In this document: positions 1 through 64,000 of the stretch, one piece after another
Layout: the number at the start of each line of letters is the position of its first letter
How positions within the stretch are numbered: position 1 is the first letter of the stretch
Origin: Verrucomicrobiia bacterium
GTDB taxonomy: Bacteria > Omnitrophota > Omnitrophia > Omnitrophales > Aquincolibacteriaceae
DNA length: 64,000 nucleotides
Direction of reading: 5' to 3'
Assembly (NCBI GenBank): GCA_035495615.1
Contig: DATJFP010000088.1
Coordinates: 41,763-105,762, forward strand
Program-made: the position numbers and the translations under genes
The notes under the pieces: generated by a model
Seen by the model: the letters and a program-made list of their open reading frames with translations, nothing else
Database searches by the model: none
Told to the model about the DNA's origin: nothing

Positions 1-300
1 AGGCGCGCGCGGCCGCGGAGCGCGCGGTTGATGTCGGTCTGCAGCGCGATCTCCCCTTCCCCGAGGGCTCGCAGGAACTGATACGCGTAGGCCATGACGA
101 TGGGATTGTTCTCGTCGACGGCCGCGGGAATCACCAGCTGCCCGCTGCGCAGGAGCGTCGAGATGTGGCGGGCATAAGCGCGGTAGATCGGGCCCGAGTC
201 GAAAAACTGATAGCCGAATTCCCTGGCCAGAGCCCGGGCGGCTGTCGATTTACCGGCCTGCGCGGGACCCGCGATATTGATGCCTTCGGGCGTTTCCAGA
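1..300 (-). other. Cytidylate-kinase-like P-loop NTP-binding module, truncated by the window edge
   Basis: Direct translation: ETPEGINIAGPAQAGKSTAARALAREFGYQFFDSGPIYRAYARHISTLL. Compare Cmk: ItIDGPxGAGKxTxxkxlAxxLgxxxLDSGAiYRxxA. The frame is still open at coordinate 3. Confidence 0.6.
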
Positions 301-3300
301 ATCTGGACCCACTGGTCGAGCGCGGCGTCGCGCTTTTCCTTCGGCAGGAGCTGGAGGAACGCGTTCACTTCGGCGGGCAGGTTCTGCGGCTGGACGCGCA
401 TTTCGGCGCGGCCATAGCGTTCGGCCTTGCGGGAAAGGCGCCAGATCTCCGGCGTTACCGCGCCCGGAGCCAGGTCGCCGATCCGCACCTGGATCGCGCG
501 CGACAGGCGCTGAAGAACGCCGGAATCGGTGTGAAAAACGTATTCGGCGCGGGTGAGCAGCTGCCCGAGGCCTTCCAGCGTCACTTCGCGGAGGTTCAGG
601 GCCTCGGCCGGCATCACCGCGAAATCGCCCAGGCCGTTGTCCGCGGCCCAGCGCAGGTAATTCGCATAAACCGAGAGTTCTTCTTCGGAGGTCTTCGGCG
701 GATCGCGTTTGACGATCCTGGCCAGATCGGCGAGCAGTTCCTGGCGCCGGGCTTCGGCGCTTTGCGGGCCGTGCTGCAGGTTGCGCACCAGCGCGTCTTC
801 GCGGCGGAGCCCGAGGCCGGGCACCACGTCGCGGCGCGAACGTTCGTTCAAGCGTCTCATGCTGCGTTCGATCTCGGGATTGGCCGCGGCGCCTTCCAGG
901 ACTTCGGCGGCGGAAACGCGAGCGATCAAGTGGCCGTCGGCGGATTCCTTGGTGGACGGAAGTCCCGGCACGTTCAAAAGCCCATCGTGCAGGTCTTCGA
1001 TGGCGAACGCCGTGCGCGGCGACTGGACCACGAAAGCGCTGAAATTCACCGAAGCCATGCCCGCGGCCGCGATCGCCTCGACATGCGGCCGCAGTCCGGC
1101 GACATATTCAGGATCGCGGTATTCGATATCCCGAATCACGCCCGCGACCGAGGCGATGTTCTCCGCCAGCGGGCCGCGCGTCTTGTAAATCTCATAGATG
1201 TTGGTCAGGCTGGCCATCGAAGGAAGCGTGACCACCCTTGCGTAATCTTCCGGATTGATCTGCTCGATCAGGCGCCGCATCTGGCGGAGCAGAAGGCGCC
1301 GTTCGGTCGAGGCGCGGCGAAGGGCGATCGAGGCCGTGGACTGCGCGGCTTCGCCCTTGGCGCGTCCCTGCGCTTCCTGGGCGTCCCGGAAAGCTTCTCT
1401 CGCGCGTTCGAGGCGCGGCAGGAGCCCGCGGATCGCGATCTGCGTGGTCATCAGTTTGAGGTGCAGCGAAAGCCGGTCAAGATAGTAAGCCAGGTCGTCG
1501 TCGGAAACCGTATTCTCGAGAAGCGCCTCGGTAACGGAACCGCGCAGCCCGAGCGCGGGCCGGTTTTCCAGCTGAAGCACGAGGCCGGACTGCGTCAGCG
1601 CGTAAAGGATCGCGCGCTGGAACGGCAGGAACGCGGCTTCGGCCTGCTCCTGTCCGAGCTTGGTAGTTTTCATGGTCCATTCGCGTCCGCGCGCGTCCGT
1701 GAAATGCGGGAACAGCGCCAGCACGTCCGGCGTATCCGCGGGCGGGATGCGCGTGATGTTTTTCTGCCAGTACCGCACGAACGACGAGGCGTCGAGCATT
1801 TCCGGAACCTGGTTGCTCGAGGTGTAGCTCACCGCGGCCGCGCCCACCGCCTGCTCGAACAGCTTGACCGTGTCGCGGCCGTAAGCGGCCGAGCGCAGGA
1901 ACGCCATGCCGCGGCGCAGCTCGTCGCCGACCGCGCGCACGACGCGCTGGTAAAGTTCGGGGCCGCGGCGCACGGCGCGCATGAGCGCGATCACGTTTTC
2001 GATGTTGTAGTAGCGGCCGCCCGGCGCTTCCGCGTCTTCGGTCGTGCCCAAAAGCTCCGCGCCCGGCTTGCCGTTCAGCCAATCCGAGTACACGCGGCGG
2101 AAGTCGTCGAGATCGATCTGCTTGATTTCGTAGATGAAACGTTCGACCTGGAAGCGGTAGCGGTCGTCCGCAAGTTCGGCTTCCAGCACGCGGTCGATCG
2201 CGGCCTCGCCGGCATTGACGATGAATTCCGCGAGCGTGATCAGGGAACTCGCCAGGCGCACGTCCGAGCCCGTGATAATCACTTCGTTGTGGCGGAAGAG
2301 GAAGGTGTTGAATTGCTGGCGCTGCTTGGCGGTCATGCCTTGGTAAAGGCGGTCGAGGATCGCGGGGTCCGCCTGCGTGATCGTGATCGGCCCGGGCGCT
2401 TCCGCGGTGCGGGACAAGTCTTCCGCGCGGCGCGAGATGCTGTTGGCGATCAGAAGCTCGCGCAGGTAAGAGCCGAGAAGCTTGGGTTCGCTCGCGCGCC
2501 GGATCTGGTTGGTCCTGCCGTCATAGTCCGTCTTATGGCCCAGGTTGACTTCGCTGTACGGGAAGTGCAGGTGGTACACCATACCTTCGATCGCGGTGCG
2601 GAGAAGCGCGTTCGGATCGAACGTGGTTTGTTCGGGCTGCGCGGTTTCCGAGACTTCGTCGAACACGATCCGCTCAGGCGGCGTCAGGCCTTCCTCTTCG
2701 AACCAGCGCCTCACGTCGTCTTCGGTGAGCGGGCCGGCAACAGGAGCGGCCGGAGCGGGAGCGCCTTCGGCCGCCGGCGTCGCCGGAGCCGGAGCCGCGG
2801 GAACGGGCCCGCGCGTTTTCGACCACTGGAACTGGCTTTCGCCTTTGTACGGGGCGGTCTTGGACGCCACGAGAAATTCTTCGACTTTGGCCGCGCCGCG
2901 TGTCTTGCTGAGCATGAGGGCTTTCAGGAAGCCGGTGATGATACCGCCGGAAACGCTGTCCACGAAGCGGATGTCGGTCTTGGGATCGATGCCCGCGGCC
3001 AGGACTTCCGCATAAATGCCCTCGGCGATCCGGTTGAATTCCGGATCCGTGCGCATGCGTTCTTCGAAATACGGCAGCAGCGCGTCGTAGAAGCGGCGTT
3101 CGCGCACCGCGGCGTCCGCCGTGCCCGCCCGATTCTCGCGTTCCTCGTCCTCGCGGAAGAGGCCGCGCACTTCGCCCACCATGCGTTCCATGACCGGGTA
3201 CGCGTTGCCGAGCTTTTCACGCGACACCTGGATGAGGACGTTTTTCGACTCGTCGAATTCCGCGCCCTGCATCATCTGCTTCGTGATCCAATAGTTTGCG

Positions 3301-6300
3301 CCGTCGCGGGCGAGATAAACATTGACCTTCTTGTCGTCGATCTGATCCACGACGTAAGGCAGCAGGCGGTTGATCGCCACCAGGGCGTGGTAGAAGGTGT
3401 ACTTGCCCCTGTTCGCCGGGTCATAGGCCTCGCGGATCGCGTTCTTCAGGTAAGAGATCCTGGAATCCAGCAGGTAGCGGCGGACGTCTTCGGAAGCGCC
3501 GGTCCCCGCGATTTGAGCTTTGAGCTCCGCGGCTTTCTCATCGAGCTTTTTCAGGATTTCGTTTGCATCGTAGGCTTGAACTTCAGCGGTGGGCTTGTAA
3601 AAGGCATTGAGGCGCATTTCGGGACGCAGGACGGGGCCGGACAAATCGATCTCCTGCGCCGGAGGCCCGCGGCGCGTGAATCTCTTGGCCGCGGCCTGGT
3701 TCACGAACGCGGCATTGGCGCGGCGCAGCGTGCGGTAGTTGTCGAACTGTTCTTCCTGGCTGCTCGGCGCGTGCACGCCGTTGGCGGCCGCGAACGTGGC
3801 GCGGTCCGGCGACTGCCAGGAACGGCCGAGGTCGAGCGTCTTTCTCATACTGCCGGAAATCAGCGCGCGATAGATCAGGCTGCGGAGCGAACCGTACTGC
3901 GTGCCGTACGCCTTTTCGGTCGACGCGGGGCCGACGACGATGGTGCTCAGGAATTCCTGCATGCCCACGGCGTTGTAATCGCGGCCGCCGAGCAGCGCTC
4001 TCGCCTGCTCGTCGGACAGGCCGTAATCTCTCACGATCTGAGCGCGCGTGACGCCGGGTTTCAGCTGCAGCGCGACGGGCTGCAGGCCTTCGTTCAGGTA
4101 GTTCCACAGGAATGCGAGCGCGCGCAGGCGCGGGTCGTCGGGATATCTCGGGCCGGCTTCGCCTGCCGGGCGGTTCGTGGCATGGAGCGTTTCGGTCAGC
4201 CACTCGTAGAACGCGGGGCCGTTACGCTCGTCGATCGCTTCGATCGCGGGCTCGACCGGGATGCCGGTGCCGCGCAGCATTTCGGTGCGAAGGCGCAGTC
4301 CCGAATTGCCCCAGATCGCCATGACGTCGTTCTGGAATTCGGGGCTTGGATTTTCCCTGTCCGTGTGGCCGGTCACGCGTCCGGCAATGATGTCGAAATG
4401 CAGTTCCACCTGGTCGAGGACCTGTTTGCGCACGGGCCAGGGCAAATCGCCTTTCAGGACGAGAAGCAGCGGCAGCGTCGACGGGGCTTCGGTCTTGAGG
4501 GGCTTGGGAGCCGGAGCCGGCACGGTTCCCCGCGTCTTGTCGCCCTTGGTGCCATCGGCCCAGCGCACGCCGTTGCGGTTGTCCAGCGTCTTGACCTGTT
4601 TGAGCGAGGTGGACGCCAGGCCCCGCAGCGTCGGGAAATCCTGGTCCGTACGGAAAGCGGCGCCCACGGAAATCGTGAACTCCGGCATGTTCTGCAGCGG
4701 CTCGGCGCGCAGGTATCTTCCCTGCACCTTGAGTTCCCTGTTCCAGTCTTCCAGCTTGCGGGCGAGCGCGGCCGCGAGCGGCACGTTCTTGCCTTTGTCG
4801 AAAACGATGAGCGCGCGGCCGCGGTTGACCGCGATCGGATAACCCACGGTGGTCTTGATCAAGTCACGCGTCTTGTCGTCGAGCGAGCGGAAATCCTGCG
4901 CGCTCTCGGCAAGGCCGAAACGGCCGTGCGTGCCGAACGAAATTTCGGCGCGCAGCCTTTCGAGGAAACGGGCGGCAAGCGCCTTGTCGAGCGGCCGGTC
5001 ATTCGTGCCGGTGATCAGCAGCCAGGATTCGTCGGGGCCGCGGCGGATCTGGCGGGCCGCGAGCTTGGGACCGTCCGCGTCGCGGAAAACATCTTCTTTC
5101 AGGATGTCGTCGATCGCGCGGTTCATGACGATGCGCACCATGCCGGCGAACTTGTACGTGCGGCCTTCGAAGGCCGTGTGGTACTGCGTGAGGAAGTCGA
5201 TGTCGACGGTGGCCAGCGCGAACTGTGTGTTCTGCTCGATCAGCTGCCCGATGAGGCGTTCGCCGTCGCGCTGCCCCATGGCCGCTTCGGAAGTCGTCAT
5301 GATCGGCGTATCGTCGCTGATTTCGGTGGCGGTTCTCCAGGTCTCGCGCTGTTCCAGCTTCGTGGCATCCAGGAAATAAACCGGGGGCAATTCGGAATAA
5401 CGGCGGTTGCCGGCCGCGTCCCACAAGCCCAGCGTATCGTAGTTTTCCTGCCCGCGGACGAGAATCATTTCGGAGTTGAGGAAGGCATCGGCCACGTCGC
5501 CCGCGATACCGCGGTCCCCGTCGTGGCGCTCGGTGCCGGAAATGTTGCGGAGATCGAGGCCGTAAGTGGCCGGGCCGTGATCGGACAGCACGAAGCGGCC
5601 TTCCAGCTTGTGGCGGCGCAGGTGCGCGAGCGCCGGATGTTCGAGAGCGGTCTCGATGTCGCGGACCGTGAGGGCGCGGCCCACGGGCACGGCTTTGGCC
5701 ACGCCGAAAATCGTCAGGCCCTGGTTGTCGTCGAGCCATTTCTGCACCGCGAGGAGGTCCTGCACGCCTTTAGGATCGCGCGGGTTCACGTTTCCGAAAA
5801 CAAAAGTCGCCTTGGCGAAGCTTGAAAGCTGCGGAATCGCCGTGATCGCCGGAGCCGGCGCGTCCAGCACCGCGGTGATCGCCTGCGCCTGCGCGTTCGC
5901 GGCTTCGTCATGTCCGGCTTCTTTGAGCGCCATTTCCACGATGCGGTTGTGCAGCGTCACGTATTCCGGAGCGCTGAGCGTGGTGCGGAATTCACGGCCG
6001 CCCAGGAAAGGCGGCTTCCACTGGCGCACGCGGGCGGCAAAATCTTTCACGTAAGTGCGCGTCGCTTCGTTCTGGATGCCGCGCGCGTCCAGAGCCGCGT
6101 CGAGGAAATCGTCCATTCTCGCGTCGGCGGTGACAAAATCCGTGATCGGCGCGCCGGGACGATAGTCTCCGGGCACCTGCGTCAGAAGCATCTGGGTCCT
6201 GTTTCCGGGTTCGTAATGCGGGGCGTCCACGCTCTCGACTTTGTCCAGGTTGCCGAGGAAAAGATCCATCATGTCCAGCACGACTTCGGCCAGGGTGCGG

Positions 6301-9300
6301 TCGCGCGTGACCACTTGCTGCCCGCCGCCCGTCGCGGCCTGAGGAGCGCCGTAACCTCCGGCGGCCTGAACGCCGTATCCGCCCGCCGCAGCCGGGGCCC
6401 CGCCTTCCGCCTGGGGCGCGCCGTATCCGGGCGCGGCAGCCTGGCCGCCTGCCTGGGGCTGTGCCCCTGCGGCGGCATAACCGCCCACAGGCGCGCCTTC
6501 TATCGGCTCGGACGTGGCCGCTCCGTAACCGGGAGTGGCGGCCGCGGCTCTCGCGGCCCCCGCCCTGACTTCCCTCTCTATAATAGGAAGGAAGCCCAGC
6601 CTGGAAACTTCATCCGCCAGGTCCAGCGTCGCCTGGTAAGCGACCGCGTCGAGGGACCGGATCTCGCCCAAGTTGGCATTCGGTTCTTTTTCGCGCAGCA
6701 GCTGGATCGCGCGCACGCCGCGCTTGATCTGATCCAGGTTGATCTGGCTGTTGGCCAGGAAACGGCGCGCGCCGTACTTGTCCAAAAGCCGGTCCGCGGC
6801 TTCGAACGATTCGGCGTAAAGATAAAGGTCTTCCACCAGGTGCCGGAGGCCGGCCGCGGGCTTGGCGCCTTCGAAGAAGGTCTTGAGTTTGCGCCCGCCC
6901 CTGCCGAGGTCGCCTTCGATCTCGAAATCAAATTGCAGCATGAAGCGCAGGATTCTGAGCGCCAGGCGCGGGTTCAGGTCCGCATGGCCCGCATCCGGAT
7001 AATTGACCCGCAGGACGCCTTCGCGGAGATCTTCGCGGCCCGAGAAGCTGTCGTGGATAATGTAGTCGCTTCCTTCTTTCCACAGCGCAAGACGGTTGAT
7101 GGTCAGTTCCGGCACTTCGGTAAGGGCCCCGACGTTGGGCGGCGTTTCATGGACGCGGCCCGTCGTGGCGTCGATGACGCCCGTCACGTGGATGGGCAGC
7201 CGGCGCCCGTCCGTGTGGACCATGACCGCGCGGCCTTCGAGCACTTCCTGCGCGGTGAGGTCCTGCGAAATCGTGCCGTCGAGCGCGCGGCCCTTGAATT
7301 TCTGGGCCAGGACGCCTGCCGCGGGCATGGCCGCGTCAAACAGCAGCCGCTCGCGGAACTGGTTGATGAGGTAAGCGCGGAAGGCCAGCATCACGATCTT
7401 GTCCGCGTCTTCGCGCGTCAGCGGGCTCTTCGCCTGACGCTGGGATTCGTAGACGTCGCGGATCTGCCGGCGCAGCTTGAGATTGAAGGCCGGGTCCGAG
7501 GCCTTGGCCGCTTCATAGGCTTCTTTGTAACGCTTGTAGTCCGGATACTCTTCCAGGATTTTTTCGTACAGGCGCTGCTGGTCTTCCTTGATCTCGACGT
7601 GATTGGCGTGCTTGATCTCGCCGATGAGCTTGGCATCCTGCGGAAGTTCTTTCAGCCAGGCCAGCTCCGTCTCGCGGGCATTGAGCCGGGCGACGGCTGC
7701 GTCGTCGAGGCGGACCTGGAGCAGCACGTCGACTTCGTCGCTGCGCTTTTCCTGCCCTCCGAGCTCGTTACGCACGATGCCGCCGAACGCCACGACCGCG
7801 GGATTGTTGACCCCGTCGAGGAACGCGCGGAGCGCCCCGTTCTGCGTGAGCTGGTTCGGGGCCAGAGTCTCGCGAAGCTCCGCCCTTTGCTGCACGGCCG
7901 TCACGGCCGCGGCCAGCCGCGGGTTGTTCAATTCGGGCGCGTCACGGAGAAGCGGAACCACGTGATGGCGGACGAAAATGCCGAGTTCCCGGAGCGCGAC
8001 CGGCTTGAACCGGCGCGCGCCGCTGAGGGCATCTTCCACGACCGTAAGCGCCGCGTTTGCGAAATAAGCGTCGCCCACGGCGGCGCGGACGTCGTTGATG
8101 CTTTGCACCGGCGCGTCTGGAATAATTTCCGTGCTGAGGCTCGAGAAAGGCGTGAGGCCGCTTTCGATCCGCGACACCACATCGCGGAACGCTTCCCGAT
8201 CTTGGAGCGGCTTCAGCGCCCGCGTCAGCCTCTCGCTTCCGAGCTCCGGGCGGCTCTGGATCAGTTTTTTCAGATGTTTCACGATGAAGCTCAGCTTCGC
8301 GTCTGGAAGATTGTGGAGCCGCGGCTCTTCGAGCATGAGCTGCACCGTCTGCATAAAGGCCAGGTCGCCCATGTCCTTGCGGAAATCATCCACGAATTTC
8401 CAGGCCGCGTCATACTCAAAGTCAGGATAAAAGGAGCGGTCCCGGATGCCGTCCGCCAGCTTTTTCGCGGCCGCGGCAAGATGCGTGTCCGGCGTTTCGG
8501 CCGTGAGCTCGGCCGGCACGGGCTTGTCCGCGAGATCGGGACGCCGCGCAAGCAAGGGACGCAGGTGTTCTTCTTCGAGCCTCTGGTACAGCACGGGAGC
8601 AAAGCTCTTGACCCGGTCTTCGAGAATGGCGTCCAGCGCGCCGCGGAAATAAGCGTCGCCGGCAAGGATGGCGGCCAGCGCGGCGTGATAGGTTTCGTCG
8701 CCCAGGTCTTTTCCGACGGCCTCGATGCGTTCTCTGCGGACCTCCGGGCCCAAGTCCCCCGGCGCACCAAAGCCGGTGCCGGCCACCGCGTCGAAGATCC
8801 GCGTGATCGCGCGTTCGAGCGGCGTCTTGCCGTAGCGCGAGCCTTCTTCGTAGACGCGGCGGAAATTCGTGACGGCGTTGTCAAGCCTGTCGTTCAGCAG
8901 CATGGGCCGGCGGGTAAGCATGCGGCGAACATGGAGATTAAGCAATTCAGCCACGATGCGCGGCGGCAGATCGTAGTGGCCGGCTTCTTCCACGATCGCG
9001 ATTACGGCTTCGCGGAAGAGCACGTCTTTGGCCTCGCGGCGGACGCTCTCGATCATTTGTTCGCGCATCAAGTCACGGTCCTGGGCTGCCTGCACCGCGA
9101 TCAGGATTTTGCGCACCGTCGCATAAACCGGCGGCAGTTCGGGCGCCGCGGGCGCTTTTTCCGGAACCTTTTCGAGTTTCGACGCGGCCGGGACCTTCTT
9201 CACGAAACCCTCGTAAAACCGCTGGAACGTCTCGGGGAACTTCTCGCCTTTTCCGAAATTGCGCAGCAGGCCTCCGATGATCGGAACGCCCGCGTATTCT

Positions 9301-12300
9301 TCGCTCTTATGGAAGAGCTGGTCGAAGCCGTCGGTCATGTACGTGCCCAGGTCCGTGTCCGGGCCGATGAGGCCGCGGTCGAACTGGAAGATGGCCTTGA
9401 TCTCGGCCGGCTTGTGCTTGGGAGAGGTTTCGAACCGCACACGGACGGTCTTGGCATCCACCTGCGCGACCGTGACCTTGTAGCCGGGATAATTTTTCCA
9501 GGCGTAGACAACTGGCTCTTCGAGCTTCACTTCCACGGGAATGATCTCGTCACGGGACGGCACCACTGACGGCGCCGCGTGCGCTTCCACTTCAGGCACT
9601 TCTTCTTCGGCGGCAACGCCCACGAGATACGTGCGCAGCGTCGTTCCCAGGATTTGGCCGCGCTGGGCTTCATCCGCGACAAAAGGCGCGAGCGACCAGA
9701 CTTTCGTGCTGCTCCTGCGGATGCCGATGAGTGCGGCCGCGCGGCGGGCGGTATCGCCGGCGGCAAGGCCGCGGCGGCTCGCGATTTCCGTGACCAAGGC
9801 TTCGCGTCCGTTGAGCCCGGCCCTTTCGAGGGCTTTCAGCTTTTCGGCAAAATCCGCGGCGGTCGCCGGTTCGGTCTGTTCTTTCAGGAGCGCGGCCAGG
9901 ACCTCGTCCACTTCCTTGAGAAGCGCGTCCGCCGCTTCCGGTGTGGGAGGCACTTCCGCGAGCGCGGCGATGAGAAGATCCACATTGTCCACGTAGCGCC
10001 GGGTGCCCGGATTGAAATAGCTGCCAAAGAAATCGTCGCGGAGCACCGCGGGATCGTGCACGCGCAGTTCCGTGCGCGCGAAACTCCATTCGCGGCGCGT
10101 CTCGTCTTCCTCGTCGCCGAATTCGCGCGCGGTGTCCATGGCGTCGATGACTTCGTGCACGGCGCCGACCGCGTCGGCGTCCAGGCCCGGCGTTTCTTCG
10201 ACTTCCGGCAGCGCTTCCGGCGTGAGGCCGGTGGTCGCGGGCGCGTAACGGCGGGCGGCCCAGCGGATAGCCTTTGCAGACAGGACAAAAAGAAGCACGG
10301 TCAGCGTGCCCGCCACCATCATGGTATGGAACGCCATGAAGTACCACGGGAAGCGGACTTCGTTGGAAAAGGCAAAGCCGGGCGGCGGCAGCGCGGTCAC
10401 CATGCCGTCACCGATGGAAATCGCGGATCCCACCGGGCTCATCGCGAACGGCGGGATGCCATAGATAAGGAAGACGACGGTCAGGCCCATGGTGATAAGG
10501 CCCATGGCGATGCTGACGCCTTTGGTCCAGGATTTATTTTTCCACAGGATGCCCGAGAACCAGGATGCGAGAGGGCCCATCATGAAGGCCACGCCGATCG
10601 GGAAGAACCACAGGAACCAGTGATAGTCGAGAAGCAGCGGCAGGATCGGCCCGAGAGCGCCGACCGCGGCAATGCGGAAGGCGGTCGTGACCGACCACCA
10701 GAGCAGCCTTCCCCGCTCGCGGGAAATGTCGCGGCGGATCAGGTCCGCGCGGCCCGGCGTCAGGCGCAGGGCTTCGTCGTAGGTTTCGCGGATGCCGCGC
10801 GTCACGAAGAAATTGTCCGCCAGTCCTCTCAGGCTAATGGGGATGGTAAAAAAGTACAAGTTGATCCGGAAATCAATGAGCCTGAAAAATCCGCGTAAGA
10901 GGTCCACCGCCCACATGAGGTGCATGGCCCGCAAGACAGGCTCCGGCCCGTACCATTCCATGAGCGCGCGCATCACCACGAAAACAATGCCGACCCCGAG
11001 GCCGATGAACCATCCGAACGGCAGGACCGTGGAGAAAAACGCGGCCATGCCCACTTTGGCGACGATCCATTGCGAGACGCCCGGAATGGCGCCGATCATC
11101 AGGATGCCGAGCATGGCGTGAAGGACGAGGCGGTACCAGCCGGTCCGCGCCGCCTGCCGGACTTTCGTGTCGCGCTCGATCATCGTCTCCGCCTGTTTTT
11201 CGGGCGTGGTTTCTTTCGTGGGATCGATCTCGTGGCGGAAATAGCGCGCGCCCCAGAAGCCGGTCAGGATCGCGGAAAGAATGCCCGTCAGCAGCGCGGC
11301 GCCGAAGACCGCGAGCGCGCCGAAGCCGAGGAGGAAATGCCCGATGAGGAAGACCGAGAAGAGACCCAGGCCGAACGCGAACGAGGTGCCGAACTCTTCG
11401 AAGTAATGCGCGAGCGGCAGTTCCGGCGATTCCGTGCCCGTCGATTTCCAGACCGGCTTGGCCTGCGCGGCCAGCATTTCGAAACGCACGGCGTTGGCGT
11501 GGTCGCCGCGGATGCGGGCCAGGCGCGCCTGCTGCTTGTAATGGGACACGAGCGTATAGTTGGCATAGAACTGGCGGAAGCCTTCGGCATTCGCGTCTTC
11601 GGTGAGGAACAACTTGTTCAGATAAATCAGCGTGGACATCACGGTCTCGGCCACTTCGATGGGCACGTCCGTGAAAAGGTAATTGCGCCATTCGCGGAAC
11701 ATCACGGTCGAGACGACGAGTACTGCGAGCGCCGGCAGGAAGACGGCCGGCGTGATGGGCAGAAGCCCGATCGCGAGCGGGATTGCGACGAACGCGCGCC
11801 ACACGTGTTTCGGGATGCCGAAGGTCCTATCGCGGATGCCCAGGTAAATCAGGATGAGCGTCGCGACAACGCCCAGGATCGGCGCGGTCCACAGGAGCGC
11901 GGTGAGCGACAGCCCCATAAACGGCACGAAGGCAAGGAGAATGGGCACGGCGAGCGCCAGGTATCTCAAGAACCCGGGCAGCCGGAACGTCCTCAGGAAC
12001 GGGAGCCGCACCGTGATCGGCCGCGGGCCGTTGCGCACCGCCCAGAAGAAGATGGCGGCGCCGAAGAACAGGGCGAAAAACAGAAGCGGCAGCGTGACTG
12101 AAGCAAAGATGCCGAGCGTCAGCGTAGCCGCGCTCAGGAATTTAAATCCGACGATGAGCGCGGCGATCATGCCGCCGATCGAGAACATGATGCCGAGCCC
12201 GTTGTAGAGGCTGCCATAGCGGCGGTCGAAAATCCGGTCCGCTTCCGAACGCATCTCTTCCTGGTCCTGCAGCCGGATATGCGCCGGCGCGTCTTCGGCG

Positions 12301-15300
12301 TTCGCATCCACGAACTGGTTCATGAGGCGTTCCCAGAGCGGCGCGACAAATTTCGGCGCAATGAGCGTGATCATGACCTGGAGGAAGATCGTGACGGCGT
12401 AAAGGGCGTAGAAGACTTCGGAAACGCCCGGGATCATGACGCTGATGAAGCCGATGAAGAGCAGCCGCTTCCAGATCGGCTCGCCGATGATGCCGCGCAT
12501 GACGAGGTTGTTCGGGTAGCGCGAGTATTCACTCGTGTTCCAGTGGCCGAGGAAACGCAGCGCCACGTTCGTCACGTCGAAACGTTTCCAGATGCTGACT
12601 TCGCGTTTGTGTTCGTCCGGGAAGTGCGCGGGCGTGCCTTCGGTGATCGGAACGTCGGTGAGCAGCGTGGCCGCGACCGGCAGCATGACGTTGCGCTCGG
12701 TGTCGGGCTCGGCTTCGTAGATGTTCGCGGACGATTCTTTTTCGTCGTGCGATTCCCAGATTTCCGGGTCCGCGGGATAGTCTTTCATCATTTCCGGGAT
12801 GAGGCCGTCCATGACGTCGGAACGCATGCCGAATTTACCGAACGCGCGGCCGCGTCCTTCGGTCGCGAACAGGACCACCTGGAAGAAACGCAGGGTGGCC
12901 TGGGCCACGCCCTTCAGGAAGGTGTACTGCGCGTCGCCCCAGTTCGAGTACTCGATCCACGGCTGGTACATTTTGTACTTCGCGTTGTTTTCCGAGTGCG
13001 ACATCTTCTGCACCGTGCGCAGCGCCGTATCGCGCGGCCACACGTTGTCTTTGTCCGAGATCAGGTGGTTCTTGATGCTGTTGACCGGGTCGCCGATGTT
13101 CAGCGGATTGCCGCGGTATTCGCCGTAATAGAGCTGGCCGTGGGCATTGCGGCGGAAGTAATCGCGGCCGGTCATGTCCGGCCCCGTGTCGCCGTGCGTG
13201 AGGTAGCGGTTCAGGTTGTAATACGACCACGGCTTTCTCACCTGCGACTGGCGCGGGAACACGTAGAACTTGTCTTTGCCGAAATCGCGCCACAACTCGT
13301 AGGCCAGGCGCGCCGTGCGCTGCTCGCGCGGGTCGCTGAGCGCGAGGAGGCGCGACATGTCGCCGTTGGCCGCGGCCCAGCCCGCGTCCAGGATGCGCTG
13401 GATCTGCGGCCACTGGCCGTCGGAAGTACCGCCGTCGAAAATGACGCGCATGTTGTGAAGCGGGTCCGGATCGTCCGGGTCCGCGGTGTCGAGAATGCCC
13501 TGCATGCTCTTGCGCGCGCTGTCCATCACGATATCGAGTTCGGTGATGCGCGCGACGTAGGTGATCGCGCTCTGGTCGATTTCTTTTTTGCCGACTTCAG
13601 GCAGCCCGCGCTCCATGCTGCCGAACGAGAACATCCAGGTCACGAGGCTGAAGCCCAGCGTGATGATGATGCGCAGAAGATAGAAGGTCGCGATCACGGA
13701 AAAGAGGTTGGCGCCCAGGATCAGGTAGCCGGAGAAAATGCCGCCCTTGATCAGCGTCAGCGCCGTGTCGATGACGAGCGGGTTCTGGCTGAACATGTAA
13801 CCGAACACGTACCACAGCGTGCCGAAGAGAATGCCGGAATGGAAGAGCTGCCAGAGCGTGGCCTTGCCGAACTTGCCCACGGAGGCCGGGACGTGCAGCG
13901 TGAACAGGTGCCAGCCGAAAATCGAGATCCTTCTTTCCACGTTCGGGCCCGGAAAGTCGTTGGTCCTGCCCCAGATCGACTGCGGGACCAGCAGGTCGAT
14001 GAGCGCGCCGGTAAGCGTCGGGATAAATCCCGCGGAAACCATTTCGCCCGCGAGCAGGATCGCCAGGCCATACACGATGGCGGCCAGCGGCAGGAAGGCG
14101 GGCAGCAGGAGTTGAATGATCAGGACCGCGGCGCCCGTGATGCCGATGATCGAAAATTTCGCGACCTGCGGCCGGTAATCCGCGTCGATGACCGAAAGCA
14201 GCCGGTAGGCCAGGAAGGCCGCGGACAACAGGCCTCCGAGCAGAAGGACAGCCGGCACCAGGAATTGCGCGGCGAAATAACCGATGAGGCCCAGTGTGAG
14301 CCCGGTGAGCACGCCCATGACCGTAAGGCGCTTGCCGATGTTCGCGTACGGATTATTTTTGGCGGCTTCGCGCCAGGCCACGCCCACGCGGTAGAACGGC
14401 TTGCGCAGCGTGGAAAGGCTGAAGAGCTGCATCACAAAGCGCGCGAGCACAAGCCCCAGGATGACCAGCGCATGCGTGGCCAGTGTCCCCGGCTTGTTCA
14501 GGTCGTACAGGCTGCGGAAAAAGCCCCAGACGCCCGAACGTTCTTCTTCGGGCAGGAAGCGCTGCAGGCGGCGTTCGATCTCCTGCCGGTGCGCTTTGTT
14601 GACGCTGCGCTCGGCATACGTAATGAAAAGTTCTTCGGCGTCCGAACGCATTTCCTCGCCCGGAGGCAGGTCGCCGCGGGTCTCGCGCAGCACCTGCAGG
14701 ATACCCACCCTGCGGCGCACGTCGCCGCGGATGTCCATCAGCAGCAGGAGTTCGGTCTGCGTGAGCGCGGGAATCGAGTCGGGAACCGTCGTCGGATCGG
14801 TCGCCTGCTGGAAGTAACGGCCCGGATAAAGAATGTTGATCTGGGCCTGGGCGCTCACGATGCGCAGACGCTGGTGCGCTTCCATCACGTCATCGACAAG
14901 CAGCCGGATGTCGTTGGGCAGGAGTTCGCCGCGGCGGATTCTGTCGACCAGCGCGGCCACGATGGCCGGGTCGGTCAACGAGCGGCCGCCGAGCCAGTAG
15001 CGGGCGCGGCCGAGATTCTCGGTATCCAGCCGCGAAAGCTGCTGGCTGACGATGCGCGTGAGCTGCTGGGTCACCATTTCGTTCAGTTCGCGGTCGGTCA
15101 CGTAAGGAGTCACGGGCCGCTCGGCCAGACCAATCTTCAGCCACACGTCCGCGAGATAAAGCGCGTGATCGATCGGGAATTCGTACCAGTGCATGGCGAC
15201 AATGGGATCGCGGTTGAAGTCCGCGAGATCGGCGCGGGCCCGCTGAAGCAGGACGCCGCCGACCGTCGGATCGACGAGCGATACCGCGATGGCCTGGGTA

Positions 15301-18300
15301 ACGGCCGCTTCCCGCTTCGCGCGTTCCTGCCGGATGATGAAATCCGCGGGATTGCGCTCGAAATCCGTGACCGCCCTCTGGGCCGCTTCGAGCTGGGGAC
15401 GCAGCGATGCGTCCGCGGCCGCGAGCGGCGTGAGACGCGTGACTTCGGCCTGAAGGCGCGTGCGTTCGGCATTGATGACCTGGATCGGAACGGTTTGATG
15501 GTTGTCCCGCGCGATCTGCCGCAGCCGCTGCGTGCTGAGCTGCTGAATTTCGCGCGCCATCCTTACCCACGCCAGCAAATCCTCGAGCCTGACGCCGGCG
15601 TTGCGGGTATTGTCCGCCATCCGGTAGGCCTGGTCGTCGGTGACCGGATAGCCGGCTTCGTTGAGCGCGGTCTGGAGCTGACGCGCGCTGTCGAGCACGA
15701 TCTGCAGGTCCTGCACGTCGCGCAGGATGACCGCGTCCACGCTGAAACCCAGGCGGTTGACGACCTGCTGGCGCTGATCGGGATCGGTGAATCCCCACGT
15801 GTCGTAAAGGCGCTGCGAAAAAGCAGTGATGCGCGAGCGGTGATAAAGCGGCAGGCGTTCCCGCGGGTCGCGGGGCAGGTTATAGACCTGGCGGTAGATG
15901 CGCTCCACCTCGTTCTGGATGGTGACGTATTGCATCACGACGTCGTCGACGGAGCGGCCCTGTTCGATCATGACGTTCACGTAGTAGCTGACGTCGAATT
16001 GACCGAGCGAAGCCGGGTAGCCGCGGTCGCGGATGTCGGGGCGCTGCAGGTAGCGCTGGTACGATTCCTGGATCTTCTGGGCTAAGGTTTCCGGAGTCTC
16101 TCCCGCCGGAATGCGGCCGCGCAGCGCCGTGCGCTGGTCCGCGCGCAATGTCCAAAGGTCGCGGACGGCCTGCGTTTCGCGGTAGGTTCTGTTGCGCAGA
16201 ACCTCCGCCTCGCGCTGACGCTGCGGCATGCGCGCAATCAAGTCGAGGAGCGGCCCGTTGGTGGAAAGGCGCGGCTCAAGCAGCAGGTTGAAAATTTCCC
16301 CGCGGCCCGGACGGACGTACTGCGAGACTTCCTGGTCCGGGCCGAATTGCAGGTACACCTGGTGGCCGAATCCCGAGGCAAAGGTCTGGTCCGCCATGCT
16401 GAGACGCGCGATGAGTTCGCGCTGCGCGGCCTCGCGGTAGTTCGGCGACAGCGCCTGGAATCCGGGCATCCGCATGATGCGCGTCCAGGCCGCGGACACG
16501 CGGTCGGTCGTGGCCTGGTCCGGCACTTCATGGAAGATGTTGGCCCAGGTCCACAGCAGGCGGCGCTCCATGTTGCCCTGCGGCCCGAGGTCGCGGTAGC
16601 TGGAGTCGCCGCGCGCCACGACTTCGAAGAAGCGCCGCATCTGGAAAATCTGCACGGGGTTCATGGGCTCGCTGGCGGCCCTGCCCTCGCCTTCGCGGCG
16701 GAAACGCTGCACGGCCGAGCTGATGTTGAGCGCGTCGATGAAGACGTGCAGGTATTCGTAAGAAGCCTTCTGGATGTTGAGCACGTCCTGGAAATATTCG
16801 ACGATCCACTGGCGGTCGCGGCCGAGCTCGTGCATGCGCACGACAAAACCGAGGCGCTGCCACGGGTCCATGACCGGGAACTGGTCGGCGGCCGCATCCC
16901 CGTAGGTGCGGCGGATTTCCTCGATGGCCAGCCTTTCCTGCTCCATGACGAAGCCGTCGTCGCGCAGGAGGCCGGCGATGATGTGGACGCTGGCTTCTTC
17001 GCTGTCGGAAACGATCCGGGAACGGACGAGCGTGATCCACGACGAGAGGTCGGCGAGTTCCAGGCGCTGGTGCACGCCGCCCTGGCGGTGATAGCGCATG
17101 TACACGGCCTGCAGCAGCATTTCCGTGCGGCCGCGGTCCATGAAGAACTGCCGCGCCTGGTCGATGTCCGCGAACTGGAATGGCTGGCCGGAAAGGCTGT
17201 AGCTGCGCATCTGGCCGCGCTGGTCGCGCAGGAACTGCGTGGCGAGCTGCACGGCGTCGCCGGGCAGCACCATTTGCTGGCTGAGACCTTCCCGAATGTC
17301 GCGGTCCGGATTGCCGAGGATCAGGTCGACCAGGCTGGGGTTTTCGGCGGAGCCTACCAGGTCGTCGTCGGTCACCCACGCCGGGCGCGGCGCGGTGCCG
17401 GCGCGCCAGGCCTGCAGCTCGGTGACCAGGCCGGGCCGCGTCGTGAAGCCGGAATCGTTCTGGGCCGAGAGGCGCCGGACGTTCTGGGCGAACTGGACGA
17501 GCTTGAAGAAATCCTCGATCGTGAAGCGGGTGCCGAGAAGCTGGGCGTAGGAGCGGTCCGTCCCCTCTTCGGGGATCTGATAAGTGCGGTAATAATAAAG
17601 GTAGAAGTACTTGACCTCACCGTCGGTCAGGCCGCCGTTGCCGCGTCCGGGCCAATGATCGCGCGCGGCGCTCTGGACGCGGAGAAGATCGGTCATGGTC
17701 TGCGTGATGTCCGCGGCCGGGAGGTCGATCCTGCGGTTGACTTCCTCGATCATGCGCACGCGGGAATCGAAAAGGCCCCACATGCGGCCGCGGTCGGCGG
17801 GGCTCATGGCGCGCAGCGCGGCGTCCGAAGCAAAAGGAGCGACCAGCGTGCCGAGGTTGATGCCCTGGTAATACTGCACCAGCTGCGGGCGCAGGTTGAA
17901 GATCATGTGCGCCAGATTGCGAGTATGCGCCGTGAACCGCTGCACGTCGGAAAGCGGCGCTCCCGTCGTCACGAAGTTCTCCTTGCGCGCTTCGATGGAC
18001 AGAAACGCGGTATAACCGATGAGGAAGTTCCAGCCGTCGTCCGAGCGGTAAAAGCTGTTCAGTCCCGTGATGGAAGCGCCGCGCGTGCGGGCCGCGGCCG
18101 CGTCGCCGGTATCGTTGAAGAGCTGCAGCTGCCCGACCGTGCGGTAGAAATCAAGGCGCGCGGACGGATTGGCGTCGATGGCGGGCAGGACGCGCAGGAC
18201 GTCGTCGACAATGCCGCTCGTCGCGCGCCAGCTCGCCTGGTAATCGACGAGATATTCCGTGCGGAACTGCACCCAGCCGAGCACCGCGCCGAGCGTGCGG

Positions 18301-21300
18301 GGATCGCTGGCAAAATTTTCACCGACCGTGAGCCGGTTGTCGCCGCGGCCTTCGAGGCGGAAATTCAGGAGCCGGTCGGCCTCGCGGAGAGCTTCGGCGC
18401 GGCGCGTCGGATCGCGGAACACCCACTGCAGCCGGGGAACGCGCAGGCGCACCTTTTCCATGTAACGCGTGAAGAGTTCGTCCCAATGCCGCTGGATCTG
18501 CGCGTTGTTCCAGCCCGGCTGGACGCGGGCTTCAAGCGCGGCGCCGGCAAGGAAACCGTTCAGGAGGCCGCTCGCCTGCTGGTCCGAGAAAAGACGGCGG
18601 TCGACGCGTCCGTCTTTGCCGATGTAACCGGTCAGGCGCGGCAGTTTGCCTTCGCCGAACGCGTCCGCGCCGAGAATCGCTTCATAGTACTGCTGGGCGT
18701 TGCGGAGCGCGGTGACGAGGCGGTCGTTGTTGGCGAGATAATAGTCGATCTGGCGCGTGCGCGATTCCGAAGCTTCCAGCGTCAGGGACGGCAGGCGCAG
18801 TTCAGGGCCGTCCGCGGTGGTCGGCGGAGGCGCGATCTGAGGCGCCCCTCCGAACGGCGCCCCTGCCCTCGCGGGCGGAGCGGCAACGACGCCGCGGACT
18901 TCGACGTCCGCGCCCGGCGGAATGCGGTTGGCCGTGCGCCAGGCGGAAAGCGCGTCGCGGTGCAGCATGGCGAAAGCGTCCAGCCGCGACCGTTCGCGCA
19001 AAAAGGCCATTTGCGATTCGCCCTGGCGGCCGATCAGGCCGTTCAGGCTCCTCAGGTGATTGGCCATCACGTACGTGCGTACGGCCGTGCCGCCGCCGTC
19101 CTGCGAATCAAAAGGCCCGTTGGGTCCCTGGCCCTGGAAATTGCGGATCCACGTGGCGACGGCTTCGGGATGCTGGCTCGCGAATGCCGCGACCGGCGTG
19201 ACGGTCAGATGGTCCATGCGCGGAGTGCCCGATTGCGAGCGGAACGCGCTGTTGCCCATGTTCGGATCGAAAGCGCCGAACGGACCGGAAACCGCGGACG
19301 GGCTGAAAACGCCAGGGCGCCCGTTCTGCCTTGCGTCGTCCATCATGGCGCGGAAATAATTGGCCTGCATTTCGCGGAATCCCGGAATGTTCATCTGCGC
19401 CCAGATCGGGGCGTTGTAGCTCATGCCGGACGCGCCGCCGGTGGATGTCGTCGCGACGCGCGCGGTCGAGCCTCCGGCGAAACGGTAATCCGAGGCCGTG
19501 AACGTGGGCGTCAGCCCCGTGAAAGCGCGCGAGTCGACGTCGAAGAGCGTCACGATGAGCGCGATGTCGGCGGAATCTTCGGCGAAAAGATCGGTGCGGA
19601 GATTCTCGCTCAGCGTGACGCGCTGAAGGTCCGCGCGCGGCATGAACGTCACGCGCGCCGAAGTGTGGAACAGGTGCCGGTCGCCGTTCAGCATGGCGCG
19701 GTAGCCTTCCCGCTGGGCGTTGATCGCCGCGATCGCCTGGTCGCGCAGGTCGGTCAATTCGCGCGGGATTTCTTCGCCCGCGGCGCGCAGGCGGGCGATT
19801 TCGCGGATCAGACTGCCGGCATAGCGCGCGAGCGACGCGGTGAGGTGGGCATTGTCGACGAACGAGATGTCGCCGCTTTGCGGGCGCGGGTCCGCGCGGT
19901 CGAGGTGAAGCCCGGGGATCAGCCCGTTCCAGCTCGACTGCGGGTTGCCCTGCAGGCGGACAAGCGTTTGCAAAATGAGCCGGGATTGCGCGGCCGCACG
20001 GGCGCGGTCTTCGGGCGCCACGCGGCTGTTCACGTCGCGCGCCTGGACGTGGCCGTAATATTCGAGAAGCGCGCCGATTTCGGTGGGCTGCGTGGTCTGA
20101 CGCGGCGCGGTCTGGTCCGGGCCGTAAACTGAATACGGGAAACCGGTCCTGGGATCGATGACCATGGAGCGGTCGCCGCTGCGGGCATCGAGGACGTCGT
20201 CGAACTGATCCACCAGTCGCTGCACGTCCGCGGCATCGGGAGCCGGTCCAGCCGGGCCTGCGGGTCCCGCGGGCCCCGTGTCCGTATCCATCTGTCCAAA
20301 GATCAACAAGACTAAAGGAAGCGCCATCATGCCGGCCGAGCCTGCATCCTGCACCGGCGGGCGGAGCGGCGCGAGAATCGGCGCGGCCCTGACGCCTGTC
20401 ATGGGATCCACGTCCACCTGGCGGGCGAGTTCGTGAATCGCGGCGGTCGTCAGTTCCGGCGGCATTTCCCGGCCGGAGTTGAGCACGCCGCGGAGCGCGA
20501 CGACTGAGGGTTTGATCGTGGAAACGTCTTCGCCGTTTTCTTCCATGCGGTCCGTGGCATGGGAGACGTTGCCCATCATGACGAGCGATTGGGCCCTGCC
20601 GAAATCGCGCAGGCGGTCTTCCGGCGCGCGCGCGTTGCGGGCCTGCGCCAGAACGCGTTCGGCGGCGTCCCGGTCTGCCCCCGCGTCCAGACGGTCGACG
20701 CTCGCGCTCATGGACTGATAAACCTGGATTTCCTTCGAGCTCCATCCGGACCGCGAGAGGTCGCCGACTTCGGTATGCACGCCGACGACGCCGAGAACAG
20801 TCGCGCTGAAGCGCATCACCGAGTCCGCCACCGTGATTCCGGTTTTGTCCTGAGCCCAGCCCAGGATGTCATGGCCGACGTTGATCGCGTGATGCTCGAC
20901 GAACGTGACGGGCGAAGCAACGGCGTTGGTGACGTCGACGTTATCGCCGCGGATCTGCGTGAAGACCCAGGAAGTGCCCTTGCCGATGTATTGCGCGAGG
21001 CCGTAATCGTGGACATTGCCCTGGGCGTCGGGATGACCGCCGGCCAGCACCGCGATTTCCGCGCCGACCGTCAGCATCATGCCGAAGGTACGGATGAATT
21101 GCAGCCAGAACTTTCCGGATGACAGGGTCCGGAACAAGCCAATGGCAGGCGCGTACGCGAAGCGCTGTGCGAGCGTCGGAATGATTACGGTCGGAGGCGC
21201 GCGGGGCGCGGCAGGCGGCACCGCCTCGACGGGCCGAGGTTCGTCGGCCATGCCGAGCAGCGCGCGAAGAACGCGCATTTCCGAGTCCACGCTGTAACGG

Positions 21301-24300
21301 ATGAACGGTTCGAGCGCTTCGAGCGAACGGTAGATGTCCGCCTTCTGTTCCGTGGAGATGCCGCTGTCGTCCTGCGACGCCTTCAGCATGAAATTCCGCA
21401 CCGCGCCGTAATCGAGCGATTCCAATCCTTTGAGCGCGGGCATCTGCGCGAGCAGGAGGCCGTCCAGGTACTGGTTCGAGAAGGACCGCGCGAAATTCGG
21501 AATCGTGAGGACCATGGACAGGAAAGCCGTATTAAGGAAGCCGGAAACCGTGAAGGCATGGACAAACGCCTGCACCGCGATGCCGATGATCGGAATGCCC
21601 GCCGTGCTGACCGTAAGATACGAGCCGACAAAACCCAGGAGGCTCGCGCCCGCGATGCCCGCGGGAAGGGCAAAGGAAATCAGGGCGAGGCCGAGCGCGC
21701 CGATGAGGGCCATCATGGTCCTCTTCTGGATGAATGTCAGGGCCGGGAAGACGAGCGGCTTCAAAATCAATTTTTGGACGACGCGGTAAACCGTGTTGTA
21801 CCAGCGATTGCCGTACTGGAGTCCGTTCAGGACGGACACCACCGGCTTCCAGCGCAGGAACAGGTGGTAAATCCCCTTCTCGGCCAGGCCGCCTTTGCGC
21901 CAGTCCGTGAACTGGCGGTCGTAACCCGCCTTGTTGGCGGCAAGCATGGCGCCGGCCAGCGCGTGGATCGACGAAGAACGGTCCATGGCTTCGACCGCGC
22001 TGATGATCGTATAGCCGCGGATCGTGAGCCCGCCGCGGAAAAATCCGAAAATGATCGCGCGGCGGAAATAACCGTAGAAGAACTGGTCCAGGAGGTGCGG
22101 GCCGGCCATGACAAACCAGCGCGCGATGCGGTATCCCCGGTACAGGAATCTGCCCCAGAACGTCTTGGGCTGCTCATCCGGGCCTTCGTGCGGCTGCTGG
22201 TCCGCGCGTTTGTAATGCGCTTCGAATTCTTTTTCAAGCTCCGAGTAGATGAACTGCCACTTCTTCACGTCCGGATCGTTGTAATCGAAGCCCGTGGCGC
22301 GCGCCAGGTCTTTCAAGTCTTCTTCCGAGTAGCCGAATTCCGCGCGGATGCGCAAAATGATCCGTTCCCGGTCCGGATTCACGCCGAGCTTGAGCATGCC
22401 CTGGATGTCGGGCGGCTTGCGCTCGTAGCGGCGAAGGACAGCCTGGATCGCGGTTTCGAGCGCGGCCGACTGCGTCCGCAGTTCCGCGCGCGGCATCGTC
22501 TCGTTGACGCGAAGGCCGGAACGCATGCCGGTAAAGATGCCCTGCAAAAATTCGCGGCGGCCGAAATCTCCGGCCTGGGCCATTTCAAGGGCGTTCTTGC
22601 CGAACCACAGCGCCCCCATGCCCATCCCCATGCCCTTCTTTTCCATGTTGCGTTCCTGCTCGAGGGTCTGCTCGTAAATCCTTTCGTATTCGTCGCGCCA
22701 GAAGCTGAAGTAAAGGCCCTGGTAATAGCTGTTGTCCGGAAGTTCGGCCTTGAACTGGTCGTACTCGGTCTGGAATTCGGGACGGACGAAAGAGCCGTCG
22801 GGGTTTTCGACATTCACGCCCTGCAGCGCTTTGAGGCGGCGGAAGGCGCGGCGCATGAAACGTTCGCGCAGGTCGGCGATGTCGGCGCGGCGTCCGATGC
22901 GGTTGATCGCGCGCACCATCTCCAGGCCTTCGCGCAGCACTTCGCCCACGTTACGGTCCCGCTGGTCGGAGCGGTAGCCGAGCGTCAAGATCGAGTTCAC
23001 GTAAGCGCGGACGCGCGGGTTCGAGTAATACATCTCCGGCGTGATGTTTTCCGGGATGTTCGGGTCGGTCGGGAAAAGCGTCCGGTAGAAGCCGCGCGAC
23101 AATTCACGGGCCCAGTCGAACGCGTGCTTGGTCTGCAGGGTGTCGTTCTGCGGGTTACGCAGTTCGAAAAGGAGCTGGCGGGGCTGCGTCGCGTCCGCGC
23201 GGTTGAAGCGCGTCGGATTCGCGGCGCCATCCGCGGGAACACGCGCGCGGCGGCCGTAGTCGATGAAAATGTCTTTCAGCAGCGCGACGCGGCCGAGTTC
23301 GTTGCGGTGGTCGGCTCTTGCCGCGGAGATGCGCTGGTTTCTCGCGGCCCCGTCGGCGCCCGTGATGAGCCGCGCCCTTTCGATGATGGCGTTCAGAAGC
23401 GCGCTCACTTCACCTTTGGTGATCTGCGGCAATTCGTCGAAGGACGGTTCGTCCGGCAGGACCGGCTGACGCAGCCCGAGCGCGCGGTTGCGGATGTTGG
23501 CCAGCGAAGCGACCGCGTTCAGCAGCTGGTTCAAATGGTTTTTCCCGCTCGAGGGATCCGTCTTGATCCTCTCGGGGTCGGCTTCGATGTAATCGACGGC
23601 CGCCTGCAGGCGTTTGCGGAAATTCACGACGGCGTCGCGGTTGTTGGTGTCCGCGGGCGTTTCGCGGATCACGTCCGCGGCCAGGGCGAGCAGCATGCCC
23701 ATGTTGAACGGCGCCGCTTCCATCTGTTCCTTGATGAGTTCGCGCTCCTTTTTCTTGGTGGGGTCGAGGCGCGGATTGCGTTCGACGCGCAGGACGCGTT
23801 CCTCTTCGGGAACATCCGACCAGTTCGTCCATTCTTCGTCGCCGCTTGTCCGCAGGCGGTAGATGTAGCGCTGGGCCAGCTCGTCGTTCTGCAATTCGTG
23901 CGCGATGCGCAGGTCGAGCTTCATCGTGTTGTAGTCGTAGCCGAGCGCCGAGAAATCTTCTTCGATCCTGGAGACGATCGACTGGTCGCGGAAATACGGG
24001 TCGGCGATGTTCAGCCTGCGGCCGTAAAGACGCTCGAGGTCCGGGAGCATCTCGCGGATGTTGCGCAGGCGGCCGTGGAAGAAGTCTTTGAACGCCTGCG
24101 TGACGCGGCGGTCCCCGCCCTCGCCTTCGAAAACCGGGATGTTCCGCTTGTCGGCGATCTCGCGCGTGCTGATCACCCACGCCATGCGCATGTTGACCCA
24201 GTACTGAAGAACCATCTGGCTCGTCCACTGCACCAGGTCGCCGCGCAGACGGCGCGTGACGCGGCGGACCCTTTCGTTGTTGCCGCTCAGGATGTCGAGC

Positions 24301-27300
24301 AGGTCTTTTTCGAGCAGGCCCGCCTCGCCCAGGATCGGAAAATACTGCGCGCCCTGGCTTTCGACGATGGCGAGCGCGGCTTCGAACGCGCGGCGGTCGC
24401 CGGCATTGCCGCGTTCGATCATGTCGAGCAGCTGAAGGGTTCTTCCGATTTCGGCCCCAAACGGATGCGGGAGCCTGCCGACACGGACGCGCTCGCGCAG
24501 CCACGCTTCCAGCGCGTTGTACTGGTTCTGCGCCTGGACGTTGTTGGGAATGAGCTGGCCGCCGCGGTCGATCGTAAAAATGGTCTGGGCATTGCCGGTC
24601 ATGAATTGCGGCACGTACAATTCGAAGAATTCGCGGCCGAAGACGTTTTCGTACATCTGAGCGAACCCGTCGTTGCTGATGTCGTACGGCGCCGGCCGTC
24701 CGTCGCGCGGCTGCTGGTCAGGAAGCTGGGCCCGGTAGAGGTCGAAGAAGTCCGCGTTGGTCTGGCGCAGGGCCGCGTCTCTTTCCGCCAGATTGCGGAT
24801 GTTTTTAGCGCGGCTGTATTCGGGGGTCAGGAACAGCATGTCCCCGAGTTTTTTGCTCATCTGGTTGTAAAGCGGCTCCTTGGTCTGGTCCACGCGCGCG
24901 GCGACAGGCTGCGGCGGCGGATACGGCGTGGCGACCCAGCCTTCGCTGAAATTGTACAGGCGCGGCTGGTCCTGACCGAGCTGTTCGAGCAGCGTCTTGA
25001 ACTGCTGTTCGTGCGGCTGCAGCGCGGTGGCTGTTGTGGGCGGCGGTGTCGCGCGCCCGCGGAACATGTGGAAGACCTGGCGCAGGCGCGTGATCTGCGA
25101 CTGGCCGGGTTCGCGGCCTATGGCTTCCAGGCCCGTGCGGTAATTCTGCTGAAGCTGCTGGTACGTCGTGGTGGTAAGCGTTTCGCGGCCCTGCGGCCCG
25201 AGGATCGTGAGATTCTGGCCCGACGTATTCCACACGATCACGGCGCGGTTTTCCGCGAGGCTGGAGATGAACGTGTCCCGATCGATGTAAGAATAAGCCG
25301 TCCTGGCAAGGTTGCCTGCGACGTTCAAAAGAAGGTTCGGCTTGAGCTGGTCTTTCAGCTGGTCCACGGCGGCCTTGAAGCCGATGGCCGCGTCGCGGGC
25401 GATCGCTTCTTCATCCTGCGGCTGGAAAAGCGTGAGGCCCAGGATGATTTCGGGCGAAGGCCGGATGTAAGGCACGTCGTTTCTCTGGAAGAGTTCGTAC
25501 TGGTTCGAGGCAATGATCTGCAGGGCCTTGTTGCGCGTCGGCGTGTCGTACAGCGAGTCGCGGGCGCCGCCGCGCACCCGCAGGGACGCGAGGCTGGCCA
25601 GCTTATAAGTATTAAGGAAGTCCAGGTCGTGGTTCGCGTACACCATCCGGGTCATGGCCACCCTGTAAGCTTCTTCGCGCAGGAAGTCGACGAGTGATTG
25701 TTCCGACTCGATGCGCGCGGCTTCCTGGGGCGCGCGGTAGTACACCGTCGAGGAACCCAGCTGCGCGGAATTGATGAACGTGGAATAACGCGTGACGCGC
25801 GGGGCGCCGTGCACGGCCAGGCTCCGGACCTGATAAGCCCGGTAGAACGTGTCCGCTCCCGACAGATGCCACCACGGCAGGAGCGCGGCGACCGGCGTTT
25901 CGGTGACTTCGGACATGATCACGTCGCGGATCCTCTGGGCCCTTTGCCCGGCGAGGTCTCTGACGGCTTCGCTCAGGATAAAGCCCATGTAGCTGGAGCG
26001 CGAAACCTTGGAAGCGAGGTTCAGGACTTCCCACTGCTGGTCGAGCTGGCCGCGCTCGTCCTTGTCGCTTTCCAGGTCACTCAGGAAGATCCGGCGGAAA
26101 GACTGGAAATCCGTTTCGTTCAGGCGGCGGAGAACCGTCCGCAGATTGCGGCCATCGCGCCCTTTGGCGGACGCGACCATCGACTGCAGGAGCAGGATGC
26201 GTCCCACGCGCTGGTTGCGCGTGATGTCCGTGGCATTGTCGGCGGAAAGGTTCATGCGGGCGAACAGGCCTTCGAATGTTTTCTTGAGCCAGTCGTATTC
26301 GTCGAAGCTGCGCGGATCGTTCCGGTGCAGCGCGGCCACTTTGTCCTGGTTGTCCGCTTCATGCCGCAGCAGGCGTGTACGCAATTGCCGGCTCTCGAGA
26401 CGGATGCGGTTGGCCGGAGCTCCGGTCACGCCGCTCGGAATCACGCCTAAAGCGCGGAGCAGGTTCTGTTCCGGGTTGCGGCCGTCTTCGTTGCGGAAGA
26501 CCGGGAAATTACGGATGGGGTCGATCGCGGTCGGATAGACCGACTTGTCATCGTCCAGGTAAAACTCCTTCAGGAACTGGCGGACGAGGTTGAGTTCGAT
26601 AAGATCCGCGGTCTGGGTGAAAGTATCGTCGGCCTCCACGGTGAAGCTCCGGCGGTTGTTCCCCTGCGTGATCCAGTGATTGACGCGTCCCGCCTCCGGC
26701 AGCGTGGGCATGTGGCTGACCTGGCGCACGGCCGTGGCTGTCACCGGCGTTTCCGGCGAGCGGTTGGCAAGGAATTGCTCGCGTGCCGTTTCCGGCTCAC
26801 GCCTCGGTTCCGGGCGCAAAAAGCCCAGGCCCGGCGGCGGCGGAAGAAGATCAAAACGCGGCATCAAAAGTTCCGGATCGATCTCCGGCAGCATGATGTC
26901 CGGCAGCGGAGGCGGCTCGATCGGGCGCGGACGAAGGAGTTCGTCGAGCGACGGATCGAATTCCAGCGGCGGCGCATTCGGGTCGATCGGGCCCGGGCGC
27001 AGCATGATGTCCGGATCAAAATCAAGGAGATCGGGTTCCACGTCTCCCGGCTGTCCCGGCGTGGGCGTTGCGGCCTGCTGGGCCGCGCGCTTGGCGCGCT
27101 CCTTATTCCAGATGTAGCCGCCCGCGATCACGGCCGCGACGCCCACGACGGCGCCCGCGATGATGATGTTGCGGCGGTTGACTCCCCGCTGGCGCTTGGC
27201 CGCGGCTTCGTCCGCCGCCTGCCTTTCCTTGGTCGATCGGGCCATGTACTCGAGCCCGTGCCGGATGGCTTCGATCTTGTCCGCGGCTTTGGGATGGATC

Positions 27301-30300
27301 GGAATTCCCTCGTCGCGGGCCGTTTCCTCGAACTCCTTGATGCCGGCCTCGATCGCGGTCTTCGCGTCCTCGATGGCCTGCAGGTGCTCGGGATAATCTT
27401 CCTCGTCGAGTTCCATGTCTTCATCTTCGATCAAGGCCTTGTGCTCGGCCAGAAGCTTGTTGTACGGCTTCACCGCTTTTTCCATCAGGATCTGTGTAAC
27501 CTCGCGCACCCGTCCTTTTTTAACTTCCGCTTCCTTTTGCTTGGCCACGCCGATGTTGCGGTGGATCTGCTCACGCGTCGTCCTGATCTCGTCGATGCGC
27601 GCGGTCAGAGGATGGTCCGGCTGCTCGAGGCGCGGCAGCTTCGCGAAGATCGTCTGCGACTCCTCGGCAAGCTCGAAAAGGGCGATCATGTTGTTGACCG
27701 CATCGGCCGCTTCGTTCACCGCGGCCCGCTCATGATCTTCGATGGGCTCCGCGGTTCCTTCCTTGTCGCCGAGCGCCCGCGCCAGGTTGTAATAAGTCTC
27801 GTAATGTTCGTAGAGGGTCGCGCGCTGGTCGGCCGCTTCCGCCGTATCCGCGAAAAGCTGCGGCATAAAACCCTGCTCGCGCAGCGCCTGCAGGTACATG
27901 GCTTCGAGGCCGGGGACCTGGGCTTCCATGGCGCGCAGATCCCGCACTTTGATGAACCACATGGCATAGAGTTCCGAAAAGAGGAAGTTCCCGCCCAGGC
28001 GGTGCGACGAAGTCTCGGCGCGCAATTCAGGGCGGGCAATGCCGCTGACCGCGCCGGGGTCGATGCTTTTGAGCTTTCCGTCGTCGTCCAGGATGAGATT
28101 GCGCCAGACGTCATCGATATCCACGATGCGTTTGTCGTTTCTCAGTTTGACGGTCGCGGCAAGAGCGCGGTGGCGGCGCACGTCCGCCTGGAAGACGGCC
28201 TGGAAAACCGCGGTCTTCTGAGCGGGTTCGATATCCCCGCTCGCGGCGACAGCCTGGAGGATGCGGGCCATGTCCGGGCCCTTGTAATCCTGTTCCACGG
28301 TAAGCTTGCCCGGTTCCTCGGAAACCTGCCGCGTCGGAACGAAGAATTCGCCCAGCACGGCCTGGTTGGCGAGACTGAGGCGCGCCTTCGTGTCGTCGAG
28401 GCTGACGGCCTCGTATTCTTTGGTCACTTTCGTCGGATGGGCTTCGTCGTCGGCGCTCAGCTTGGCGTGGAACCCGGACTTGATGCTGACCGGCAAGGTC
28501 GCTGCCACCTGACGGAGGATGGCCACGACTTCCGCGGGAAGCGGCGCGTTGTTGCCGCGCTCTTCCTTGATGGCATTGTTCAGCGCGCCTTCGATCTTAT
28601 TGAGGACGTTTTCCGCGTGCTCGAGTTTCGGCCGGTCGCCTTTCACGAGATTGGCGTAGGCAATGACGAGTTCGCGCAGGCGCCGGGCCGAGAGGTCGCG
28701 TCCCGTGCCTTCCCAGTTTGCGCGGTTTCCATCAAACCGTTCCCGCTGAGGCACGGACAAACGCGCGAGCATGCGTGCCTGCTGGCGGAGGATGTCGTCG
28801 ATGTCGAGGAAGGCCTGCAGGAATTCGTCCAGATAGGTGCGCAGCGCGGCTTCGTCTTTGGCCGCAATGACGGCCTGAACGTTGGCCAATTTGTTCCGTT
28901 CGCTCCAGACCGCGCCCGCGGCTTCCAGGCGCGACTGCAGGACATCCGGAAAGTTCTTCTTTTCGACTTCGATCTTTTTCTTTCCCGCGAGTTCCTTGAG
29001 CTCGGCCGCCATGTCGCCCAGGATTTTTTTATTTTCCGTCTTGTCCAGGTCCGCGAGGATGCCGTCGACGTCGGCCGGCGTCGCGGCCGAGGTGATGCGG
29101 TCGGTGAATTGGCGTACCAGCGCGGTGCGGGTGTCGTCCTCCTGCCGTTTCTGGTCTTCGAGAGCGCGCTGGCGGGCCTGGGCCTGCTGCACGAGGCGCT
29201 CCTCGACTTCCGCCGGAAGCTTGGCCGCCCGGATTTCTTTGAGCACGGCGGTGATGTTGTCGAGCGTCGCGCCTTCGATTTTCTTTTCCAGGTTTTTGGT
29301 CTTACGGTGGATGTTGATTTCTTCTTCCAGTTCCTGCTGGGCGCCTGTCGAAAGCGCGCTCTTGCGGACTTCGTCCAGGATGCCGTCCAGCACCGCGAGA
29401 TTGGCCACGGTCACGGCCGCGATGCGGCCGCGGAAGGACGCGATCAGCGCGTCCTCGGCCTGCAGTGTTTCGTCAGCGGCCGCGCTCAGCCCGATGCCGG
29501 TTTCTTCGGCCACTACGCCCGGAGGAGGCGTGCTCGGACGGCTCGGCGTCGGCGGAGTGACGCCTGCCGCGCGCGCGAGGTATTCATCGACGACGCTTTC
29601 CAGCGTGGCCTGCTTTCTCCAAACCCGCACAAGACCGTCCTTAATGAATTCTTTCCAGAGATCATGGCCCAGCTTGCGGCGCATGAAGTCCATGAGGACG
29701 GGCCCGTAATGATATTCCGCGGATTCCGGCGCACCCTCTTCGATTTTTCTCTTCAATTTCGTGGCGTGGAGGCTGCGCTTCTGCTCTGACAGCGCGGGGA
29801 AGGTCACGTCCAGCACGACATTGCCGGTCGCCGTTTCCCGCTGAAGGGTTTTGAGTGCCGCATAGACGAAATCGTTGGCCAGCGCTTCCGTGGCATAAAG
29901 CTGGTCCGGAGTGCGCGGGCCGGTCAGCGTGCGGTGCATTTCGTTGAAGATCGCATGGCCGACTTCCTCGATGTGGCGGACAAAGATGTCGGTCAAGCTC
30001 AGGTTCGCGATGTTGAGCGTGATGATGGTCTTCAGCGTCCCCTCTTCGCGGACCATGCGGGCACGGGCCTTCTTGTCTCCGTCATTGCTGGAACGGATGA
30101 CGATCCGGGTGATGGGAACCCGGGTCTTGGGCCCGTAATATTCGCTGCTGAAGCGCGTCAGAAAATCGTTGAGGGTGTAGAGCTTGCCCTTGTAGGGGTA
30201 GACTTTCGCGTACTTCACGATGAAGGCAATGAAATGCGCGCGGTATTTCGCGTTCCACGACGCGTCTTCGGGATTGTGCTTCTGGATCATCTCGACGATC

Positions 30301-33300
30301 TTCGCGCGCACTTCGTCCTGCTCGGCTTCGTCTTCGATGTTTTCCTGCAAGTACCGGTCGATATCGTCCTTGACCTTGTCGGGCGTCATCTTCAACACCT
30401 GGAAAAGATGGTCGGTGAGCGTCCTCACGTTCACTTTACCCCAATTGAGGCGGACGCGCGCCACATTGGCATCCGCGTCATGAATGGCCGTATCGAGATT
30501 GCCTTCGCGCAGCAGGGTCTCGGCCACGGGCTCGCTGAGAATAAGGCCCTTCTTGACCTGTCCCGATTTTCCGTTCGCCGTCAGCCGCAGCAGCTCCACC
30601 TGCATGGGCATCAAAGCGCCGGGCTTTTCCTCCGGGGCCGCCGGCAGCGTGTCTTCGGCTTCGCCCGGTTCCGGCAGGAGTTCTTCTTCGTTTTCCGTGA
30701 CCACGGCAGGCACGGCCACCGGCATTTCGGGGGTCACCGCCGCAACGGGCGCCACTTCGCCCGCTTCGCCGACGATGTCGGCCTGGGCCCGGGCCATGCG
30801 TTCCAGGCTTTCCTGCGTTTCCGTCGGGAGCCCGCTCGCGGCAACGGCGGCAAGAACGCCCGCGGCCGTGTCCGGAGTCATGTTCGTGATCTGCTGTTTG
30901 AGGTCCGCGATCGTGCTCGACATGGCCAGGGACATGCCGCCCTCGGCCTCGGACTTGGTGATGAATTCCCTTCTGGTTTCGTAAGGCCCTTCGAGTTCGC
31001 CCAGGTGCGACACGTAATCGGCGATCTGCCGGTTCACGGCCTCGCGGTCCGCCGCCTCGTACAAGCGCCCGAACTTTCTCTCGATCGCTTTCCGGCGCGC
31101 GTCGATTTGTTCGAGATGCTGCGTCAGGTCGAAATCATCGAGCGAAGCCATGGTCTGGATCTGGTCCAGCAGCGCCTGGCGGTCGAGCGCCTCGTCCAGC
31201 TCCGCGCGGAAGCCGCGGACCGTGCGCAGCACCAGTTTCTTGAAGCTCGCGTCTTTGGCGCGGCGGGCGGCAAGCGCGGCCGCGATCGGATCCTCTTCCG
31301 GCGGCGTCATGCGCAGTTCGGAGCGGCGCTGCTGGCTCTCACGCATTTCCGCCTTGAGGCCGGTAAGCTCTTCCTGCTTGGCCACATAAAGCGCGTCCAG
31401 ATGTTTGAAGCGGTTGTTGTCGGTGGCAAAGGCATTCAACCGTCCCTGGATCTGCTGGTAATGCTCGACGGTAAAGGCCTCGCCGTAATTTTCGCGCATG
31501 GAAGCGGCCGCGGTCCGGATGGACTCGAGATGCTCGGTGAAATCGAAATCGTCGATGTGCTCCATGGACGCGATCCGCGCTTCGAGGACTTCCGTATTCA
31601 AGAGTTCGTTGTCGATGCGTTCCAGGAAATAACCGACGGCGGCAGGGACCAGCGCCGCAATCTGCCGGTCGAGATCCTTGTCGAAGTCCGGCACCTGCAC
31701 CGACATGAGCGCGTCCGGAATCGACGTGTCCGTGCCTTCTTCATTAATATAGCGTTTGGCCGTGACGAGCGCTTCCAGGCGCAGCGGCACCAGGTGGCGC
31801 TGGGCGTCCGCGCCGATCTGCGGGCCGAATTCGTCGATGACAAGATTTTGAGCGGCGACAAATTGTTTGAGGCGGGCCACGGTCACGTCTTCTCCCGCGG
31901 CAAGGGGCTGTCCATAGAACCGGGCCATGATCGCCTTGGCCGGCGTGGGCTTTTTGCCGTGCGTGGCCTGGAACTGCGTCCGCAGCTGCACCAGCCCGTC
32001 CGACAATCTGCCGCGCGCCACGTCCAGGAGGCCGTTGACGCGGTTGGCTTCGATGAGCCGGTTCATGCCCGGCCCTTCGGCGAGAACTTTCCCCGCGGGA
32101 AGAACGGTTCCCACAAGCGTTTTTTGCGACGCCGCTTCTGCGATGGCGCGTTTCACGCGGCCGGCCGCCTCGCGCAAGACGCCGAGTTCCGAGAGGATTT
32201 CCTGCTGAAGGGCGCGGTAAGCTTCGTCGAGAGGTTTATAATTTTCGCGCACCGTAACGAGGCCGCTTTCGTCCTGGGCCGCGTAGGGGTGGTCCGCTGC
32301 GAGTCCTTCGAAGAACTTTTCGAGGACCCGGTCGACTTCCGTGGGATCGTCGGTTTTCGAGGGAAGGTCGTTGAGATTCCGGATCCGGCTCTGAATGCGG
32401 GTCAGCGCGCTATGCAGGTGGCCTTTTTTATCGGGCTGCGATTTGATCCGGGCCAGATTGCCGGCAAGCAGTTCTTCCATCGCCGCTTCCTGGTCCGGAT
32501 GCGTGCGCAGGAAATCCACGATTCCCTTGTTCCCGATAATGTCGGTGAGCCGCGACAGTTCCGCCTCGACGGTGCCGTGCATGTCGCCCTGGACCTGCGC
32601 CAGCATCCCGCTCACTTCAGGCCTGAGGGTTTTCGCGGTTCCGTCCAGCGAGGCCTGCAGCGCGATCTCGTCGAGCCTGGCCGGGGTCATGTCCTGGAGC
32701 GCCTCGTTGTCCATGTGCAGCGCGGTCAATTCCGCCACCACTTTTTTCGAGATCAGAACATGATAAAGGTCGCGGATGTCGGCCGGCATGTCGTCAAAGC
32801 CCTTGCCGCTGGTCGAGGCCCGCATGGCCGCGGCCTTCAGGGCGTCGCCGGTCGTCTCTTCCAGCTTTTTCCCGGTCGCGTCGCCCTGGATGTCTTTCAG
32901 GTACTGGCGGACATTGTCCGCGATGGCATTGCGTTTTTGGGGTGCGAGGACCGTGACCACCTGGGTTTTCAAGTCCGCGGGCACGTTCTTGAGCAGGAGG
33001 AGCATGCGCTCGACCGTGACCACGGCATTTTTCTTCTCGCTGATGTTTTTCATCCAGCTCTGGACTGCGGCGGTCGTGGCCTTGAAAATCGCCGCGGCTT
33101 CATCGGCTTTGAGGGTGAGCTCCTGGCGCAGCGCGTCCGCGCTCTTGATCTTGCCTTCGGCCGTCGGATAATCGCGTCCCGGCTGGGCCTTGGCTTGATC
33201 GAGAAGCGAGAGCACTTCCTGGATTTTGGCCAGCCGGATATCCTCTTCCGTCGGGGCCGCGGCCGATGGAGGCGCCACTTTTCCGGGCGTCTGCAGTCCC

Positions 33301-36300
33301 ACGAAAGAAACGTCATCGTCGTCGGCAAAAGGATTCGCGCGTTCCAGCCTCTTTTCCAACCCGTCTCCGGGGATCGAGGAGGCGTCCCGCGCGGCCTTGG
33401 CCAGCGCGTGCACGGTCTGATCCAAAGGCAGGGTGCGCGTCATCTCAACCAGTTCTTCCATGCCCGGGATCGGCATCACGCGGCCCACGACCGAGATCGT
33501 GGCCAGCGGCTTGCCGGGTTTGTTGGCGAGTGTCGTCGTCCGTATCGTGCTCAAACCGGCAGGCGTGCTCTTGTCGCCGCCGTCGGAATAAACCAGCGCC
33601 CGCGTTCCGGGAGGCACGTCCACCTGGGTGCGGTTGTTGCTGCCCAGCAGAAGAGCATCTCCGGAAAGGAATTCGTCGTGCTTGTGGCGGACGCCCAGAT
33701 AAAGCTCCAGGTTCTCCTGCGTTGTGAAGCGCGGAAGCGTCTCGCCGAAATCTTTGGCCTCCACCTTGCCGTCCGGGAGAATGAAAATGCCGGTGCTGTC
33801 GCCGTAATCGAGACCCAAGCCCGCGTATTTTTTCTTATCCGGATCGGCAATCTGCCGTGTTTCCGGGTATTCCCAGACAAGACGGATCGTGAGGGTGGTC
33901 ATGGCCCGCGAATGAATCTGCCGGGCCCGTTTGGCCTCGGACAAAGCTTCATTGGCCGCATCGACCGCGTCCTCGAGGACTTTCAAGGCGGCCTCGGGCG
34001 TTTGCGCCGCGAGCAGCTTTTCCCGGGTGGCTTCCTTCTCGATGGCGGCGATCACGATAAGCGCGGCCTGCCGCCCGTCCGGCTGCCCTCCGGCACCGTC
34101 CGCCACCGCGATGAGGCCCCGGTCCGGCAGGTTGAGAATGGCGTCTTCGTTGTTCTGGTCCGCCAGCGGTTTATTGATGCGGTACACTGCGGGAGCCGTG
34201 TAAGCCCAGGTCGTAAAACCCGTAGCCTTGCCTTCGATAGCTCTCTTTTTCGCGTCAAAATCATCTCTTACCCAAGGCCTGATCCGCTCCGGAAGCGCTT
34301 CGATCTGGCCTTCGACCGCCGCCAACTCCCCCGCGCTTGAATTCAGCGTCAGCGCGTCGACTGCCGCCCGCACCGGCATGTAACGGCGCCGGTCTTCCTG
34401 GATGCGCTGGGTAATCTGCAGCTTCTTGGCATCGGCCGCGCGGCCGATCTCGTCTTCGAAGCGCTGATAAACGCGCGGCGTGGTTTCTTCTTTGGCGCTC
34501 TCGACGTTTTCGTCGACGATGGCGATGCTGAGGATGTTGATGTCCGCCTTCTGCAAGTCCTGGATAAATTGCCGGAGCCGCTGCTCATCCCTCTTATCCT
34601 TGGCCGCGATCTTTTCTTTCTTGGCCCGTATGGCTTCCTGGACGTCGGCACGCTGCCGCAGCCGCGCATCCGTCAAAATCTTGGCCGCTTCCCCTTCGAC
34701 ATCGGCTTCCGCGACGGTTCTGGGGTCCAGGGCTGTGATCTTGCTAATGGCTTCGAACGCCGCCTCCTCATCCGCGGCAACCCGCGTCCGGATGGCCTCG
34801 TTCTTTTCGGCGAGCCGGGCCTGTTGCAGCCGGGCCGCGGCGTCCTGCGCGCCGTTCAGCCGGTTTTCCAGCGGTGTGACGTCCGAAAACGCATTGAGTG
34901 GGGTCAGCGCATCGACTTTGGGCGTAATGTCCGCTACGATCAGGCCCACGACTTCCCCGATTTCCCGCTTCAAAGCCGCCTGCAGTTCCGTGTCTTCCTT
35001 AATCTGGTCCGCGCGGCTGAGCAGCGCTTCGGCATCCGAAACCTGCGCCGCGGCAACATTCTTGCGGAGGTCTCCCAGGAGCCTGCGTACGTCCGCCGCG
35101 ATGTCGTTGTTCGAGCGCGAACGATCCCCGATCGACTGCCGAGCGGCTTCGAATTCTTCTTTGAGCGATTCTTTGAGATCTTCCCGGTCCGCGACACGCG
35201 CTTCCTGAGCCTGCACGTCCGATTCGTTTTTGACCCGGCGGAGCTGGATCTTGATATCCGCCATCAGGTCGCGGTCGAGGCTCTCGCGCTGCGTGATGGC
35301 CTCTTCCTTGGCTTCCACCTCGCGCAAAAGACGCGCCGCCCGTTCGCCCCGGGCGCCGGTCACGCGCGCCCGCAAGCCCTGCGCGGCGGTAAGGTCGCTG
35401 CGGTCAGTGAGCTGCGCGATCTGCGGTTCGATCGCATCCATGATCTTTTCCGCGGCCGCGTCGATCTCGCCTTTCACCTTGTCTCTCAGTACGGCGCCCG
35501 CGATCTGATCCGCCTGGTCGGCAAGGTCCTGCATGGTGCGGACATAAACGCCGTCGATCGCGGCCGTTTCCGTAATTCTCAGGCGCACCGCGGCGGCGGC
35601 CGTGTCATCGGCCTGGATGCGGCGCTGGATCGCGCCGCTGATGTCATTGGCTTTTTGCGCGAGGCGGTTGGCGCGCTCGGTCTTCGCATTGACGAAACGG
35701 CGGCGCTGCGCCTCGACTTCCTCTTCGGTGCTGAGTTCGCCGAGCCGGTCGAGAGACTCGTCGATGTGAGCGGCGACAAGCACCATTTTGCGTTCGATGA
35801 GCGCCTCGAGAGGGCCGCGCATTTTCGCGTTCTTCAAGCCGGCCAGTTTTTCCGTGACGGCTTCGACGTCCTGCAGCGCGGCCGTTTCCGTGTCAAGGCC
35901 CTGAAGCGCCCCGCGCACGTCCTGGTCGATCGCGCCGTCCTGCCGGATCCGTTCCTGGATCGCGGTTCTTTTCTGCGTGGCAAGATCAAACAGCTCGGGA
36001 ACCGATTCCGCTTCCTGCATCCGCGCTTCCTGCGCGGCAACGTCCTTTTCTTCGTTCAATTCCGTGAGCGCTTCCAGTTTTCCCCGGATGTCGGCCGCTA
36101 CAAGCCCGCGCGACTGCTCGATCGCGGCAACAGTCCTGTCGCGAATGGCCACGGTCACGATTCCCTGCGCCCGGGCTTTCGCGGTCTCAAACGGCTTCAC
36201 CGTTGCCGTGGCCGGCGTTTTGGGAAGGCCGCCGAGGATTTCCCGCGCGGTTTCTTCGTCGCGGCGTCCGCGGTCGCGGATGCGCGTCTTGATGTCGGCG

Positions 36301-39300
36301 GCGAAACCTCCGATGCGCTGACGCTGCCGTTCTTCGGGCAGCCGCGCCACGGCCGCATCGACGTCCGCTTCCGTGCTCTGTTCGTTGGCGGCGAGCGCGT
36401 TCATGGCCGCCTGCGCGTCCCGGATCAGTCTCGAATCTTCTTCTTCACGTTCCCGCAGGAAATCGCGGCGCGCCAAAGCCGCTTGCCGCAATCCTTCAAC
36501 TTCGGGCGATTTGGCGTTCTTCAGCCGGTCTTCCTGGGCGCGGATGTCGTTGACGTCTTCCGCGGCGGCGATTCGTTCCCGGATGTTCTGCACCACGGCA
36601 ACGCGCTTGGCCTCGATCTGCGGCCTCGCTCCTGTTTTCAAATCCTCATAAGGTACGGCTTCTGCCCGCTCGGCATAAGATTCGATGACTCCGAGCGGCA
36701 CGCCGTCTACGCCAAAGCCCGTCACGTCGCCGACCAGCCGTTCCATTGTTCGCTGGTAGTAATCGTAAATCTGGGCTTCCATCTGAGTCCGCTTGGCCTC
36801 GAGCCGCGGGAACACGAAAAGAAGGAGCGCGTGAAGGCTGGGGGTCGATTCGGTTTGAGCCAGGAGGTTCTTTTTCGCGCGCGCGTAGGCGGTTTGTTCC
36901 GCCGCGGCTCCGGCCTCCTGGTATTCTTTCAGCGCGCGGACGAATTCGTAGGAACTCTTCTGGTCCAGGGGCGGCATTTCCGTGGAAGTCAGCATGGCCG
37001 CGGCTTCGGGCACGATCTGGTCCGGCTTGTCGAGCTGTGCCGCCATGGCCGAGATGAGCCGCGATTCGTACTCGGCGAGGGCGGCTTCAGTCGTGCTGAG
37101 GCGGGCGCCGATGCGCGATTGAAGTTCCGAGACAAGAGGCGCGGGACTGTCGGCCGTTCCGGCAAGCGCCGCGGCTTCCTGGCCCAGGCCCTGGAGGCTC
37201 TGGTAATTTTCGTGCGGATCGCCGCGGGTCTGCTCGAGACGCTGGGCAATGTCGCGGAACTTGATCGTGTTATCGACCTGCGGCGTACGAACTTCGCCGG
37301 GCAGCACTTCGAAAAAGGCAATGACCGCCAGGATGGCGTCGAAATTCGCGGCCACATCCCCCATGTGGGGCTGCAGCGCGCCTTGCAGGAGGGTTTGTCC
37401 GCGCGCGGCAATGATGCCCGGAATCTGGGGCCTGTCCGCTTCGGAGGCCGCGCCGCGCTGCGCGTACGTGTCTACCAGGATCTGCGGGCTCATGGCCTGC
37501 GCCGTCGTGGTCTGGATCAGTTGAAACGCCCGGGCCAGCTTCAGGACGTTCAGGGCGTCGTTATTTTCAGGAGAAAATTTCGTGGTGTCCCACGTGATGG
37601 CGGCCAGACGCTCGAAGGAGTCCGCGCGGTTGATTTGCTTGGCCAGCCGGCCGAAGCGGGATTTTTCCGTGCCGCGCCATTTGATCACTCCCCAAATGGC
37701 TCCGGCTCCGGCCGCGAGACCCGCTGCGATTAAAGCGGGCCCGGTAAGATTGGGCGCGTTGACCGTGACGCCTCCTGCTTGTTCCGCCAAATACTGATAA
37801 AGTTCGTAAACGCCGTAAACCGCCACGCCGGCGCCGGTGAGAACTCCCAGGCCGAGCAGAATGCGGTTTCTCCAGACGCGGGCCGTCTCTTCCCGTCTTT
37901 CCAGTTCGGTCTTTCTCGCGCGCGCGCCGTCCTGCTCCGCCGCGGGCAGATCATTGATCACAGCTTCGGTAATATCGGCCGACCGCCGGGCTGCTGCGAC
38001 GGCTGCGCGCGCATCCTCGATCTTCTTGAGAGCGTCGCGCTTTTCCCGGGCCTGGTCCCGCTCGCCGTCGTTTTCGAGATCCGCGAGCACCGCGTCGGTA
38101 ATCTGCGCCGACTGCGTGGCCGTGGCGACCGTACTTCTCGCGGCTGCAAGGCGCGCCGCCTGGATCGCCGTCCTCTTGCCTTCCGCGACTCCGGCGAGCC
38201 TCGCCGCTTCCGTCGTCTGAGCTCCTTCCAGACGCGCCGTCTGCGCGGCCACCTCTTCGATCGTGCTGGCGTCGGTCAATGCCGTCAACTTGCCTTCGAT
38301 GTCCGCCACGATTTGCGTGACTTTGCCGCGGATTTCATCTTCCACCGCCCCGCGAGCGGCCCCGTCTTTGATGCCGGCCGCCAGAGGCAGAAGAGCTTCG
38401 GCGTCGCTTATTTTCGCGGCAGCGGCATCGATCTGTCCGAGCTGTGTCCGGATATCGCGCGCTTTATCCTCGTCACCCCGCAGCCGGTCGCGAATCTGTT
38501 CCACGGCGGCATCCGCCTGGTCTTTCACCTGGATGCGGAGACGTTCCTCCAGACCGTTCACAATGGCGGCGAGCTGATCTTCCGTGGCCGTTTCCAAATC
38601 CAGGGCTCCGATCGCGCGCTTGGCCTCAGCGACCGCGCGGCCGTCCGCTTCGATTCTCGCCTCGATGGCTGCGCGTTTGGCTTCCGCCAATTCCCGCAGC
38701 CGCGCTGCTTCGGGAGTCTTGGCATCTTCGAGGCGTGCGGTCTGCGTCACCACCGATTCGGGAGTGTTGAGTTCGGTGAGGGCATTCAATTTGCTTTCGA
38801 TGTCGGCGACGATCTGCCCGACTTTGCCGTTGATCTGGCTTTCGACACTGCCGCGAAGCGTCGCGTTCTGGATCTGCGCGGCGCGCGTCAGCAGGGCTTC
38901 CGCGTTTTCGATCGTGGCGCTTTCAGGCTGAACCTGCCCGAGATCCGAAAGGATGGCGCCGGCTTTTTCGTTGTCGCTGCGGCCGCGCTCGCGGATCGCG
39001 GCAATCTTGGCATCCGCTTCGTCGCGCACATGATCACGCAGGCGGGCCGGCAGCCCGCTGCGAATGGCTTCAACGGCGTCTTCCGCCGCCGTGTTCACAT
39101 CAATGTCGTCGATCTGGCGCTTGGCTTCGACTATAGCCCGGGCATCGGCCCCGAGCCTGTCGCTGATCGCCTGTTTTTTCTGTCCCGCCAGATCGCGCAG
39201 GCGTCCGGCATCGGCAGCGGCGGCGCCTTCGAGCCGCGCAGCCTGGGCATCCGGGTCAGCCAGCGCATTCAGTTCCGTCATGGCGTTCAACTTGCCTTCG

Positions 39301-42300
39301 ATGTCCGCGACAATCGCGGTAACGCGGGCGTTGATTTCGCCCTCGATCGCGCTCCTCAAGGTTTCTCCCTTGATCTGTTTCGCCCGCGGCAACAAGGCTT
39401 CGGCGGCGTGCACGTTGGCATCGCCCGGAAGGAGGGCCGCAAGATCGCCGCGGATCGCTACTGCTTTTTCATCGTCGCTTCTCAAACGTTCGCGGATGGC
39501 CGAGAGCGCCGCCGCGACATCTTCCGCAATCTGGTCACGCACGCGTTCGGGCACGCGCGTCTCGATGGCTTGGACCTGGGCAGGCGTCGCGGTTTCGGGA
39601 TCGAGCTGGCCGAGGTCCTGTTTGGCCGCCGTGACGGCTTCGCGGTCCGCGGCGATGCGCCTCGTGATGGCGTCCATCTTGCCGCGCGCCAGATCGCGAA
39701 GGCCTGCGGCTTCCGAGGTAAGCGCGTCTTCGAGGCGCTGGACCTGCGTGTCGACTTCGGCCGCCGCGCTCAACTCGGTCAAGGCTTCCAGTTTTCCGCG
39801 GATGTTTTGGACGATCCCGCCCACTTTCGCGTTGATTTCATCCCGCACGGTTTCTCTCAGAGCGGGGTTCTTGATGTCCGCGGTCTCCGTCAAAAGGGCT
39901 TCGGCTTCTTTGACAGCGGCCGTTTCAACCGGCAGCAGTCCAAGCCGCTCACGAATGCTTTGCGCTTTTTGTCCGTCGGTTTCGATGCGCTGGCGGATCG
40001 CAAGCAGGGCCGCCTGCGCTTCGGTGCTCACCTGGCCGCGCAGACGTTCAGCAAGACCGTTCACGACGGCTTCGACATCGGTGGCCGCGGCTTCATTTAT
40101 ATTAAGGCTCGTGATCGCCTGCTTCGCCTGGCTTACGGCGAGCTCGTCCGCCCGGATCCTTCTCTCGATGGCGGCCGATTTTTCTTCCGCAAGCGTGCGC
40201 AGCCGGCCCGCTTCGGACGTGGCCGCGTCTTCCAGCCTCGGCGTAATCGCCGTCACGCTGGCGGGCTCGTTCTGGTCCGTCACGGCATTCAATTTCCCTT
40301 CGATGTCCGCAACGATCGCTTTGACTTTCTGATTGATCTCGCCTTCGACCGCGGAGCGCAGCGTTCCGTCTTTGATCTGCCCGGCGCGGGTCAGCAGCGC
40401 TTCCGCGTCTTTGATCGCCGCCGTATTGGCAATCGCTCCGAGGTCACCCCGGATGGCCGCCGCCTTTTCGGTATCGCCCTGCGTGCGTTCGCGAATCGTG
40501 GCGGCCGCGGCATCCGCTTCGGCCTTGACCTGATCACGCACCCGTTCGGGCACGCGATTGCGAAGGGCTTCTACGTCGTCCACCGCGGCCGTGTCCAGAT
40601 TGAGCGCCGCGATCGCCTGCTTGGCTTCGCGCACGGCGCGTTCGTCCGCGTCGATCCGGTTTTGAATGGCCCTGGATTTCTGCTCCGCCAACTCCCGCAG
40701 CCGGGCCGCTTCCGGCGTCACCGCGCCTTCAAGCCGCGACGTCTGGGCCGTCACTTCTTGGGCCGTGCTGAGTTCCGTCAAGGGCGTCAGCTTCGTTTCG
40801 ATGTCCGCGGCGATCTGGCCGGTCTTGGCATTGATCTCGCCTTCCACGGCCGGACGCAGCACCGCATCTTTGATCTGCGCCGCGCGGGGAAGCAGCGCTT
40901 CCGAATCCGTGAGCTTGGCCGTCGCGGCGGCGATACCCTGCAGGTCCGAACGAATCGCCGCGGCTTTTTCTCCGTCGCCCCGCGTGCGGTCGCGGATCGT
41001 GGCAATGGCCGCGTCCGCTTCGGTCTTCACCTGCTCGCGCACCCGCTGGGGCACCCCATTGCGGAGGGCTTCCACTTCGTCCACCGTGGCCGTGTCCAGA
41101 TTGAGCGCCGCGATCGCCTGCCTGGCGCCGCTCACTGCGAGCGTGTCGGATTCGCCGCGGCCGGAGATGGCCTGAGACTTTTGGCCTGCCAGCTCCCGCA
41201 GCCGGGCCGCTTCCGGCGTCACCGCGCCTTCGAGCCGCGCCGTCTGGGCCGTCACCTGGTCGGCCGTGCTTTCGTCCGTCAAGGCGTTCAACTTTCCTTC
41301 GATGTCCGCGACGATCCGCGTCACGACCGCGTTGATTTCGCCTTCCACGGTCGTCCGCGCGGTCTGGTCCTGAATCTTTGCGGCGCGCTCGAGCAGCGCT
41401 TCCGCGTCTTTGATGTTCGCGGCCGCCGGCACGATCCGTCCGAGATCCGCGGCAAGGGGCCCGCGAAGCGCCGTGTCTTCTTCGCCCCGCTTTAAGTCAT
41501 CCCGCCGCCGTTGAGCCCCTGCCAAAATCACGTCGTAGGCGCTTCTTTCATCCCCGGCGAACGTCACCCCCGTCACAAGCCGTTCCGCTTCATCAAGTTT
41601 CTGCTGCGCCTCGGCCGCTGTGTCCGCAGCCTGGGCTGCGGCAAGCAATCCGACCAGCGAAACAACATTGCCTCGGCGCGTTACCTGCTCTTGTTCGGCT
41701 CGCTTCAAGTCGCGCTGCTTTACGCGCAGGGCTTCGAGGGCTTCGGTATAACGGGCTTCTTCCTGGCCGGCAAATGTGACCTGGCTGCGCAGTGCCGTGA
41801 CGGTCGCGATCGTGGCTTCCGCCTGCGTCGACGAGGTCGGCTCCACGGCCAAAAGAGCCATCAGGTGCCGGACTTTTCCCGAACGTTCGGCTTCCGCATC
41901 TTCGTCCGTCTTGAGACGCTGCGCGGCTTCGCGTGCAAGCCCGAGCGCATCGGTGTACTGCCGCTGTTCATTCCCCTGAAATTGGACGCGGCCTGCAAGG
42001 TCTTCGGCTTCTCGGATCATTTCCTCGGCTTCGGATGCCGTTGCGGCGCGCTGCGCGCCTGTCAGCAGGCTCTGGATGCGGCGCACCGAGGCTTCGCGGT
42101 CCGCGACAAGTGCCCGATGCTCGGCGATGAGTCCGGCCAGCGCGCGCGTGCGAGTGCTTTCAGCGGCGCCTTCCAGCCTTTTTTCCTGGAGGTCGAGGAC
42201 GCCTGTGTCATAAGTGCTCGTGACCTGGGTCCGGATATTGGATTCGATGGCAAGCGCGGTTTGTTCGACTTCCCCTTCGAGCGTCGTGCGCAGGCCTTGA

Positions 42301-45300
42301 TTGCGGACGCGCGCCACGTCCTTCAGCACGGCTTCCGCTTCCGCCAGCGTGGCCGTCGCCGCTTTCACATTCAAATTCGCGAGCGCGTCACGTACGGTCC
42401 TGGCCAGGGTTTCTTCCTGCGCCACGGCTTCCTGGATGGCTTTCTTTTTCTGTCCCGCCAGCGCCTGGAGCCACGGCTGGGCCGCGGGATTGAAACGCCT
42501 TTCCTGCGCCTCGACCGCGCTGACGGCCGCGGTTTCGTCCATCGCGGTCAGCGTTTCCTGGATGTTGTCAATGAGGCTGCCGATCACGCGGCCGACTTCG
42601 CCCTGCCACGCCTGACGCACGCCTTTGTTCTGGATCTGATTGACCCGCTGATAAAGCATTTCCGCGTCGCTGATCTGGGCAGTCGTAAGGTCGAGGCCCT
42701 CGATCGCTTCCATCACGCCTACGGCAATCTCATCGTCTTTGCGGATCCTGTCGCGGATGGCCTGGCGCACGGTCTCGGCTTCTGCGGCAATGCGCGTCTG
42801 GAGAGGTTCCCGCAAAGTCGCGGCCACGGCGTTCACGTCTTCTTCCTTCGCGGTCTTCGGATCGATCTTGCTCAGTTTCCCCAGAACGTCCTGCACGCTC
42901 GCCGCGTCTTCAGTTTCCTGCAGGGCCATGAGATCCAGCACTTCCACGACCTGTTTGTCCCCGCGCACGGCGTCTTGGAGCCGCAGCGGAAGCGCAGTGA
43001 TCGCGGCTTCCACGTCCTGGGAGGCCGCTTGCCCGATCACCATGCTCGTGATGGCGGCGATCGTCTGCGTTTTCATCGCTTCGTCTTTCTGCTCACGGGC
43101 CGTGATCGCGCGGGTCATCTCCTCCACCTTGCTGCTCAGCCTTTTGAGGACGTCTTCCGGAAGGCGGAGGGCCATATCTTCGGGAAGACGGAACATGACG
43201 GCGTTGACCTGAGGCACGGTAGAGGTCTCGACCGGAAGAGCGCCGATCTCGGCAACCAATCCGTCGATAAAGGCGGAGTCGCTCGCCGCCTGGAAACGAT
43301 CATGGACCGCCTTGACGCCGGCCGTGAGATCCGTGCGCAGATTTCCGCGGTAGCCGCGGGTCCGTTCGCTCTGAGCGGCAAGCTCGTCTTCATTTTTGAC
43401 TCCGGCCAGACGCTCGACGACGTTCTGCGCCACCTTCTCCTGCTGCGCGGCCGCGGCCTGTTCGATCTGGTCCCGGTAAGCGCGGCCAGGCGCAAATCCC
43501 AGCAGCCGCAGCCCCTGTTGGACAAAAGCCGAGACGTCGCGCACCGACACCTCGCGCGCGTCGATTTCCCCGATTTGCCGGACAAGGTCTTCCACGGCAC
43601 TATCCATTCTCTGCCGGCTCCGCTGTTCGCGGCTTTCGGCAAGGTCACGCTGTCTTTTCTGTTCACGGGCCTGACGCGCCTGGTCGACCGGCACGGCTTC
43701 GAGTTGTTCGACCGCGGTTTCGCGGGCCTGTTCTTCCGGCTGTGGCACGGGCTTGGGCTGTTCTTCGGCCACTTCGGCCGCGGGAACTGACTGGACCACG
43801 AGCGAATACAGATGCGCAATGTCTTTGTATTCCTGGAGGACGAGCTTGATGACTTCCGTACGCGTCTGCACGGCCATCTCGAAAAGCGCCTGCTTTCTGC
43901 CTTGCGCGGTTTCATCCGCATCGGTCGTCGACTGCTGTTTCAGCGCCTCGAAAAGCGCGCGGATGAGCGCCGGGAGCTGGGCGAGTTTTTCCTGGACGGC
44001 CAGAAGCTGGCGCGCGGTCTGTTCGCTGGACAATTCTTCTTCGCTGGCAAGGCGTAAGGTTTCCAGGGTGTCGCGAAGGCTGTGGAGTCCCTGCACGAAG
44101 TTCGCGCCGTCCTGATAGCCTTCGCTCAGCTTCGAATAAATATCGCGGTAGGCCACACCGATGGCCTGGACCGCGTTGTCTTGGGCCGCCCGCAATTTCT
44201 CATCCAGGCTTCCGAGCGCTTCATCGAGCTGCTGGATGCGTTCGGTGAAACGCACGCGCAGCGCCTCGGCCCGGGTCTGGATTTCAGTGCCTTCATAATA
44301 AGATTCCCGTGACAAGGCAGCCAGCTGCTCCATGACCACGTCCCGAAGCCGCCACAGGGTGTACTGTTCGTTTTCGATGACCCCGGCCGCTTCACGCACC
44401 AGCGGGAATTGCCCCGCGGGCTGCTGCAGCTGGGCCTCAAGCTCTGATATATAGGAAGCGGTGTGCCCGAGCTCCTGGTCCGTTTCGCGTTCGATTGTGT
44501 TCAAACGGCGCGTCAGCACGCCCATGTTATATTCCGCGATTTGCCGGATCTTCTCGTCCGCGGCGGCGCGGACGCGGTCTTTGAGATTCGCGGGTAGGAG
44601 ATCGACCAGCCGGTTGACTTCCGCGGGCGTGCCGACCGGAACCGAGACTTTCGTCTCGATGGCGGCCGTGACTTTTTGCACCTGCAGGTCGTCGAGCTTG
44701 CCCAGGGAAGCGGCGCCGCGCGCAATAACCGCGGCAAGCGCCTGCCTTCTGGATTTCAAAAATTCAATTTCGCTTCGCACGCCGGGATCCACGGCGTCCG
44801 GATTTTTTCCGAAGGCATCTACCTTCGCGTCGAACTGCGCGAGCGTCCTATCCGCTTCCTCCCGGATTTTCCCGATCTGGAGCCGGATCGTGTCGAAGAT
44901 GCTAGTCGTTTCTTCGGTGAGGTTCGGGACGTTCATGAGGCTTTCGGCGACTTCGAGGCTGCGGATCAGCCTCGTCTCTTCCGTTTCGTAGAAAGCGCGG
45001 GCTGCGGTGACTTCGCCCTTCAAGGCCAAAACGCGTTTTTCCGTGAGTTGGATTTTACGCGTCAGTTCCCGGATCCCGGCCTGGGCGTCTTCGGTCACCC
45101 TCTTCAGGGAATCGTCGAGCTCGCGGAGAAGGTCTTCGGGTTCTTCCGTCGTCCTCAATTCCGCGCGCAGGCCGACAGCAAGCTGGGGCATCTGGCGGGC
45201 ATTCCCATTCAAGCTTGCGAGAAGCTGGCTGCGTCCTTCGCTTCCGAGACCCGCAAAATAGGCATCGGGCCGGCCGAGCAGTTCGCCGATCAGGGCCAGG

Positions 45301-48300
45301 ATTTTTCGGACCGCTCCCGCCGACGGAGTCTGCTTGAGTCCCGCCAGCGTCTGTCCCGCTTCCGCGATCGCTTTCTTGGCATCGACCGCCGCGGGCTGCT
45401 GCACGGGTTGGCGGGCCCGCTCGAGCGCACGCGCGATGCCGGGAAGATCGCGGATTTCAGGAGGCAGGGCTTCGAGAGTCTTGGCAATTTCGGCGACTGG
45501 TTCCGGGACCATCTCCGGATCGAGCTCGGGCGTCAGCGAAACATCGAGGGCATGCTGGATATTATTGTAGAGCAGATTCCCTTCTGTCCCCGTGGCCTTG
45601 TCTTCGTAAGAGAGCTTCTTAATAATGTAGTCGCGCAGGTCCGCCATTGCGAGAGCGATCGTGCCGGCCTGAATCTGGCGCGCGGCAAACAGAATCGCGT
45701 GATGGTCATACGTAATGCCCGTCGTATCCGAAACCTTGGGCATGTTCGCGGCGCGGTCTTCTTTCCAAAGGTCCTCATTGCTCATGGCCGCTTCCGGGAA
45801 GGCCTTGTTATGCTGGCGCAGCGATGCTTCCTCAAGCAAATCCAGGACGGCGTTCCGCTGCTGGCCGCCGAGCGCGTTCCAAGCCGCTTCGTCCGACCGG
45901 CGGATCAATTCGATCTGGTCGCGCAGCGCCTGCTGCAACTGCCCGGCCGCCTCTTCCCGCTGGATTTGGGAAGTCCACGCCTGCGGCAATTTATCGAGGA
46001 TCCAACGCTGTACCTGGACCGAATAATCCGTGACTTTCTTTTCCGTGGCCGTGCGCGGAACGGTGAGGCTCATCGGGTCTCCCGGCTGGACTTGCAGCCG
46101 GTCCAGATGCATCAGGAAATGAATGAGCGCGTTCTTTTCCTGCTTCGTCCACGACGTAAGCTCGGAGTTCCACCGCTGAAGCCCCATGAACCGGTTTCTC
46201 GAGAGATCGTAGCGGCGCTTTTCGATTTCCGGACGCGGGCGCTCCACAGCGCCTTCCTGGAACCGCAATTCGCCTTTCAACGCGGCCTGGCCGAGGTCGG
46301 TAACGACGACGCTGATCTGGCCGGGCTGCACCTTGCCGAGCGCTTCCGTGACGGCCGGATCCCTGACCAAGTGCGCATCCACGGGCCCGGAATAATAGTT
46401 GCTGTCGCCGAGCTCCAGCCGGTTCAAACGGTCGGGCTGTTTGAAAAGCCCGCGGGCTTCCGAATCCTGGCTGCGAAGCACCTTCGCAAAAAGGCGCAGC
46501 GCCTGTGTCTTGTCTTCGCCCGTCTGCCACAAAAACTGGTTCGGACCTTTCCGCTCCAGCACGCCGCCGAAACGGTTGACGATCGCGAGGAGACCCTGCT
46601 GGTATTCCGCAGGAATTTCCGCGGCGATTTTCTTACGCATTTCCTCGAGCGCCTGCTCAGGAGTATTGCTTTCGAAGATGCTTTCGACGATCGTCAGGGT
46701 CATGAGGAAAAAGGCGTGCGCGTATTCAGGATCGCGGGCGATGAAATCGGCGGCTTCCTGGCGGAGACCCAGGCTCGCCGCATTCAGAAATTCGCGCGCC
46801 TTGGGCGATTTTTCGATGACCATGTGCCAGGCCGCGAGCTGGAAGCGCGGGTCGCTCAGGCTTTGCTGCTGGGGCGGGAGGAAAGTCTCCACCAGCCGCG
46901 TTTCGAGCGGCATCGGCTTCTGGCTGAGGGCGTCCACGTAAAGCTGCGTTTCCTTGGTGTCGTCGATCTGGCCGTGGATCCGCGGCGCGATCACAAGGAA
47001 AGAATAATCGTTTTCCTTGAGATAGGCCTCGATGCCGGGCGTATGGAAACCACCGGTAATGATCGCCATGATCTGCTGCTTCCCGGATTCCATTTCCCCG
47101 ACCGCTCTCTCGATCAGGATCTTGTCGCGTTTGAGAGCTGCGGAATAATAACGCTCCACGCGGCCAAGATCCTGATCAAGGATCTCCAAAAGGGACGGCA
47201 ATCCATTGGAGAACTGATGTTGCTTTAAGAGCGGTACGAGGAAATTACGGAATGTCTCTGCCTTGAATTCGTCGCGGTATGTGTAGAAAAAGTCTGCGTC
47301 CTGCTTGGTCAGGGTGAAATTGAACATCTTCTGGTAAATCTCGAAAATGCGGAACAGCCGGTCCAGCTGCACTTCCTCTTCGTTGCGGAACAGCTTGTTC
47401 TTGATGTCCCGCTCGAGCGCCTCGATCTCGCTGAAGATCGCGACGTCGATCGAATCGTAGAGCCTCATATATTTAAGGTAGCGCAGGACCTCGTCGTACT
47501 TCTGGGCCAGCTCTTCCTGCCCGGCCCCCTGCGTCGACTGCATGTTCTGGATTTCGACCTGGAGATAGCCGTAATAGTCCGCGCGCTTCATCTTCTTCAT
47601 GCGGAACTGGACCGTGTTGGTCAGAAACTCGGAGAGTTTTTCACGCGTGAGGACGTTTTTCAGGTCGTTGATCAGGTCTTCGATGCTTTTTTCGGCTTTG
47701 TCGAAATCGATTTCTTTTTCGAGATCGATGAGCGAGAGAAGCGAGTGCATGCCCGGATAATCGTAAAGGGCGATGTTTTCTTTGCGGGCCGTTTCCACGA
47801 GATGGCGGACGTAACTCACGAGTTCGTTGCCGCCGGACTGGAAGGCCTGCCGGTAATGCAGCATGTCCCGCAGATCATCGGAGAAAACGAACCGGGAAAC
47901 ATCGTCCATCAGCTTTCCGAGGTCCGCCAGAACTTTTTCGTCTCGGTCTTTGTATTGCAGGGCGTCGAGATAAGCGCGCCTGTTTTCTTCATAGATCTGG
48001 CGGTCTTCCACGCCGTACAGGTTCAGTTCCGGCCGGTCGACGATCGCGAGGTATTCGGGCCCCGTCAAACGGGCTTCTTTCAAAAAGTAATCCGCGACAT
48101 TTTTGCGGGCTTCTTTGTTCGGAAAAAACGAAAAGAGTTCGGTGAAGAGTTCGCCCTCGGCGCCTTCCAGGTTGATCAGTTTAAGACCGTAATTTTTGGC
48201 GAAATAATCAAGGATGCCCGCGATGTTGCGCTGGGCCTCTTCATTTGCATGAGCGTCCTGGATGTGGATGACGATGCGGTCGCGGGAACCCTGGAAGTTT

Positions 48301-48530: not shown

Positions 48531-48704
48531 GAGGATTTGCCGTCCCTATGTTTTGCTGGCCAAATTGACGTGCTAACTTACCGACTACTTAAAAAATTGA
48601 TTTATATTGTTATATTTAAACTATATATCAAAGTTTTTAAACTCACAATAGTATAGACCGAAATAATTGTAAGTTAAATACTTGATAAAAGTTTTTATGA
48701 AGTA

Positions 48705-48733
48705 AGTATAGCCGCCACTTTCTAAATTGTCAA
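48705..48733 (-). promoter_or_regulatory. Candidate sigma70-type promoter for the giant gene
   Basis: The minus strand reads TTGACA (48733-48728), then a 17-nt spacer, then TATACT (48710-48705). It sits in a ~265-bp AT-rich intergenic region, about 175 nt upstream of ATG 48530. Confidence 0.4.
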
Positions 48734-48779
48734 TCGGAACTTTAGGCAGAAAGGGAGTTTAGCCTGGTTTTAAGGAAAG

Positions 48780-48795
48780 CCCCTACAATAAGGGG
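48780..48795 (-). terminator. Short hairpin directly after the stop of the response-regulator gene; weak intrinsic-terminator candidate
   Basis: The minus strand reads AAA-CCCCT-TATTGT-AGGGG-CTTTCCTTAAAA. The stem is 5 bp, the loop 6 nt, and the U-tract is poor. Confidence 0.3.
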
Positions 48796-48796
48796 T

Positions 48797-49228
48797 TTAT
48801 TCTTCGGGATCGTCTTCCGGGGTCTTCTTCGGGGCGAGGTTATCTTCGATGCATTTGACCAGGTCCTTGGTACTGACCGGCTTAGAAAGGGCAGGTTTAA
48901 TGGTAAACGGCCGCCCCCCTACCACTCCGCCGAAGGCTTCGCTTTGCCCCTTGCCCACGGTAGCGGTAAGAAAAACGATGGGGGTGTTATTGATCTTTTC
49001 CGTTTCTCGGATTTCGATGGCCACCTCCGTACCACGCTTGTCCGGCATAATCACGTCCAGAAGAATGAGGTCGGGTTTGAAGTCTTTGGCCGCCTGCAGC
49101 CCCTGGGCGCCTTTGGTCTCCACGCGGACCTCGAACTTTCCGAGGGCTTCCAGGTTTTTTTTGATCATGCTTGCGAATTTTTCTTCATCGTCGATAACAA
49201 GGATTTTTTTCTTTGCCGGGTCTGCCAT
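48797..49228 (-). CDS. Single-domain response regulator (CheY-like receiver)
   Basis: 143 aa. KILVIDDEE...PDLILLDVIMPDKRG...PIVFLTA...IKP gives a canonical acidic pocket, phospho-acceptor Asp, Thr and Lys. AGGAGG lies 4 nt upstream of the ATG. Confidence 0.9.
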   Translation of the reverse strand: MADPAKKKILVIDDEEKFASMIKKNLEALGKFEVRVETKGAQGLQAAKDFKPDLILLDVIMPDKRGTEVAIEIRETEKINNTPIVFLTATVGKGQSEAFGGVVGGRPFTIKPALSKPVSTKDLVKCIEDNLAPKKTPEDDPEE

Positions 49229-49239
49229 GATTCCTCCTG

Positions 49240-50802
49240 TTAAAATTTCAGCGTGACTTTGGCGCCGTTTTTCTTTCGGTTTTCGATTTTTATTTCCCCT
49301 TTGTGCATTTCGACGATGCTTCGAACGACCGAAAGGCCCAAACCGGTGCCGCCGAGTCCGCGGCGCGTCGTAATGAACGGGTCAAAAATCTTGTCTAGAA
49401 TCTCCGCAGGGATGCCCGTTCCTGTATCTTCTATTTCGACCACGACGCGAAATTCTCCAGCAGGAGGATCCAGGCGACGCGTCGTCAAAATAAGGTCGCC
49501 TCCCTGAGGCATCGCGTGAATGGCATTGGAGAACAGGTTAACAAAAACCTGCATCATCCTGTTTTTGTCGAGCGGCAGCGGAGAAACGCCCGAATCGTAT
49601 TTCTTGGAAGTTTGGACTTTATTATTCATCAGCAGGTGCTTGACCAGATTCAGCGATTCATCCATGACTGAATGCAAATCCACGTTTTCCATCATGGGTT
49701 CCACGGGAGCGGCAAAATCCAGGAGACCTTTGATGACAGCGTCGGCCCGGCGCACCGCGTCGATCATGTCCTGCAGGACGCTTGCCTTTTCCTGATCTGC
49801 ATCACCCATCGTCTGCTGTAAATATTCCGCGCCTTGAAGCAGGATCGCCAGGGGGTTTTTGACCTCATGAGCCACGCCCGCGGCTAAGCGGCCCACCGAT
49901 TGCAATTTCTCCGCCTGGATGAGCTGGTCCTGGGTGGAACGCAGACGTTCATTGACCCGTTTCAATTCCATCAGGGCTTCGATGAGCTTCTGCTCGTTCT
50001 TTAATTGCTCCTGAATGGCGTCTTTGAGCTTTTCCTCGACCTTGACCTGGTCCGAGATCTCCCGAAAAAAAAGCATCAGGCCGGCAAGCGTGTTGTTGTC
50101 AAACACCGGATGGACAACGAAGTTCACCGTCAAGGTCCCGCCCTTTTTGTCATAAAAAGAGACCTGATCGGCGGCGCGCAGTTGTCCGTCGCGGAGGGTT
50201 TCCAACATTTCTTTCCCTGGATTCAAAGCCGGCGGTGAAAGGCCTGTATCCGGCATCAGGATCTCCTCGAGGCTGTGGCCGAGAATCTCCTTCACGCTCC
50301 GTCCGAGCATCCGGCACGCAGAAGCATTCGTTTGAACAGCCCTGCCGTTCAGGTCCGTCTCCACGATTCCTTCGGTCACGGCATTCACGATCAAAGCCTT
50401 CCTCAGCTGGCTGCTCAGGAGCGCGATCTGGAGATCTTTCTTGGAAGCGGCATTCTTAAGCCAATGCGCCAGAAGCTCCGCGTCCAGGCTCGCCTTGGGA
50501 AGATAATCGGCAAATCCCATCTGCAGGGCCTGGGCGGCCGCCCGCTCATCATTGTTGCGGATGAGCGCAAGAACAGGGATTTGTTTGGACTCGGAAGAGA
50601 ATTTTTCAACGCGATCGGGACGTCCGGAAAAAAAATCGAAATTGACCAGAATGATGGAAGGCAAAAAACCGCGGATCTTCGACAAGCCCTCTTCGAGGTC
50701 CGCCGCTCTATAAATCTGCAGGCTCGCTATTTTCTGCGATTCCAGCAGCCCTTCCAAAAAGTCGGCATCCTGGGCATTGTTTTCGATGAGAAGGACCTTC
50801 AT
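49240..50802 (-). CDS. Sensor histidine kinase with N-terminal receiver-like domain, PAS-like region, HisKA and HATPase_c
   Basis: 520 aa. H-box: LAAGVAHEVKNPLAIL. ATPase boxes: FVNLFSNAIHAM, EDTGTGIP, GGTGLGLSVVRSIVEMHKG. The N-terminal 120 aa has a receiver-like pattern (VLLIENN...SIILVNFDF...YLPK). Confidence 0.9.
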   Translation of the reverse strand: MKVLLIENNAQDADFLEGLLESQKIASLQIYRAADLEEGLSKIRGFLPSIILVNFDFFSGRPDRVEKFSSESKQIPVLALIRNNDERAAAQALQMGFADYLPKASLDAELLAHWLKNAASKKDLQIALLSSQLRKALIVNAVTEGIVETDLNGRAVQTNASACRMLGRSVKEILGHSLEEILMPDTGLSPPALNPGKEMLETLRDGQLRAADQVSFYDKKGGTLTVNFVVHPVFDNNTLAGLMLFFREISDQVKVEEKLKDAIQEQLKNEQKLIEALMELKRVNERLRSTQDQLIQAEKLQSVGRLAAGVAHEVKNPLAILLQGAEYLQQTMGDADQEKASVLQDMIDAVRRADAVIKGLLDFAAPVEPMMENVDLHSVMDESLNLVKHLLMNNKVQTSKKYDSGVSPLPLDKNRMMQVFVNLFSNAIHAMPQGGDLILTTRRLDPPAGEFRVVVEIEDTGTGIPAEILDKIFDPFITTRRGLGGTGLGLSVVRSIVEMHKGEIKIENRKKNGAKVTLKF

Positions 50803-50877
50803 GACGACACACCGGTCTTCGGGAATAAACCAGATTCAGGAAGGAAATGTTGGGGCGCGGGACGTAGGAAGCGAGGA

Positions 50878-51243
50878 TTACTCTTCCCCAAGATTGCTTC
50901 GCACTTTTTTTAGCAGGTCTTCCGGGCGGTAGGGCTTCACCATGTAGTCCTTGACGCCTTCGAGCTCGAACAGGTCTTTCATCTTATCCTTGGCAGTCAG
51001 GACAATCACGGGAGTCGCCTTGATGGCCTCATTGCGCTTGAGCGTCCTTACGAAAGTGTAGCCGTCCATCTTGGGCATGAGAACATCGACGATGATGAGA
51101 TCGGGATGTTCTTTTTGGACTTGCAGGAGGCCTTCTTCCCCGTCATGAGCCGTCACTACCTGATAGGAACACGCCACCAAACGGTTCTTCAGCAGTTCCA
51201 CGATGTGGGGGTCGTCGTCAATGACTAGGATTTTTTTTGACAT
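50878..51243 (-). CDS. Single-domain response regulator (CheY-like receiver)
   Basis: 121 aa. [15 protein letters not shown]...[16 protein letters not shown]...PVIVLTAK...DYMVKP. Confidence 0.95.
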
Positions 51244-51326
51244 TCATCCTCAATGCCTTCGCCGGGAGAGGGCCCGATGTCGGCCCCTAAAATATCGGCC
51301 TCTCTCCAGGGAAAATTAAGCGAAGA

Positions 51327-51402
51327 TGGTGGACCTGAGGAGGATCGAACTCCTGACCTCATCGTTGCGAACGATGCGCTCTCCCAGCTGAGCTACAGGC
51401 CC
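51327..51402 (-). tRNA. tRNA-Ala(CGC): tRNA-Ala, anticodon CGC, with genomically encoded CCA
   Basis: The minus strand reads GGGCCTGTAGCTCAGCTGGGAGAGCGCATCGTTCGCAACGATGAGGTCAGGAGTTCGATCCTCCTCAGGTCCACCA. It folds by hand into a 76-nt cloverleaf with stems of 7, 4, 5 and 5 bp, anticodon loop TTCGCAA, T-loop TTCGATC, and the G3:U70 alanine identity pair. Confidence 0.95.
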
Positions 51403-51411
51403 ATTGAATTT

Positions 51412-52257
51412 TTAGTCCAGACGCGAAAAGGATTCCGACGCGTTAAGAAACTGGCGGAGCACTTCAAAGACCTTTTCCTGGCCTAATTCATTAAAAATTT
51501 CATGATAAAACCCCTCGAAGATTTGCATCTCTTTGTGGGGTGACTTCACTTTGTCAAAGAAAGCCTTCGTTTTTTCCCGGTCCACGACTTTTTCAAGCCC
51601 AGACATCAGGATGTAAACGGGAAAAGGGAAATCAAATGCCGGTTCGGCATCAATTTTGCGGCCATATGTTATCATTTCCGCCAGCAATCGAACAGAAATT
51701 TTTCGCTTAATGAGCGGGTCCTTTTTGTAGGCCTCGATCTCTTCGGGATTATGCGACAAGTGCGGCGGGTAGACGGGATTGGCATACACGAGCCTCGGGT
51801 GAATCCGGTTGAGCATCGCGTTGAATGCGATCAGAAAGGAAGACAGCTTGAGCCCCAGGCACGGTGACGATAAAATCAAGCACGCAATTTCTTCCGGAAA
51901 CCGCTTCGCCCAATGGACCGCGACAAGCCCGCCGAGGCTGTGCCCGAACAGAATGATCTTACCGTTCACACCGTGGCGTTTTCTCAAAAAATCCCGGAAC
52001 GCGGTGAGGTCGTCCACAAACCGGTCGAGCGAATCAATATAAACCTCGCGTCCCCCTGAACGCCCCATACCCCGCGCGTCGTACATGGCCAGGGATATCT
52101 TCTGCGTTTCGAGATGACGGACAAATTTATGATACCGGCCGCAGTGCTCGCCGTGTCCATGGACGATGATCATGGTCCTCTTGGCGTCGGGATTAGCGTA
52201 ATAGCGGTAAAATAATTTTGTCCCGTCCTGCGCTTGAAAAAAATCCTGCTCTTCCAT
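51412..52257 (-). CDS. Alpha/beta hydrolase, lysophospholipase/monoacylglycerol-lipase-like
   Basis: 281 aa. Motifs: [14 protein letters not shown] and the nucleophile elbow LFGHSLGG. Confidence 0.85.
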
Positions 52258-52267
52258 GCCGCTGCTT

Positions 52268-54073
52268 TCAGGAAACGGTCCTGAAAGACTCTCCTTTTTG
52301 ATACATGGCTTCGACCACCGATTGGAACTTTTCCAAAACCGCCTTCCGTTTGATTTTCAGGGTAGGCGTCAGCTCTCCCCCTTCGACGGTCAGGTCCTTT
52401 TCGAGAAGCGTGAAATATTTGATCTGTTCATACCGCGCGAGATTCGCCGTCTTGGCCTTAATATGCTCCTCGGCCCACTGCAGGATCTGGGGATCTTTGA
52501 GGAGTTCCGCCCACGGCCGCTGCAGTCCCAGAGCGGCGGCATGCCCCTCGAATTCGGTGCGGTTAGGGACGATCAGGGCCACAAGATAGTTCCGCTTGTC
52601 GCCGACCACCACGGCCTGGAGGAAGATGCGGTCTGCGGTCAGTGTGTTTTCGATGTTCTGCGGGGAGATATTCTTCCCGCCCGAGGTTACGATGATGTCT
52701 TTTTTCCGATCTGTGATTTTCAAAAAACCTTCCGCATCGATTTCTCCGATATCTCCGGTACGAAACCAGTCTCCGTCAAACACCTGCCGCGTGGCCTCGG
52801 GATTCTTGTAATAACCTTTCATGACGCACGGTCCCTTGGTGAGGATTTCGCCGTCCTCCGCGATTTTGACTTCCACGTTGGGAAGCGGCTTCCCTACGGT
52901 TCCCAATTTGAGCGCATTGGGACAGTTCACCGCAATGACCGGGGAGGTTTCGGTGAGTCCGTATCCTTCCAAAATAACGACGCCGGCTGCGTAAAAAAAT
53001 TCCGCGAGCTCTTTGGAAAGCGGGGCCCCGCCCGAAATAAAAAACCGGATACGCCCTCCGAGCTTGCCGCGCAGTTTATTGAAAACCAGAAGCGCGGCAA
53101 TGCCTCTTTTGAATTTCAAAGCAGGCGAAGGCTGTTTCTTACGCAGGTTGACGGCTGCGTACTCCCGCCCCGTTTTCACGGCCCAGGCAAACAGAGCTTT
53201 GCGGAGCGGCGAGGCATGCTCGATCTTTTCCATGATACGCGCATGCATTTTTTCGTAGAGGCGCGGGACGCTGGCCGCAATCGTCGGTCGCACTTTCATC
53301 ATGTCGTCGGGAACGCTCTGCATACTTTCCGCGTAGGCAATGGCAGCGCCGTGAAAAATCATGAAATAATAGCCGGCAAGGCGCTCGAAGACGTGGCTCA
53401 AGGGCAGAAAAGAAAGCGCGACATCGTCTTCCCGGACTTCGATGACTTCGCTGGCGCCGAGGTAATTCGCCACGAAATTCCGGTGGGTCAGCATGACTCC
53501 TTTCGGAGGGCCCGTGGTGCCGGAAGTATAGATTAGCGTCGCAAGATCTTCGGGCGACGTCTTGTCTATTTCCTGGCGCACCGTGTCGGGCGAGCGTTTT
53601 TTTTCTTCTTCTCCTTTTTTCAGAAAACCGTCGAATCCGGGCCCGTCGAAGAGGACGAGCATCCGGAGCGCCTGGTAGCCCGACAATGCCTCCTGAATGC
53701 GCGCCTGCTGTTCTTGCGTGGAGACAAACAGGACCTCGATACCGGCATTTTCCAGGATGTAACGGATGTCTTTGCAGGAGGAGGTGGGATAAATGGGAAC
53801 CGTGACGGCTCCAAGCGACAAAATACCGAGATCGGCGACAGTCCATTCAGGCCGGTTTTCGGAAAGGATTCCGACGCGGTCCCCTCGGCGCACGCTGGCC
53901 GCATGAAGCGCGAAGGCCGCCGCCTCGACTTTGGCAGCCCATTCCTTCCAGGTCCAGCCCACGTAATCGCCTGAGGGACGGGTCTTATAGAAGAGCGCTT
54001 TTCTGTCCCGGAACCGGTCCACCCGCGCGAGGTAAAGCTGGACCAGGTTGGATGACAACTCCTGATTGTCCAT
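52268..54073 (-). CDS. Long-chain fatty-acid--CoA ligase (AMP-forming acyl-CoA synthetase)
   Basis: 601 aa. Motifs: IYTSGTTGPPKGVMLTHRNF, EGYGLTETS, WFRTGDIGEIDAEGFLKITDRKKDIIVTSGGKNISPQ. Confidence 0.95.
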   Translation of the reverse strand: MDNQELSSNLVQLYLARVDRFRDRKALFYKTRPSGDYVGWTWKEWAAKVEAAAFALHAASVRRGDRVGILSENRPEWTVADLGILSLGAVTVPIYPTSSCKDIRYILENAGIEVLFVSTQEQQARIQEALSGYQALRMLVLFDGPGFDGFLKKGEEEKKRSPDTVRQEIDKTSPEDLATLIYTSGTTGPPKGVMLTHRNFVANYLGASEVIEVREDDVALSFLPLSHVFERLAGYYFMIFHGAAIAYAESMQSVPDDMMKVRPTIAASVPRLYEKMHARIMEKIEHASPLRKALFAWAVKTGREYAAVNLRKKQPSPALKFKRGIAALLVFNKLRGKLGGRIRFFISGGAPLSKELAEFFYAAGVVILEGYGLTETSPVIAVNCPNALKLGTVGKPLPNVEVKIAEDGEILTKGPCVMKGYYKNPEATRQVFDGDWFRTGDIGEIDAEGFLKITDRKKDIIVTSGGKNISPQNIENTLTADRIFLQAVVVGDKRNYLVALIVPNRTEFEGHAAALGLQRPWAELLKDPQILQWAEEHIKAKTANLARYEQIKYFTLLEKDLTVEGGELTPTLKIKRKAVLEKFQSVVEAMYQKGESFRTVS

Positions 54074-54116
54074 CGGACCTCCGGAAGATACTGTTGCTGG
54101 CCGCGGACTGGCGGGG

Positions 54117-54818
54117 CTAAAGGGGCTGTTCTTGATCCTGAGATTCTTCGGAGGGGCCCTGGTCGAACGAATCGACGGTTGCCTTGTTCTTTTCGGTTTC
54201 TTGTCCGATCAGACGCATTTTTTCCTGCCGCAGAATCTCATCCACATCCTCAGATTTGACCTCACCCGCGTCCTTCTTCTTTTCTTGGATCTCCTCGAGT
54301 AATTTGCGGTGGATCTTAGCCTGGTCTGTTATTTGTTCGATTTGGGCAATTTGCGCTTGGCGGGCTTGCTTGATTTTCTCATTCGCGCGGATGATTTCGC
54401 TGATCTGCTTTTGAATCCGGATCACCTGGAGGTCGCGGAAAACATTGCTTCCCCCTCCCCCTCCTCCCGACGCGGGAGCTGCATTGACGGATGCCGGCGG
54501 AAGAGCGGCCGCTTTCTGCGATTCGGTGACGCCTTTCGGCGCGGCCTTCATTTTATCAGGAGCCGACCGCGGTGCTTCGTCCTCGGCCACGGCATCCGGA
54601 AGTTGGAAATCGTCGGATGTAACCTGCTGTTTCATGTCTTCGGTCGTCATCTCCAAAACATTCGGGCGGGTCAATTCGGCATCATCGGAAGGCATCGAAA
54701 GGCTGCTGGAAGACTGGGACAGGGAATCGGATTTCTGCTTTTCCTGTTTTTTCCCGAAAGTAAAACCCAAACTCAAACACACCGAGAGAGTTACAACAAG
54801 GAACTGCCGGTGAAGCAT
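54117..54818 (-). CDS. Hypothetical secreted protein (signal peptide, acidic/Ser-rich region, Gly6 run, C-terminal coiled coil)
   Basis: 233 aa. N-terminus MLHRQFLVVTLSVCLSLGFTFG. C-terminal heptad-like QKQISEIIRANEKIKQARQAQIAQIEQITDQAKIHRKLLEEIQEKKK. No recognisable family. Confidence 0.55.
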   Translation of the reverse strand: MLHRQFLVVTLSVCLSLGFTFGKKQEKQKSDSLSQSSSSLSMPSDDAELTRPNVLEMTTEDMKQQVTSDDFQLPDAVAEDEAPRSAPDKMKAAPKGVTESQKAAALPPASVNAAPASGGGGGGSNVFRDLQVIRIQKQISEIIRANEKIKQARQAQIAQIEQITDQAKIHRKLLEEIQEKKKDAGEVKSEDVDEILRQEKMRLIGQETEKNKATVDSFDQGPSEESQDQEQPL

Positions 54819-54980
54819 ATTTCCCCTTTCGAGCCTATTCCCCGCGTCATGAAACGGGGGCCGCAGATGTTGCTAAAAGTTATCGGCCTTTTATCTTAAG
54901 GATTAAGAGCTGTGCACTCAAATACTAGCATGGAAACTTAAATTTGTCATCCAACCATCAAAAAGGAGCCAAAACTATCA

Positions 54981-57014
54981 TCATTCAGCCAAAAGTTGTT
55001 TAATTTCATTAATTTGCGCACGCGCCACTTCTTCCCCGGCCTTGATGAATTTCTGAGGATAATAGAACTGGGCCCAGTGAGCATCCGGAACCATGGGATG
55101 CAGGAGGATGTCCGCCTTCTTGCCCCAGACTTCAGCCATCTCGAATTCCATGAATTGGATCGTATTCATGATGACGTTGAAAATGTTATCGGAATAGCGT
55201 TTGTGAAAGCGGTCGACCTGGTTAGTAACCGCTTTGTCCCAGAAATTCTTATTGGCCACCATCTCCATGCGCTTGCGGTACTTTTCCTGCTGAATTTTGT
55301 GCTTTTCCGCCCAATCCATCGGGCTGGGCAGCACGTTCACGCCGATGATTTTTTTGACGCCTAATTTGCTCAAAACGCGCACGGGTAACGGGTCGATCAC
55401 CCCACCGTCGATCAAAAGCTGGCCTTCGTGCTGGAACGGCCTGAAGATGCCGGGAATCGAAACGCTGGCGCGGATCGCATCCGTGACTTTGCCCGCCCGG
55501 AAAATGACTTCTTCAGCCGTAAATAAGTTCGTTGCCGTGACCCGCAGCGGAATTTTGAGGTCCTGAAACGTCTTGTCGCCCAGATAGGGCGCCAAAAAAT
55601 GGTGCAGCTTCTGTCCTTTGAAAAAGCCATGATGAGCGATCGACAAATCCGCAAACCCGAAGATTTTGAAAAAGGCCGTTTTCTTGTCGATGCCGAAAGC
55701 AAATTCTTCGAGCTGATCCGCATTGTATCCGGCCGCCCAGATCGCACCGACAAGCGCGCCGATGCTCGATCCCGCCACCACGTCGATTTGAATGTTCTCC
55801 TGTTCGAGCACGCGCAAGACTCCGATATGCGCCAGACCGTAGGCCGCGCCGCTTCCCAGGGCCAGCCCGGTCAGATTGCCAGAAAGCTCCTTGGCGAGAT
55901 AACGCAGATTGGCATCATAACGGTCGGCTTGACGATGGCGGTCCGGCACCAGAGAAAAAATGCGCTGCCCCAGAAGTCTTTCCTTTTCTTCAAAAGTAAT
56001 TTCCCTGTTTCCGTTGTCATCTTCGGGAACCAGAACCTTGATTTCGCTGCGGCTGAATCCGAAGGCCTTTTCGAATTCCCCCACGAGCCGGGAAGTTTCC
56101 ACGAGGTCCTGAACTTCCGGCCTTGAATAAAGGTAGATCTCGTCGGATTGTTTGAGCGCGCGGAAAGAAAGGTGCGTGTTGTCCCAGGGAAGCTGCAGCA
56201 ATAGATGGTCATAGCGCGCAGTGAGCGAGCTGAGAAGCGCGGAAAGCCTTTTCTCCTCCCGGTCTCCCGCATTTTCAAAGCCGACATGCAGGTAGTGAAA
56301 TCCGGACGGATGCGGGATCAGAAAATTCCGGAGGTCCGATTCCCGGGAAGGCTCCATCGTAGAGAGCTGATAGGCCGGAATGTTTCCCTTTTTCAGCTGT
56401 TCCGAAACTAAGGGAGAAACCGGCGAAACAAAATCGATGAGCACCACGTCGCCGCGGCCCACCTCCATGAGATTGCGGGCAAAGTCAAACCACAGATGGC
56501 CGTCCTGGGAATTCCTGCCTTTCGCATAAAGCGCGGAAATTTTGACTTCGCGCCGTCGAGTTCCCCCCGCGCTCATGGTCAGACGATGTCCCAAAGACCG
56601 GTTGAGATGCAGCGAAATCGCGGGCATTTCGTTGACCAGCCTGAGAAAGTCTTTTTTTTCCAGCTTGAGGATCAGACCGTCGCTTTTGGCTTCGACAGTG
56701 GCGCTGTGCGGACGCCCGGTCAGAAGCGAGGTTTCTCCGAAGTGGTCCCCGCGGTAAAAATTGAGGAGCGTCTGTTCGGGACGGTCGCCCCTGGGGCGGT
56801 TGAAAAGACGAAACCGGCCGGCGCTCACAACATAGAAGGCATCCGCTTCGGTTCCCTCTTCATAAACGATATCGCCCCTCTTGTATTCCAGAAGGCGCGC
56901 TTTTTTTTCGATGATTTTTTGTTCTGCTGGTGTGAGGGACGAAAAGATGGGGATATCCTCTAAGGAAATCTCCAGCCCAATGTCCATTTTGCGCCCGAAT
57001 TGAAAAAATCCCAT
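54981..57014 (-). CDS. Cyclic-nucleotide-binding domain fused to a patatin-like phospholipase
   Basis: 677 aa. cNMP-binding motif: FGETSLLTGRPHSATVEA. Patatin motifs: GSGAAYGLAHIGVL, the GxSxG nucleophile AGSSIGA, and DGGVIDPLPV. Confidence 0.9.
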   Translation of the reverse strand: MGFFQFGRKMDIGLEISLEDIPIFSSLTPAEQKIIEKKARLLEYKRGDIVYEEGTEADAFYVVSAGRFRLFNRPRGDRPEQTLLNFYRGDHFGETSLLTGRPHSATVEAKSDGLILKLEKKDFLRLVNEMPAISLHLNRSLGHRLTMSAGGTRRREVKISALYAKGRNSQDGHLWFDFARNLMEVGRGDVVLIDFVSPVSPLVSEQLKKGNIPAYQLSTMEPSRESDLRNFLIPHPSGFHYLHVGFENAGDREEKRLSALLSSLTARYDHLLLQLPWDNTHLSFRALKQSDEIYLYSRPEVQDLVETSRLVGEFEKAFGFSRSEIKVLVPEDDNGNREITFEEKERLLGQRIFSLVPDRHRQADRYDANLRYLAKELSGNLTGLALGSGAAYGLAHIGVLRVLEQENIQIDVVAGSSIGALVGAIWAAGYNADQLEEFAFGIDKKTAFFKIFGFADLSIAHHGFFKGQKLHHFLAPYLGDKTFQDLKIPLRVTATNLFTAEEVIFRAGKVTDAIRASVSIPGIFRPFQHEGQLLIDGGVIDPLPVRVLSKLGVKKIIGVNVLPSPMDWAEKHKIQQEKYRKRMEMVANKNFWDKAVTNQVDRFHKRYSDNIFNVIMNTIQFMEFEMAEVWGKKADILLHPMVPDAHWAQFYYPQKFIKAGEEVARAQINEIKQLLAE

Positions 57015-57134
57015 AGGCCTCTATTATCGGCTGTTAAGAGGATTGGATTGAACGCCAATGAGGAAGATAGCCGCGGGGAAGACGGGACCCAAGGATGAGT
57101 CCGGAATGGTACGGGATCTAAGGCAAGCGGAATC

Positions 57135-57566
57135 TTAGCTTATGCCGGGAACTTCCTCTGGATCATTGAAATCATTGACCTTGGTTTCAAGCCAGTGATT
57201 GTAAGCATAGTCCAGAACGCGGAACTTATCCACGGGATCCATCATCAGGAAGCGGACGCCCTGATCATAGCCCTGATTACGGCCTTCTGCCGGGCAGGAC
57301 CACATCACCGTTCCGGAGGTACGGACCGGCTTGGGATCATCCGGAATGTCGATTTCCAGGTCTACCAGAGTCCCCTGTTTGAGATGGACATTGGAATTCA
57401 TCTTGATTCCCTCGCGGGACAGGTCTTTGCTTAAGCTGATGCCCTGAACTTCTTCGCTGCCGGGAGTTTTGAATTTAACGCTCATGTAAGCATCGAATCT
57501 TTTAAATTTTCTCCGCTCTTTTTCCATGAGCTCCTCCTTGTTGTTTGTCATCCTGAGGTTCTCCAT
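57135..57566 (-). CDS. PilZ-domain protein (c-di-GMP receptor family)
   Basis: 143 aa. RxxxR motif ERRKFKRF and DxSxxG motif DLSREGIKM. Confidence 0.75.
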   Translation of the reverse strand: MENLRMTNNKEELMEKERRKFKRFDAYMSVKFKTPGSEEVQGISLSKDLSREGIKMNSNVHLKQGTLVDLEIDIPDDPKPVRTSGTVMWSCPAEGRNQGYDQGVRFLMMDPVDKFRVLDYAYNHWLETKVNDFNDPEEVPGIS

Positions 57567-57744
57567 TTGATCGAGATAGACTTTTATAAGTCGTTAAAAA
57601 AACTGGGCTTACGAATAGCGTTTCCAAAATCAATCCAAATATAACACATGAATTTTTCGTTTACAAGAGCACCAAAAAAAAATCTTGGAGCTTTAACTCG
57701 AAGAATGGAAGGGACTTACAGAGCGGGGAAAGAGTTTCCAGAAA

Positions 57745-58242
57745 TCATCTAAAATTCGTAAATTGCAACGGAATGTCAGCGGTGTCCGTGGATAAGCTAT
57801 GAATAACAGCCTGTAATTCGTCTTTGCTTTTGGAGGTTACCCGGATTTCTTCTCCCTGGATGCTCGCCTGCACCTTGTAGTTGCCGTCTTTGATCTTCTT
57901 GATGATGATTTTTGCTTTGTCCTGCGGGATACCGTTTACGATAGTCGCTTCCTGCCTCAGGGTGCCCTCGAAAGCTTTTTCGGGTTCTTGGAATTGCAGG
58001 GCTTTCACAGAGATCCGGCGTGCCGCCATGCGGGTCTTCAAAATGTCCTGGAGGTTTTTTAATTTCAAATCGTCATCGGCGATCAGGCGGATTTTTTTTT
58101 CAACCTTCAAAAACTCAATGGTACTCTTGCTGCCCCGGAAATCGAACCGGTTACGGAGCTCTTTGACGGCCTGATTGACGGCATTGTCGACCTCTTGGAA
58201 GTCAACCGAGGAAACAATATCGAAGGAAAACTGCGAAGGCAT
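57745..58242 (-). CDS. yajQ: YajQ-family nucleotide-binding protein (UPF0234)
   Basis: 165 aa. MPSQFSFDIVSSVDFQEVDNAVNQAVKELRNRFDFRGSK matches the conserved YajQ N-terminus, and the length is typical. Confidence 0.9.
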   Translation of the reverse strand: MPSQFSFDIVSSVDFQEVDNAVNQAVKELRNRFDFRGSKSTIEFLKVEKKIRLIADDDLKLKNLQDILKTRMAARRISVKALQFQEPEKAFEGTLRQEATIVNGIPQDKAKIIIKKIKDGNYKVQASIQGEEIRVTSKSKDELQAVIHSLSTDTADIPLQFTNFR

Positions 58243-58251
58243 AGCGGAGCT

Positions 58252-58617
58252 TTACGGAACGTTTTTCTTGGCGAAGGATTCGATCTGTTTTTTCAGGAGA
58301 TTCTGGTTGTCGGTGTCCATGTCTTCGAACTCAATGCCGACATCATAGCGAACCTTGCGGTTACGCGAGTTGCCTACCGGAACGATCCAGACAACCTTCC
58401 CCTTACACTCGATGACTTCTTTTTTGCTCCCGAGATCAAGGCGGACCATGCAGCGGCTGAAACGTTCCAGCGAACGGTTAAGGATCACCGCAACGCCGCC
58501 GACGCCCACGTTCTCCGTCATGGAGCTGAGAGGAACGCCCTCTTCGTCGGAACGAATTTGAATTTCGCAATGCAAATTCATCCGGGGAAATTTTCTTTGA
58601 TCAAAGCCGTCCCACAT
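58252..58617 (-). CDS. PilZ-domain protein
   Basis: 121 aa. RxxxR motif QRKFPRM. N-x-G-x-x-G variant (ENVGVGGVAV) in place of D/NxSxxG. Confidence 0.7.
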   Translation of the reverse strand: MWDGFDQRKFPRMNLHCEIQIRSDEEGVPLSSMTENVGVGGVAVILNRSLERFSRCMVRLDLGSKKEVIECKGKVVWIVPVGNSRNRKVRYDVGIEFEDMDTDNQNLLKKQIESFAKKNVP

Positions 58618-58643
58618 GAGCGCCGGGTCCTCTCAAAAGGCTT

Positions 58644-59663
58644 TTAATCCAGGGTCCTGACAAAAGCATCCTGGAATGATTTCGAGGCATTGCCTTTCCG
58701 GAATTTTTCCAAATAGGTCTGAGCCTCGTCCGCGTCGGAAAACCTTCCCAAAAAAACCGAATGATAGACGCGGCCGCTGCGGCTCGAAAGGGCTTTGACA
58801 AATGCCGGGGCGCCGCTGTCTTTAATATCCTGAACAACGCGTTCCGCATCTTGTGCCGTCGCATATGTGGCGACTTGCACGACGTAGCGCTTGCCTGTTT
58901 CAGCCTCGGCTTTCGGAGCATTCGGCTCAGCCTGCGCGGCATTTTCCACCGCAGGAGCTGCGGCGGGCGCGGGCGTTTCCTGTGCGGAAGAGCGTTCTTC
59001 TTCCCCGCGGGCGCGCTCTGCGCGGGAAGCCTTGGCGGGCTTTGCAGCCTGTTTCGTAACGGTCTTTCCCGGGTTTTTCATGGCTCTTTCACGATTCACA
59101 TTCAGCACATGAATTCCGGCGAAAACAGAAATCAGCAGGGCTGCGCCGACGACGCCAAAAAACGCACGCCGTATGGCGGGACGGCGAAAGTCGACGAGTT
59201 TGACCACCTTCCACAGCGACGTGAAAAGGACGATGGCCGCTTTCAAAAGAAATTTTCCGACGGATAGCGCGAACGCCGAGAGATTAGTCCAAAAGGATTG
59301 AGGGATCGAAGGCATTTTGAAAGGCGGCTTTGAGGACTGCGGCTTATTCGCCGCCTTTTGCTGCTTGGATTTTTCCGCTTCTGCGAGCTCTTCAAGGCGG
59401 GCCATGCGGTTGTGATCGCCCTTCGGCTCTTTATTTTCCGGCCTTTGAGTCTGCGGAGCCGGCCCTGAAAAAAGATCTTTGGAAGGCTGTTCTAACGTCG
59501 CGCTTTTCTGGGAAAACCCAAGCCGTTGCATGGGTTTGTTTTGAGGCGGTGTGGACGGCAGCATCGGCGGGCGAAGTTCCCCGTAGAGCTTTTTCTGAAT
59601 GTCGTTCTCGCTTAAAGTGCGTAAACTGCCGTTGCTTTTCTTGCCCTTATTGAACAACCCCAT
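58644..59663 (-). CDS. SPOR-domain protein with a central TM segment (peptidoglycan-binding, division-site family)
   Basis: 339 aa. C-terminal SPOR pattern: RYVVQVATYATAQDAERVVQDIKDSGAPAFVKAL...YHSVFLGRFSDADEAQTYLEKFR. Hydrophobic segment: AFFGVVGAALLISVFAGIHVL. Confidence 0.8.
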   Translation of the reverse strand: MGLFNKGKKSNGSLRTLSENDIQKKLYGELRPPMLPSTPPQNKPMQRLGFSQKSATLEQPSKDLFSGPAPQTQRPENKEPKGDHNRMARLEELAEAEKSKQQKAANKPQSSKPPFKMPSIPQSFWTNLSAFALSVGKFLLKAAIVLFTSLWKVVKLVDFRRPAIRRAFFGVVGAALLISVFAGIHVLNVNRERAMKNPGKTVTKQAAKPAKASRAERARGEEERSSAQETPAPAAAPAVENAAQAEPNAPKAEAETGKRYVVQVATYATAQDAERVVQDIKDSGAPAFVKALSSRSGRVYHSVFLGRFSDADEAQTYLEKFRKGNASKSFQDAFVRTLD

Positions 59664-59680
59664 AAAGAAAGACCGTCCTT

Positions 59681-60178
59681 TTAGAAAGATTCCCCTGATT
59701 TATGGCCGTCCCTCAAGGAAAGGGTAAACTTGAGAAGCTCGATGTCCCCCAGTTGAATCTTGGCGCGCTGCACGAAACCCTTCTTTTGGCAAAGGAGAAT
59801 AGCGCCCTGCATGCGCGACGTCGTCTTGAAGACGAGTTCCTGATAGCCCACTTCCTGGCAAAATTTCAAAGCGCGCTCGAGGAGCTTCTGCCCGATCTGC
59901 TTCTTGCGGTAATCCAACGAAACGAAAAGGCGCCGGAGAAGCGCGATGCGTTCGTCTTCTTTTTTGATGGCGACCGTGCCGATGACTTTGTTGCCGTCTT
60001 CGGCAATGAAAAAAATATCGCCGATATTGCCGTAGGCCTTTTCGATCTGCTCGATATCCGTGATCGGATACGCGCCCTGATCTTCCTTAAACTCGCGCGC
60101 CATGATGGCGGTGATCAGGCCTTTAATCGCTTCCTTGTCATCTTCGCGAAAACGCCGAATGCTGACCGGTTGGCTCAT
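59681..60178 (-). CDS. GNAT-family N-acetyltransferase (start moved to internal ATG 60178)
   Basis: The track ORF begins at 60262, but its first 28 codons (MRRVLRLLPEPLLKKPKPPRRPKKPRNN) overlap the end of the better-supported upstream gene. MSQPVSIRRFRE starts at 60178, 2 nt past that gene's stop. GNAT motif: LRRLFVSLDYRKKQIGQKLLERALKFCQEVGY. Confidence 0.8.
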   Translation of the reverse strand: MSQPVSIRRFREDDKEAIKGLITAIMAREFKEDQGAYPITDIEQIEKAYGNIGDIFFIAEDGNKVIGTVAIKKEDERIALLRRLFVSLDYRKKQIGQKLLERALKFCQEVGYQELVFKTTSRMQGAILLCQKKGFVQRAKIQLGDIELLKFTLSLRDGHKSGESF

Positions 60179-60179
60179 A

Positions 60180-60461
60180 TTATTTCTTGGCTTTTTCGGC
60201 CGGCGCGGCGGCTTTGGCTTTTTCAGCAGGGGCTCCGGCAGCAGGCGCAGCACCCTTCTCACCCGCGGCAGCTTCTTTCGGACCGCCGGCAGATTTCTTC
60301 ACTTTAATCTTGATGGATTTGTACTTTGGCAGGCCGTAAACGGAAGCCTCTCCGCTCCATTTTCCGTCCGCTTCCATTTTTTTGATGCGCTCGTATTTCT
60401 TCAGCACGTTGCGGTGCTTGACGCCGACGCTGTCGACTTTAAGACTCGGATGCTGTGACAT
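60180..60461 (-). CDS. Small basic protein (SQHPSLK...RNVLKxxERI...GLPK pattern) with an Ala/Lys/Pro-rich tail
   Basis: 93 aa. AAGGAG Shine-Dalgarno 7 nt upstream of the ATG. MSQHPSLKVDSVGVKHRNVLKKYERIKKMEADGKWSGEASVYGLPKYK resembles, from memory, the 'small basic protein' family seen in PVC-group bacteria. Confidence 0.6.
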   Translation of the reverse strand: MSQHPSLKVDSVGVKHRNVLKKYERIKKMEADGKWSGEASVYGLPKYKSIKIKVKKSAGGPKEAAAGEKGAAPAAGAPAEKAKAAAPAEKAKK

Positions 60462-60726
60462 GAACTCTCCTTAGACTAAAAAATTTGGCTAATAGCAGCC
60501 ATGAGTACGGGTTGGCATTTCCGCGGCTCGGCCGCAAATCGGGAACCGCCCGGGACTTCGCATCCCTCTGAAATATCGAGGATTATACTCAATCCCTGCA
60601 CCTTTGGCTAGATGAAATTGATACTCCCAAACCGTCTTCCCGGCTCTCGAAAGTTACTCCGGATGGGGTCATTTGACGCTAAAGAGTGAAATTGCTAGTG
60701 ACGAACCGGCTAAGGACGGCCGGAGA

Positions 60727-61383
60727 TCAATGCGGCATGTTCCGGACGTACGCGTCCTGAGGGACCAGGTTTTGCACCTTTAAATTTTTGAGCAGAGAGG
60801 TTGCCGCGGACCGGCTCTCGAAAGCATTCACGCAGACTTGCAGGCTCTTGCCGCTGGGAATGACAAATCCCTGGTAGCCTTTGGTGGCCAGCTTTTCGAT
60901 ATGCTTTTGCGCCTGGGACTGGCTTTTATAGGTGACGACCTGAATCGTGTATTTGCCATCGGGCTTTGCGGCCGGCGCGGAAGCGGCTGCCGCAGGCGCA
61001 GCTTCGGCAACGGCGGCCGTCGGAGCTTCGGGTTCGGCTTTGGCAGTGGGAGCAGACGCTTCGATGGCCGGCGCAGCCGTCACGACGGCGGCCGGAGGAT
61101 TCGGAATTTGCGTGGCGTCGATAATAACGGTCTGCTGCCCTTCCGGAAGCACCGTCTTGGCGGGCTCAGCATACCGAGGGTGGATCTCACGCCCCGCGAA
61201 CTGCTTCCCTTTTTCCACGCCCATGCAGAAAACGACCGAGCTGAACACCAGCATGGCGATCATGACGATGAGTGCCTGGTCCAGGCGGATGGTGAACCGG
61301 TATTTTTCGAGGAATGCCGGACGTGTAACAGGGGTTATCGTGGATACCGATGCCGGAATTTTAAATAAGTCTGCTTGAAACAT
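60727..61383 (-). CDS. SPOR-domain protein with an N-terminal TM anchor
   Basis: 218 aa. TM segment: LDQALIVMIAMLVFSSVVFCMGV. C-terminal SPOR pattern: KYTIQVVTYKSQSQAQKHIEKLATKGYQGFVIPSGKSLQVCVNAFESRSAATSLLKNLK. Confidence 0.8.
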   Translation of the reverse strand: MFQADLFKIPASVSTITPVTRPAFLEKYRFTIRLDQALIVMIAMLVFSSVVFCMGVEKGKQFAGREIHPRYAEPAKTVLPEGQQTVIIDATQIPNPPAAVVTAAPAIEASAPTAKAEPEAPTAAVAEAAPAAAASAPAAKPDGKYTIQVVTYKSQSQAQKHIEKLATKGYQGFVIPSGKSLQVCVNAFESRSAATSLLKNLKVQNLVPQDAYVRNMPH

Positions 61384-61404
61384 AAGGCCTCCCAGTAGGA
61401 ATGA

Positions 61405-62676
61405 TTAGAACGCCTTTATGTTACGGCACAATTCCGCCAGGACATGAGCGCTTTGCCGCACTTTTCTTGCCTGGGTAGCGTAATCGACTTCGACGAGGCC
61501 AAAACGGGGCTTGAATCCGTCTGCCCATTCGAAATTATCCAGAAGCGACCAGTAGAAAAAGCCCATGACGTCCAATCCGTCCTTGCCCGCCCGTTCCAGC
61601 GCGCCCAAATGGGATTTGATGAACGCCTGGCGCTGTTCGTCCTCGTGCGCGCAGATGCCGTTTTCGCAAACCAGAACCGGAAGCCCGTACTGCTTCAGGC
61701 TCATGAGAATGCGGTAAAATCCCTCGGGATAGACTTCCCAGCCCATGGCATTGATTTCCTTGGATTCGCCCGGATGATGCTTTTCATTGCAATCTGAACC
61801 CAGCGGCGTGGGTGCGTCCCCGCCCGCCCTGACGAAATGGCGCGTGTAATAATTCACGCCGATGTAGTCCAACGTGCTCCGTGACGAAATGAATTCGCAG
61901 AAAAGCCCGGGGAAAAACAGGAAGCCATTTGTCAGCGCCTGCAAAAAAAGATGGTTGAAAAACCAGTCGCGCAAAAACGTAAACCACCGGTCTTTCACGC
62001 TCAAAGGATTGCAGGGAGTGAAATCAGACAAATGCTTGGCGATGGAAATCATGGCCCGGGTCCCCAGCGCTTCTTCGTAGTGCTGCTGCATGGCCTCGTA
62101 AGCGCCGACGTGCCCCTGGAGCAAATGGCGGAAAACTTTGACCGCGTCCGGAAAAGTTTTTTTTCCCGGGGGCCACAGTCCCGTGCAATACCCATGAAAA
62201 AGGTAAACCACCGGCTCGTTGATGGTGTTCCAGTAAGTCACGTGGCGGCCCAGGACTTCGGCCACTTTGCGGGCGTATCTTTTGAAATAACGGGGACTTT
62301 CCGGAGAAAGCCAGCCGCCCTTCTCCGCGAGCCATATCGGGTTGGTGAAGTGGTGGAGCGTCACGACCGGTTCGATCCCGAAACGACGCATCTCGAGGAT
62401 CATGTCTTCATAGTGGTGGAAGGCGCTTTCATCCCAGCGGCCTTCTTCCGGTTCGATGCGGCTCCATTCGATGGAAAAGCGGTGAGCATTATGCCCGAGC
62501 TTGGCGATCATCTCGATGTCTTTGCGGTACAGCTCGTATTGGTTGCACGCGAGTTCCGAGCAGGTCCGCACGCGGCCCGCTTTTTCAAAGGCCCACCAGT
62601 CGTTGTTCCGGTTGTTGCCTTCCACCTGGTGGGAGGAAGTCGCGGCGCCCCAGAGAAATAATTTCGATTCGGTCAT
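61405..62676 (-). CDS. Glycoside hydrolase family 1 beta-glucosidase
   Basis: 423 aa. Motifs: FLWGAATSSHQVEGNN, TLHHFTNPIW, acid/base WNTINEP, nucleophile VCENG. Confidence 0.95.
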   Translation of the reverse strand: MTESKLFLWGAATSSHQVEGNNRNNDWWAFEKAGRVRTCSELACNQYELYRKDIEMIAKLGHNAHRFSIEWSRIEPEEGRWDESAFHHYEDMILEMRRFGIEPVVTLHHFTNPIWLAEKGGWLSPESPRYFKRYARKVAEVLGRHVTYWNTINEPVVYLFHGYCTGLWPPGKKTFPDAVKVFRHLLQGHVGAYEAMQQHYEEALGTRAMISIAKHLSDFTPCNPLSVKDRWFTFLRDWFFNHLFLQALTNGFLFFPGLFCEFISSRSTLDYIGVNYYTRHFVRAGGDAPTPLGSDCNEKHHPGESKEINAMGWEVYPEGFYRILMSLKQYGLPVLVCENGICAHEDEQRQAFIKSHLGALERAGKDGLDVMGFFYWSLLDNFEWADGFKPRFGLVEVDYATQARKVRQSAHVLAELCRNIKAF

Positions 62677-62776
62677 GGATCGTTTTCTTTTTGGAGGATT
62701 CAGGAAAGACGTTTCGTACCGATTTCTTCCAGTAAAGATTCGGCCGGTCGCCTTAAAAAATGAAGGATCGAGAAGG

Positions 62777-63412
62777 CTATTCCGCTTTTTTGATCCGCTG
62801 GGGGGGCCACCAGATCAGAAAAGCTTTTCCGACGAGATTGTTGCGGGGGACAAATCCCCAGCTCCGGCTGTCCGCGGAATGCGCGGAGTTGTCGCCCAGG
62901 ACGAAATAACTGTCTTCGGGAACGCGGATGACTTCGTTTTCGAGCCCGAGCCGGCCTTCCTTGACATTGTAATAATAATTCTTGGTGAAGACCTTGTCGT
63001 CGAGGACCTTGCCGTTGATGACGATCTTGCCGTCCTTGATCTCCACCGCTTCGCCAGGCAGTCCGACGAGCCGTTTGACAAAGTCTTTCTTTTTGTCGAG
63101 CGGGTACTTGAAGACAATGATGTCGCCGCGTTCCGGAGGACGGAACCGGTAGCTGATCTTGTCGACGAAAATGCGGTCACCCACAAGGAATGTGGGAATC
63201 ATGGATCCCGTGGGGATCTTGTAGGGACCGAGCAGGAACGTGCGGATCAGGACGGCGAGCACCGCGGCAACCAGGAACGGCTCGCCCCAATTCTTCCATT
63301 TGTCGAAAAGCCATTCTCGCCGGCGCGTCTGGAAACCGCGCCATTCTTCGGCGAGTTTGTGGCGGTAAAGGATGAGAAGACCCAGGGCCGCCAGAGCAAT
63401 CCAAATGATCAT
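62777..63412 (-). CDS. lepB: Signal peptidase I
   Basis: 211 aa. Catalytic Ser box TGSMIPTFLVGDRIFV, Lys box FVKRLVGLPGE, GDNSAHSADSRSWGFVP. The start ATG (63412-63410) overlaps the lepA stop TGA (63411-63409). Confidence 0.95.
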   Translation of the reverse strand: MIIWIALAALGLLILYRHKLAEEWRGFQTRRREWLFDKWKNWGEPFLVAAVLAVLIRTFLLGPYKIPTGSMIPTFLVGDRIFVDKISYRFRPPERGDIIVFKYPLDKKKDFVKRLVGLPGEAVEIKDGKIVINGKVLDDKVFTKNYYYNVKEGRLGLENEVIRVPEDSYFVLGDNSAHSADSRSWGFVPRNNLVGKAFLIWWPPQRIKKAE

Positions 63413-64000
63413 GTGTCCACCTTGAGGACGGTGATAAAGGCTTCCTGAGGCAGATCAATCCGCCCCACCTTCTTCATCCGCTTCTTGCCTTCCTTTTGTT
63501 TTTCCCAGAGCTTGCGCTTGCGTGTGATGTCGCCGCCATAGCACTTGCTGGTCACATTCTTTTTCAGCGGCCCAATCGATTCGCGCGCGATGATCTTGCT
63601 GCCGACTGCGGCCTGGATCACGACCTCGAAGAGCTGCCTTGGGATCACTTCCTTCAATTTCTCGGCCAGTATCTTCCCGCGCTGGTAGGCCCTTTCCCGG
63701 ACCACGATGCTCGAAAGCGCGTCCACGGGCTCGTCATTGATCAAGATGTCGAGCTTCACCAGCTTGGATTCCTGCGGCTTGATGAAATCATAATTCAGCG
63801 AGCCGTAGCCCGACGTCGCAGATTTGATTTTATCATAAAAATCCATGACGACTTCGGCAAAAGGAATTTCGTAGATGAGCATGACACGCGTCTGGTCCAG
63901 ATATTCCGTGCTCTTATAAATTCCGCGCCGGTCCTGGCATAATTGCATGATGATGCCGATGTTGGCAACAGGAATAATAATGTTGGCGCGGATGAAGGGC
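63409..64000 (-). CDS. lepA: Elongation factor 4 (LepA), C-terminal part; 5' end lies outside the window
   Basis: Hand translation keeps the frame open to coordinate 64000 (…PFIRANIIIPVANIGIIMQLCQDRRGI…). C-terminal LepA signature: KCYGGDITRKRKLWEKQKEGKKRMKKVGRIDLPQEAFITVLKVD. It shows the classical lepA-lepB order. Confidence 0.95.
   Translation of the reverse strand, partial: PFIRANIIIPVANIGIIMQLCQDRRGIYKSTEYLDQTRVMLIYEIPFAEVVMDFYDKIKSATSGYGSLNYDFIKPQESKLVKLDILINDEPVDALSSIVVRERAYQRGKILAEKLKEVIPRQLFEVVIQAAVGSKIIARESIGPLKKNVTSKCYGGDITRKRKLWEKQKEGKKRMKKVGRIDLPQEAFITVLKVDT

Follow-up and report, generated by a model that had tools for sequence, protein, structure and literature searches.

The window, the 64,000-nucleotide stretch of DNA analyzed here, carries on its minus strand the 5′ part of a giant open reading frame (ORF) that begins with the ATG at position 48530 and runs beyond coordinate 1 (1..48530, minus strand). 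Reverse-complement translation from this ATG to base 3 yielded 16,176 sense codons and zero stop codons, in agreement with the first-pass annotation, which had claimed an ORF of at least this length with a TAG five codons upstream. A single uninterrupted ORF of at least 10,000 codons is thus present, and it is still open at the window edge. The in-frame TAG lies exactly 5 codons 5′ of the ATG (...T*GRQIL-M), so that the open stretch including these codons amounts to 16,181 codons. As none of the codons in between (GGA CGG CAA ATC CTC) is ATG, GTG, or TTG, position 48530 is the first possible start. Homologues of the giant ORF align from residue 1.

Upstream of the giant ORF, the window encodes, in order, LepA, LepB, GH1, SPOR, GNAT, SPOR, PilZ, YajQ, and PilZ proteins, a cNMP-patatin protein, an acyl-CoA-synthetase-like protein, a hydrolase, a tRNA-Ala, and a response regulator (RR), a histidine kinase (HK), and another RR. 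A terminator-like hairpin (48780..48794, minus strand) follows the upstream RR gene and separates it from the predicted promoter of the giant gene, a sigma-70-type TTGACA-17-TATACT element (48705..48733, minus strand) with 11 of 12 consensus matches, approximately 170 nt 5′ of the start codon. This near-consensus element was predicted by consensus match only; it is followed by an AT-rich leader, and a TTGAC...TATATT pair is kept in the leaders of relatives too. No Rfam match was obtained in the leader. The motif GGACGGCAA (48537..48545, minus strand) lies 7 to 15 nt 5′ of the ATG and overlaps a Shine-Dalgarno-like GGGA. This 9-mer was invariant in all 12 aligned leaders and was located at most 20 nt from the start in 35 of 74 relatives, versus approximately one occurrence per 50 kb elsewhere. 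A Shine-Dalgarno-sequestering mini-hairpin around the motif was considered and rejected, as the apparent covariation (AGGA...TCC versus GGGA...CCC) is a register shift and is also confounded by relatedness.

The probability of encountering no stop over 16,176 codons, as calculated from base composition, is approximately 1e-194. GC contents at the three codon positions (GC1/GC2/GC3) were approximately 0.68/0.43/0.79 in every 1000-codon block of the giant ORF, compared to 0.59/0.37/0.66 in the flanking genes, and this uniformity indicates that the whole stretch reads as coding in the minus frame and strand. There is next to no likelihood that the plus-strand ORFs of up to 1,940 aa are the real genes and that GC richness has merely left the minus frame open by chance. 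The codon-aligned plus frame has few stops and includes ORFs of 1,300 to 1,900 aa, but TTA, CTA, and TCA occur only 8, 1, and 12 times, respectively, in the sense strand of the giant ORF, and it is this scarcity that accounts for the long antisense ORFs (the plus-strand register with starts at multiples of 3 contains 196 stops, and its longest ORF is 1,940 aa). Furthermore, all homology detected, including that to the head family, PP2C, cytidylate kinase, and collinear giants described below, is on the minus strand, and a GC3 of 0.79 with a GC2 of 0.43 fits the minus frame. The view taken in the first-pass annotation, that the plus-strand ORFs are codon-aligned antisense by-products, is thus well founded, and the codon-position GC analysis that it had proposed as a strand check favors the minus strand. 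Likewise, it had attributed the omission of the giant ORF from the ORF track to the lack of a stop in the window; indeed, the lister omits ORFs that run off the source.

Sequences related to the first ~600 aa of the giant protein were found in Omnitrophota only. The first 1000 aa gave 49 protein matches, and the named ones were all labeled ‘Candidatus Omnitrophica/Omnitrophota’ save for three generic labels, ‘PVC group bacterium’ (P0030), ‘bacterium’, and ‘Candidatus Theseobacter exili’. When one genome per GTDB species was scanned by pattern, 277 loci encoding the same N-terminal region were recovered; among the 80 of these that were listed, all named loci belonged to Omnitrophota, and the best identity was 64%. 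Named homologues of the protein body were also from Omnitrophota, with the exception of one cluster member labeled Dehalococcoidia. Judged by homology, not by marker phylogeny, the giant gene is encoded in an Omnitrophota genome. In 68 of 82 loci, the fetched DNA ended before the head-initiated ORF did, and this ORF spanned at least 3,900 aa where 10 kb was available. Open frames in the relatives, together with homology, the coding GC pattern, and the absence of stops, support the earlier proposal of one continuous minus-strand gene with a C terminus beyond coordinate 1.

The gene order upstream of the giant ORF is conserved as well. The order SPOR-PilZ-YajQ-PilZ-patatin-AMP-binding-hydrolase is common to the window and the loci L001 and L002, and L002 also has upstream histidine kinase and response regulator genes. 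At L001, the giant gene was called in pieces, but the break is a frameshift, and homology to the window protein runs across it. The same pattern was observed at L002, where successive open frames overlap at every break; no homology of this locus to the window protein was found beyond its head. Judging from gene order, the giant gene sits at a conserved chromosomal locus and not in an obvious island. The only CAZyme gene in its flanks is the GH1 gene, 13 kb upstream, and no type II secretion system (T2SS) or pilus genes were found in the 15-kb upstream flank.

An assembly artefact, in which several shorter genes have been merged by chimera formation, mis-joining, or collapse, would be a highly improbable explanation for the giant ORF. 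The source is evidently a metagenome assembly, and the GC content of the gene (0.62 to 0.67) differs from that of its flanks (0.50 to 0.55), but unrelated pieces would not hold one frame stop-free for 16,176 codons, codon-position GC is continuous, and overall GC climbs gradually from a flank-like head region (0.51 to 0.57) toward the body with no sharp junction. Internal 167-aa repeats are present, but their collapse would not be anticipated, since exact internal nucleotide repeats do not exceed 39 nt and the copies share 51 to 68% nucleotide identity. Neighboring genes occur in public data only on short contigs, with the gene adjoining the giant ORF recovered on pieces of 2.6 to 2.8 kb; however, the start and the upstream synteny match those of relatives with giant ORFs at the same place. 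A search for an extension past coordinate 1 (exact 70-mer and C-terminal 600 aa) gave no match in public metagenome contigs.

The giant protein is predicted to begin with a signal anchor or signal peptide at aa 12 to 30 (WLRTVALLVALIFIVHDVV; 48441..48497, minus strand; hydropathy, 2.04), which is preceded by RRAK and followed by VWA/DGGG, with three K/R residues on its N-flank and one on its C-flank. Next to it lies a conserved head (aa ~60 to 600; 46731..48353, minus strand). In sequence, this plan, in which a conserved head of ~550 aa comes after a signal anchor, is family-wide and found in all members. A confident AlphaFold model of the head, built on 46 sequences (pLDDT, 84.3; pTM, 0.79), has a predicted alpha/beta core of the TIKI/EreA/ChaN/TraB type, with the central parallel beta-sheet that forms the superfamily core in EreA/B/C, ChaN, HopBA1, TraB, and RRSP. 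The head differs from the superfamily in that its core is split by a helical insertion of ~300 aa. Among the 46 head sequences, R468 and H496 never vary, and the conservation of D92, H94, and E122 is at least 90%; in the model, each of these residues follows a predicted strand or lies in the preceding helix. The superfamily signature, a catalytic 2His/2Glu set with a conserved basic residue, consists in RRSP of E3900-x-H3902, E3930, R4001, and H4030 (PMC6254334). The head has the same residue order with nearly identical spacing (H to E, 28 versus 28 residues; R to H, 28 versus 29), but an Asp (D92) takes the place of the first Glu. RRSP, for its part, is one module within a giant MARTX toxin, and the position of the head adjoining a membrane anchor resembles that in TraB/PrgY.

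Foldseek gave no significant match for the head model (best E value, 0.098; superfamily members at probabilities of 0.14 to 0.21), and Pfam, NCBIfam, and profile-versus-PDB searches detected neither TIKI, TraB, or EreA nor the family profiles TraB_PrgY_gumN, Erythro_esteras, and Cofac_haem_bdg in the head. Taken together, the predicted fold and the residue pattern suggest that the head probably belongs to the TIKI/EreA/ChaN/TraB hydrolase superfamily. The conserved residues are putatively catalytic; the head could be an endopeptidase, but equally an esterase or inactive.

Downstream of the head, the protein contains two arrays of a helical repeat. The first (aa 1604 to 3539; 37914..43721, minus strand) comprises ~14 copies of a 167-aa unit, of which seven core copies are 46 to 63% identical at the protein level, and the second (aa 3979 to 4774; 34209..36596, minus strand) comprises ~6 more divergent copies, giving ~20 copies in total. 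A two-unit model was all-helical with a pLDDT of 94.6. The repeat had no Pfam match, and structural comparison revealed no specific relative. The arrays escape Tandem Repeats Finder, as the 501-nt period is at the limit of the tool and the copies are too divergent. Directly after the first array, hydropathy predicts a transmembrane (TM) hairpin (aa 3557 to 3575 and 3598 to 3616; 37683..37862, minus strand). The second array is followed by a PP2C-like Ser/Thr phosphatase domain (aa ~4780 to 5090; 33261..34193, minus strand) with the motifs NNED, ADGAGG, SDGG, and DDDV, which were read by eye. The Pfam profile PP2C_2 matched with 26.2 bits (cutoff, 24) over positions 9 to 100 of 209 only, NCBIfam Stp1 matched with an E value of 3.5e-8, and weak PppA/PstP alignments were obtained; the C-terminal half of the domain had no profile match.

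A second family-conserved module with approximately 4 predicted TM helices is located at aa ~8684 to 9420 (20271..22481, minus strand) and was detected by tblastn at 11 loci with 26 to 41% identity. In relatives, including P0006 and P0013 (40% identity), this module lies only 300 to 1,000 aa after the head. Word-index searches with the module, by itself and as an alignment, gave null results that are uninformative, since P0013 is present in the database and the index was apparently swamped by the Ala/Leu-rich composition. Hydropathy indicated further TM segments at aa 7122 and 8941 to 9414, and a dense membrane block with ~18 predicted TM helices extends from aa 11,354 to 12,755 (10266..14471, minus strand). 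HMMER searches of 1.84 billion representative proteins with aa 11,950 to 12,800 returned 12 weak matches in patches of 60 to 170 aa.

The C-terminal part of the visible protein (aa ~10,006 to 15,470; 2121..18515, minus strand) is collinear with other Omnitrophota giants at 25 to 29% identity (BLAST), namely P0061 (7,321 aa), P0054 (6,825 aa), and P0052 (4,150 aa), the last of which carries HAD, full Cmk, APH, and HD domains. Within this region, a match to ARMT1/DUF89-like damage-control phosphatases at aa 14,257 to 14,367 (5430..5762, minus strand) was weak (E value, 5e-4; 19.7 bits, below the cutoff of 25) and is a hint only. At the window edge, the start of a cytidylate-kinase-like P-loop domain is visible (aa 16,084 to 16,176, INIAGPAQAGKST...; 3..281, minus strand), with positions 1 to 37 of the 211-position Pfam profile Cytidylate_kin inside the window (36.5 bits) and additional matches to TIGR00017 and PDB 1q3t.

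Pfam and NCBIfam were run on 18 overlapping 1000-aa tiles, and the whole protein was compared to PDB with phmmer. More than 95% of the visible residues had no Pfam, NCBIfam, or PDB sequence match. Hydropathy and profile searches confirmed the signal anchor, TM helices, P-loop GPAQAGKST (the cytidylate kinase N terminus), and PP2C motifs that had been noticed by hand translation. The nucleotidyltransferase motifs reported alongside them did not hold up, with only a 17-bit CCA-nucleotidyltransferase hint against a cutoff of 290. Subthreshold matches (ARMT1-like, CCA-nucleotidyltransferase-like, MPGP-like, and BagB) were not relied on. In line with the first-pass annotation, the domain combination is not a textbook one according to the Pfam scans.

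When the window protein was compared to the first ~3,900 aa of 80 relatives, only the head and the second module matched. The ~8,100 aa between these two elements, which include both repeat arrays and the PP2C-like domain, are absent from this part of the relatives. Sequence comparison thus portrays the giant gene as a mosaic of a family head, a family membrane module, a distantly shared C-terminal region, and a large lineage-specific insertion.

In addition to the N-terminal anchor, a hydropathy heuristic counted ~25 to 30 membrane segments in the visible protein. The charges on either side of TM2 and TM3 disagree with those of TM1, so the topology is ambiguous by simple rules. The protein may enter the cytoplasmic membrane at several points, with very large loops alternating between both sides. 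As an envelope-anchored scaffold, it could carry the hydrolytic head together with small-molecule, nucleotide-handling, or phospho-transfer enzymes, with the 167-aa helical repeat arrays acting as spacer or scaffold, and might support the life in association with hosts or prey that has been suggested for Omnitrophota.

One gene need not equal one protein, and the product could instead be a polyprotein that is cut into several polypeptides, possibly by the TIKI-like head, or be translated from internal starts. We regard this as possible but rather unlikely. The TIKI superfamily includes endopeptidases such as RRSP and Tiki, but the head could just as well have another activity or none, as noted above, and no cleavage motif was identified in the giant protein. 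Self-cleavage by N-terminal C39 or S8 peptidases has been raised for other giants (West-Roberts et al. 2023, bioRxiv 10.1101/2023.11.21.568195). Distant head homologues (25 to 31% identity) are separate proteins of 1,000 to 1,450 aa, and modules are mosaic between relatives, both of which would fit a polyprotein. However, promoter-like and terminator-like sites within the giant ORF occur at shuffle expectation, and this lack of enrichment of internal promoters speaks against this alternative.

The giant protein contains no cysteine in 16,176 residues, where ~103 would be expected from the flanks (29 Cys in 4,568 residues of the 16 flanking genes; 0.63%). Head-initiated ORFs of relatives had 130 Cys in 204,184 residues (0.06%), versus 693 in 110,770 residues (0.63%) for ORFs of their upstream flanks. 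Cysteine depletion is therefore tenfold and family-wide, and it is total in the window copy. It was not mentioned in the giant-protein literature searched. Near-total exclusion of cysteine would fit a polypeptide that is threaded or exported unfolded or that works outside the cytoplasm.

The GC content of the giant ORF exceeds that of its flanks by 0.10, which is in part due to amino acid composition (Ala, 12.8% versus 8.2%; Arg, 8.8% versus 6.2%; Lys, 3.7% versus 8.0%) and in part to GC3. Selection against ‘pre-stop’ codons was rejected as a sufficient cause of both the high GC content and the lack of cysteine: the share of pre-stop codons decreases from 0.298 to 0.235, yet TCG becomes more frequent, and Glu and Gln are still common residues. 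Avoidance of such codons as a contributor to the two features is weakly supported.

The GC excess could also mean that part of the giant gene is of foreign origin. Under such a hybrid origin, the promoter and head would be native, while the body from aa ~600 onward would stem from a higher-GC Omnitrophota donor or a recent lineage expansion. The excess is indeed outside the range of 47 relatives (mean, 0.019; maximum, 0.056), the GC content is flank-like in the head region and higher in the body, and the ~8,100 aa that precede the second module are missing from the first ~3,900 aa of the 80 relatives. However, part of the excess reflects the Ala, Arg, and Lys contents, and the same trend, albeit weaker, was observed in the relatives (positive in 38 of 47), which points to a trait of this class of genes and away from transfer. 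Furthermore, mobile elements have been noted near giant loci in the literature, but the 15-kb upstream flank is a lepA-lepB housekeeping context with no mobile-element genes, and no donor was identified. We therefore consider a hybrid origin unlikely.

Overall, we favor, at a probability of roughly 85%, the interpretation that positions 1 to 48530 cover the first 48.5 kb of one intact giant gene on the chromosome of an uncultured member of the Omnitrophota, with its own promoter and a leader of ~170 nt, and that its product is a member of a giant membrane protein family that is widespread in this phylum and restricted to it. This interpretation is drawn from sequence. A more far-reaching proposal would be that such ‘head-first’ giants (at least 277 loci) constitute a distinct, undescribed major Omnitrophota family, in which the TIKI-like head, cysteine exclusion, and the GGACGGCAA initiation element reflect a dedicated biogenesis route, for example, tight initiation control, threading of the unfolded chain, and self-processing by the head. 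The window copy would then represent a recent large scaffold expansion with 8 kaa of extra GC-rich helical-repeat sequence. This proposal is speculative, and we consider it unlikely to hold.

The giant ORF is one more case of a phenomenon that has been catalogued in thousands, and it leaves the limits of gene size unchanged. The conserved head provides a family marker and a testable catalytic hypothesis in otherwise dark sequence, and the helical unit of 167 aa adds a new repeat that is predicted with confidence. Cysteine exclusion and the initiation motif are checkable signatures that may bear on how a protein of more than 16,000 residues is synthesized and inserted in cells of ~0.2 to 0.3 µm.

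Giant proteins are well documented in the Omnitrophota, whose ORFs were described to reach 85,804 aa (West-Roberts et al. 2023, bioRxiv 10.1101/2023.11.21.568195). A more recent survey reported 3,650 proteins of at least 10 kaa in the authors' own samples and 5,761 clustered with public genomes, with at least one such protein in 42.9% of high-quality metagenome-assembled genomes (MAGs) and 93.8% of complete Omnitrophota genomes; the longest had 147,155 aa, and 15% of the catalogued giants were without any domain match (Nielsen & Lui 2026, bioRxiv 10.64898/2026.06.07.730766). Signal peptides and/or TM helices are present in 94% of the catalogued Omnitrophota giants. A 39,678-aa protein of Velamenicoccus archaeovorus also belongs to the giants of this phylum. 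As giants are common in this phylum, an ORF of 16 kaa or longer is expected rather than exceptional. The rarity of bacterial proteins above 10,000 aa implied by the first-pass annotation hence does not apply here, given the thousands known from Omnitrophota, whereas the large Omnitrophota ORFs that it mentioned pointed in the right direction.

The giant protein described here resembles these Omnitrophota giants in its phylum, in encoding more than 10 kaa in one ORF, and in combining an N-terminal signal or anchor with many TM helices. It is likewise mostly unannotatable: enzyme-like domains are scattered through it, and its internal repeats differ from one another in nucleotide sequence. ORFs of this kind are fragmented or frameshifted in short-read MAGs. 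Neither West-Roberts et al. 2023 nor Nielsen & Lui 2026 mentions a TIKI-like head, an exclusion of cysteine, or a conserved motif at initiation. Giants of the Archaeovorin type contain GT, GH, methyltransferase, NUDIX, and C39/S8 domains and usually SecA_DEAD (West-Roberts et al. 2023); Pfam and NCBIfam scans detected none of these in the 16,176 visible residues, although the C-terminal part outside the window could carry some of them. The Dockerin type is characterized by multiple dockerin and TSP3 repeats, and no PF00404 or PF18884 match was obtained in the visible protein. Omnitrophota giants have been proposed to serve host or prey contact and envelope remodeling, and the envelope-anchored scaffold envisaged above would be in keeping with this idea. 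The model of prey cell wall degradation rests on SecA_DEAD, C39, GH, dockerin, T2SS, and pili, and because these are absent from the visible part and the 15-kb flank, it transfers weakly to the giant gene of the window.

Giant adhesins and RTX proteins (MARTX, ice-binding, and biofilm proteins) are also encoded by long single ORFs with tandem-repeat ‘extender’ regions and few or no cysteines, the latter being consistent with secretion in an unfolded state. A 36.8-kaa ORF of Chlorobium chlorochromatii is another example of the giant surface adhesins and type I secretion system (T1SS)/RTX proteins. The giant protein shares with RTX/T1SS adhesins its very long ORF, long repeat regions, and lack of cysteine. 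In contrast to theirs, its repeats are all-helical 167-aa units, and RTX, Ig-like, cadherin, and hemagglutinin repeats had no Pfam match in the visible protein. With ~25 to 30 predicted TM helices, the protein is more readily understood as integral to the membrane than as a secreted adhesin.

The ATG of the giant ORF (window positions 1 to 48530, minus strand; start at 48530) is preceded by a GGACGGCAA motif at positions 48537 to 48545 on the same strand, 7 to 15 nt 5' of the start codon. Among the start sites in L001 to L079, loci of relatives with ORFs starting in the conserved N-terminal head, GGACGGCAA was unchanged in 12/12 aligned leaders and was present in 35 of 74 relatives. This conservation was observed despite a protein identity of just ~53 to 67% and widely differing GC contents among the relatives. 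The flanks of GGACGGCAA (AGGA...TCC versus GGGA...CCC) could pair into a tiny hairpin that sequesters the SD sequence, but this reading was rejected, as the pattern reflects a shift in register, with relatedness among the sequences as a confounder.

The encoded protein contains no cysteine at all (window 3 to 48530, minus strand). Likewise, head-bearing giant ORFs at L001 to L082 are tenfold poorer in cysteine than their own flanks (0.06% versus 0.63%), a depletion of which no mention was found in the giant-protein literature searched. GC content is 0.62 to 0.67 (GC3, 0.73 to 0.86) in the giant ORF, with a gradual increase between the conserved head and the body, and 0.50 to 0.55 (GC3, 0.60 to 0.74) in the flanking genes (window 48531 to 64000). 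The GC excess of relatives averaged +0.019, with a maximum of +0.056. Composition, selection, and foreign origin are candidate causes of the excess in the giant ORF.

Immediately upstream of the giant gene, positions 48797 to 51243 (minus strand) are occupied by genes for two response regulators and, between them, a PAS histidine kinase that carries a receiver domain as well. Their counterpart at the related locus L002 comprises a hydrolase fused to a receiver, together with a histidine kinase and a response regulator; L001 has no such set. As two PilZ proteins, a YajQ protein, and a cNMP-binding patatin are also encoded close by, the neighborhood is rich in cyclic-nucleotide signaling genes, and it may regulate the giant gene. 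The sole RNA gene within the window, tRNA-Ala(CGC) (51327 to 51402, minus strand), is located between a hydrolase gene and the two-component genes. The giant ORF downstream of it is very rich in alanine (12.8%).

In several Omnitrophota genomes, head-initiated giant ORFs occur as two or three paralogs on separate contigs, including three in one MAG (JAUYMS01; L020, L046, and L059) and the pairs L039/L068, L054/L072, L065/L080, L035/L073, and L034/L048. In word-index protein searches, the longest protein returned with the head was 1,724 aa, and the second conserved module had zero matches, though P0013 and P0006, both in the database, contain it. Because these proteins were missed, word-index nulls for the Ala/Leu-rich giant-protein segments are uninformative and do not equate to absence.

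In a PVC-group MAG (L083; GCA_024231215.1, JAAEQR010000072.1, positions 1 to 24230), a stand-alone head homologue of 1,409 aa directly follows a C39-peptidase giant of at least 7,815 aa; next come five genes on the same strand (529 to 978 aa), all without annotation. This locus may represent a fragmented giant gene or its counterpart in the form of a modular operon.

Follow-up and report, generated by a model that had tools for sequence, protein, structure and literature searches.

The stretch of DNA analysed here, 64 kb in length and referred to as the window, carries on its minus strand a giant reading frame that runs stop-free for 16,181 codons, from position 48,545 down to position 3 (Table 1). 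The earlier note had described this frame as still open at coordinate 3, which is borne out; the last codon of the frame occupies positions 3-5, and an AT-rich stretch precedes the first ATG (48,530). The GC content at the three codon positions (GC1/GC2/GC3) is about 0.68/0.44/0.81 throughout the ORF, the last 530 nt included, and this uniform pattern indicates that the giant ORF is a single continuous coding frame. The composition of the giant gene differs from that of the 16 flanking genes, with 61-67% GC against 50-55%, and with a GC3 that climbs from 0.73 to 0.86 along its length against 0.60-0.73 in the flanking genes. Only the conserved 5' 2-3 kb of the giant gene lie near the host composition, and over the first 2.5-8.5 kb of the syntenic orthologues the composition differences are only small. 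A plus-strand ORF of 1,886 codons (165-5825) was rejected as an antisense shadow, as its first codon position coincides with the third position of the minus frame, where GC3 is high, and all homology was found in the minus frame.

Table 1. Position of the giant ORF, its modules and motifs, and the genes directly upstream, in window coordinates.
Feature	Position	Strand	Basis or remark
Giant ORF, visible part	3-48530	minus	16,176 codons from the ATG at 48,528-48,530; open at the window edge
Cytidylate-kinase-like domain, visible N-terminal 94 residues	3-284	minus	strand 1, P-loop, helix 1, strand 2, helix 2, start of the acceptor-binding insert
Acceptor (NMP) site motif D-S-G-P-I-Y-R	180-200	minus	equivalent to E. 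coli Cmk D35, S36, G37, Y40, R41 (alignment A4)
Walker A / P-loop G-P-A-Q-A-G-K-S-T	243-269	minus	codon listing
All-helical module, about 260 aa	288-1073	minus	directly upstream of the kinase-like domain; HMMER relatives, AlphaFold2
Partner module, ~550 aa, ribofuranosyltransferase-like predicted fold	2031-3683	minus	about 600 residues upstream of the Cmk-like domain
Weak ARMT1-like match (damage-control phosphatase)	5430-5762	minus	17 bits, below gathering score
Last and densest TM-like cluster	10281-14471	minus	residues 11,354-12,750; Kyte-Doolittle 19-residue window, crude
PP2C_2 phosphatase match	33888-34160	minus	24 bits, exactly at threshold
Tandem ~167-aa protein repeats	38181-41513 (wider 34251-43433)	minus	no Pfam match
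Conserved N-terminal domain, about 700 aa	46431-48530	minus	one N-terminal hydrophobic helix; Omnitrophota-specific
Response regulator, PAS histidine kinase with N-terminal receiver, response regulator, tRNA-Ala(CGC)	48797-51402	minus	directly upstream of the giant gene

The genes around the giant ORF point to the same phylum as the ORF itself. The flanking acyl-CoA ligase has its best matches, at 48-61% identity, in Candidatus Omnitrophota MAGs, and homologues of the giant protein's N-terminal domain lie in synteny downstream of the acyl-CoA ligase gene. The two-component set and the tRNA-Ala(CGC) gene lie on the same strand as the giant gene, which the two-component set could regulate. This tRNA (51,330-51,402) is the sole Rfam match in the window, with no RNA family found over the kinase-like region.

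In the giant protein, the N-terminal domain has 43 homologues, of which every named one belongs to Candidatus Omnitrophota or Omnitrophica. The first 600-700 residues share 50-66% identity with syntenic orthologues in five Omnitrophota MAGs (L004, L006, L008, L016 and L022), whose ORFs stay open to the end of each fetched locus, for up to 2,850 codons. Past this region the similarity among the MAG orthologues disappears though their ORFs remain open. The sequences thus suggest a giant protein composed of a conserved anchor or export domain and a fast-diverging body.

The body contains few recognisable domains. A Pfam scan of the 16,176 visible residues (E<=0.01) returned only Cytidylate_kin, PP2C_2 (at threshold) and an ARMT1-like match (below threshold), although the region of the relative P0001 that is homologous to the latter reaches 38 bits (gathering score 25), and P0009 has the same family. 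The tandem repeats share 46-60% identity at residues ~2,340-3,450, with more diverged copies from ~1,700 to 4,760. According to a crude Kyte-Doolittle scan, there are about 27-29 hydrophobic segments of 19 residues, among them residues 12-30 and clusters that extend to residue 12,750, and the ~3,400 residues after the last TM-like cluster, with the kinase-like domain among them, are soluble-looking.

The giant protein has no cysteine in its 16,176 residues, where ~103 would be expected at the rate of the flanking genes (0.64%; P about 2e-45), and the two remaining frames of that strand contain 671 and 290 TGT or TGC triplets. The relatives P0001, P0003, P0007 and P0009 are likewise cysteine-poor (0.08-0.2%). 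The absence of cysteine may reflect extracytoplasmic exposure or some other selection.

The kinase-like domain at the window edge

At positions 171-284 of the minus strand, in the frame of the giant ORF, the sequence GINIAGPAQAGKSTAARALAREFGYQFFDSGPIYRAYA is encoded. The earlier note had likened it to the N-terminus of cytidylate kinase (Cmk), and profile searches agree: the Pfam family PF02224 (Cytidylate_kin) is matched with 34 bits (E=3.2e-8; gathering score 26) in an alignment that covers positions 1-37 of the 211-position profile, and the NCBIfam model TIGR00017 (cmk) with 41.3 bits (E=1.4e-10), while the adenylate and shikimate kinase models reach 15-17 bits. The equivalog cut-off of TIGR00017, 135.55 bits, is missed because the domain is truncated by the window edge, with 38 of about 215 positions alignable. 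Among solved structures, the best sequence matches are without exception cytidylate kinases (1q3t, E=2e-6).

The window keeps E. coli Cmk residues G12, G17, K18, T20, D35, S36, G37, Y40 and R41 in alignment A4, in which G12, G17, K18, T20, D35, G37 and R41 are invariant; the E. coli reference sequence is identical to PDB 1kdo at 227/227 positions. The significant match to canonical Cmk covers the first ~38 residues and ends after 'YRAYA', and the other ~55 visible residues fit a Cmk-specific insert loosely. The AlphaFold2 model has the expected order of secondary-structure elements in the visible part of the domain, and the Walker A motif [AG]xxxxGK[ST] occurs a single time in the 16,176 visible residues.

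In comparison with canonical Cmk (PF02224, TIGR00017; 1cke, 1kdo, 2cmk), the arrangement is alike in that the P-loop lies 5-10 residues into the domain and is followed by D-S/T-G-x-x-Y-R. Certain positions differ, as Gly15 of Cmk is replaced by Arg in the subfamily found in giant proteins and by Gln in the window, and the 'APL' of Cmk by 'YPG' in the subfamily. Furthermore, canonical Cmk is a free protein of ~225 aa, whereas the domain described here lies within a giant membrane protein, more than 16,000 residues from its start.

Relatives of the window's tail provide complete versions of the domain. All named ones are proteins of Candidatus Omnitrophota, with lengths of 2,379-6,093 aa. The PF02224 profile, 211 positions in length, is matched over positions 1-205 in P0012 (71 bits), 1-209 in L084 (83 bits), 1-210 in P0014, 1-177 in P0002 and 1-189 in P0020; relatives of the window's domain match the whole profile.

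Acceptor-site residues and likely activity

The key residues of 12 giant-embedded Cmk-like domains were compared with those of E. coli Cmk and two canonical Cmks. Lys18 is invariant across the 12 domains, and Arg41, Arg131, Arg181 and Asp185, which belong to the residues shared with canonical Cmk, are mostly retained. Asp132 is lost in all 12, being replaced by G, A, S or N next to a four-residue deletion ('MGTV') adjoining Arg131, and Arg188 is equally absent from the 12, whereas the canonical Cmks in the same alignment keep both; these figures refer to the relatives only, as R110, R131, D132 and the LID residues of the window's own domain lie beyond coordinate 1. Ser36 and Arg110 vary among the giant-embedded domains, and P0007 has lost R41, R131 and R181.

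In cytidylate kinase, Ser36 and Tyr40 are in contact with the cytosine and Arg41 with a phosphate; in the Yersinia enzyme, the cytosine is bound by Asp132 and Arg110, and replacement of Arg110, Arg131 or Arg188 by alanine abolishes activity (PMC3603445). The loss of Asp132 and Arg188 in all 12 relatives makes a canonical CMP kinase activity doubtful, and the subfamily is, judging from these residues, probably not a bona fide CMP kinase. The domain would bind ATP via the P-loop lysine, while a phosphorylated, nucleotide-like acceptor would be held by Arg41, Arg131, Arg181 and Asp185; this acceptor is probably not CMP, or else it would be read otherwise than by Cmk. We infer that the subfamily either recognises its acceptor in another way, with the machinery for ATP and phosphate retained, or is a nucleotide-binding pseudo-kinase.

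The second of these readings, in which the fold and the P-loop would be kept without phosphate transfer and the domain would act as a nucleotide sensor or as a structural, regulatory or assembly nucleotide binder, seems unlikely. The lack of Arg188 could mean that the domain is perhaps no kinase at all, given that R188A abolishes the activity of Yersinia Cmk; Asp132 is missing together with its neighbouring four residues, and both the variability at positions 36 and 110 and the state of P0007 are in keeping with a non-catalytic role. Conversely, the lysine of the P-loop never varies and Arg41, Arg131, Arg181 and Asp185 are mostly kept among domains that share 25-35% identity, which suggests selection on the residues of phosphoryl transfer, and the domains sit amid other catalytic phospho-enzyme modules. 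In the preferred reading, the domain would be one of several stations in a multi-enzyme part of the giant protein devoted to phosphoryl and phosphoribosyl transfer, which in relatives comprises ARMT1-like, ribofuranosyltransferase-like, HAD, APH and HD modules.

Integration into the giant protein and probable continuation past the window

A less probable alternative by far is that the segment belongs to a generic P-loop NTPase (AAA+, STAND or another kinase), with a likeness to Cmk that arose by chance from the Walker A motif. At relaxed thresholds there are weak matches to AAA ATPase (p97/CDC48, about 20 bits), RFC and nSTAND3, but the Cmk models score 15-25 bits above any other P-loop family, the Cmk-specific DSGxxYR is present, and relatives with the same cassette match the Cmk profile end to end.

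This cassette became apparent from an exhaustive HMMER search with the last 1,200 residues against 1.84 billion representatives, which gave 45 matches. Five of them span the ~250 residues that precede the P-loop as well as the P-loop: P0012 (E=1.2e-25), P0015 (8e-23), P0016 (5e-21), P0031 and P0032. The same helical module followed by the Cmk-like domain is present in P0002, in P0009 and at locus L084, which was found by a metagenome scan with a two-sequence alignment. The module upstream of the Cmk-like domain is homologous in at least seven independent metagenomic or MAG proteins, and in the closest relatives it always lies ahead of the kinase-like domain. P0001 is colinear with the window tail over more than 2,000 residues, until the end of its contig cuts it inside the helical module.

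The AlphaFold2 model of the helical module reaches pLDDT values of 72-91 at tail residues ~100-255 (mean pLDDT of the model, 59), and Foldseek found no fold match to it better than E=0.26. A profile search of 5.8 billion clusters with the cassette alignment A2 returned no matches and also missed the known members, so that it does not count as evidence of absence. The sequence comparisons show that the helical module and the Cmk-like domain form a conserved cassette that is also present in other huge Omnitrophota proteins.

The coding properties of the window's end are those of the giant gene. There is no in-frame stop and no start-like codon within the 28 codons upstream of the P-loop. Over the last 330-600 nt, GC3 is 0.82 and codon choice favours the giant-gene model, with a log-likelihood ratio of +0.10 to +0.14 per codon; for the 16 flanking genes this ratio is mostly negative. 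The absence of a nearby start, the giant-gene codon usage and the conserved cassette all point to an integral module. Cmk is a common small gene, and the earlier note had asked whether a separate copy exists elsewhere in the genome; the answer covers the 64-kb window, which holds no other cmk.

NCBIfam models for PanC/Cmk, Cmk/Der and AroA/Cmk fusions exist and also match the window weakly, but a housekeeping cmk that only seems to be fused, owing to a lost stop, a sequencing or assembly error or read-through, is scarcely credible in view of the missing start and stop codons, of a codon usage and GC3 that are those of the giant ORF and unlike those of the host-like flanking genes, of the ~260 aa upstream that are homologous to the sequence ahead of the same domain in at least seven independent proteins, and of a score of 51 bits against an HMM made from the complete Cmk-like domains of the giant-protein relatives, higher than the 34 bits against canonical Cmk (Pfam).

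Positions 3-284 are accordingly best read, with a probability of about three in four, as the first ~40% of a domain of the cytidylate-kinase family (NMP-kinase fold), which is integral to a giant, membrane-anchored protein (more than 16,176 aa) from a member of Candidatus Omnitrophota and does not represent the housekeeping cmk. One point that speaks against this explanation is the placement of the tail relative to the membrane: the crude hydropathy scan is compatible with either side, and on the outer one a domain that depends on ATP would serve no purpose.

Counted from the first glycine, 94 residues of the domain are visible in the window compared with 207-244 in the relatives, which means that at least about 115-150 codons (340-450 nt) are missing. 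The earlier note had estimated that ~90 residues of a ~220-aa fold were visible and that several hundred nucleotides lay outside; both figures agree with the relatives, whose complete domains measure 210-260 aa, but the latter may be a large underestimate because in most relatives another 500-3,700 residues follow the domain. In the window's gene, the remainder of the domain probably lies beyond coordinate 1, and, by comparison with the relatives, the protein probably continues well past it. In P0012, a true stop is found 16 residues after the Pfam match and 1 residue after the match to the subfamily HMM. A gene end ~400 nt past the window, as P0012 would imply, was rejected because L084, P0009 and others run on for 500-3,700 residues; 486-3,722 residues follow the domain in L084, P0009, P0014, P0023, P0024, P0007, P0011, P0025 and P0020.

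P0002, a protein of 2,379 aa with CofD-like and Cmk-like domains, stops 34 residues after the domain (locus L086, GCA_026387165.1, JAPLMG010000012.1). At this locus, a gene for 5,483 aa with APH, HATPase_c and PGM_PMM domains starts 157 nt past the stop on the same strand, which reflects either the break-up of a giant gene into successive large ones or an artefact of assembly or frameshift.

The sequence after the domain is conserved between L084 (ORF residues ~450-520) and P0009 (~1420-1500), with the pattern '...V(F/L)L(V/K)GG(A/V)RGG...', so that the colinear block reaches past the domain, and the same module might be present in the window's gene. Extension of the window past coordinate 1 was sought by a protein search (last 500 aa) and by pattern scans of genome and metagenome collections (last 300 aa), neither of which found anything. 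An exact look-up of the adjacent response-regulator protein led only to contigs of 2.6-2.8 kb, and a 100%-identical fragment, P0046, covers only the 5' end of the giant gene. Samples with identical fragments are JGI 3300045391 and SRR9009773.

Neighbouring modules and other giant proteins of Omnitrophota

The partner module has no Pfam match. In relatives it adjoins the Cmk-like domain, either before or after it. Its AlphaFold2 model, calculated from a 19-sequence alignment, has a pLDDT of 84.5 and a pTM of 0.87, and Foldseek ranked Bcs3 first, albeit weakly (E=0.12-0.24). As with Bcs3 (8a0c/8a0m) and an enzyme from Thermobacillus (7shg), the predicted structure consists of helical bundles round a five-stranded PRTase-like core. 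As a lead only, the model suggests that the partner module folds like the PRPP-dependent glycan ribofuranosyltransferases (CriT-like). The Bcs3 and Thermobacillus multienzymes pair this fold with a HAD phosphatase, and so do relatives of the partner module (P0030, P0035). In Bcs3, the ribofuranosyltransferase acts together with the HAD phosphatase and a CDP-ribitol transferase, whose reaction sets CMP free (PMC10299916).

The relative P0014 has the domain order HAD, Cmk-like, partner, APH, HD, and ARMT1-like and CofD-like domains are also present among the relatives. These combinations suggest, again only as a lead, that the tail region is an assembly line for phosphoryl and phosphoribosyl transfer. 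A further step, which we consider speculative and rather improbable, would make the tail a membrane-tethered factory for a glycan or teichoic-acid-like polymer, where the ribofuranosyltransferase-like module would stand beside a re-tooled Cmk-fold domain that supplies or regenerates a nucleotide. In such a factory, the Cmk-fold domain would, for instance, rephosphorylate the CMP released from CDP-activated donors, or phosphorylate another acceptor. Were this true, the domain would represent a new, Omnitrophota-specific branch of NMP kinases with a non-canonical acceptor site devoid of Asp132 and Arg188.

Giant ORFs of Omnitrophota have been described as common, membrane-associated, poorly conserved and with few annotated domains (PMC10066038; 10.1101/2023.11.21.568195; 10.64898/2026.06.07.730766). 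The same sources define them as longer than 20 kb (Seymour 2023, PMC10066038) or as encoding at least 10 kaa (2026 preprint, 10.64898/2026.06.07.730766). The window ORF, with 48.5 kb and 16,176 codons visible, exceeds both sizes, and it shares with these ORFs the phylum, an N-terminal anchor, many hydrophobic segments (by crude hydropathy), few and divergent domains, internal repeats and scattered enzyme-like modules that include phosphotransferases.

One described class, the 'Archaeovorin' proteins, consistently contains glycosyltransferase, methyltransferase, glycosyl hydrolase, peptidase, SAM-methylase and NUDIX domains, in most cases together with SecA_DEAD (West-Roberts 2023, 10.1101/2023.11.21.568195). 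None of these defining domains was detected by the Pfam scan (E<=0.01) in the visible 16,176 aa, although the unseen C-terminal part could hold them, and domains of the dockerin class (West-Roberts 2023) had no Pfam matches in the same residues either. SecA_DEAD, which that report places in most full-length Omnitrophota giant proteins (10.1101/2023.11.21.568195), was not detected in the visible part, 3-48530, and is thus absent or located beyond the window edge. The searchable text of the papers on Omnitrophota giant genes contains no mention of a cytidylate-kinase domain or of PF02224.

Proteins of the same kind can be recognised under automatic GenBank names. Five proteins named '(d)CMP kinase', i.e. 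MCX5666743.1 (2,379 aa), UCD55254.1 (4,150 aa), MFA4991171.1 (5,751 aa), NQT90762.1 (5,395 aa) and MDD5135748.1 (4,760 aa), are homologous to the window over hundreds of tail residues and contain the same Cmk-like subfamily domain and partner module. They differ in sharing only 23-38% identity with the window, in being much shorter or truncated by the contig, and, in one group, in the order of the Cmk-like domain and the partner module. Applied to proteins of 2,000-6,000 aa, the name '(d)CMP kinase' is misleading, as it reflects one domain and not the whole protein.

With regard to this window, the result mainly explains an edge effect and does not reveal a new kind of system. The giant protein is a fresh example of a known oddity, since similar huge Omnitrophota proteins are already in the databases, while some features of the Cmk-like subfamily of giant proteins are undescribed. 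Giant genes occupy a large part of the small Omnitrophota genomes, and hardly anything is understood of their functions, since few domains are recognisable in them. A recurrent module of the Cmk fold, with an altered acceptor site and a clonable size of ~230 aa, offers a biochemical handle on these giant proteins.

Follow-up and report, generated by a model that had tools for sequence, protein, structure and literature searches.

A divergent class II nucleotidyltransferase-like domain, interrupted by a helical insertion, in a giant cysteine-free membrane protein

Within the stretch of DNA analysed here (64,000 nucleotides; ‘the window’), positions 6567..7841 of the minus strand encode a 425-residue domain (residues 13,569–13,993 of the frame translated from 48545), which is very probably homologous, if highly divergent, to the catalytic head and neck of class II nucleotidyltransferases (NTases); an assignment made from sequence comparison. 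This NTase-like domain is among the few recognisable parts of an otherwise unannotatable membrane protein that lacks cysteine and exceeds 16,000 residues. The motif peptides picked out in an earlier note are all present in a single frame, which lies on the minus strand—a detail the note had left out: FGGIVRNELGG at 7787..7755, DEVDV at 7739..7725, LTINRLAL at 7106..7083 and DLNPRLALRILRF at 6980..6942. Taken together, the residues kept and lost suggest that the domain is probably a repurposed transferase, likely to bind metal and NTP still, that does not act on tRNA.

The host open frame (48545..3, minus strand) runs for 16,181 codons without a stop and extends past the left end of the window; the corresponding gene (3..48530, minus strand), counted from an ATG at 48530, encodes at least 16,176 amino acids before running off that same end, and contains no cysteine codon. 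A signal-anchor-like helix lies just after the ATG, with AT-rich DNA upstream, and a Kyte-Doolittle scan finds approximately 20 further hydrophobic helices, most of them within amino acids 11,353–12,760; a polytopic transmembrane block (10266..14489, minus strand) located upstream of the NTase-like domain, and in agreement with the earlier description of the host as a giant membrane protein. The block is 34–49% identical to its equivalent in the metagenome locus L007 and 47% identical to that of protein P0005. On a larger scale, amino acids 10,661–16,139 are collinear and homologous with a 6,717-residue open frame in L007, as are amino acids 13,557–15,967 with protein P0002. The first 13,500 residues returned no significant match in Pfam or PDB sequence searches, and a search for internal repeats in the giant protein found none. 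Long plus-strand open reading frames across the region (e.g. 5910..9569), each terminating where the giant gene has one of its 21 TTA/CTA/TCA codons, were rejected as genes and are taken to be codon-register antisense shadows. A weak link to 1,3-beta-glucan synthase, seen at the N-terminus of P0003, does not extend to the transmembrane block of the window.

Following the domain from its N-terminal end, with all positions on the minus strand, motif A (7728..7787) reads F19-G20-G21-I-V-R24-N ... E36-V-D38 and supplies both the GG turn and the metal-carboxylate pair (E-x-D), as placed by the family alignment, HMMER and hhalign. Between helix alpha-B and strand beta-3 comes a family-specific insertion of approximately 140 residues (60–200; 7242..7664), followed by a beta-3/beta-4 hairpin (7146..7241) that carries H218 (7188..7190) and D224 (7170..7172). 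The motif-B-like segment E242-V-P-E245-L-T-I-N-R250-L-A-L (7083..7118) was located by HMMER and hhalign; the motif-C-like segment D259-Y-I-I-H-D264-S-F-S-G-R-E-D271-L-R-E-G-V (7014..7067) aligns on the canonical ‘iiDpygG..DL..g’. Next is the motif-D helix, D288-L-N-P-R-L-A-L-R296-I-L-R299-F300-M-L-Q303 (6933..6980), in which R296, R299, F300 and Q303 are invariant, and then a neck/body-like region (6567..6932) predicted to be helical (AF2 pLDDT 37–72), with hhalign reaching residue ~208–213 of E. coli Cca. A low-complexity linker rich in PGYG, Ala and Gln marks the C-terminal border. The order is that of class II tRNA NTases and PcnB: a strand, the G-G turn, a helix with a conserved Arg and a carboxylate pair on the following strand; then the T-I-N strand (motif B), the D..G..DL spring (motif C), the LRxxRF helix and a helical neck.

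The unusually long spacing between first and last motifs, already remarked upon in the earlier note, is borne out: 268 residues separate the GG motif from the motif-D position, compared to 123 for Cca and 138 for PcnB of E. coli, giving a head domain longer by about 130–145 residues. The insertion is kept in all seven relatives that cover the region (P0005 ends within it), its length ranging from a minimum in L009 to a maximum in L007, and on its own it has no credible homologue among PDB sequences. In structure prediction, proposed earlier as a check, AF2 models this element as all-helical with block-mean pLDDT values of 56–93. The model of the domain as a whole is mediocre, with a mean pLDDT of 65 (38 for the single-sequence prediction), and is at its lowest, 33–43, at residues 265–331, a stretch reaching from within motif C through the motif-D helix into the beginning of the neck.

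For comparison with known class II enzymes we used Pfam family PolyA_pol (PF01743), the T. maritima enzyme 3h37, the Aquifex A-adding enzyme (4wby/1vfg), E. coli Cca and PcnB. The most direct check suggested beforehand, a Pfam scan for PolyA_pol, was negative for the window sequence: no match appeared even at E <= 10, whether with the 800-residue region, with the insertion cut out or with the C-terminal half alone. The relatives P0002, P0003 and P0004 scored 19.0–21.5 bits, below the gathering threshold of 23 bits, with the best stretch falling in the N-terminal part of the model for two of them and at its C-terminal end for the third. The NCBIfam scan of the domain listed only CCA and PcnB models, at 18.8, 14.1 and 13.8 bits, and the equivalog cut-offs (290 bits for the CCA NTase, 702 bits for PcnB) were not reached. 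The case for homology consequently rests on family profiles. In a phmmer search of PDB sequences with the window segment, the six best matches were all class II enzymes, with the GG motif aligning collinearly below threshold; with a profile built from six family sequences the ten best matches were all CCA-adding, A-adding or poly(A) polymerase enzymes, led by 3h37 (E = 1.5e-7), with the Aquifex A-adding enzyme at 2e-5 and a CCA-adding enzyme at 4e-5. Against five canonical heads (E. coli Cca, PcnB and three others), hhalign returned a probability of 97.4%, or 97.3% with nine family sequences; once the insertion was deleted this became 98.6% (E = 9.3e-16 over 191 columns) and the score rose from 85–86 to 108.8. 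At the profile level the match is collinear from motif A through motifs B and C to the motif-D helix.

These data also bear on whether a giant open reading frame of biased composition could, by chance and with no homology behind it, carry three short motifs resembling an NTase. In favour of such a coincidence stand the absence of a Pfam match for the window sequence and the E-value of only 0.23 obtained for the N-terminal profile alone against PDB sequences, although there too a CCA-adding enzyme is the top match, with its alignment at motif A. The reversed alignment, however, reached a probability of only 2% and 20 column shuffles no more than 0.7%, with scores of 9–23 against 108.8 for the real, collinear alignment; together with the PDB profile E-value this effectively refutes chance likeness, to which we assign almost no probability. 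The earlier proposal of a CCA-adding / poly(A)-polymerase-like module is supported by homology that is significant at the profile level. Among other NTases of the polymerase-beta fold, no sequence-level signal links the domain to TUTases, CD-NTases (e.g. CdnE), MenT toxins or aminoglycoside/lincosamide NTases; the signature made up of motif B, motif C and the D helix is found in class II specifically.

The relatives on which these profiles depend were recovered by an exhaustive search of representative proteins, five being found among 1.84 billion, with three more in metagenome loci; all lie within large or giant proteins. Homologue searches with the single sequence, A1 or A2 as query yielded one fragment only (P0008), and a first metagenome scan using the NTase motifs found no locus; a scan using a conserved downstream motif found four. 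This extreme rarity among cluster representatives accounts for the lack of a curated model for the family. Its alignment, in which only eight or nine sequences underlie the conservation counts, has 22 invariant columns; of the ten charged or polar residues that are invariant, nine occupy NTase motif positions.

In motif A, F19, G20, G21, R24 and D38 are invariant across eight family sequences and E36 is restricted to Asp or Glu. Both HMMER and hhalign place a two-residue insertion after GGxVRN(x)6, thereby setting the pair as E36-V-D38, which aligns on D21/D23 of E. coli Cca (hhalign)—the two catalytic carboxylates of the DxD motif (PMC11784652)—and on the D-I-D of 3h37 and 9kma. The carboxylate motif had been read as D-E-V-D; that it is altered holds, but the first Asp of that string falls outside the pair, which is E-x-D on DxD. 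The [E/D]-x-D pattern occurs in 8/8 sequences, with Glu first in seven and D-F-D in L009. Judged from these alignments, Glu in the first position is a conservative variant, and motif A retains its G-G turn and two carboxylates.

The remaining motifs are a mixture of features kept and lost. In the canonical enzymes the third carboxylate is an invariant E/D column on strand beta-4 (E57 in E. coli Cca); here the best pattern alignment puts the expected site at position 218, which reads H/H/H/Q/Q/Q/S/S, in a stretch where the hhalign register is uncertain by ~2 residues. Six residues downstream, within a G-V-[ILV]-D motif, D224 is invariant in 8/8 sequences and may represent either the acidic residue of BxA or a relocated carboxylate. 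In motif B, ELTINRLA aligns on the D(F/L)TINA(M/L)A of class II enzymes (HMMER, hhalign), with E242 and R250 invariant and E245 limited to Asp or Glu, so the segment retains T-I-N as its core, plus one acidic residue; the RRD associated with ribose recognition (PMC2910056) is not present, the family reading [VT]-P-[E/D] (V-D in L007) with both arginines gone. In motif C, D264 and D271 are invariant and aligned, and the conserved Asp of the spring element is kept. The final motif, noted earlier as a likeness to ‘DPLRxLRAxRF’, divides in the same manner: the structural LRxxRF helix is kept, with R296, R299 and F300 invariant, but the EDxxR base template is absent, the position of the templating Asp being N/S/T/G and that of the templating Arg L/M/V/I. 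Nor is the D(x)3R of the family itself invariant. In the human enzyme, the Asp and Arg of this amino-acid template for CTP/ATP tolerate no substitution (PMC11784652). Alignment to class II enzymes, the second check that had been advised, therefore recovers the carboxylate pair, motif C and LRxxRF helix but neither RRD nor EDxxR. A further difference concerns the variable ‘flexible loop’ of class II enzymes, whose place is taken here by the well-conserved segment G-R-x-Y-x-T-P-x-N-x-G-A-F.

If the domain were an authentic tRNA CCA-adding enzyme or poly(A) polymerase that had become joined to a large protein, this would account for the best database matches being CCA-adding and A-adding enzymes and PcnB; we nevertheless consider this very improbable given the missing EDxxR template and RRD, the lack of a Pfam match, and a score of 18.8 bits where the NCBIfam CCA model asks for 290. 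The canonical enzymes are soluble and of ~400 residues, whereas this domain forms part of a membrane-anchored giant protein.

That the domain might be repurposed or inactive was raised in the earlier note, and on the present reading of the motifs the suggestion holds; RRD and EDxxR are not conserved, nor, in the best alignment, is the canonical third carboxylate. The two halves of the suggestion are not equally probable. A catalytically dead pseudo-nucleotidyltransferase, its fold kept in the giant protein to bind nucleotides or RNA, to regulate or purely as structure, is possible but on the whole unlikely: the H/Q/S at the third-carboxylate position, the loss of conserved RRD, BxA and EDxxR, the large insertion interrupting the head domain, and the frameshift that splits the domain of L005 inside that same insertion are all consistent with it, but the [E/D]-x-D pair persists in 8/8 sequences at ~30% overall identity, and the exchange of Glu for Asp at its first position argues for selection on the carboxylate rather than on packing. 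Further invariant acidic residues point the same way, as does the distribution of conservation, which is greatest in the catalytic core (residues 201–303, 29–51% identity) as compared to the insertion (13–28%) and neck/body (15–29%). Retention of metal/NTP binding or of catalysis is thus, from the sequence record, modestly favoured.

We accordingly return to a repurposed transferase, and picture it as a class II head-and-neck scaffold that the helical insertion splits between alpha-B and beta-3, and that is one element of a conserved module of several domains, within the C-terminal portion of a membrane-anchored giant. The metal-binding pair appears to be kept, with conserved acidic and basic residues (D224, E242, E245, R250, D264 and D271) around it, and the residues giving specificity for the ribonucleotide (RRD), CTP/ATP (EDxxR) and the tRNA 3′ end (BxA) appear to be lost; most likely, therefore, the domain handles NTP with some other substrate. 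It would bind a divalent metal as well as a nucleoside triphosphate and would transfer, or at least handle, a nucleotidyl group, with a choice of nucleotide and acceptor differing from those of tRNA CCA addition or RNA polyadenylation.

The downstream part of this module (3..6566, minus strand) is conserved, always follows the NTase-like domain and is collinear with P0002, P0004, L006, L007, L008 and L009. In order, the transmembrane block and NTase-like domain are succeeded by the low-complexity linker (6312..6566), an ARMT1/DUF89-like domain (5430..5762; Pfam), a GGDEF-like domain (~4647..5234; PDB profile match to a diguanylate cyclase, E = 1e-3), long unannotated conserved regions and a CMP-kinase-like P-loop (168..281; NCBIfam cmk, E = 6.4e-9) truncated by the end of the window, all on the minus strand. 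A nucleoside-diphosphate-kinase-like assignment for the downstream segment ‘LLVLKGG...NGIHSAGT’ was unsupported, and PADLOC defence models gave no match. Tentatively, the family may be a rare new clade of class-II-like NTases lacking tRNA-type recognition, working in a membrane-tethered nucleotide-processing assembly with the DUF89-, GGDEF- and CMP-kinase-like domains, either to make a nucleotide-derived signal or to nucleotidylate a non-RNA acceptor.

The host resembles the giant proteins described from Candidatus Omnitrophota (West-Roberts et al. 2023, 10.1101/2023.11.21.568195; 10.64898/2026.06.07.730766) in exceeding 10,000 residues, in having transmembrane segments and in being largely unannotated, and the relative P0003 (= L001), which has the NTase domain, is on a contig of an Omnitrophota MAG. 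Identical copies of a gene neighbouring the host were found on short metagenome contigs only. In the 2026 preprint, 137 of 916 long proteins lack any domain hit (10.64898/2026.06.07.730766). The SecA-DEAD, dockerin and tandem-repeat architecture of those giants was searched for here and not detected; conversely, neither paper mentions NTase, PolyA_pol, DUF89, cytidylate kinase, GGDEF or cysteine.

Bacterial giant proteins of more than 10,000 residues are almost wholly unannotated, and with 13,500 residues of this one lacking a significant match, the 425-residue NTase-like domain offers a concrete, clonable entry point to function. The family is an example of how widely a class II scaffold can diverge with its carboxylates kept; the Glu-x-Asp pair, the 140-residue head insertion and the loss of the ribose and base-template motifs suggest a substrate outside the tRNA/RNA 3′-end world. 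Should the nucleotide-processing assembly prove true, it would provide a first enzymatic handle on this ‘dark’ class of bacterial giant proteins.

All of the motif peptides quoted in the earlier note are found on the minus strand of the window translation (FGGIVRNELGG, 7787..7755; DEVDV, 7739..7725; LTINRLAL, 7106..7083; DLNPRLALRILRF, 6980..6942), in a single frame that runs for 16,181 codons without a stop, from 48545 to base 3, where it exits the window. The probable start is the ATG at 48530, with an AT-rich intergenic stretch upstream and a hydrophobic anchor helix after it; some 20 more hydrophobic helices follow, most within amino acids 11,353–12,760, bearing out the description of the host as a giant membrane protein. 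Plus-strand open reading frames (165..5825, 5910..9569, 9579..10898, 12279..16085, 16347..20132 and others) were rejected as genes; they are codon-register antisense shadows, each stopping exactly at one of the mere 21 TTA/CTA/TCA codons in the giant gene. The unusually long motif spacing also holds, with 268 residues separating the GG motif from the motif-D position, where the E. coli enzymes Cca and PcnB have 123 and 138, respectively.

The suggested CCA-adding / poly(A)-polymerase-like identity found no backing in Pfam, where hmmscan returned no match for the window segment even at E ≤ 10, nor with the insertion excised by hand; NCBIfam gave only the CCA-NTase, PcnB and CCA-repair models, all far under their cut-offs. 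Searched against PDB sequences with phmmer, the best six matches of the segment are all class II enzymes, headed by T. maritima 3h37 (E = 1.4e-3), with poly(A) polymerase and CCA-adding enzymes behind it; the alignments cover ELTINRLAL...LRILRF, with the GG motif matched collinearly at sub-threshold level. HMMER, run exhaustively over 1.84 billion representative proteins, gave only seven matches: five relatives (P0001–P0005) and two canonical class II enzymes. A profile built from the window sequence and these relatives (A1) finds 3h37 (E = 1.5e-7), the Aquifex A-adding enzyme (~2e-5) and a CCA-adding enzyme (4e-5); its best ten PDB matches are class II, the sole match of another kind being a class IV aminotransferase (E = 0.7, rank 10/11). 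Aligned by hhalign to five canonical heads (those of E. coli Cca and PcnB, taken from loci L002/L003, two domains of P0006, and P0007), A1 gives 97.4% probability over 205 columns, from motif A through the neck; 97.3% with nine family sequences; and 98.6% (E = 9.3e-16, score 108.8) without the insertion columns. As controls, the reversed alignment scored 22.6 (2%) and 20 column shuffles scored 9–19 (0.7% or less). Pfam PolyA_pol falls slightly below threshold in P0002, P0003 and P0004, its best stretch lying at model positions 3–40 in P0003 and P0004 and 96–125 in P0002; matches at opposite ends of the model would fit a head domain that an insertion interrupts. Taken as profile comparisons, these results show the window domain (6567..7841, minus strand; 425 residues, numbered below from its start) to be a class II nucleotidyltransferase homologue carrying an insertion.

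With A1 as its alignment, AF2 produced a model of this segment (mean pLDDT 65, pTM 0.59) that runs from a strand through the GG turn, a helix, the DxD strand and helix alpha-B to an all-helical block (~60–200) and then a beta-hairpin, with low confidence across residues 265–331. A Foldseek search with this model gave no match under E = 0.1, class II enzymes occupying much of the list. The predicted fold is consistent with homology to a nucleotidyltransferase head, if weakly so, and the case for homology rests on the sequence profiles.

Scoring the domain against canonical motif definitions (PMC2910056, PMC8563995, PMC11784652), we see that the GG turn of motif A is intact, with F19, G20, G21 and R24 invariant in the family alignment. 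Past a 2-residue insertion, the carboxylate pair aligns on D21/D23 of E. coli Cca and reads DEVD, EEFD (four times), DEID, QELD or EDFD; the altered D-E-V-D pointed out in the earlier note is indeed a non-DxD pair, but the true unit is [E/D]-x-D, kept in 8/8 sequences, with metagenome locus L009 having the canonical D-x-D. Motif C is kept (D264 and D271 invariant). Where the third carboxylate is expected there is H, Q or S (H218 in the window); six residues beyond, D224 is invariant within G-V-[ILV]-D, and may correspond to the acidic position of BxA or be a carboxylate that has shifted place. A well-conserved G-R-x-Y-x-T-P-x-N-x-G-A-F segment stands in place of the flexible loop. RRD of motif B is replaced by V-P-E, with the acid alone retained (E245, D/E-only) and E242 and R250 invariant, and the base template of motif D is lost, leaving the LRxxRF helix (R296, R299, F300 and Q303 invariant).

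The absence of the third carboxylate from its expected position favours the main rival reading, a pseudoenzyme that merely binds nucleotide or RNA, or acts as a scaffold, which we think less likely than an active enzyme. In the aligned sequences, the carboxylate pair and several nearby charged residues are conserved within a family ~30% identical; the nucleotidyltransferase motif positions hold 9 of the 10 invariant charged or polar residues, and identity to the relatives is highest in the core (residues 201–303, 29–51%), compared with 13–28% in the insertion and 15–29% in the neck/body. The insertion itself is present in every family member covering that region, is variable in length and predicted to be helical, and has no homologue among PDB sequences. 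On the reading we prefer, that of an active enzyme, the domain would continue to bind both a nucleoside triphosphate and a divalent metal, and would probably catalyse nucleotidyl transfer. Since the residues that discriminate ribose, template CTP/ATP and position the tRNA 3' end have been lost, its nucleotide and acceptor would differ from those of CCA-adding enzymes and poly(A) polymerase.

Scanning metagenomes with a conserved downstream motif (A4) yielded loci L006–L009, and the protein P0008 was traced to a further locus, L005; hmmsearch with A1 places the domain in L007 (E = 9e-89), L009 and L005. In L005 a frameshift within the helical insertion divides the domain between two called genes (2118..3290 and 3238..13290); the cause is a sequencing error, or else this copy is pseudogenised. 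The product of L001, a contig from a Candidatus Omnitrophota MAG, is identical in sequence to P0003; residues 45–167 of P0003, in the membrane region upstream of the domain, show a weak 1,3-beta-glucan synthase match (PF02364) with 'ATGRGP', and for this region the window's transmembrane block has no detectable equivalent. Carriers of the domain are all large: P0002 and P0004 have ~2,500 amino acids, and L007 is a 6,717-aa open frame spanning its entire 20-kb locus.

Amino acids 13,557–15,967 of the giant protein are collinear with nearly all of P0002 (2,222 aa aligned at 32% identity), and 10,661–16,139 with L007, making the domain part of a conserved module. Working along this module, the transmembrane block is followed in the window by an extra ~650 residues (7884..9827, minus strand; aa 12,906–13,554), missing from the closest relatives, L007 and P0005, in which the nucleotidyltransferase-like domain comes directly after the membrane block. 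Next is a low-complexity, PGYG-rich Pro/Gly/Tyr/Ala/Gln linker (…APGYGAPQAEGG…; 6312..6566, minus), found immediately after the domain in every relative and expanded in L009 into repeated AKAGGYGAKAPAAQAA units; a similar stretch is also inserted within the neck of P0004, L005 and L009. Below this lie an ARMT1/DUF89-like (damage-control phosphatase) domain (5430..5762, minus; Pfam E = 1e-9 in P0002, 1.6e-3 in the window) and a degenerate GGDEF-like domain with RRGPDES and a conserved D-I-D (~4647..5234, minus; PDB profile E = 1e-3), both weak in the window yet kept in the module of all relatives. Long conserved unannotated stretches lead to a CMP-kinase P-loop, 'INIAGPAQAGKSTAARALA' (168..281, minus; Pfam 1.5e-8, NCBIfam cmk 6.4e-9), cut at the window edge, beyond which the relatives run on for >2,000 aa. 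A GRG...FL...LR segment of L007 and L009, ~100 residues beyond the window end, is presumably the remainder of the CMP-kinase domain; 2,000 or more residues follow it. The first 13,568 residues of the giant protein have no significant Pfam match, no PDB match and no internal repeats; a weak PP2C-type phosphatase match (PF13672; 33888..34130, minus; E = 1.9e-3, below cut-off) is the sole other hint in the first 13,500.

The giant frame (3..48545, minus) has no cysteine codon (0 TGT/TGC among 16,181; ~95 expected from 15 flanking ORFs at 0.58% Cys), and its relatives are likewise cysteine-poor (L007 2/6,717; L008 2/4,409; P0002 3/2,508; P0004 2/2,551), a feature unmentioned in the two Omnitrophota giant-gene papers (10.1101/2023.11.21.568195; 10.64898/2026.06.07.730766). 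Composition shifts sharply at the gene boundary (1..48600 versus 48600..64000): GC is 0.61–0.67 (GC3 0.79) in the giant gene, its first ~1.5 kb excepted, and 0.50–0.56 in the flank, where the adjacent histidine kinase has a GC3 of 0.65; either amino-acid/codon bias of the giant gene or foreign origin would account for this. The genes neighbouring it upstream (48797..64000, minus) are of ordinary kinds, namely two single-domain response regulators, a PAS histidine kinase, tRNA-Ala(CGC) (51327..51402), an alpha/beta hydrolase, a FadD-like acyl-CoA ligase, a cNMP-binding patatin-like phospholipase, a GH1 beta-glucosidase and an RlpA-like protein. For the histidine kinase, identical copies occur on short metagenome contigs only (JGI 3300045391, JGI 3300033412, SRR9009773).

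Whilst the domain would work like a class II nucleotidyltransferase head, it falls outside the curated class II families as judged by Pfam, NCBIfam, RRD and EDxxR; its host resembles the giant proteins of Omnitrophota, the two papers on which (10.1101/2023.11.21.568195; 10.64898/2026.06.07.730766) make no mention of such a domain. It appears, from its sequence, to be a variant form of class II nucleotidyltransferase not reported in those papers. Given the adjoining nucleotide-handling domains, it is plausible that the whole module serves some nucleotide-related role.

Follow-up and report, generated by a model that had tools for sequence, protein, structure and literature searches.

A giant Omnitrophota membrane protein with a putative glycosyltransferase core distantly related to cyclic glucan synthase

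The stretch of DNA considered here (the window, 64,000 nucleotides) carries on its minus strand a giant gene at 3..48530, which begins with an ATG at 48530 preceded by an AT-rich upstream region and remains open to the window edge, giving at least 16,176 codons and placing the C-terminus beyond the window. An ORF scan showed the strand to be free of stops from 48545 to 3 and onwards past the window end, and it is this open stretch of 16,181 codons, together with the GC content at codon positions 1, 2 and 3 (0.68, 0.43 and 0.79), that establishes the frame. Residue indices start at nt 48545, where the open frame has its first codon, so that Met1 is index 6. Over its first 480 residues the sequence is identical to a protein from a JGI metagenome (P0001), a flanking AMP-ligase is 48-61% identical to those of Omnitrophota MAGs, and seven syntenic giant ORFs (L001, L004, L013, L019, L027, L005 and L081) share the N-terminal "head" domain; flanking genes and conserved synteny assign the host to Candidatus Omnitrophota. 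Taken as a whole, the window probably holds most of one Omnitrophota giant gene, encoding a protein that bears a signal peptide, is anchored in the membrane at several places and has a core containing a glycosyltransferase (GT).

The N-terminal segment (48438..48530, minus strand; MIDWQTRRAKPWLR-TVALLVALIFIV-HDVVWA followed by DGGG) is hydrophobic on the Kyte-Doolittle (KD) scale over 48417-48500, with a peak of 2.04, and had been taken for a membrane anchor at 48450-48500 in a sequence-only reading of this DNA. It looks instead like a cleavable Sec signal peptide, with TVALLVALIFIV as h-region and a site between VWA and D, and nearly all of the 45 head-domain homologues keep a signal peptide whose site is AxA-like, the n/h/c organisation and small-residue site being common to the syntenic and the stand-alone (~500-residue) forms. 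The head itself (46326..48437, minus strand, ~700 residues) is a conserved domain of EreA/ChaN/TraB (TIKI-like) fold into which a large helical segment is inserted, and its family was found in Omnitrophota only.

Hydrophobic segments were defined by a 19-residue KD mean of at least 1.6, and the runs so obtained coincide with the helices located by eye in the sequence-only reading, all of them in a single minus-strand frame and hence in one giant protein. A helical hairpin at 37680..37865 (minus strand) consists of two Gly/Ala-rich helices with zero charged residues (37806-37865, index 3561-3580, KD 1.83; 37680-37739, index 3603-3622, KD 1.78) separated by a 22-residue loop. A single transmembrane (TM) helix, NIIIAGAVVGVAAVIAGGYIWN, at 27105..27173 (minus strand; KD peak 2.39, summed dG -0.05) has K/R clusters on both sides and then a Pro-rich linker. 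An uncharged block of 72 residues at 21501..21716 (minus strand; index 8944-9015; KD run to 21722, values up to 2.14), part of a 77-residue run without D/E/K/R that has 3 K/R upstream and 1 downstream, is most simply read as three TM helices, from a possible 2 or 3. The helix cluster previously read at 20290-22130 comes down essentially to these three, the remainder being marginal; a segment at 20289..20345 (minus strand; index 9401-9419, KD 1.62, Asp at both ends) probably does not span the membrane and is treated as non-TM because parity needs it. A run at index 3730-3749 with two acidic residues, absent from the earlier list, is probably the one false positive.

Large soluble regions lie on either side of the core. 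The one before it (14526..18512, minus strand; index 10012-11340) is conserved, with 23-35% identity to P0061, P0052 and P0048; it has no Pfam match and a two-sequence profile retrieved nothing from the PDB. In the C-terminal region (3..10262, minus strand), which is at least 3,420 residues long, a block at 2121-4328 is conserved (index 14740-15475; 26% identical to P0049 2160-2844), and a cytidylate-kinase domain with its P-loop begins at the window edge (168-281); it scored 38.9 bits for Cytidylate_kin against a cut-off of 26 and also matched PDB Cmk entries and TIGR00017. The description of this C-terminus as enzyme-like is thinly supported: the kinase P-loop alone passes a curated threshold, the ARMT1-like and CCA/PcnB-like matches being sub-threshold. 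Its proposed cytoplasmic location is most likely right, given the K/R-rich flank after the last helix, the kinase P-loop and a GT-anchored helix count that ends inside.

The polytopic core (10263..14489, minus strand) consists of dense helices split by a soluble stretch of 376 residues at 12486-13613, the ~1-kb loop already seen by eye, and its hydrophobic cluster exceeds any null by far. The N-terminal bundle (13614..14489, minus strand), homologous to P0048 846-1062, was modelled as seven helices; its loops are alternately K/R-rich and K/R-free, a pattern that favours an odd number. The C-terminal bundle (10263..12482, minus strand) comprises about 14 helices and one probable re-entrant stretch, and includes a conserved PGxxE turn (12411-12437) and a conserved loop motif, TLIYLNKLFL (11604-11633). 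It is collinear with P0049 and with P0047, a partial ORF of 932 residues cut by the end of its 2,951-bp contig, except for an insertion at index 12075-12288. Helix numbers were partly chosen for parity (7, or 8-9, in the N-terminal bundle; 2 or 3 in the block at 21501-21716; 4, 5 or 6 in the insertion), and the resulting 21-helix core model, with the GT loop set cytoplasmic, obeys the positive-inside rule, 55 K+R falling in inside loops versus 6 outside. An exhaustive phmmer search over 1.84 billion representatives yielded only 16 relatives, collinear across the full length of the core; the module recurs in other large proteins, among them a complete gene of 5,233 residues (P0061), and in the partial ORF P0047.

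The soluble stretch within the core (12486..13613, minus strand) reads as a GT-A glycosyltransferase domain of GT84/GT2-like type. It carries the motifs VIFDGGTSD (13419-13448; GT2-like by sequence reading, without alignment support), ISDKDN (13035-13064), YQP (12942-12968), FGKFG (12825-12845), ESHDE (12735-12758) and SIWKRFD (12573-12599). A family profile (A1) had a single match in the PDB, cyclic glucan synthase (Cgs, 8RF0/8RF9) at residues 577-780 (596-799 in 8RF0 numbering; E=2e-22), and the close-subfamily profile alone matched the same domain at E=2.3e-12. The sequences are too dissimilar for a pairwise search to detect the relationship: BLASTP of the giant protein alone against Cgs gave E=0.011 and 0.073, which is not significant, and phmmer with the single sequence found no Cgs match. 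The AlphaFold model of the core, built on an MSA of only 16 sequences, has a mean pLDDT of 54 overall and 65-83 in the GT part; Foldseek with it ranked Cgs first (E=5e-6 to 3.5e-5), followed by hyaluronan synthases, BcsA, Fks1 and chitin synthases, with E=8e-4 to 0.05 for processive GT2 synthases. Residue roles are known for Cgs, in which the GT domain and every soluble domain are cytoplasmic (PMC10901819). In the alignment Cgs D624 corresponds to the D of ISDKDN and the catalytic D739 to that of ESHDE, and the two Asp positions that coordinate UDP are retained, as is the Asp acting as catalytic base; shared with Cgs are the DxD Asp, the catalytic-base Asp (SHD), QP, GK(x)G and the tryptophan of RW. 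Unlike in Cgs, the RW arginine is replaced, by Ile in the giant protein and by Lys in its nearest relatives, and the primer tyrosine (Tyr694) sits in a loop insert that the giant-protein family lacks; given these losses, activity could be altered or lost. Profile and fold together suggest that the core is a very divergent, membrane-embedded GT2/GT84-type module related to Cgs.

An important consideration is which parts of such a protein face the outside. In the simplest topology the signal peptide would export the N-terminal part, the chain would cross twice at the hairpin and remain outside, the helix at 27105-27173 would carry it inside, three crossings at 21501-21716 would return it to the outside, and seven crossings of the N-terminal bundle would bring it inside again, leaving the GT domain on the cytoplasmic face between ~7 and ~14 helices and the fused C-terminal enzyme array in the cytoplasm. 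Index 37-3560, 3623-7124 and 9016-11352 would then lie outside, and the inside would hold the GT loop together with index 7148-8941 and the whole chain from 12762 on. We infer the side of each individual soluble block, and from parity totals of ~9,400 residues outside and >5,500 inside, with which two features conflict. The earlier claim that huge segments lie on both sides of the membrane follows by parity from the single helix, which must flip the chain, but the simplest model is contradicted by the hairpin, whose outer flanks hold 4 and 5 K/R and whose loop has none, a pattern that argues for cytoplasmic flanks.

It may be asked whether, as in Cgs, every large soluble block faces the cytoplasm, in which case the hydrophobic segments would be mere tethers and the N-terminal segment no export signal. 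Besides the Cgs precedent and the hairpin charges, this is favoured by a borderline PP2C_2 match at index 4796-4886, inside a block modelled as outside, by L084, in which no TM helix separates UDPGP and UGDH from the head to which they are fused, a head with a similar, signal-peptide-bearing N-terminus, and by P0048, whose pre-core region follows an initial Met with no signal peptide before it; a genuine start there would place this region in the cytoplasm. A large class of proteins that have TM helices alone, with their domains in the cytoplasm, has also been described (Nielsen & Lui 2026, 10.64898/2026.06.07.730766). However, the helix at 27105-27173 must switch sides unless an undetected helix compensates, and there is none with <1 charge between index 44 and 3560; the signal peptide is conserved even in stand-alone heads; and the charge pattern of the N-terminal bundle points to an odd helix count. 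In P0061 a signal peptide is followed by ~3,600 residues without a hydrophobic segment, the exported part being joined to the GT domain by three helices, and the K/R-rich loop after the first of these fits passage from outside to inside at the first core helix. An entirely cytoplasmic arrangement thus seems unlikely.

The isolated stretches (hairpin, single helix and three-helix block) could alternatively lie buried as helices within soluble domains, or have arisen by chance in a protein rich in Ala, Leu and Val, leaving only the core in the membrane. Shuffling outside the core and the index 8942-9015 cluster gave 4.5 expected 19-mers with summed Hessa dG <=4 against 4 observed, and whole-protein shuffling gives ~17 KD runs >=1.6, so composition alone lends the isolated helices no significance; none of the three is conserved in relatives, homologue comparison finding no hairpin there. 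Against natural sequence of the giant-protein family they do stand out: 13,098 residues of soluble regions in homologous giant proteins contain no segment >=1.7 and only two marginal ones (1.60 and 1.65). Charges are absent over 19-22 positions in the isolated segments and over as many as 77 residues in the block, the Gly/Ala content is of GxxxG type, K/R clusters flank immediately, and relatives bear isolated TM helices of their own at other positions in the chain. Membrane insertion is preferred, and the chance reading appears quite improbable.

The possibility that the core is an orphan permease, a transporter of an undescribed family with the loop as accessory domain, might be entertained on its ~21 helices, far above the 6 of Cgs, and on the absence of any Pfam or NCBIfam match to the core (10263-14489), GT domain included. 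It was rejected as very improbable: the loop matches a GT catalytic domain in profile and fold with catalytic motifs retained, no transporter occurs among the sequence matches, in keeping with the earlier remark that the core resembles no known transporter family, and the fold search offers only weak ABC-transporter matches at E >3. That the giant frame arose from chimeric assembly, or is merely high-GC DNA without coding function, is scarcely credible. GC does climb, from 53% in the flanking DNA to 63% within the gene, unlike at homologous loci, and the plus strand too has very long ORFs. But GC3 increases gradually without a step, the plus-strand ORFs run antisense in codon register with the gene and are themselves interrupted by stops, the 16,181 codons are free of stops and show strong codon-position GC periodicity, and four separate modules recur in the same order in other giant proteins.

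Like Cgs, the giant protein has a GT-A catalytic domain between TM helices of a very large multi-domain chain, but the cyclase (alpha/alpha-barrel) and GH94 phosphorylase domains of Cgs were undetected across its 16,181 residues and thousands of N-terminal residues are probably exported. BcsA, hyaluronan synthase and chitin synthase share the design of a cytoplasmic GT-A domain docked beneath a helix bundle; these processive synthases, however, had no match in the family-profile PDB search, and the giant protein lacks PilZ or another known accessory domain and has a degenerate QxxRW. The GT domain would take a nucleotide sugar, probably UDP-glucose, for a glucan-type polymer, and the many core helices may form a channel for polymer export, like that of BcsA or hyaluronan synthase, which is purely conjectural, or may serve simply as a compact anchor, as they do in Cgs. 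In favour of the GT reading, P0061 is preceded by a gene for a secreted DUF3131+Glycoamylase protein and immediately followed by one for a fused UDP-glucose pyrophosphorylase with two UDP-glucose dehydrogenase domains. Glycoamylase (PF10091), found in that neighbour and in the distant family member P0058, is a domain type that also occurs in Cgs-type proteins.

Giant membrane proteins that combine a signal peptide with scattered TM helices have already been described from Omnitrophota, with >10,000 residues and a mean of 22 helices at >=10 kAA (West-Roberts et al. 2023, 10.1101/2023.11.21.568195; Nielsen & Lui 2026). The present protein resembles them in host, size, signal peptide and TM helices, in its fused enzyme-like domains and in having a sequence that is largely unique, and the question of which parts face outside is common to all. 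Unlike them it is almost Pfam-dark, and SecA_DEAD, dockerin, TSP3, GT1/GT5 and PGM domains were not found in the visible 16 kAA; neither study names a Cgs/GT84-like membrane GT core or an EreA/ChaN/TraB-like head. The type of giant protein is thus known, and the new element is the probable Cgs-related glycosyltransferase identity of a core that Pfam and NCBIfam do not match.

The giant gene was located by a six-frame scan, which found a stop-free frame of 16,181 codons on the minus strand running from 48545 down to 3, where it exits at the start of the window, so that the C-terminus of the protein is missing. The first ATG lies at 48530 and is preceded by an AT-rich intergenic region, and since GC content at codon positions 1, 2 and 3 is 0.68, 0.43 and 0.79 this minus frame can be taken as the coding frame (residues are numbered here from its first codon, which makes the initiator methionine residue 6). 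Hydrophobic segments were called at a Kyte-Doolittle mean of at least 1.6 over 19 residues. On the minus strand they comprise an N-terminal segment (48417-48500), a hairpin (37806-37865 and 37680-37739), a single helix (27105-27173), a block (21501-21722) and a dense series, hereafter the core, that extends from 14489 down to 10263 and is interrupted by a soluble stretch of 376 residues; all the places at which the sequence-only reading had reported hydrophobic stretches reached this threshold. The isolated segments each contain 19-22 uncharged residues, are rich in Gly, Ala, Ile and Val and have clusters of K/R on either side, which is the textbook appearance of transmembrane (TM) helices. 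A shuffle restricted to residues that lie neither in the core nor in the 8942-9015 cluster gave an expectation of 4.5 hydrophobic 19-mers, where 4 were observed, and a shuffle of the whole protein gave about 17 runs at 1.6 or above. No segment reached 1.7 among 13,098 residues of natural soluble sequence from homologous giant proteins, and for this reason the hairpin, the single helix and the three-helix block were accepted as probable TM segments. A stretch at residues 3730-3749 was rejected as it has two acidic residues inside it, and the segment at 20289-20345 (minus strand, residues 9401-9419) is marginal. Directly after the latter comes a low-complexity linker, a GPAGPAGPAGP repeat (about 20253-20285, minus strand, residues 9421-9431).

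In the core Pfam gave no match, either with 17 chunks of the protein or with pieces of the core at E up to 5, and NCBIfam gave nothing (residues 11340-12780 in each case). Phmmer with the whole giant protein against PDB sequences found nothing beyond a kinase P-loop, the soluble loop of the core (residues 11645-12020) had no PDB match as a single sequence, and a metagenome scan with an alignment of this loop (A4) found nothing. A word-indexed homologue search with the core returned 0 hits among 8,000 candidates, in which saturation by hydrophobic words is suspected, and the same search with a second alignment of the loop (A1) returned two proteins only. An exhaustive phmmer search recovered just 16 relatives among 1.84 billion cluster representatives, collinear across the whole core, and these constitute a small, newly defined family that Pfam has missed. 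Its members include P0049 (4,150 residues), P0052 (6,825 residues), P0061 (5,233 residues, a complete gene), P0047 (932 residues, a partial ORF cut off where its 2,951-bp contig stops) and P0048, which covers the helix bundle on the N-terminal side of the loop.

Alignment A1 has invariant D (in ISDxDN), QP, N, GK, SxD, E and W positions, and its profile matched cyclic glucan synthase (Cgs) in the PDB at E=2e-22, over the stretch that forms the GT84 glycosyltransferase domain of that enzyme. A profile of the close subfamily (the giant protein and its four nearest relatives) gave E=2.3e-12 at PDB database size; pairwise comparison of the giant protein with the Cgs segment gave E=0.011 and 0.073 only, with both alignments on the right motifs. 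TM helices flank the GT-A domain on both sides. An AlphaFold model of residues 11590-12780, built from a 16-sequence alignment, was poor overall (mean pLDDT 54) and fair in the glycosyltransferase part (65-83), and in a Foldseek search its best PDB fold matches were again to Cgs (E=5e-6 to 3.5e-5), followed by hyaluronan synthases, BcsA, Fks1 and chitin synthases, all of which, like Cgs, are membrane-embedded GT-A synthases. The residue roles published for Cgs (PMC10901819) assign UDP binding to D527 and D624, the part of catalytic base to D739 and that of the RW arginine to R773. In BcsA the nucleotide-binding aspartates are D179 and D246. ISDKDN of the giant protein aligns with the LDAD of Cgs that contains D624, in a column that is invariant in A1, and ESHDE aligns with the SHD that contains D739, its S and D being likewise invariant. 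Further upstream VIFDGGTSD resembles by eye the first aspartate motif of GT2 enzymes, 'DDGSTD', a likeness read from the sequence and not from an alignment to D527. The Q(Q/R)xRW motif (R773-W774 in Cgs) is incomplete, for the Trp is invariant and the Arg is replaced by Ile (SIWKRFD); P0047, P0049 and P0052 have Lys at this position, whereas more distant members have Arg. It is concluded from profile and fold model that the core is a highly divergent membrane glycosyltransferase module of GT84/GT2 type, predicted to transfer from a nucleotide sugar.

Several differences bear on whether the giant protein is itself a Cgs. In Cgs the glycosyltransferase domain is followed by an alpha/alpha-barrel cyclase of GH189/Glycoamylase type, whereas neither PF10091 nor its kin was found at E<=0.01 in the 16,181 residues visible of a protein whose C-terminus lies past the window; the C-terminal GH94 phosphorylase domain of Cgs is similarly without a Pfam, NCBIfam or PDB match in this visible part. 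Cgs has six TM helices and keeps all its soluble domains in the cytoplasm, but the giant protein has about 21 helices in the core and, beyond it, a signal peptide and six further helices. Finally, the primer tyrosine of Cgs (Y694, in the IF1-homology loop) sits in an insertion relative to the profile of the giant-protein family. As the cyclase and the GH94 domain are lacking from the visible part, and the six-helix architecture and the primer tyrosine are lacking too, the giant protein was rejected as a Cgs, and what is new is a Cgs-like core with an expanded helix bundle in a small, previously unannotated family. The sequence-only reading recognised no transporter family in the core; the alternative of an unknown transporter was rejected because the loop matches a glycosyltransferase domain by profile and by fold, with the equivalents of D624 and D739 retained.

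The compact relative P0061, found on five contigs, combines the head of the giant protein, i.e. its conserved N-terminal domain (46% identity), the region preceding the core (residues 10011-11227) and the glycosyltransferase core. At its locus, L084, the upstream gene (6043-8247) encodes a signal-peptide-bearing DUF3131+Glycoamylase protein. The gene directly downstream (25757-32365) encodes a protein of 2,202 residues in which a second copy of the head is joined, with no TM helix between, to a UDP-glucose pyrophosphorylase (UDPGP) and two UDP-glucose dehydrogenase (UGDH) domains. PF10091-type domains may act on beta-1,2-glucans, and PF10091/DUF3131 may be linked to beta-1,2-glucanases. The neighbourhood fits a UDP-sugar-dependent glucan pathway, and the UDPGP and UGDH functions beside P0061 lend contextual support to the predicted glycosyl transfer from a nucleotide sugar.

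An important consideration is on which side of the membrane the remainder of the chain lies. As the glycosyltransferase loop must face the nucleotide-sugar pool it was set as cytoplasmic, and it thus offers a fixed point from which to reason the sidedness of the whole chain. In a 21-helix model of the core on this basis the inside loops carry 55 K+R in 311 residues and the outside loops 6 in 106, in keeping with the positive-inside rule that the sequence-only reading had proposed applying to the loops. Seven helices precede the glycosyltransferase domain in this model, so that the chain would come into the core from the outer side, and once past the last core helix it would be inside. P0061, in which a signal peptide is followed by about 3,600 residues without a hydrophobic segment and then by one helix, a K/R-rich loop, a helix pair and the glycosyltransferase domain, by analogy provides independent support for entry from outside. 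Signal-peptide-like N-termini with a small-residue cleavage motif were present in nearly all 45 head homologues, stand-alone ones of about 500 residues included. Counting by parity, the signal peptide would place the chain outside, the hairpin would leave it there, the single helix would bring it in and the three helices would take it out again, after which the seven core helices would return it to the inside and the fourteen further helices would leave it inside. Residues 37-3560, 3623-7124 and 9016-11352 would then be outside, and residues 7148-8941, the glycosyltransferase loop and everything from 12762 onward inside. This parity model is inferential throughout, and helix numbers at three places were picked with parity in mind. 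Three observations speak against it: the charges around the hairpin indicate cytoplasmic flanks, a borderline PP2C_2 match (33888-34160, minus strand), which scores 24.2 bits where the cut-off is 24 and covers positions 9-100 of a 209-position profile, falls inside an 'outside' block, and the L084 fusion joins a signal-peptide head to UDPGP and UGDH without any TM helix. West-Roberts et al. (bioRxiv 10.1101/2023.11.21.568195) met the same paradox, with glycolytic domains predicted to be extracellular. On parity the proposal that huge segments lie on both sides of the membrane is likely, with the hairpin charges, the PP2C_2 match and the L084 fusion in disagreement.

The C-terminal 10 kb or so had been read as enzyme-like and probably cytoplasmic. 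The location stands as probable, since it fits both the cytidylate-kinase P-loop found at the window edge and the model anchored on the glycosyltransferase; the enzyme-like character is weak, the ARMT1-like and CCA/PcnB-like matches, unlike the P-loop, being below threshold. In P0049 the glycosyltransferase core is followed by HAD, cytidylate kinase, APH and HD domains. When genome and metagenome contigs were scanned with the C-terminal 1,000 residues, no relatives were found. The region preceding the core (residues 10012-11340) and a block at residues 14740-15475 are conserved among relatives and have no match to anything known, a two-sequence profile of the former finding nothing in the PDB. 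Gly, Ala, Gln, Pro and Tyr abound in a low-complexity linker, some 64 residues long, at 6306-6497 (minus strand, residues 14017-14080).

Upstream of the giant gene, at 48797-59663 on the minus strand, are genes for a response regulator, a PAS histidine kinase, an S33 hydrolase, an AMP-dependent ligase, patatin/cNMP, PilZ, YajQ and SPOR proteins, and a GH1 gene is among the upstream genes as well; the two-component pair, which lies next to the giant gene, is a candidate for its regulator. The best 20 matches of the AMP-ligase are almost all from Candidatus Omnitrophota MAGs, in which its best relatives are 48-61% identical, and the head family (about 700 residues, 46326-48437, TIKI/TraB-like and a candidate protease) is annotated from Omnitrophota only; by these affinities the giant gene appears to be encoded in an Omnitrophota genome. 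Among the ligase relatives a conserved gene order leads into a long ORF in seven loci, the first 730 or so residues of which are 48-64% identical to the giant protein in five of the seven and 25-32% in L004 and L027; beyond this point the long ORFs of all seven were unrelated to it by tblastn. Synteny upstream in related MAGs is illustrated by L081 (1-10000), with SPOR, PilZ, YajQ, PilZ, patatin/cNMP-binding, AMP-ligase, S33 hydrolase, PAS histidine kinase and response regulator genes. After the head (63% identical) L081 has, at 10001-18886, separate ORFs of 691, 1,160, 571, 235 residues and more, the first two overlapping in different frames, which would be due to a frameshift or an assembly error, or else to a gene that is truly split. 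[quoted passage not shown] With a signal peptide, multiple scattered TM helices and a length above the 10,000-residue mark, the protein studied here belongs to this known class, whose members are already documented. It differs from the 'Archaeovorin' type, whose SecA_DEAD/preprotein-binding, GT1/GT5, methyltransferase and NUDIX domains gave no match at E<=0.01 in the visible 16,181 residues of a gene that extends past the window.

The integrity and nature of the gene have also to be considered. GC content is 63.3% at 1-48545 as against 52.9% in the flank (48546-64000), an excess that is absent at the seven homologous loci and might suggest an assembly chimera, but GC3 climbs gradually along the gene, from 0.70 at the 5' end to 0.85 (flank about 0.65), and without a sharp step a chimera is unlikely and was dropped. 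Twelve plus-strand ORFs of 750-1,900 residues (the largest 1,886) tile 165-47228, all in the codon-aligned antisense frame, and could be mis-annotated by gene callers; they stay open because the giant gene has just 21 TTA, CTA and TCA codons (8, 1 and 12 respectively), and they were dismissed as its antisense shadow. A repeat adhesin was rejected as self-BLAST shows no internal repeats in the protein; tandem repeats in the gene are trivial ones only. There are 0 Cys codons among the 16,181. Cysteine is scarce in the large relatives too (2 in the 6,825 residues of P0052, 1 in the 5,233 of P0061) and is present in flanking genes, e.g. 9 in 423 for GH1.

A wider reading, which we consider unlikely, takes the giant protein for a polysaccharide factory, so far undescribed in kind, that spans the membrane as a single polypeptide. 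Its Cgs-like glycosyltransferase would be supplied by a fused cytoplasmic array of enzymes, the first of them being the nucleotide kinase domain at the window edge. The polymer would be exported through the helix bundle, expanded to about 21 helices, and then be processed, or displayed on the surface of an epibiotic or predatory nanobacterium, by the more than 9,000 extracytoplasmic residues that are covalently attached, the TIKI/TraB-like hydrolase head among them. If this were true, some Omnitrophota giant proteins would make surface glycans instead of degrading those of prey. Apart from this reading, the identity proposed for the core already moves the functional hypothesis for this subclass away from cell-wall degradation and towards glucan synthesis. 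Both P0061 and the partial P0047 are far easier targets for expression than the giant protein. Giant Omnitrophota proteins are among the largest known and most of their sequence is without annotation; the largest membrane block of one of them now has a testable identity as a Cgs/GT2-type glycosyltransferase, and this Cgs-like core provides a concrete handle on both the function and the topology of these proteins.

What the first reader, a model, noticed from the sequence alone, without database searches (positions are those of the whole stretch)
33290..34190. PP2C-type phosphatase-like module embedded in the middle of the giant protein
Seen: NNEDAILNLPDRGLIAVADGAGGQPDGRQAA, then TTL, GDSTG, SDGG, and a terminal acidic DDDDVSFVGL. 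Established: these match the order and character of PPM/PP2C signature motifs (xNEDA, VADGMGG, GTT, GDSR, DG, DNxT). Inference: a signalling phosphatase, or a decayed copy, is fused into a structural or membrane giant. It sits directly after the repeat field.
Basis: partly seen in the sequence, partly recalled or inferred. Interest (0 to 1): 0.55.

Follow-up and report, generated by a model that had tools for sequence, protein, structure and literature searches.

The report
Divergent PP2C phosphatase domain in giant protein
A real but strongly diverged PP2C-type phosphatase domain sits inside a bacterial (Omnitrophota) protein more than 16,000 residues long; it keeps its metal-binding residues, has lost the usual phosphate-binding arginine, and is an ordinary enzyme family in an unusual but already described kind of giant protein.

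Summary
All the quoted peptides are encoded at 33290-34190, on the minus strand. They lie inside one stop-free frame (48530 down to 3) of more than 16,176 codons that runs off the window.

The module is giant residues about 4782-5085.
- It passes Pfam PP2C_2 (27.4 bits, cut-off 24), but only over its N-terminal half.
- A profile of ordinary 230-300 aa PP2C proteins aligns to it with 99% probability.

All five metal-binding aspartates of tPphA have a counterpart. The last two rest on weak alignment. The conserved phosphate-binding arginine is an aspartate, the GDSR arginine is a threonine, and there are three insertions.

The N-terminal 700 residues ("head") of the protein place it in Omnitrophota, a phylum known for giant multi-domain membrane proteins. 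I found no orthologue of the module or of its surroundings in any collection searched. It lies in a lineage-specific stretch directly after a field of ~165-residue helical repeats.

Most likely it is a metal-binding, slow or specialised phospho-Ser/Thr phosphatase. A non-catalytic remnant is the main rival. Verdict: new member of a known kind, modest interest.

The parts
3..48530 (-). Giant ORF (>16,176 codons from the ATG at 48530); the 3' part runs off the window start
   Evidence: Stop-free frame 48545..3; translation; AT-rich upstream spacer and ATG; N-terminal homologues align from residue 1
33291..34202 (-). PP2C/PPM-like module, giant residues ~4782-5085 (numbering from the codon at 48545)
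34143..34160 (-). Motif 1, D-Q-N-N-E-D (residues 4796-4801). D4801 is metal aspartate 1. D4796 occupies the position of the conserved phosphate-binding Arg (tPphA R13 / PstP R20)
   Evidence: HMMER alignment to PstP and PppA; mapping to tPphA and column counts, 28 of 31 relatives have R
34086..34106 (-). Motif 2, V-A-D-G-A-G-G (residues 4814-4820). D4816 and G4817 are metal ligands. The next residue, Q4821, replaces the His39 of tPphA
   Evidence: Invariant columns D37, G38 and G40 of A1; mapping
33792..33803 (-). G-D-S-T (residues 4915-4918). D4916 corresponds to tPphA D119 (third-metal ligand). T4918 replaces the Arg of GDSR
   Evidence: Invariant G136 and D137; R in 31 of 31 relatives
33576..33587 (-). 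S-D-G-G (residues 4987-4990). D4988 corresponds to tPphA D193
   Evidence: Weak independent hhalign hit to the PGxxxLxxSDG motif at the correct profile position: local score 23.5 against shuffles 12.9 +/- 2.4, with 1 of 100 shuffles reaching it; MAFFT mapping
33294..33323 (-). D-D-D-D-V-S-F-V-G-L (residues 5075-5084). D5077 corresponds to tPphA D231, D5078 replaces the Asn of DNxT, and this is the last beta strand
   Evidence: Global alignments only; modelled strand 301-306 with block pLDDT ~80
33486..33575 (-). ~30-residue insertion after SDGG (residues ~4991-5020), absent from ordinary PP2Cs. Two further insertions lie at ~4898-4910 and ~5057-5074
   Evidence: Alignment A1; low pLDDT, modelled as a beta hairpin
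34203..36692 (-). Second field of ~165-residue helical repeats (residues 3952-4781), ending directly at the module
   Evidence: Iterated HMM of one repeat unit against the giant protein
37944..43478 (-). First field of the same repeats (residues ~1690-3534)
37683..37862 (-). Hydrophobic hairpin TM2/TM3 (residues 3562-3621), the membrane anchor N-terminal of the module-bearing segment
   Evidence: Kyte-Doolittle scan and flanking K/R counts
27111..27167 (-). TM4 (residues 7127-7145), the membrane anchor C-terminal of the module-bearing segment
46446..48530 (-). Conserved N-terminal 'head' (residues 6-700) including the signal/anchor helix at 17-35; it assigns the protein to Omnitrophota
   Evidence: 43 homologues, those with a source name labelled Candidatus Omnitrophica/Omnitrophota; at least 548 loci in GTDB genomes

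Best explanation
The stretch encodes a genuine but strongly diverged PPM/PP2C-fold domain of the bacterial 'group I' type (relatives of tPphA, PstP, Stp1 and PppA). It is built into a giant, membrane-anchored Omnitrophota protein. It follows a long field of helical repeats and lies between two membrane anchors (TM3 at 3603-3621 and TM4 at 7127-7145). Because the five-aspartate pocket and the ADG glycine are kept, the domain most likely still binds Mn2+/Mg2+. It would then hydrolyse phospho-Ser/Thr on a specific protein partner, or on the giant protein itself, as a built-in regulatory switch. Because the motif-1 arginine is an aspartate, the reaction should be slow and dependent on contacts with the substrate's peptide part rather than with the phosphate alone. 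Shown here: homology, motif content, fold compatibility, position in the protein and taxon. Inferred: metal binding, catalytic activity, the substrate, and which side of the membrane it faces (I lean to cytoplasmic).

For: Active site: all five metal aspartates and the glycine are conserved.

Activity with Asp at the arginine position: the tPphA R13D variant lost pNPP hydrolysis but still dephosphorylated phosphopeptides slowly (PMC3375153).

Coding and context: codon-position GC in the module resembles that of its neighbours, so it is an integral, translated part of the gene. Giant Omnitrophota proteins that carry many embedded enzyme and signalling domains are documented (10.1101/2023.11.21.568195; 10.64898/2026.06.07.730766).

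Topology: K/R counts are +5 before TM2 and +6 after TM3, with none in the 22-residue loop between them. This favours a cytoplasmic location for the segment that holds the module.
Against: Only the N-terminal half plus the GDS strand is significantly similar (module residues 12-150). The C-terminal half alone scores weakly (1 of 100 shuffles reaches it in local mode, 4 of 100 in global mode). The assignment of D4988, and especially of D5077, therefore rests on motif order and on a model.

The structure model is not independent evidence. The single-sequence model failed (pLDDT 35), and the good model was driven by an alignment of PP2Cs.

The Arg-to-Asp change at the phosphate-binding position is not among the natural replacements listed in PMC3375153 (Lys, His, Met, Ala), and 28 of 31 relatives have Arg. 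The GDSR Arg (31 of 31 relatives) is Thr. The 'DH' motif is 'GE'. His39 is Gln.

I found no orthologue, so conservation under selection cannot be shown. No Ser/Thr kinase, FHA or STAS partner domain was detected in the visible 16,181 residues or in the neighbouring genes.

Counting membrane helices from the N-terminal signal-like helix would instead place the module outside the cytoplasm.
Confidence: 0.55

Rival explanations
1. Pseudo-phosphatase. The domain is derived from PP2C but no longer catalytic. It would serve as a structural, metal-binding or phospho-protein-binding module within the helical part of the giant protein.
Against: All five metal aspartates and the ADG glycine are retained, which is not expected after long neutral decay of a dead site. 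R13D tPphA keeps some phosphopeptide activity.
Confidence: 0.27
2. Truncated remnant. Only the N-terminal ~150 residues derive from a PP2C. The rest is unrelated sequence, and the later 'motifs' (SDGG, DDDD) are coincidences.
For: The Pfam, NCBIfam, phmmer and local hhalign matches all stop near module residue 100-150. The global score of the C-terminal half is reached by 4 of 100 shuffles. pLDDT is below 50 for residues 153-185 and 211-246.
Against: The one local hit of the C-terminal half falls exactly on the PGxxxLxxSDG motif at the collinear profile position (187-204), with a z-score of about 4.5 against shuffles. The acidic D-D-V-S-F-V strand lies where DNxTxV is expected. In the model the blocks 190-210, 250-280 and 300-310 have pLDDT 70-81, and 209 of 235 tPphA residues superpose.
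Confidence: 0.1
3. A PP2C-fold hydrolase acting on something other than phospho-Ser/Thr, for example removing AMP or phosphocholine from proteins as the Legionella effectors SidD and Lem3 do, or acting on a small phospho-ester. It might be exposed outside the cell and aimed at a prey or host cell.
Confidence: 0.06
4. Chance resemblance, or not a translated feature at all.
For: None beyond the short length of several motifs (TTL, SDGG).
Against: HMM, profile and fold statistics; a 48.5-kb stop-free frame with strong codon-position GC periodicity; the N-terminal 700 residues of the same ORF are conserved in hundreds of Omnitrophota genomes.
Confidence: 0.02

Closest known systems
Bacterial group I PPM/PP2C Ser/Thr phosphatases: tPphA (2J82/5ITI), PstP (1TXO), Stp1 (2PK0, 5F1M), PppA (6JKV), MspP (2JFR)
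   Different: This is not a stand-alone ~240-residue protein but an internal module of a protein of more than 16,000 residues. The motif-1 Arg is Asp, the GDSR Arg is Thr, His39 is Gln and DNxT is DDxS. There are three insertions (about 10, 30 and 18 residues). Only about 20-25% identity, and a C-terminal half that is barely recognisable by sequence.
tPphA R13D variant (Su and Forchhammer 2012, PMC3375153)
   Same: It carries an Asp at the position of the conserved arginine, which is what the module has naturally.
   Different: It is an engineered single change in an otherwise optimal enzyme: no pNPP hydrolysis and strongly reduced phosphopeptide activity. The module has many further changes that could compensate or aggravate.
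Giant multi-domain membrane proteins of Omnitrophota ('Archaeovorins' and related long proteins; West-Roberts et al. 2023 preprint; 2026 complete-genome preprint)
   Same: Omnitrophota origin; length above 10,000 residues; N-terminal signal/anchor and many hydrophobic helices; enzyme-like domains scattered in long unannotated sequence; domains very divergent from their families.
   Different: A PP2C domain is not mentioned in the main text of either paper. No paper in the searched library mentions both Omnitrophota and PP2C. The visible 16,181 residues are almost free of Pfam hits, with none of the common domains: no SecA_DEAD, HEAT, glycosyltransferase or HATPase_c. The rest of the ORF is outside the window.
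PP2C-fold non-canonical members: TAB1 (pseudo-phosphatase), SidD (deAMPylase), Lem3 (phosphocholine hydrolase), and SpoIIE/RsbU/RsbX (group II)
   Different: All rank below the group I phosphatases. Pfam SpoIIE gave no hit. Unlike a decayed pseudo-phosphatase site, the aspartate set here is complete.

Membership tests
PPM/PP2C phosphatase superfamily | Significant match to a curated family model | tested here: met
   PF13672 PP2C_2: 27.4 bits against a gathering cut-off of 24, E 3e-6, profile positions 9-100 of 209 only; 24.2 bits in a 1000-residue tile. PF00481 and PF07228 were not reported at E <= 10.
PPM/PP2C phosphatase superfamily | Five conserved metal-coordinating aspartates (tPphA D18, D34, D119, D193, D231; PMC3375153) and the ADG glycine | tested here: met
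   D4801, D4816, G4817, D4916, D4988 and D5077. The first three Asp and the Gly lie in the significant alignment. The last two rest on a weak local hit and on global alignment.
PPM/PP2C phosphatase superfamily | Conserved motif-1 arginine that binds the substrate phosphate (PP2Calpha R33, tPphA R13, PstP R20) | tested here: not met
   The aligned residue is D4796. 28 of 31 relatives have R, and the other three have K, S and N. The arginine is 'highly conserved' but 'not universally conserved' in the family (PMC3375153), so this lowers the expected activity rather than excluding membership.
PPM/PP2C phosphatase superfamily | GDSR motif with its arginine | tested here: not met
   The module has GDST (T4918); R is present in 31 of 31 relatives. 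G and D of the motif are conserved.
PPM/PP2C phosphatase superfamily | Alpha-beta-beta-alpha sandwich fold | tested here: inconclusive
PPM/PP2C phosphatase superfamily | Mn2+/Mg2+-dependent phospho-Ser/Thr hydrolysis | not testable with these tools
   This needs a biochemical assay.
Stp1/IreP-type PP2C (NCBIfam NF033484 equivalog) | Score above the equivalog cut-off (230 bits) | tested here: not met
   34.7 bits, profile positions 9-99 of 232. It is related to, but not an equivalog of, Stp1.
Omnitrophota giant proteins (West-Roberts et al. 2023) | Encoded by Omnitrophota | tested here: met
   Head homologues that carry a source name are labelled Candidatus Omnitrophica/Omnitrophota (one Candidatus Theseobacter exili). 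Of 80 GTDB loci, most are titled Omnitrophota/Omnitrophica; the rest are 'uncultured bacterium' or 'uncultured Planctomycetia bacterium'. A syntenic locus is L002.
Omnitrophota giant proteins (West-Roberts et al. 2023) | Extreme length with numerous transmembrane helices | tested here: met
   More than 16,176 residues, cut by the window. 36 windows passed the hydropathy threshold, merging into about 25-30 helices, mostly at residues 8946-9015 and 11359-12755. This is a hydropathy scan only; no dedicated topology predictor was available.
Omnitrophota giant proteins (West-Roberts et al. 2023) | Divergent SecA DEAD helicase domain (present in most full-length examples) | tested here: inconclusive
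   No SecA_DEAD hit in the visible 16,181 residues. The C-terminal remainder of the ORF lies outside the window.

The most novel reading that the evidence does not exclude
The module is a PP2C-fold enzyme with a naturally inverted charge at the phosphate-binding position. It would be displayed outside the cytoplasm on the giant surface protein of a predatory or epibiotic Omnitrophota cell, where it acts on prey-cell phosphoproteins or on a non-phosphoprotein substrate. That would make it an extracellular effector use of the PPM fold carried by a giant protein.
Probability: 0.06. Interest if true: 0.7.

Novelty: new member of a known kind. Interest (0 to 1): 0.3.

Why it matters
In the first ~14,000 visible residues of this giant protein, the PP2C module is the only stretch that any curated family model recognises. 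That makes it one of the few experimental handles on an otherwise opaque protein. The domain can be expressed alone, assayed, and used to probe topology and partners.

It is also a natural example of the Arg-to-Asp change, so far studied here only as an engineered mutation in tPphA. It could show how PPM enzymes work, or stop working, without the phosphate-binding arginine.

Neither point changes current understanding. PP2C domains are ubiquitous, and Omnitrophota giants are already known to carry many embedded enzyme and signalling domains.

Tried and rejected
- **+ strand reading:** the region reads as an Arg/Gly-rich antisense shadow ORF; rejected.
- **Single-sequence AlphaFold2 of the module:** pLDDT 35, unusable.
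- **Orthologues of the module:**
  - word-indexed search of 5.8e9 clusters: 3 generic PP2Cs only;
  - exhaustive phmmer of 1.84e9 representatives: nothing below 1e-10;
  - back-translated pattern scans of GTDB genomes and JGI metagenomes: nothing;
  - the 1200 residues downstream of the module: no homologue at all.
- **Closest head relative:** the syntenic locus L002 shares only residues 6-696. P0057 (100% identical) could not be located on a contig.
- **81 head-bearing Omnitrophota loci (1.23 Mb):** no PP2C profile hit within 10 kb of the head.
- **Pfam on 5000-residue chunks:** the first chunk, which holds the N-terminal half of the module, reported no PP2C hit, and the second gave only 18.2 bits. 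I put this down to query length, but the second chunk also starts inside motif 1. I repeated the scan in 1000-residue tiles.
- **Names of the nearest PP2C relatives:** uninformative; one hit is a clam repeat protein, which I judge to be chance.
- **A visual impression of a degenerate GGDEF domain at residues ~14440-14640 ('RGPDESW'):** no Pfam or PDB support; dropped.
- **PDB profile search with the head alignment:** nothing.
- **Supplementary files of the two Omnitrophota papers:** none held for one, and no PP2C term in the other.


Full report
**1. What is in the sequence**

The region 33290-34190 reads as nonsense on the + strand. The long + strand ORF that covers it (29934..34340) is an Arg/Gly/Phe-rich antisense shadow.

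On the minus strand one frame is free of stop codons from 48545 down to 3. That is 16,181 codons, and the frame runs off the window. The first ATG is at 48530. It follows a 270-bp AT-rich spacer and encodes a signal/anchor-like N-terminus, MIDWQTRRAKPWLRTVALLVALIFIV.

Residues are numbered from the codon at 48545; the start Met is residue 6. On this numbering the module spans about 4782-5085. Codon-position GC in the module (0.67/0.45/0.77) fits this frame and resembles the surrounding parts of the gene.

**2. Is it a PP2C domain?**

*Family models and sequence searches*
- Pfam PP2C_2 (PF13672) matches with E 3e-6 and 27.4 bits against a cut-off of 24. Only profile positions 9-100 of 209 are covered. 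PP2C (PF00481) and SpoIIE (PF07228) were not reported even at E <= 10.
- NCBIfam Stp1_PP2C gives E 1.2e-8 but only 34.7 bits against an equivalog cut-off of 230.
- A sequence search of the PDB finds PppA and PstP, with the NED and ADGxGG motifs aligned.
- An exhaustive phmmer run over 1.84 billion representatives gives 53 hits at E <= 1e-3 and none below 1e-10. Nearly all match only the first ~100 residues of the module. The 30 hits of 230-300 aa that I aligned are ordinary stand-alone PP2Cs.
- A profile built from 31 such proteins plus the module hits tPphA at 8e-78, so they are bona fide PP2Cs.

*Profile alignment*
- The module aligns to a profile of those 31 proteins with 99.5% probability in global mode, over template columns 1-264 of 277.
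- In local mode the probability is 99.1% (E 1.6e-18), over module residues 12-150.
- The C-terminal half alone is weak. Its single local hit falls on the PGxxxLxxSDG motif at the collinear profile position. The score is 23.5 against 12.9 +/- 2.4 for 100 shuffles, and one shuffle reaches it. In global mode 4 of 100 shuffles reach the real score.

*Structure prediction*
- AlphaFold2 without an alignment failed (pLDDT 35).
- With the PP2C alignment it gave pLDDT 70.6 and pTM 0.74. Confidence is low in the flap region (153-185) and in a ~30-residue insertion (211-246).
- That model matches PstP and tPphA by Foldseek (E 1e-12, TM 0.75).
- The model depends on the alignment, so it is supporting evidence, not independent evidence.

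**3. Active-site residues**

I mapped the module onto tPphA, whose sequence was printed. The five conserved aspartates are those described in PMC3375153.

| tPphA residue | Module residue | Note |
|---|---|---|
| D18 | D4801 | metal Asp, in the significant alignment |
| D34 | D4816 | metal Asp, in the significant alignment |
| G35 | G4817 | ADG glycine |
| D119 | D4916 | metal Asp, in the significant alignment |
| D193 | D4988 | metal Asp, weak alignment |
| D231 | D5077 | metal Asp, global alignment only |
| R13 | D4796 | changed; 28 of 31 relatives have R |
| G10 | P4793 | changed |
| R121 (GDSR) | T4918 | changed; 31 of 31 relatives have R |
| H39 | Q4821 | changed |
| N232 | D5078 | changed |

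The 'DH' motif of the relatives is 'GE' in the module. There are three insertions of roughly 10, 30 and 18 residues.

The R13 position is informative. In tPphA the R13D variant lost all pNPP hydrolysis but still dephosphorylated phosphopeptides at strongly reduced rates. The authors expect natural homologues without this arginine to have diminished activity (PMC3375153). Asp is not among the natural replacements they list (Lys, His, Met, Ala).

**4. Context**

*Taxon.* The N-terminal 700 residues (the 'head') have 43 homologues. Those that carry a source name are labelled Candidatus Omnitrophica/Omnitrophota, apart from one Candidatus Theseobacter exili. One is 100% identical and one is 63% identical. 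The 63% relative lies in a syntenic locus with the order SPOR, PilZ, YajQ, cNMP-patatin, AMP-binding, hydrolase, histidine kinase, response regulator, then the head.

*Head family.* A profile of the head finds at least 548 loci in GTDB species genomes. In 61 of the 81 fetched loci, the head-bearing ORF runs stop-free to the end of the fetched DNA (in most of these about 3,900 residues or more).

*Variable interior.* Only three parts of this protein recur in those loci:
- the head;
- residues 8695-9362, which follow the head almost directly in L022 and L027;
- residues ~11700-12770 in L065.

None of these loci has a PP2C profile hit. The 1200 residues after the module have no homologue in 5.8 billion clusters. 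Residues ~700-8690, including the module, are therefore a lineage-specific variable region.

*Repeats.* Within that region, ~165-residue helical repeats occupy 1690-3534 and 3952-4781. The last copy ends right at the start of the module.

*Membrane anchors and topology.* Hydropathy peaks place the module between a TM2/TM3 hairpin (3562-3621) and TM4 (7127-7145). Which side it faces is unresolved. Counting from the N-in signal-like helix puts the module outside. The K/R distribution at TM2/TM3 (+5, 0, +6) puts it inside.

*Other domains.* Pfam in 1000-residue tiles finds only three things in the visible protein:
- PP2C_2;
- a near-threshold ARMT1-like match (23.5 bits against 25);
- the first 38 positions of cytidylate kinase at the window edge.

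No Ser/Thr kinase, FHA or STAS domain is seen in the protein or in the neighbouring genes.

**5. Comparison with what is known**

Giant Omnitrophota proteins with many transmembrane helices and scattered, very divergent enzyme and signalling domains have been described (10.1101/2023.11.21.568195; 10.64898/2026.06.07.730766). PP2C is not mentioned in either main text, nor in the top-20 domain list of the first paper. No paper in the library combines Omnitrophota and PP2C.

The module is therefore a new, very divergent member of the PPM family, in a known kind of host protein.

**6. Verdict**

- Homology to PP2C: about 0.9 or higher.
- A complete PP2C fold: about 0.8.
- Retained, probably slow or substrate-specialised, metal-dependent phosphatase activity: about 0.5.
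- The main rival is a non-catalytic pseudo-phosphatase (0.27). A truncated remnant (0.10) and a non-canonical substrate or extracellular effector role (0.06) follow.
- Interest is modest (0.3). The value lies in giving an experimental handle on a dark-matter giant protein, and in a natural Arg-to-Asp variant of the PPM active site.

Noticed in passing
window 3-48530, minus strand: One stop-free ORF of more than 16,176 codons fills three quarters of the window and continues beyond its start. All the long + strand 'ORFs' over it (e.g. 165..5825, 29934..34340) are antisense shadows.
   Followed up: yes
window 46446-48530 (-), giant residues 6-700; loci L002-L082: The N-terminal 'head' is a conserved domain with no Pfam or PDB match. 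Its invariant residues include D92, H94, E122, G123 and G493-G494-F495-H496 (HIQDAHANEEAQ... and TGGFHT). It is found in at least 548 loci of GTDB Omnitrophota genomes, usually at the start of ORFs that run for 3,900 residues or more.
   Followed up: partly
window 1-48000 against 48001-64000: The giant gene is compositionally distinct from its neighbours: GC 59-67% against 52-55%, and GC3 73-86% (rising along the gene) against 60-74% in the flanking genes.
   Followed up: partly
window 3-428 (-), giant residues ~16089-16126: The N-terminal P-loop part of a cytidylate kinase (PF02224, E 6e-10, profile positions 1-38 of 211) lies inside the giant ORF right at the window edge. The rest would be outside the window.
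   Followed up: partly
window 5430-5762 (-), giant residues ~14262-14372: A near-threshold match to the ARMT1-like damage-control phosphatase domain (PF01937, E 3.7e-5, 23.5 bits against a cut-off of 25). This could be a second phosphatase-type module in the same protein.
   Followed up: partly
window 20460-22463 (-), giant residues 8695-9362; L022 12920-14890; L027 2505-4217: This block, which includes a membrane-helix cluster, is 32-41% identical to sequence lying just after the head in two relatives. This suggests that about 8,000 residues (repeats plus PP2C) were inserted or expanded between head and block in this lineage.
   Followed up: partly
window 34203-36692 and 37944-43478 (-): About 19 copies of a ~165-residue helical repeat (Ala/Glu/Arg-rich) with no Pfam match, split into two fields by the TM2/TM3 hairpin. 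Two further degenerate copies lie at residues 5812-5923 and 6399-6529.
   Followed up: partly
window 48797-57014 (-); L002 2062-9685: The upstream gene order is conserved with the 63%-identical relative: cNMP-binding patatin, AMP-binding enzyme, alpha/beta hydrolase, histidine kinase (here a receiver-PAS-HisKA-HATPase hybrid) and a 143-residue response regulator directly before the giant gene. In L002 the frame of the long gene breaks after 691 residues.
   Followed up: partly
window ~6300-6550 (-), giant residues ~14000-14080: A low-complexity Gly/Ala/Gln/Tyr-rich linker (AAATPGYGAATSEP...GGYGAPQAATGGGQQ) lies between two unannotated parts of the protein.
   Followed up: no
window 4566-5288 (-), giant residues 14420-14660: By eye this stretch resembles a degenerate GGDEF domain ('RRGPDESWLLI', 'FTISVGAAF'). 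Neither Pfam (E <= 1) nor a PDB sequence search supports that.
   Followed up: yes
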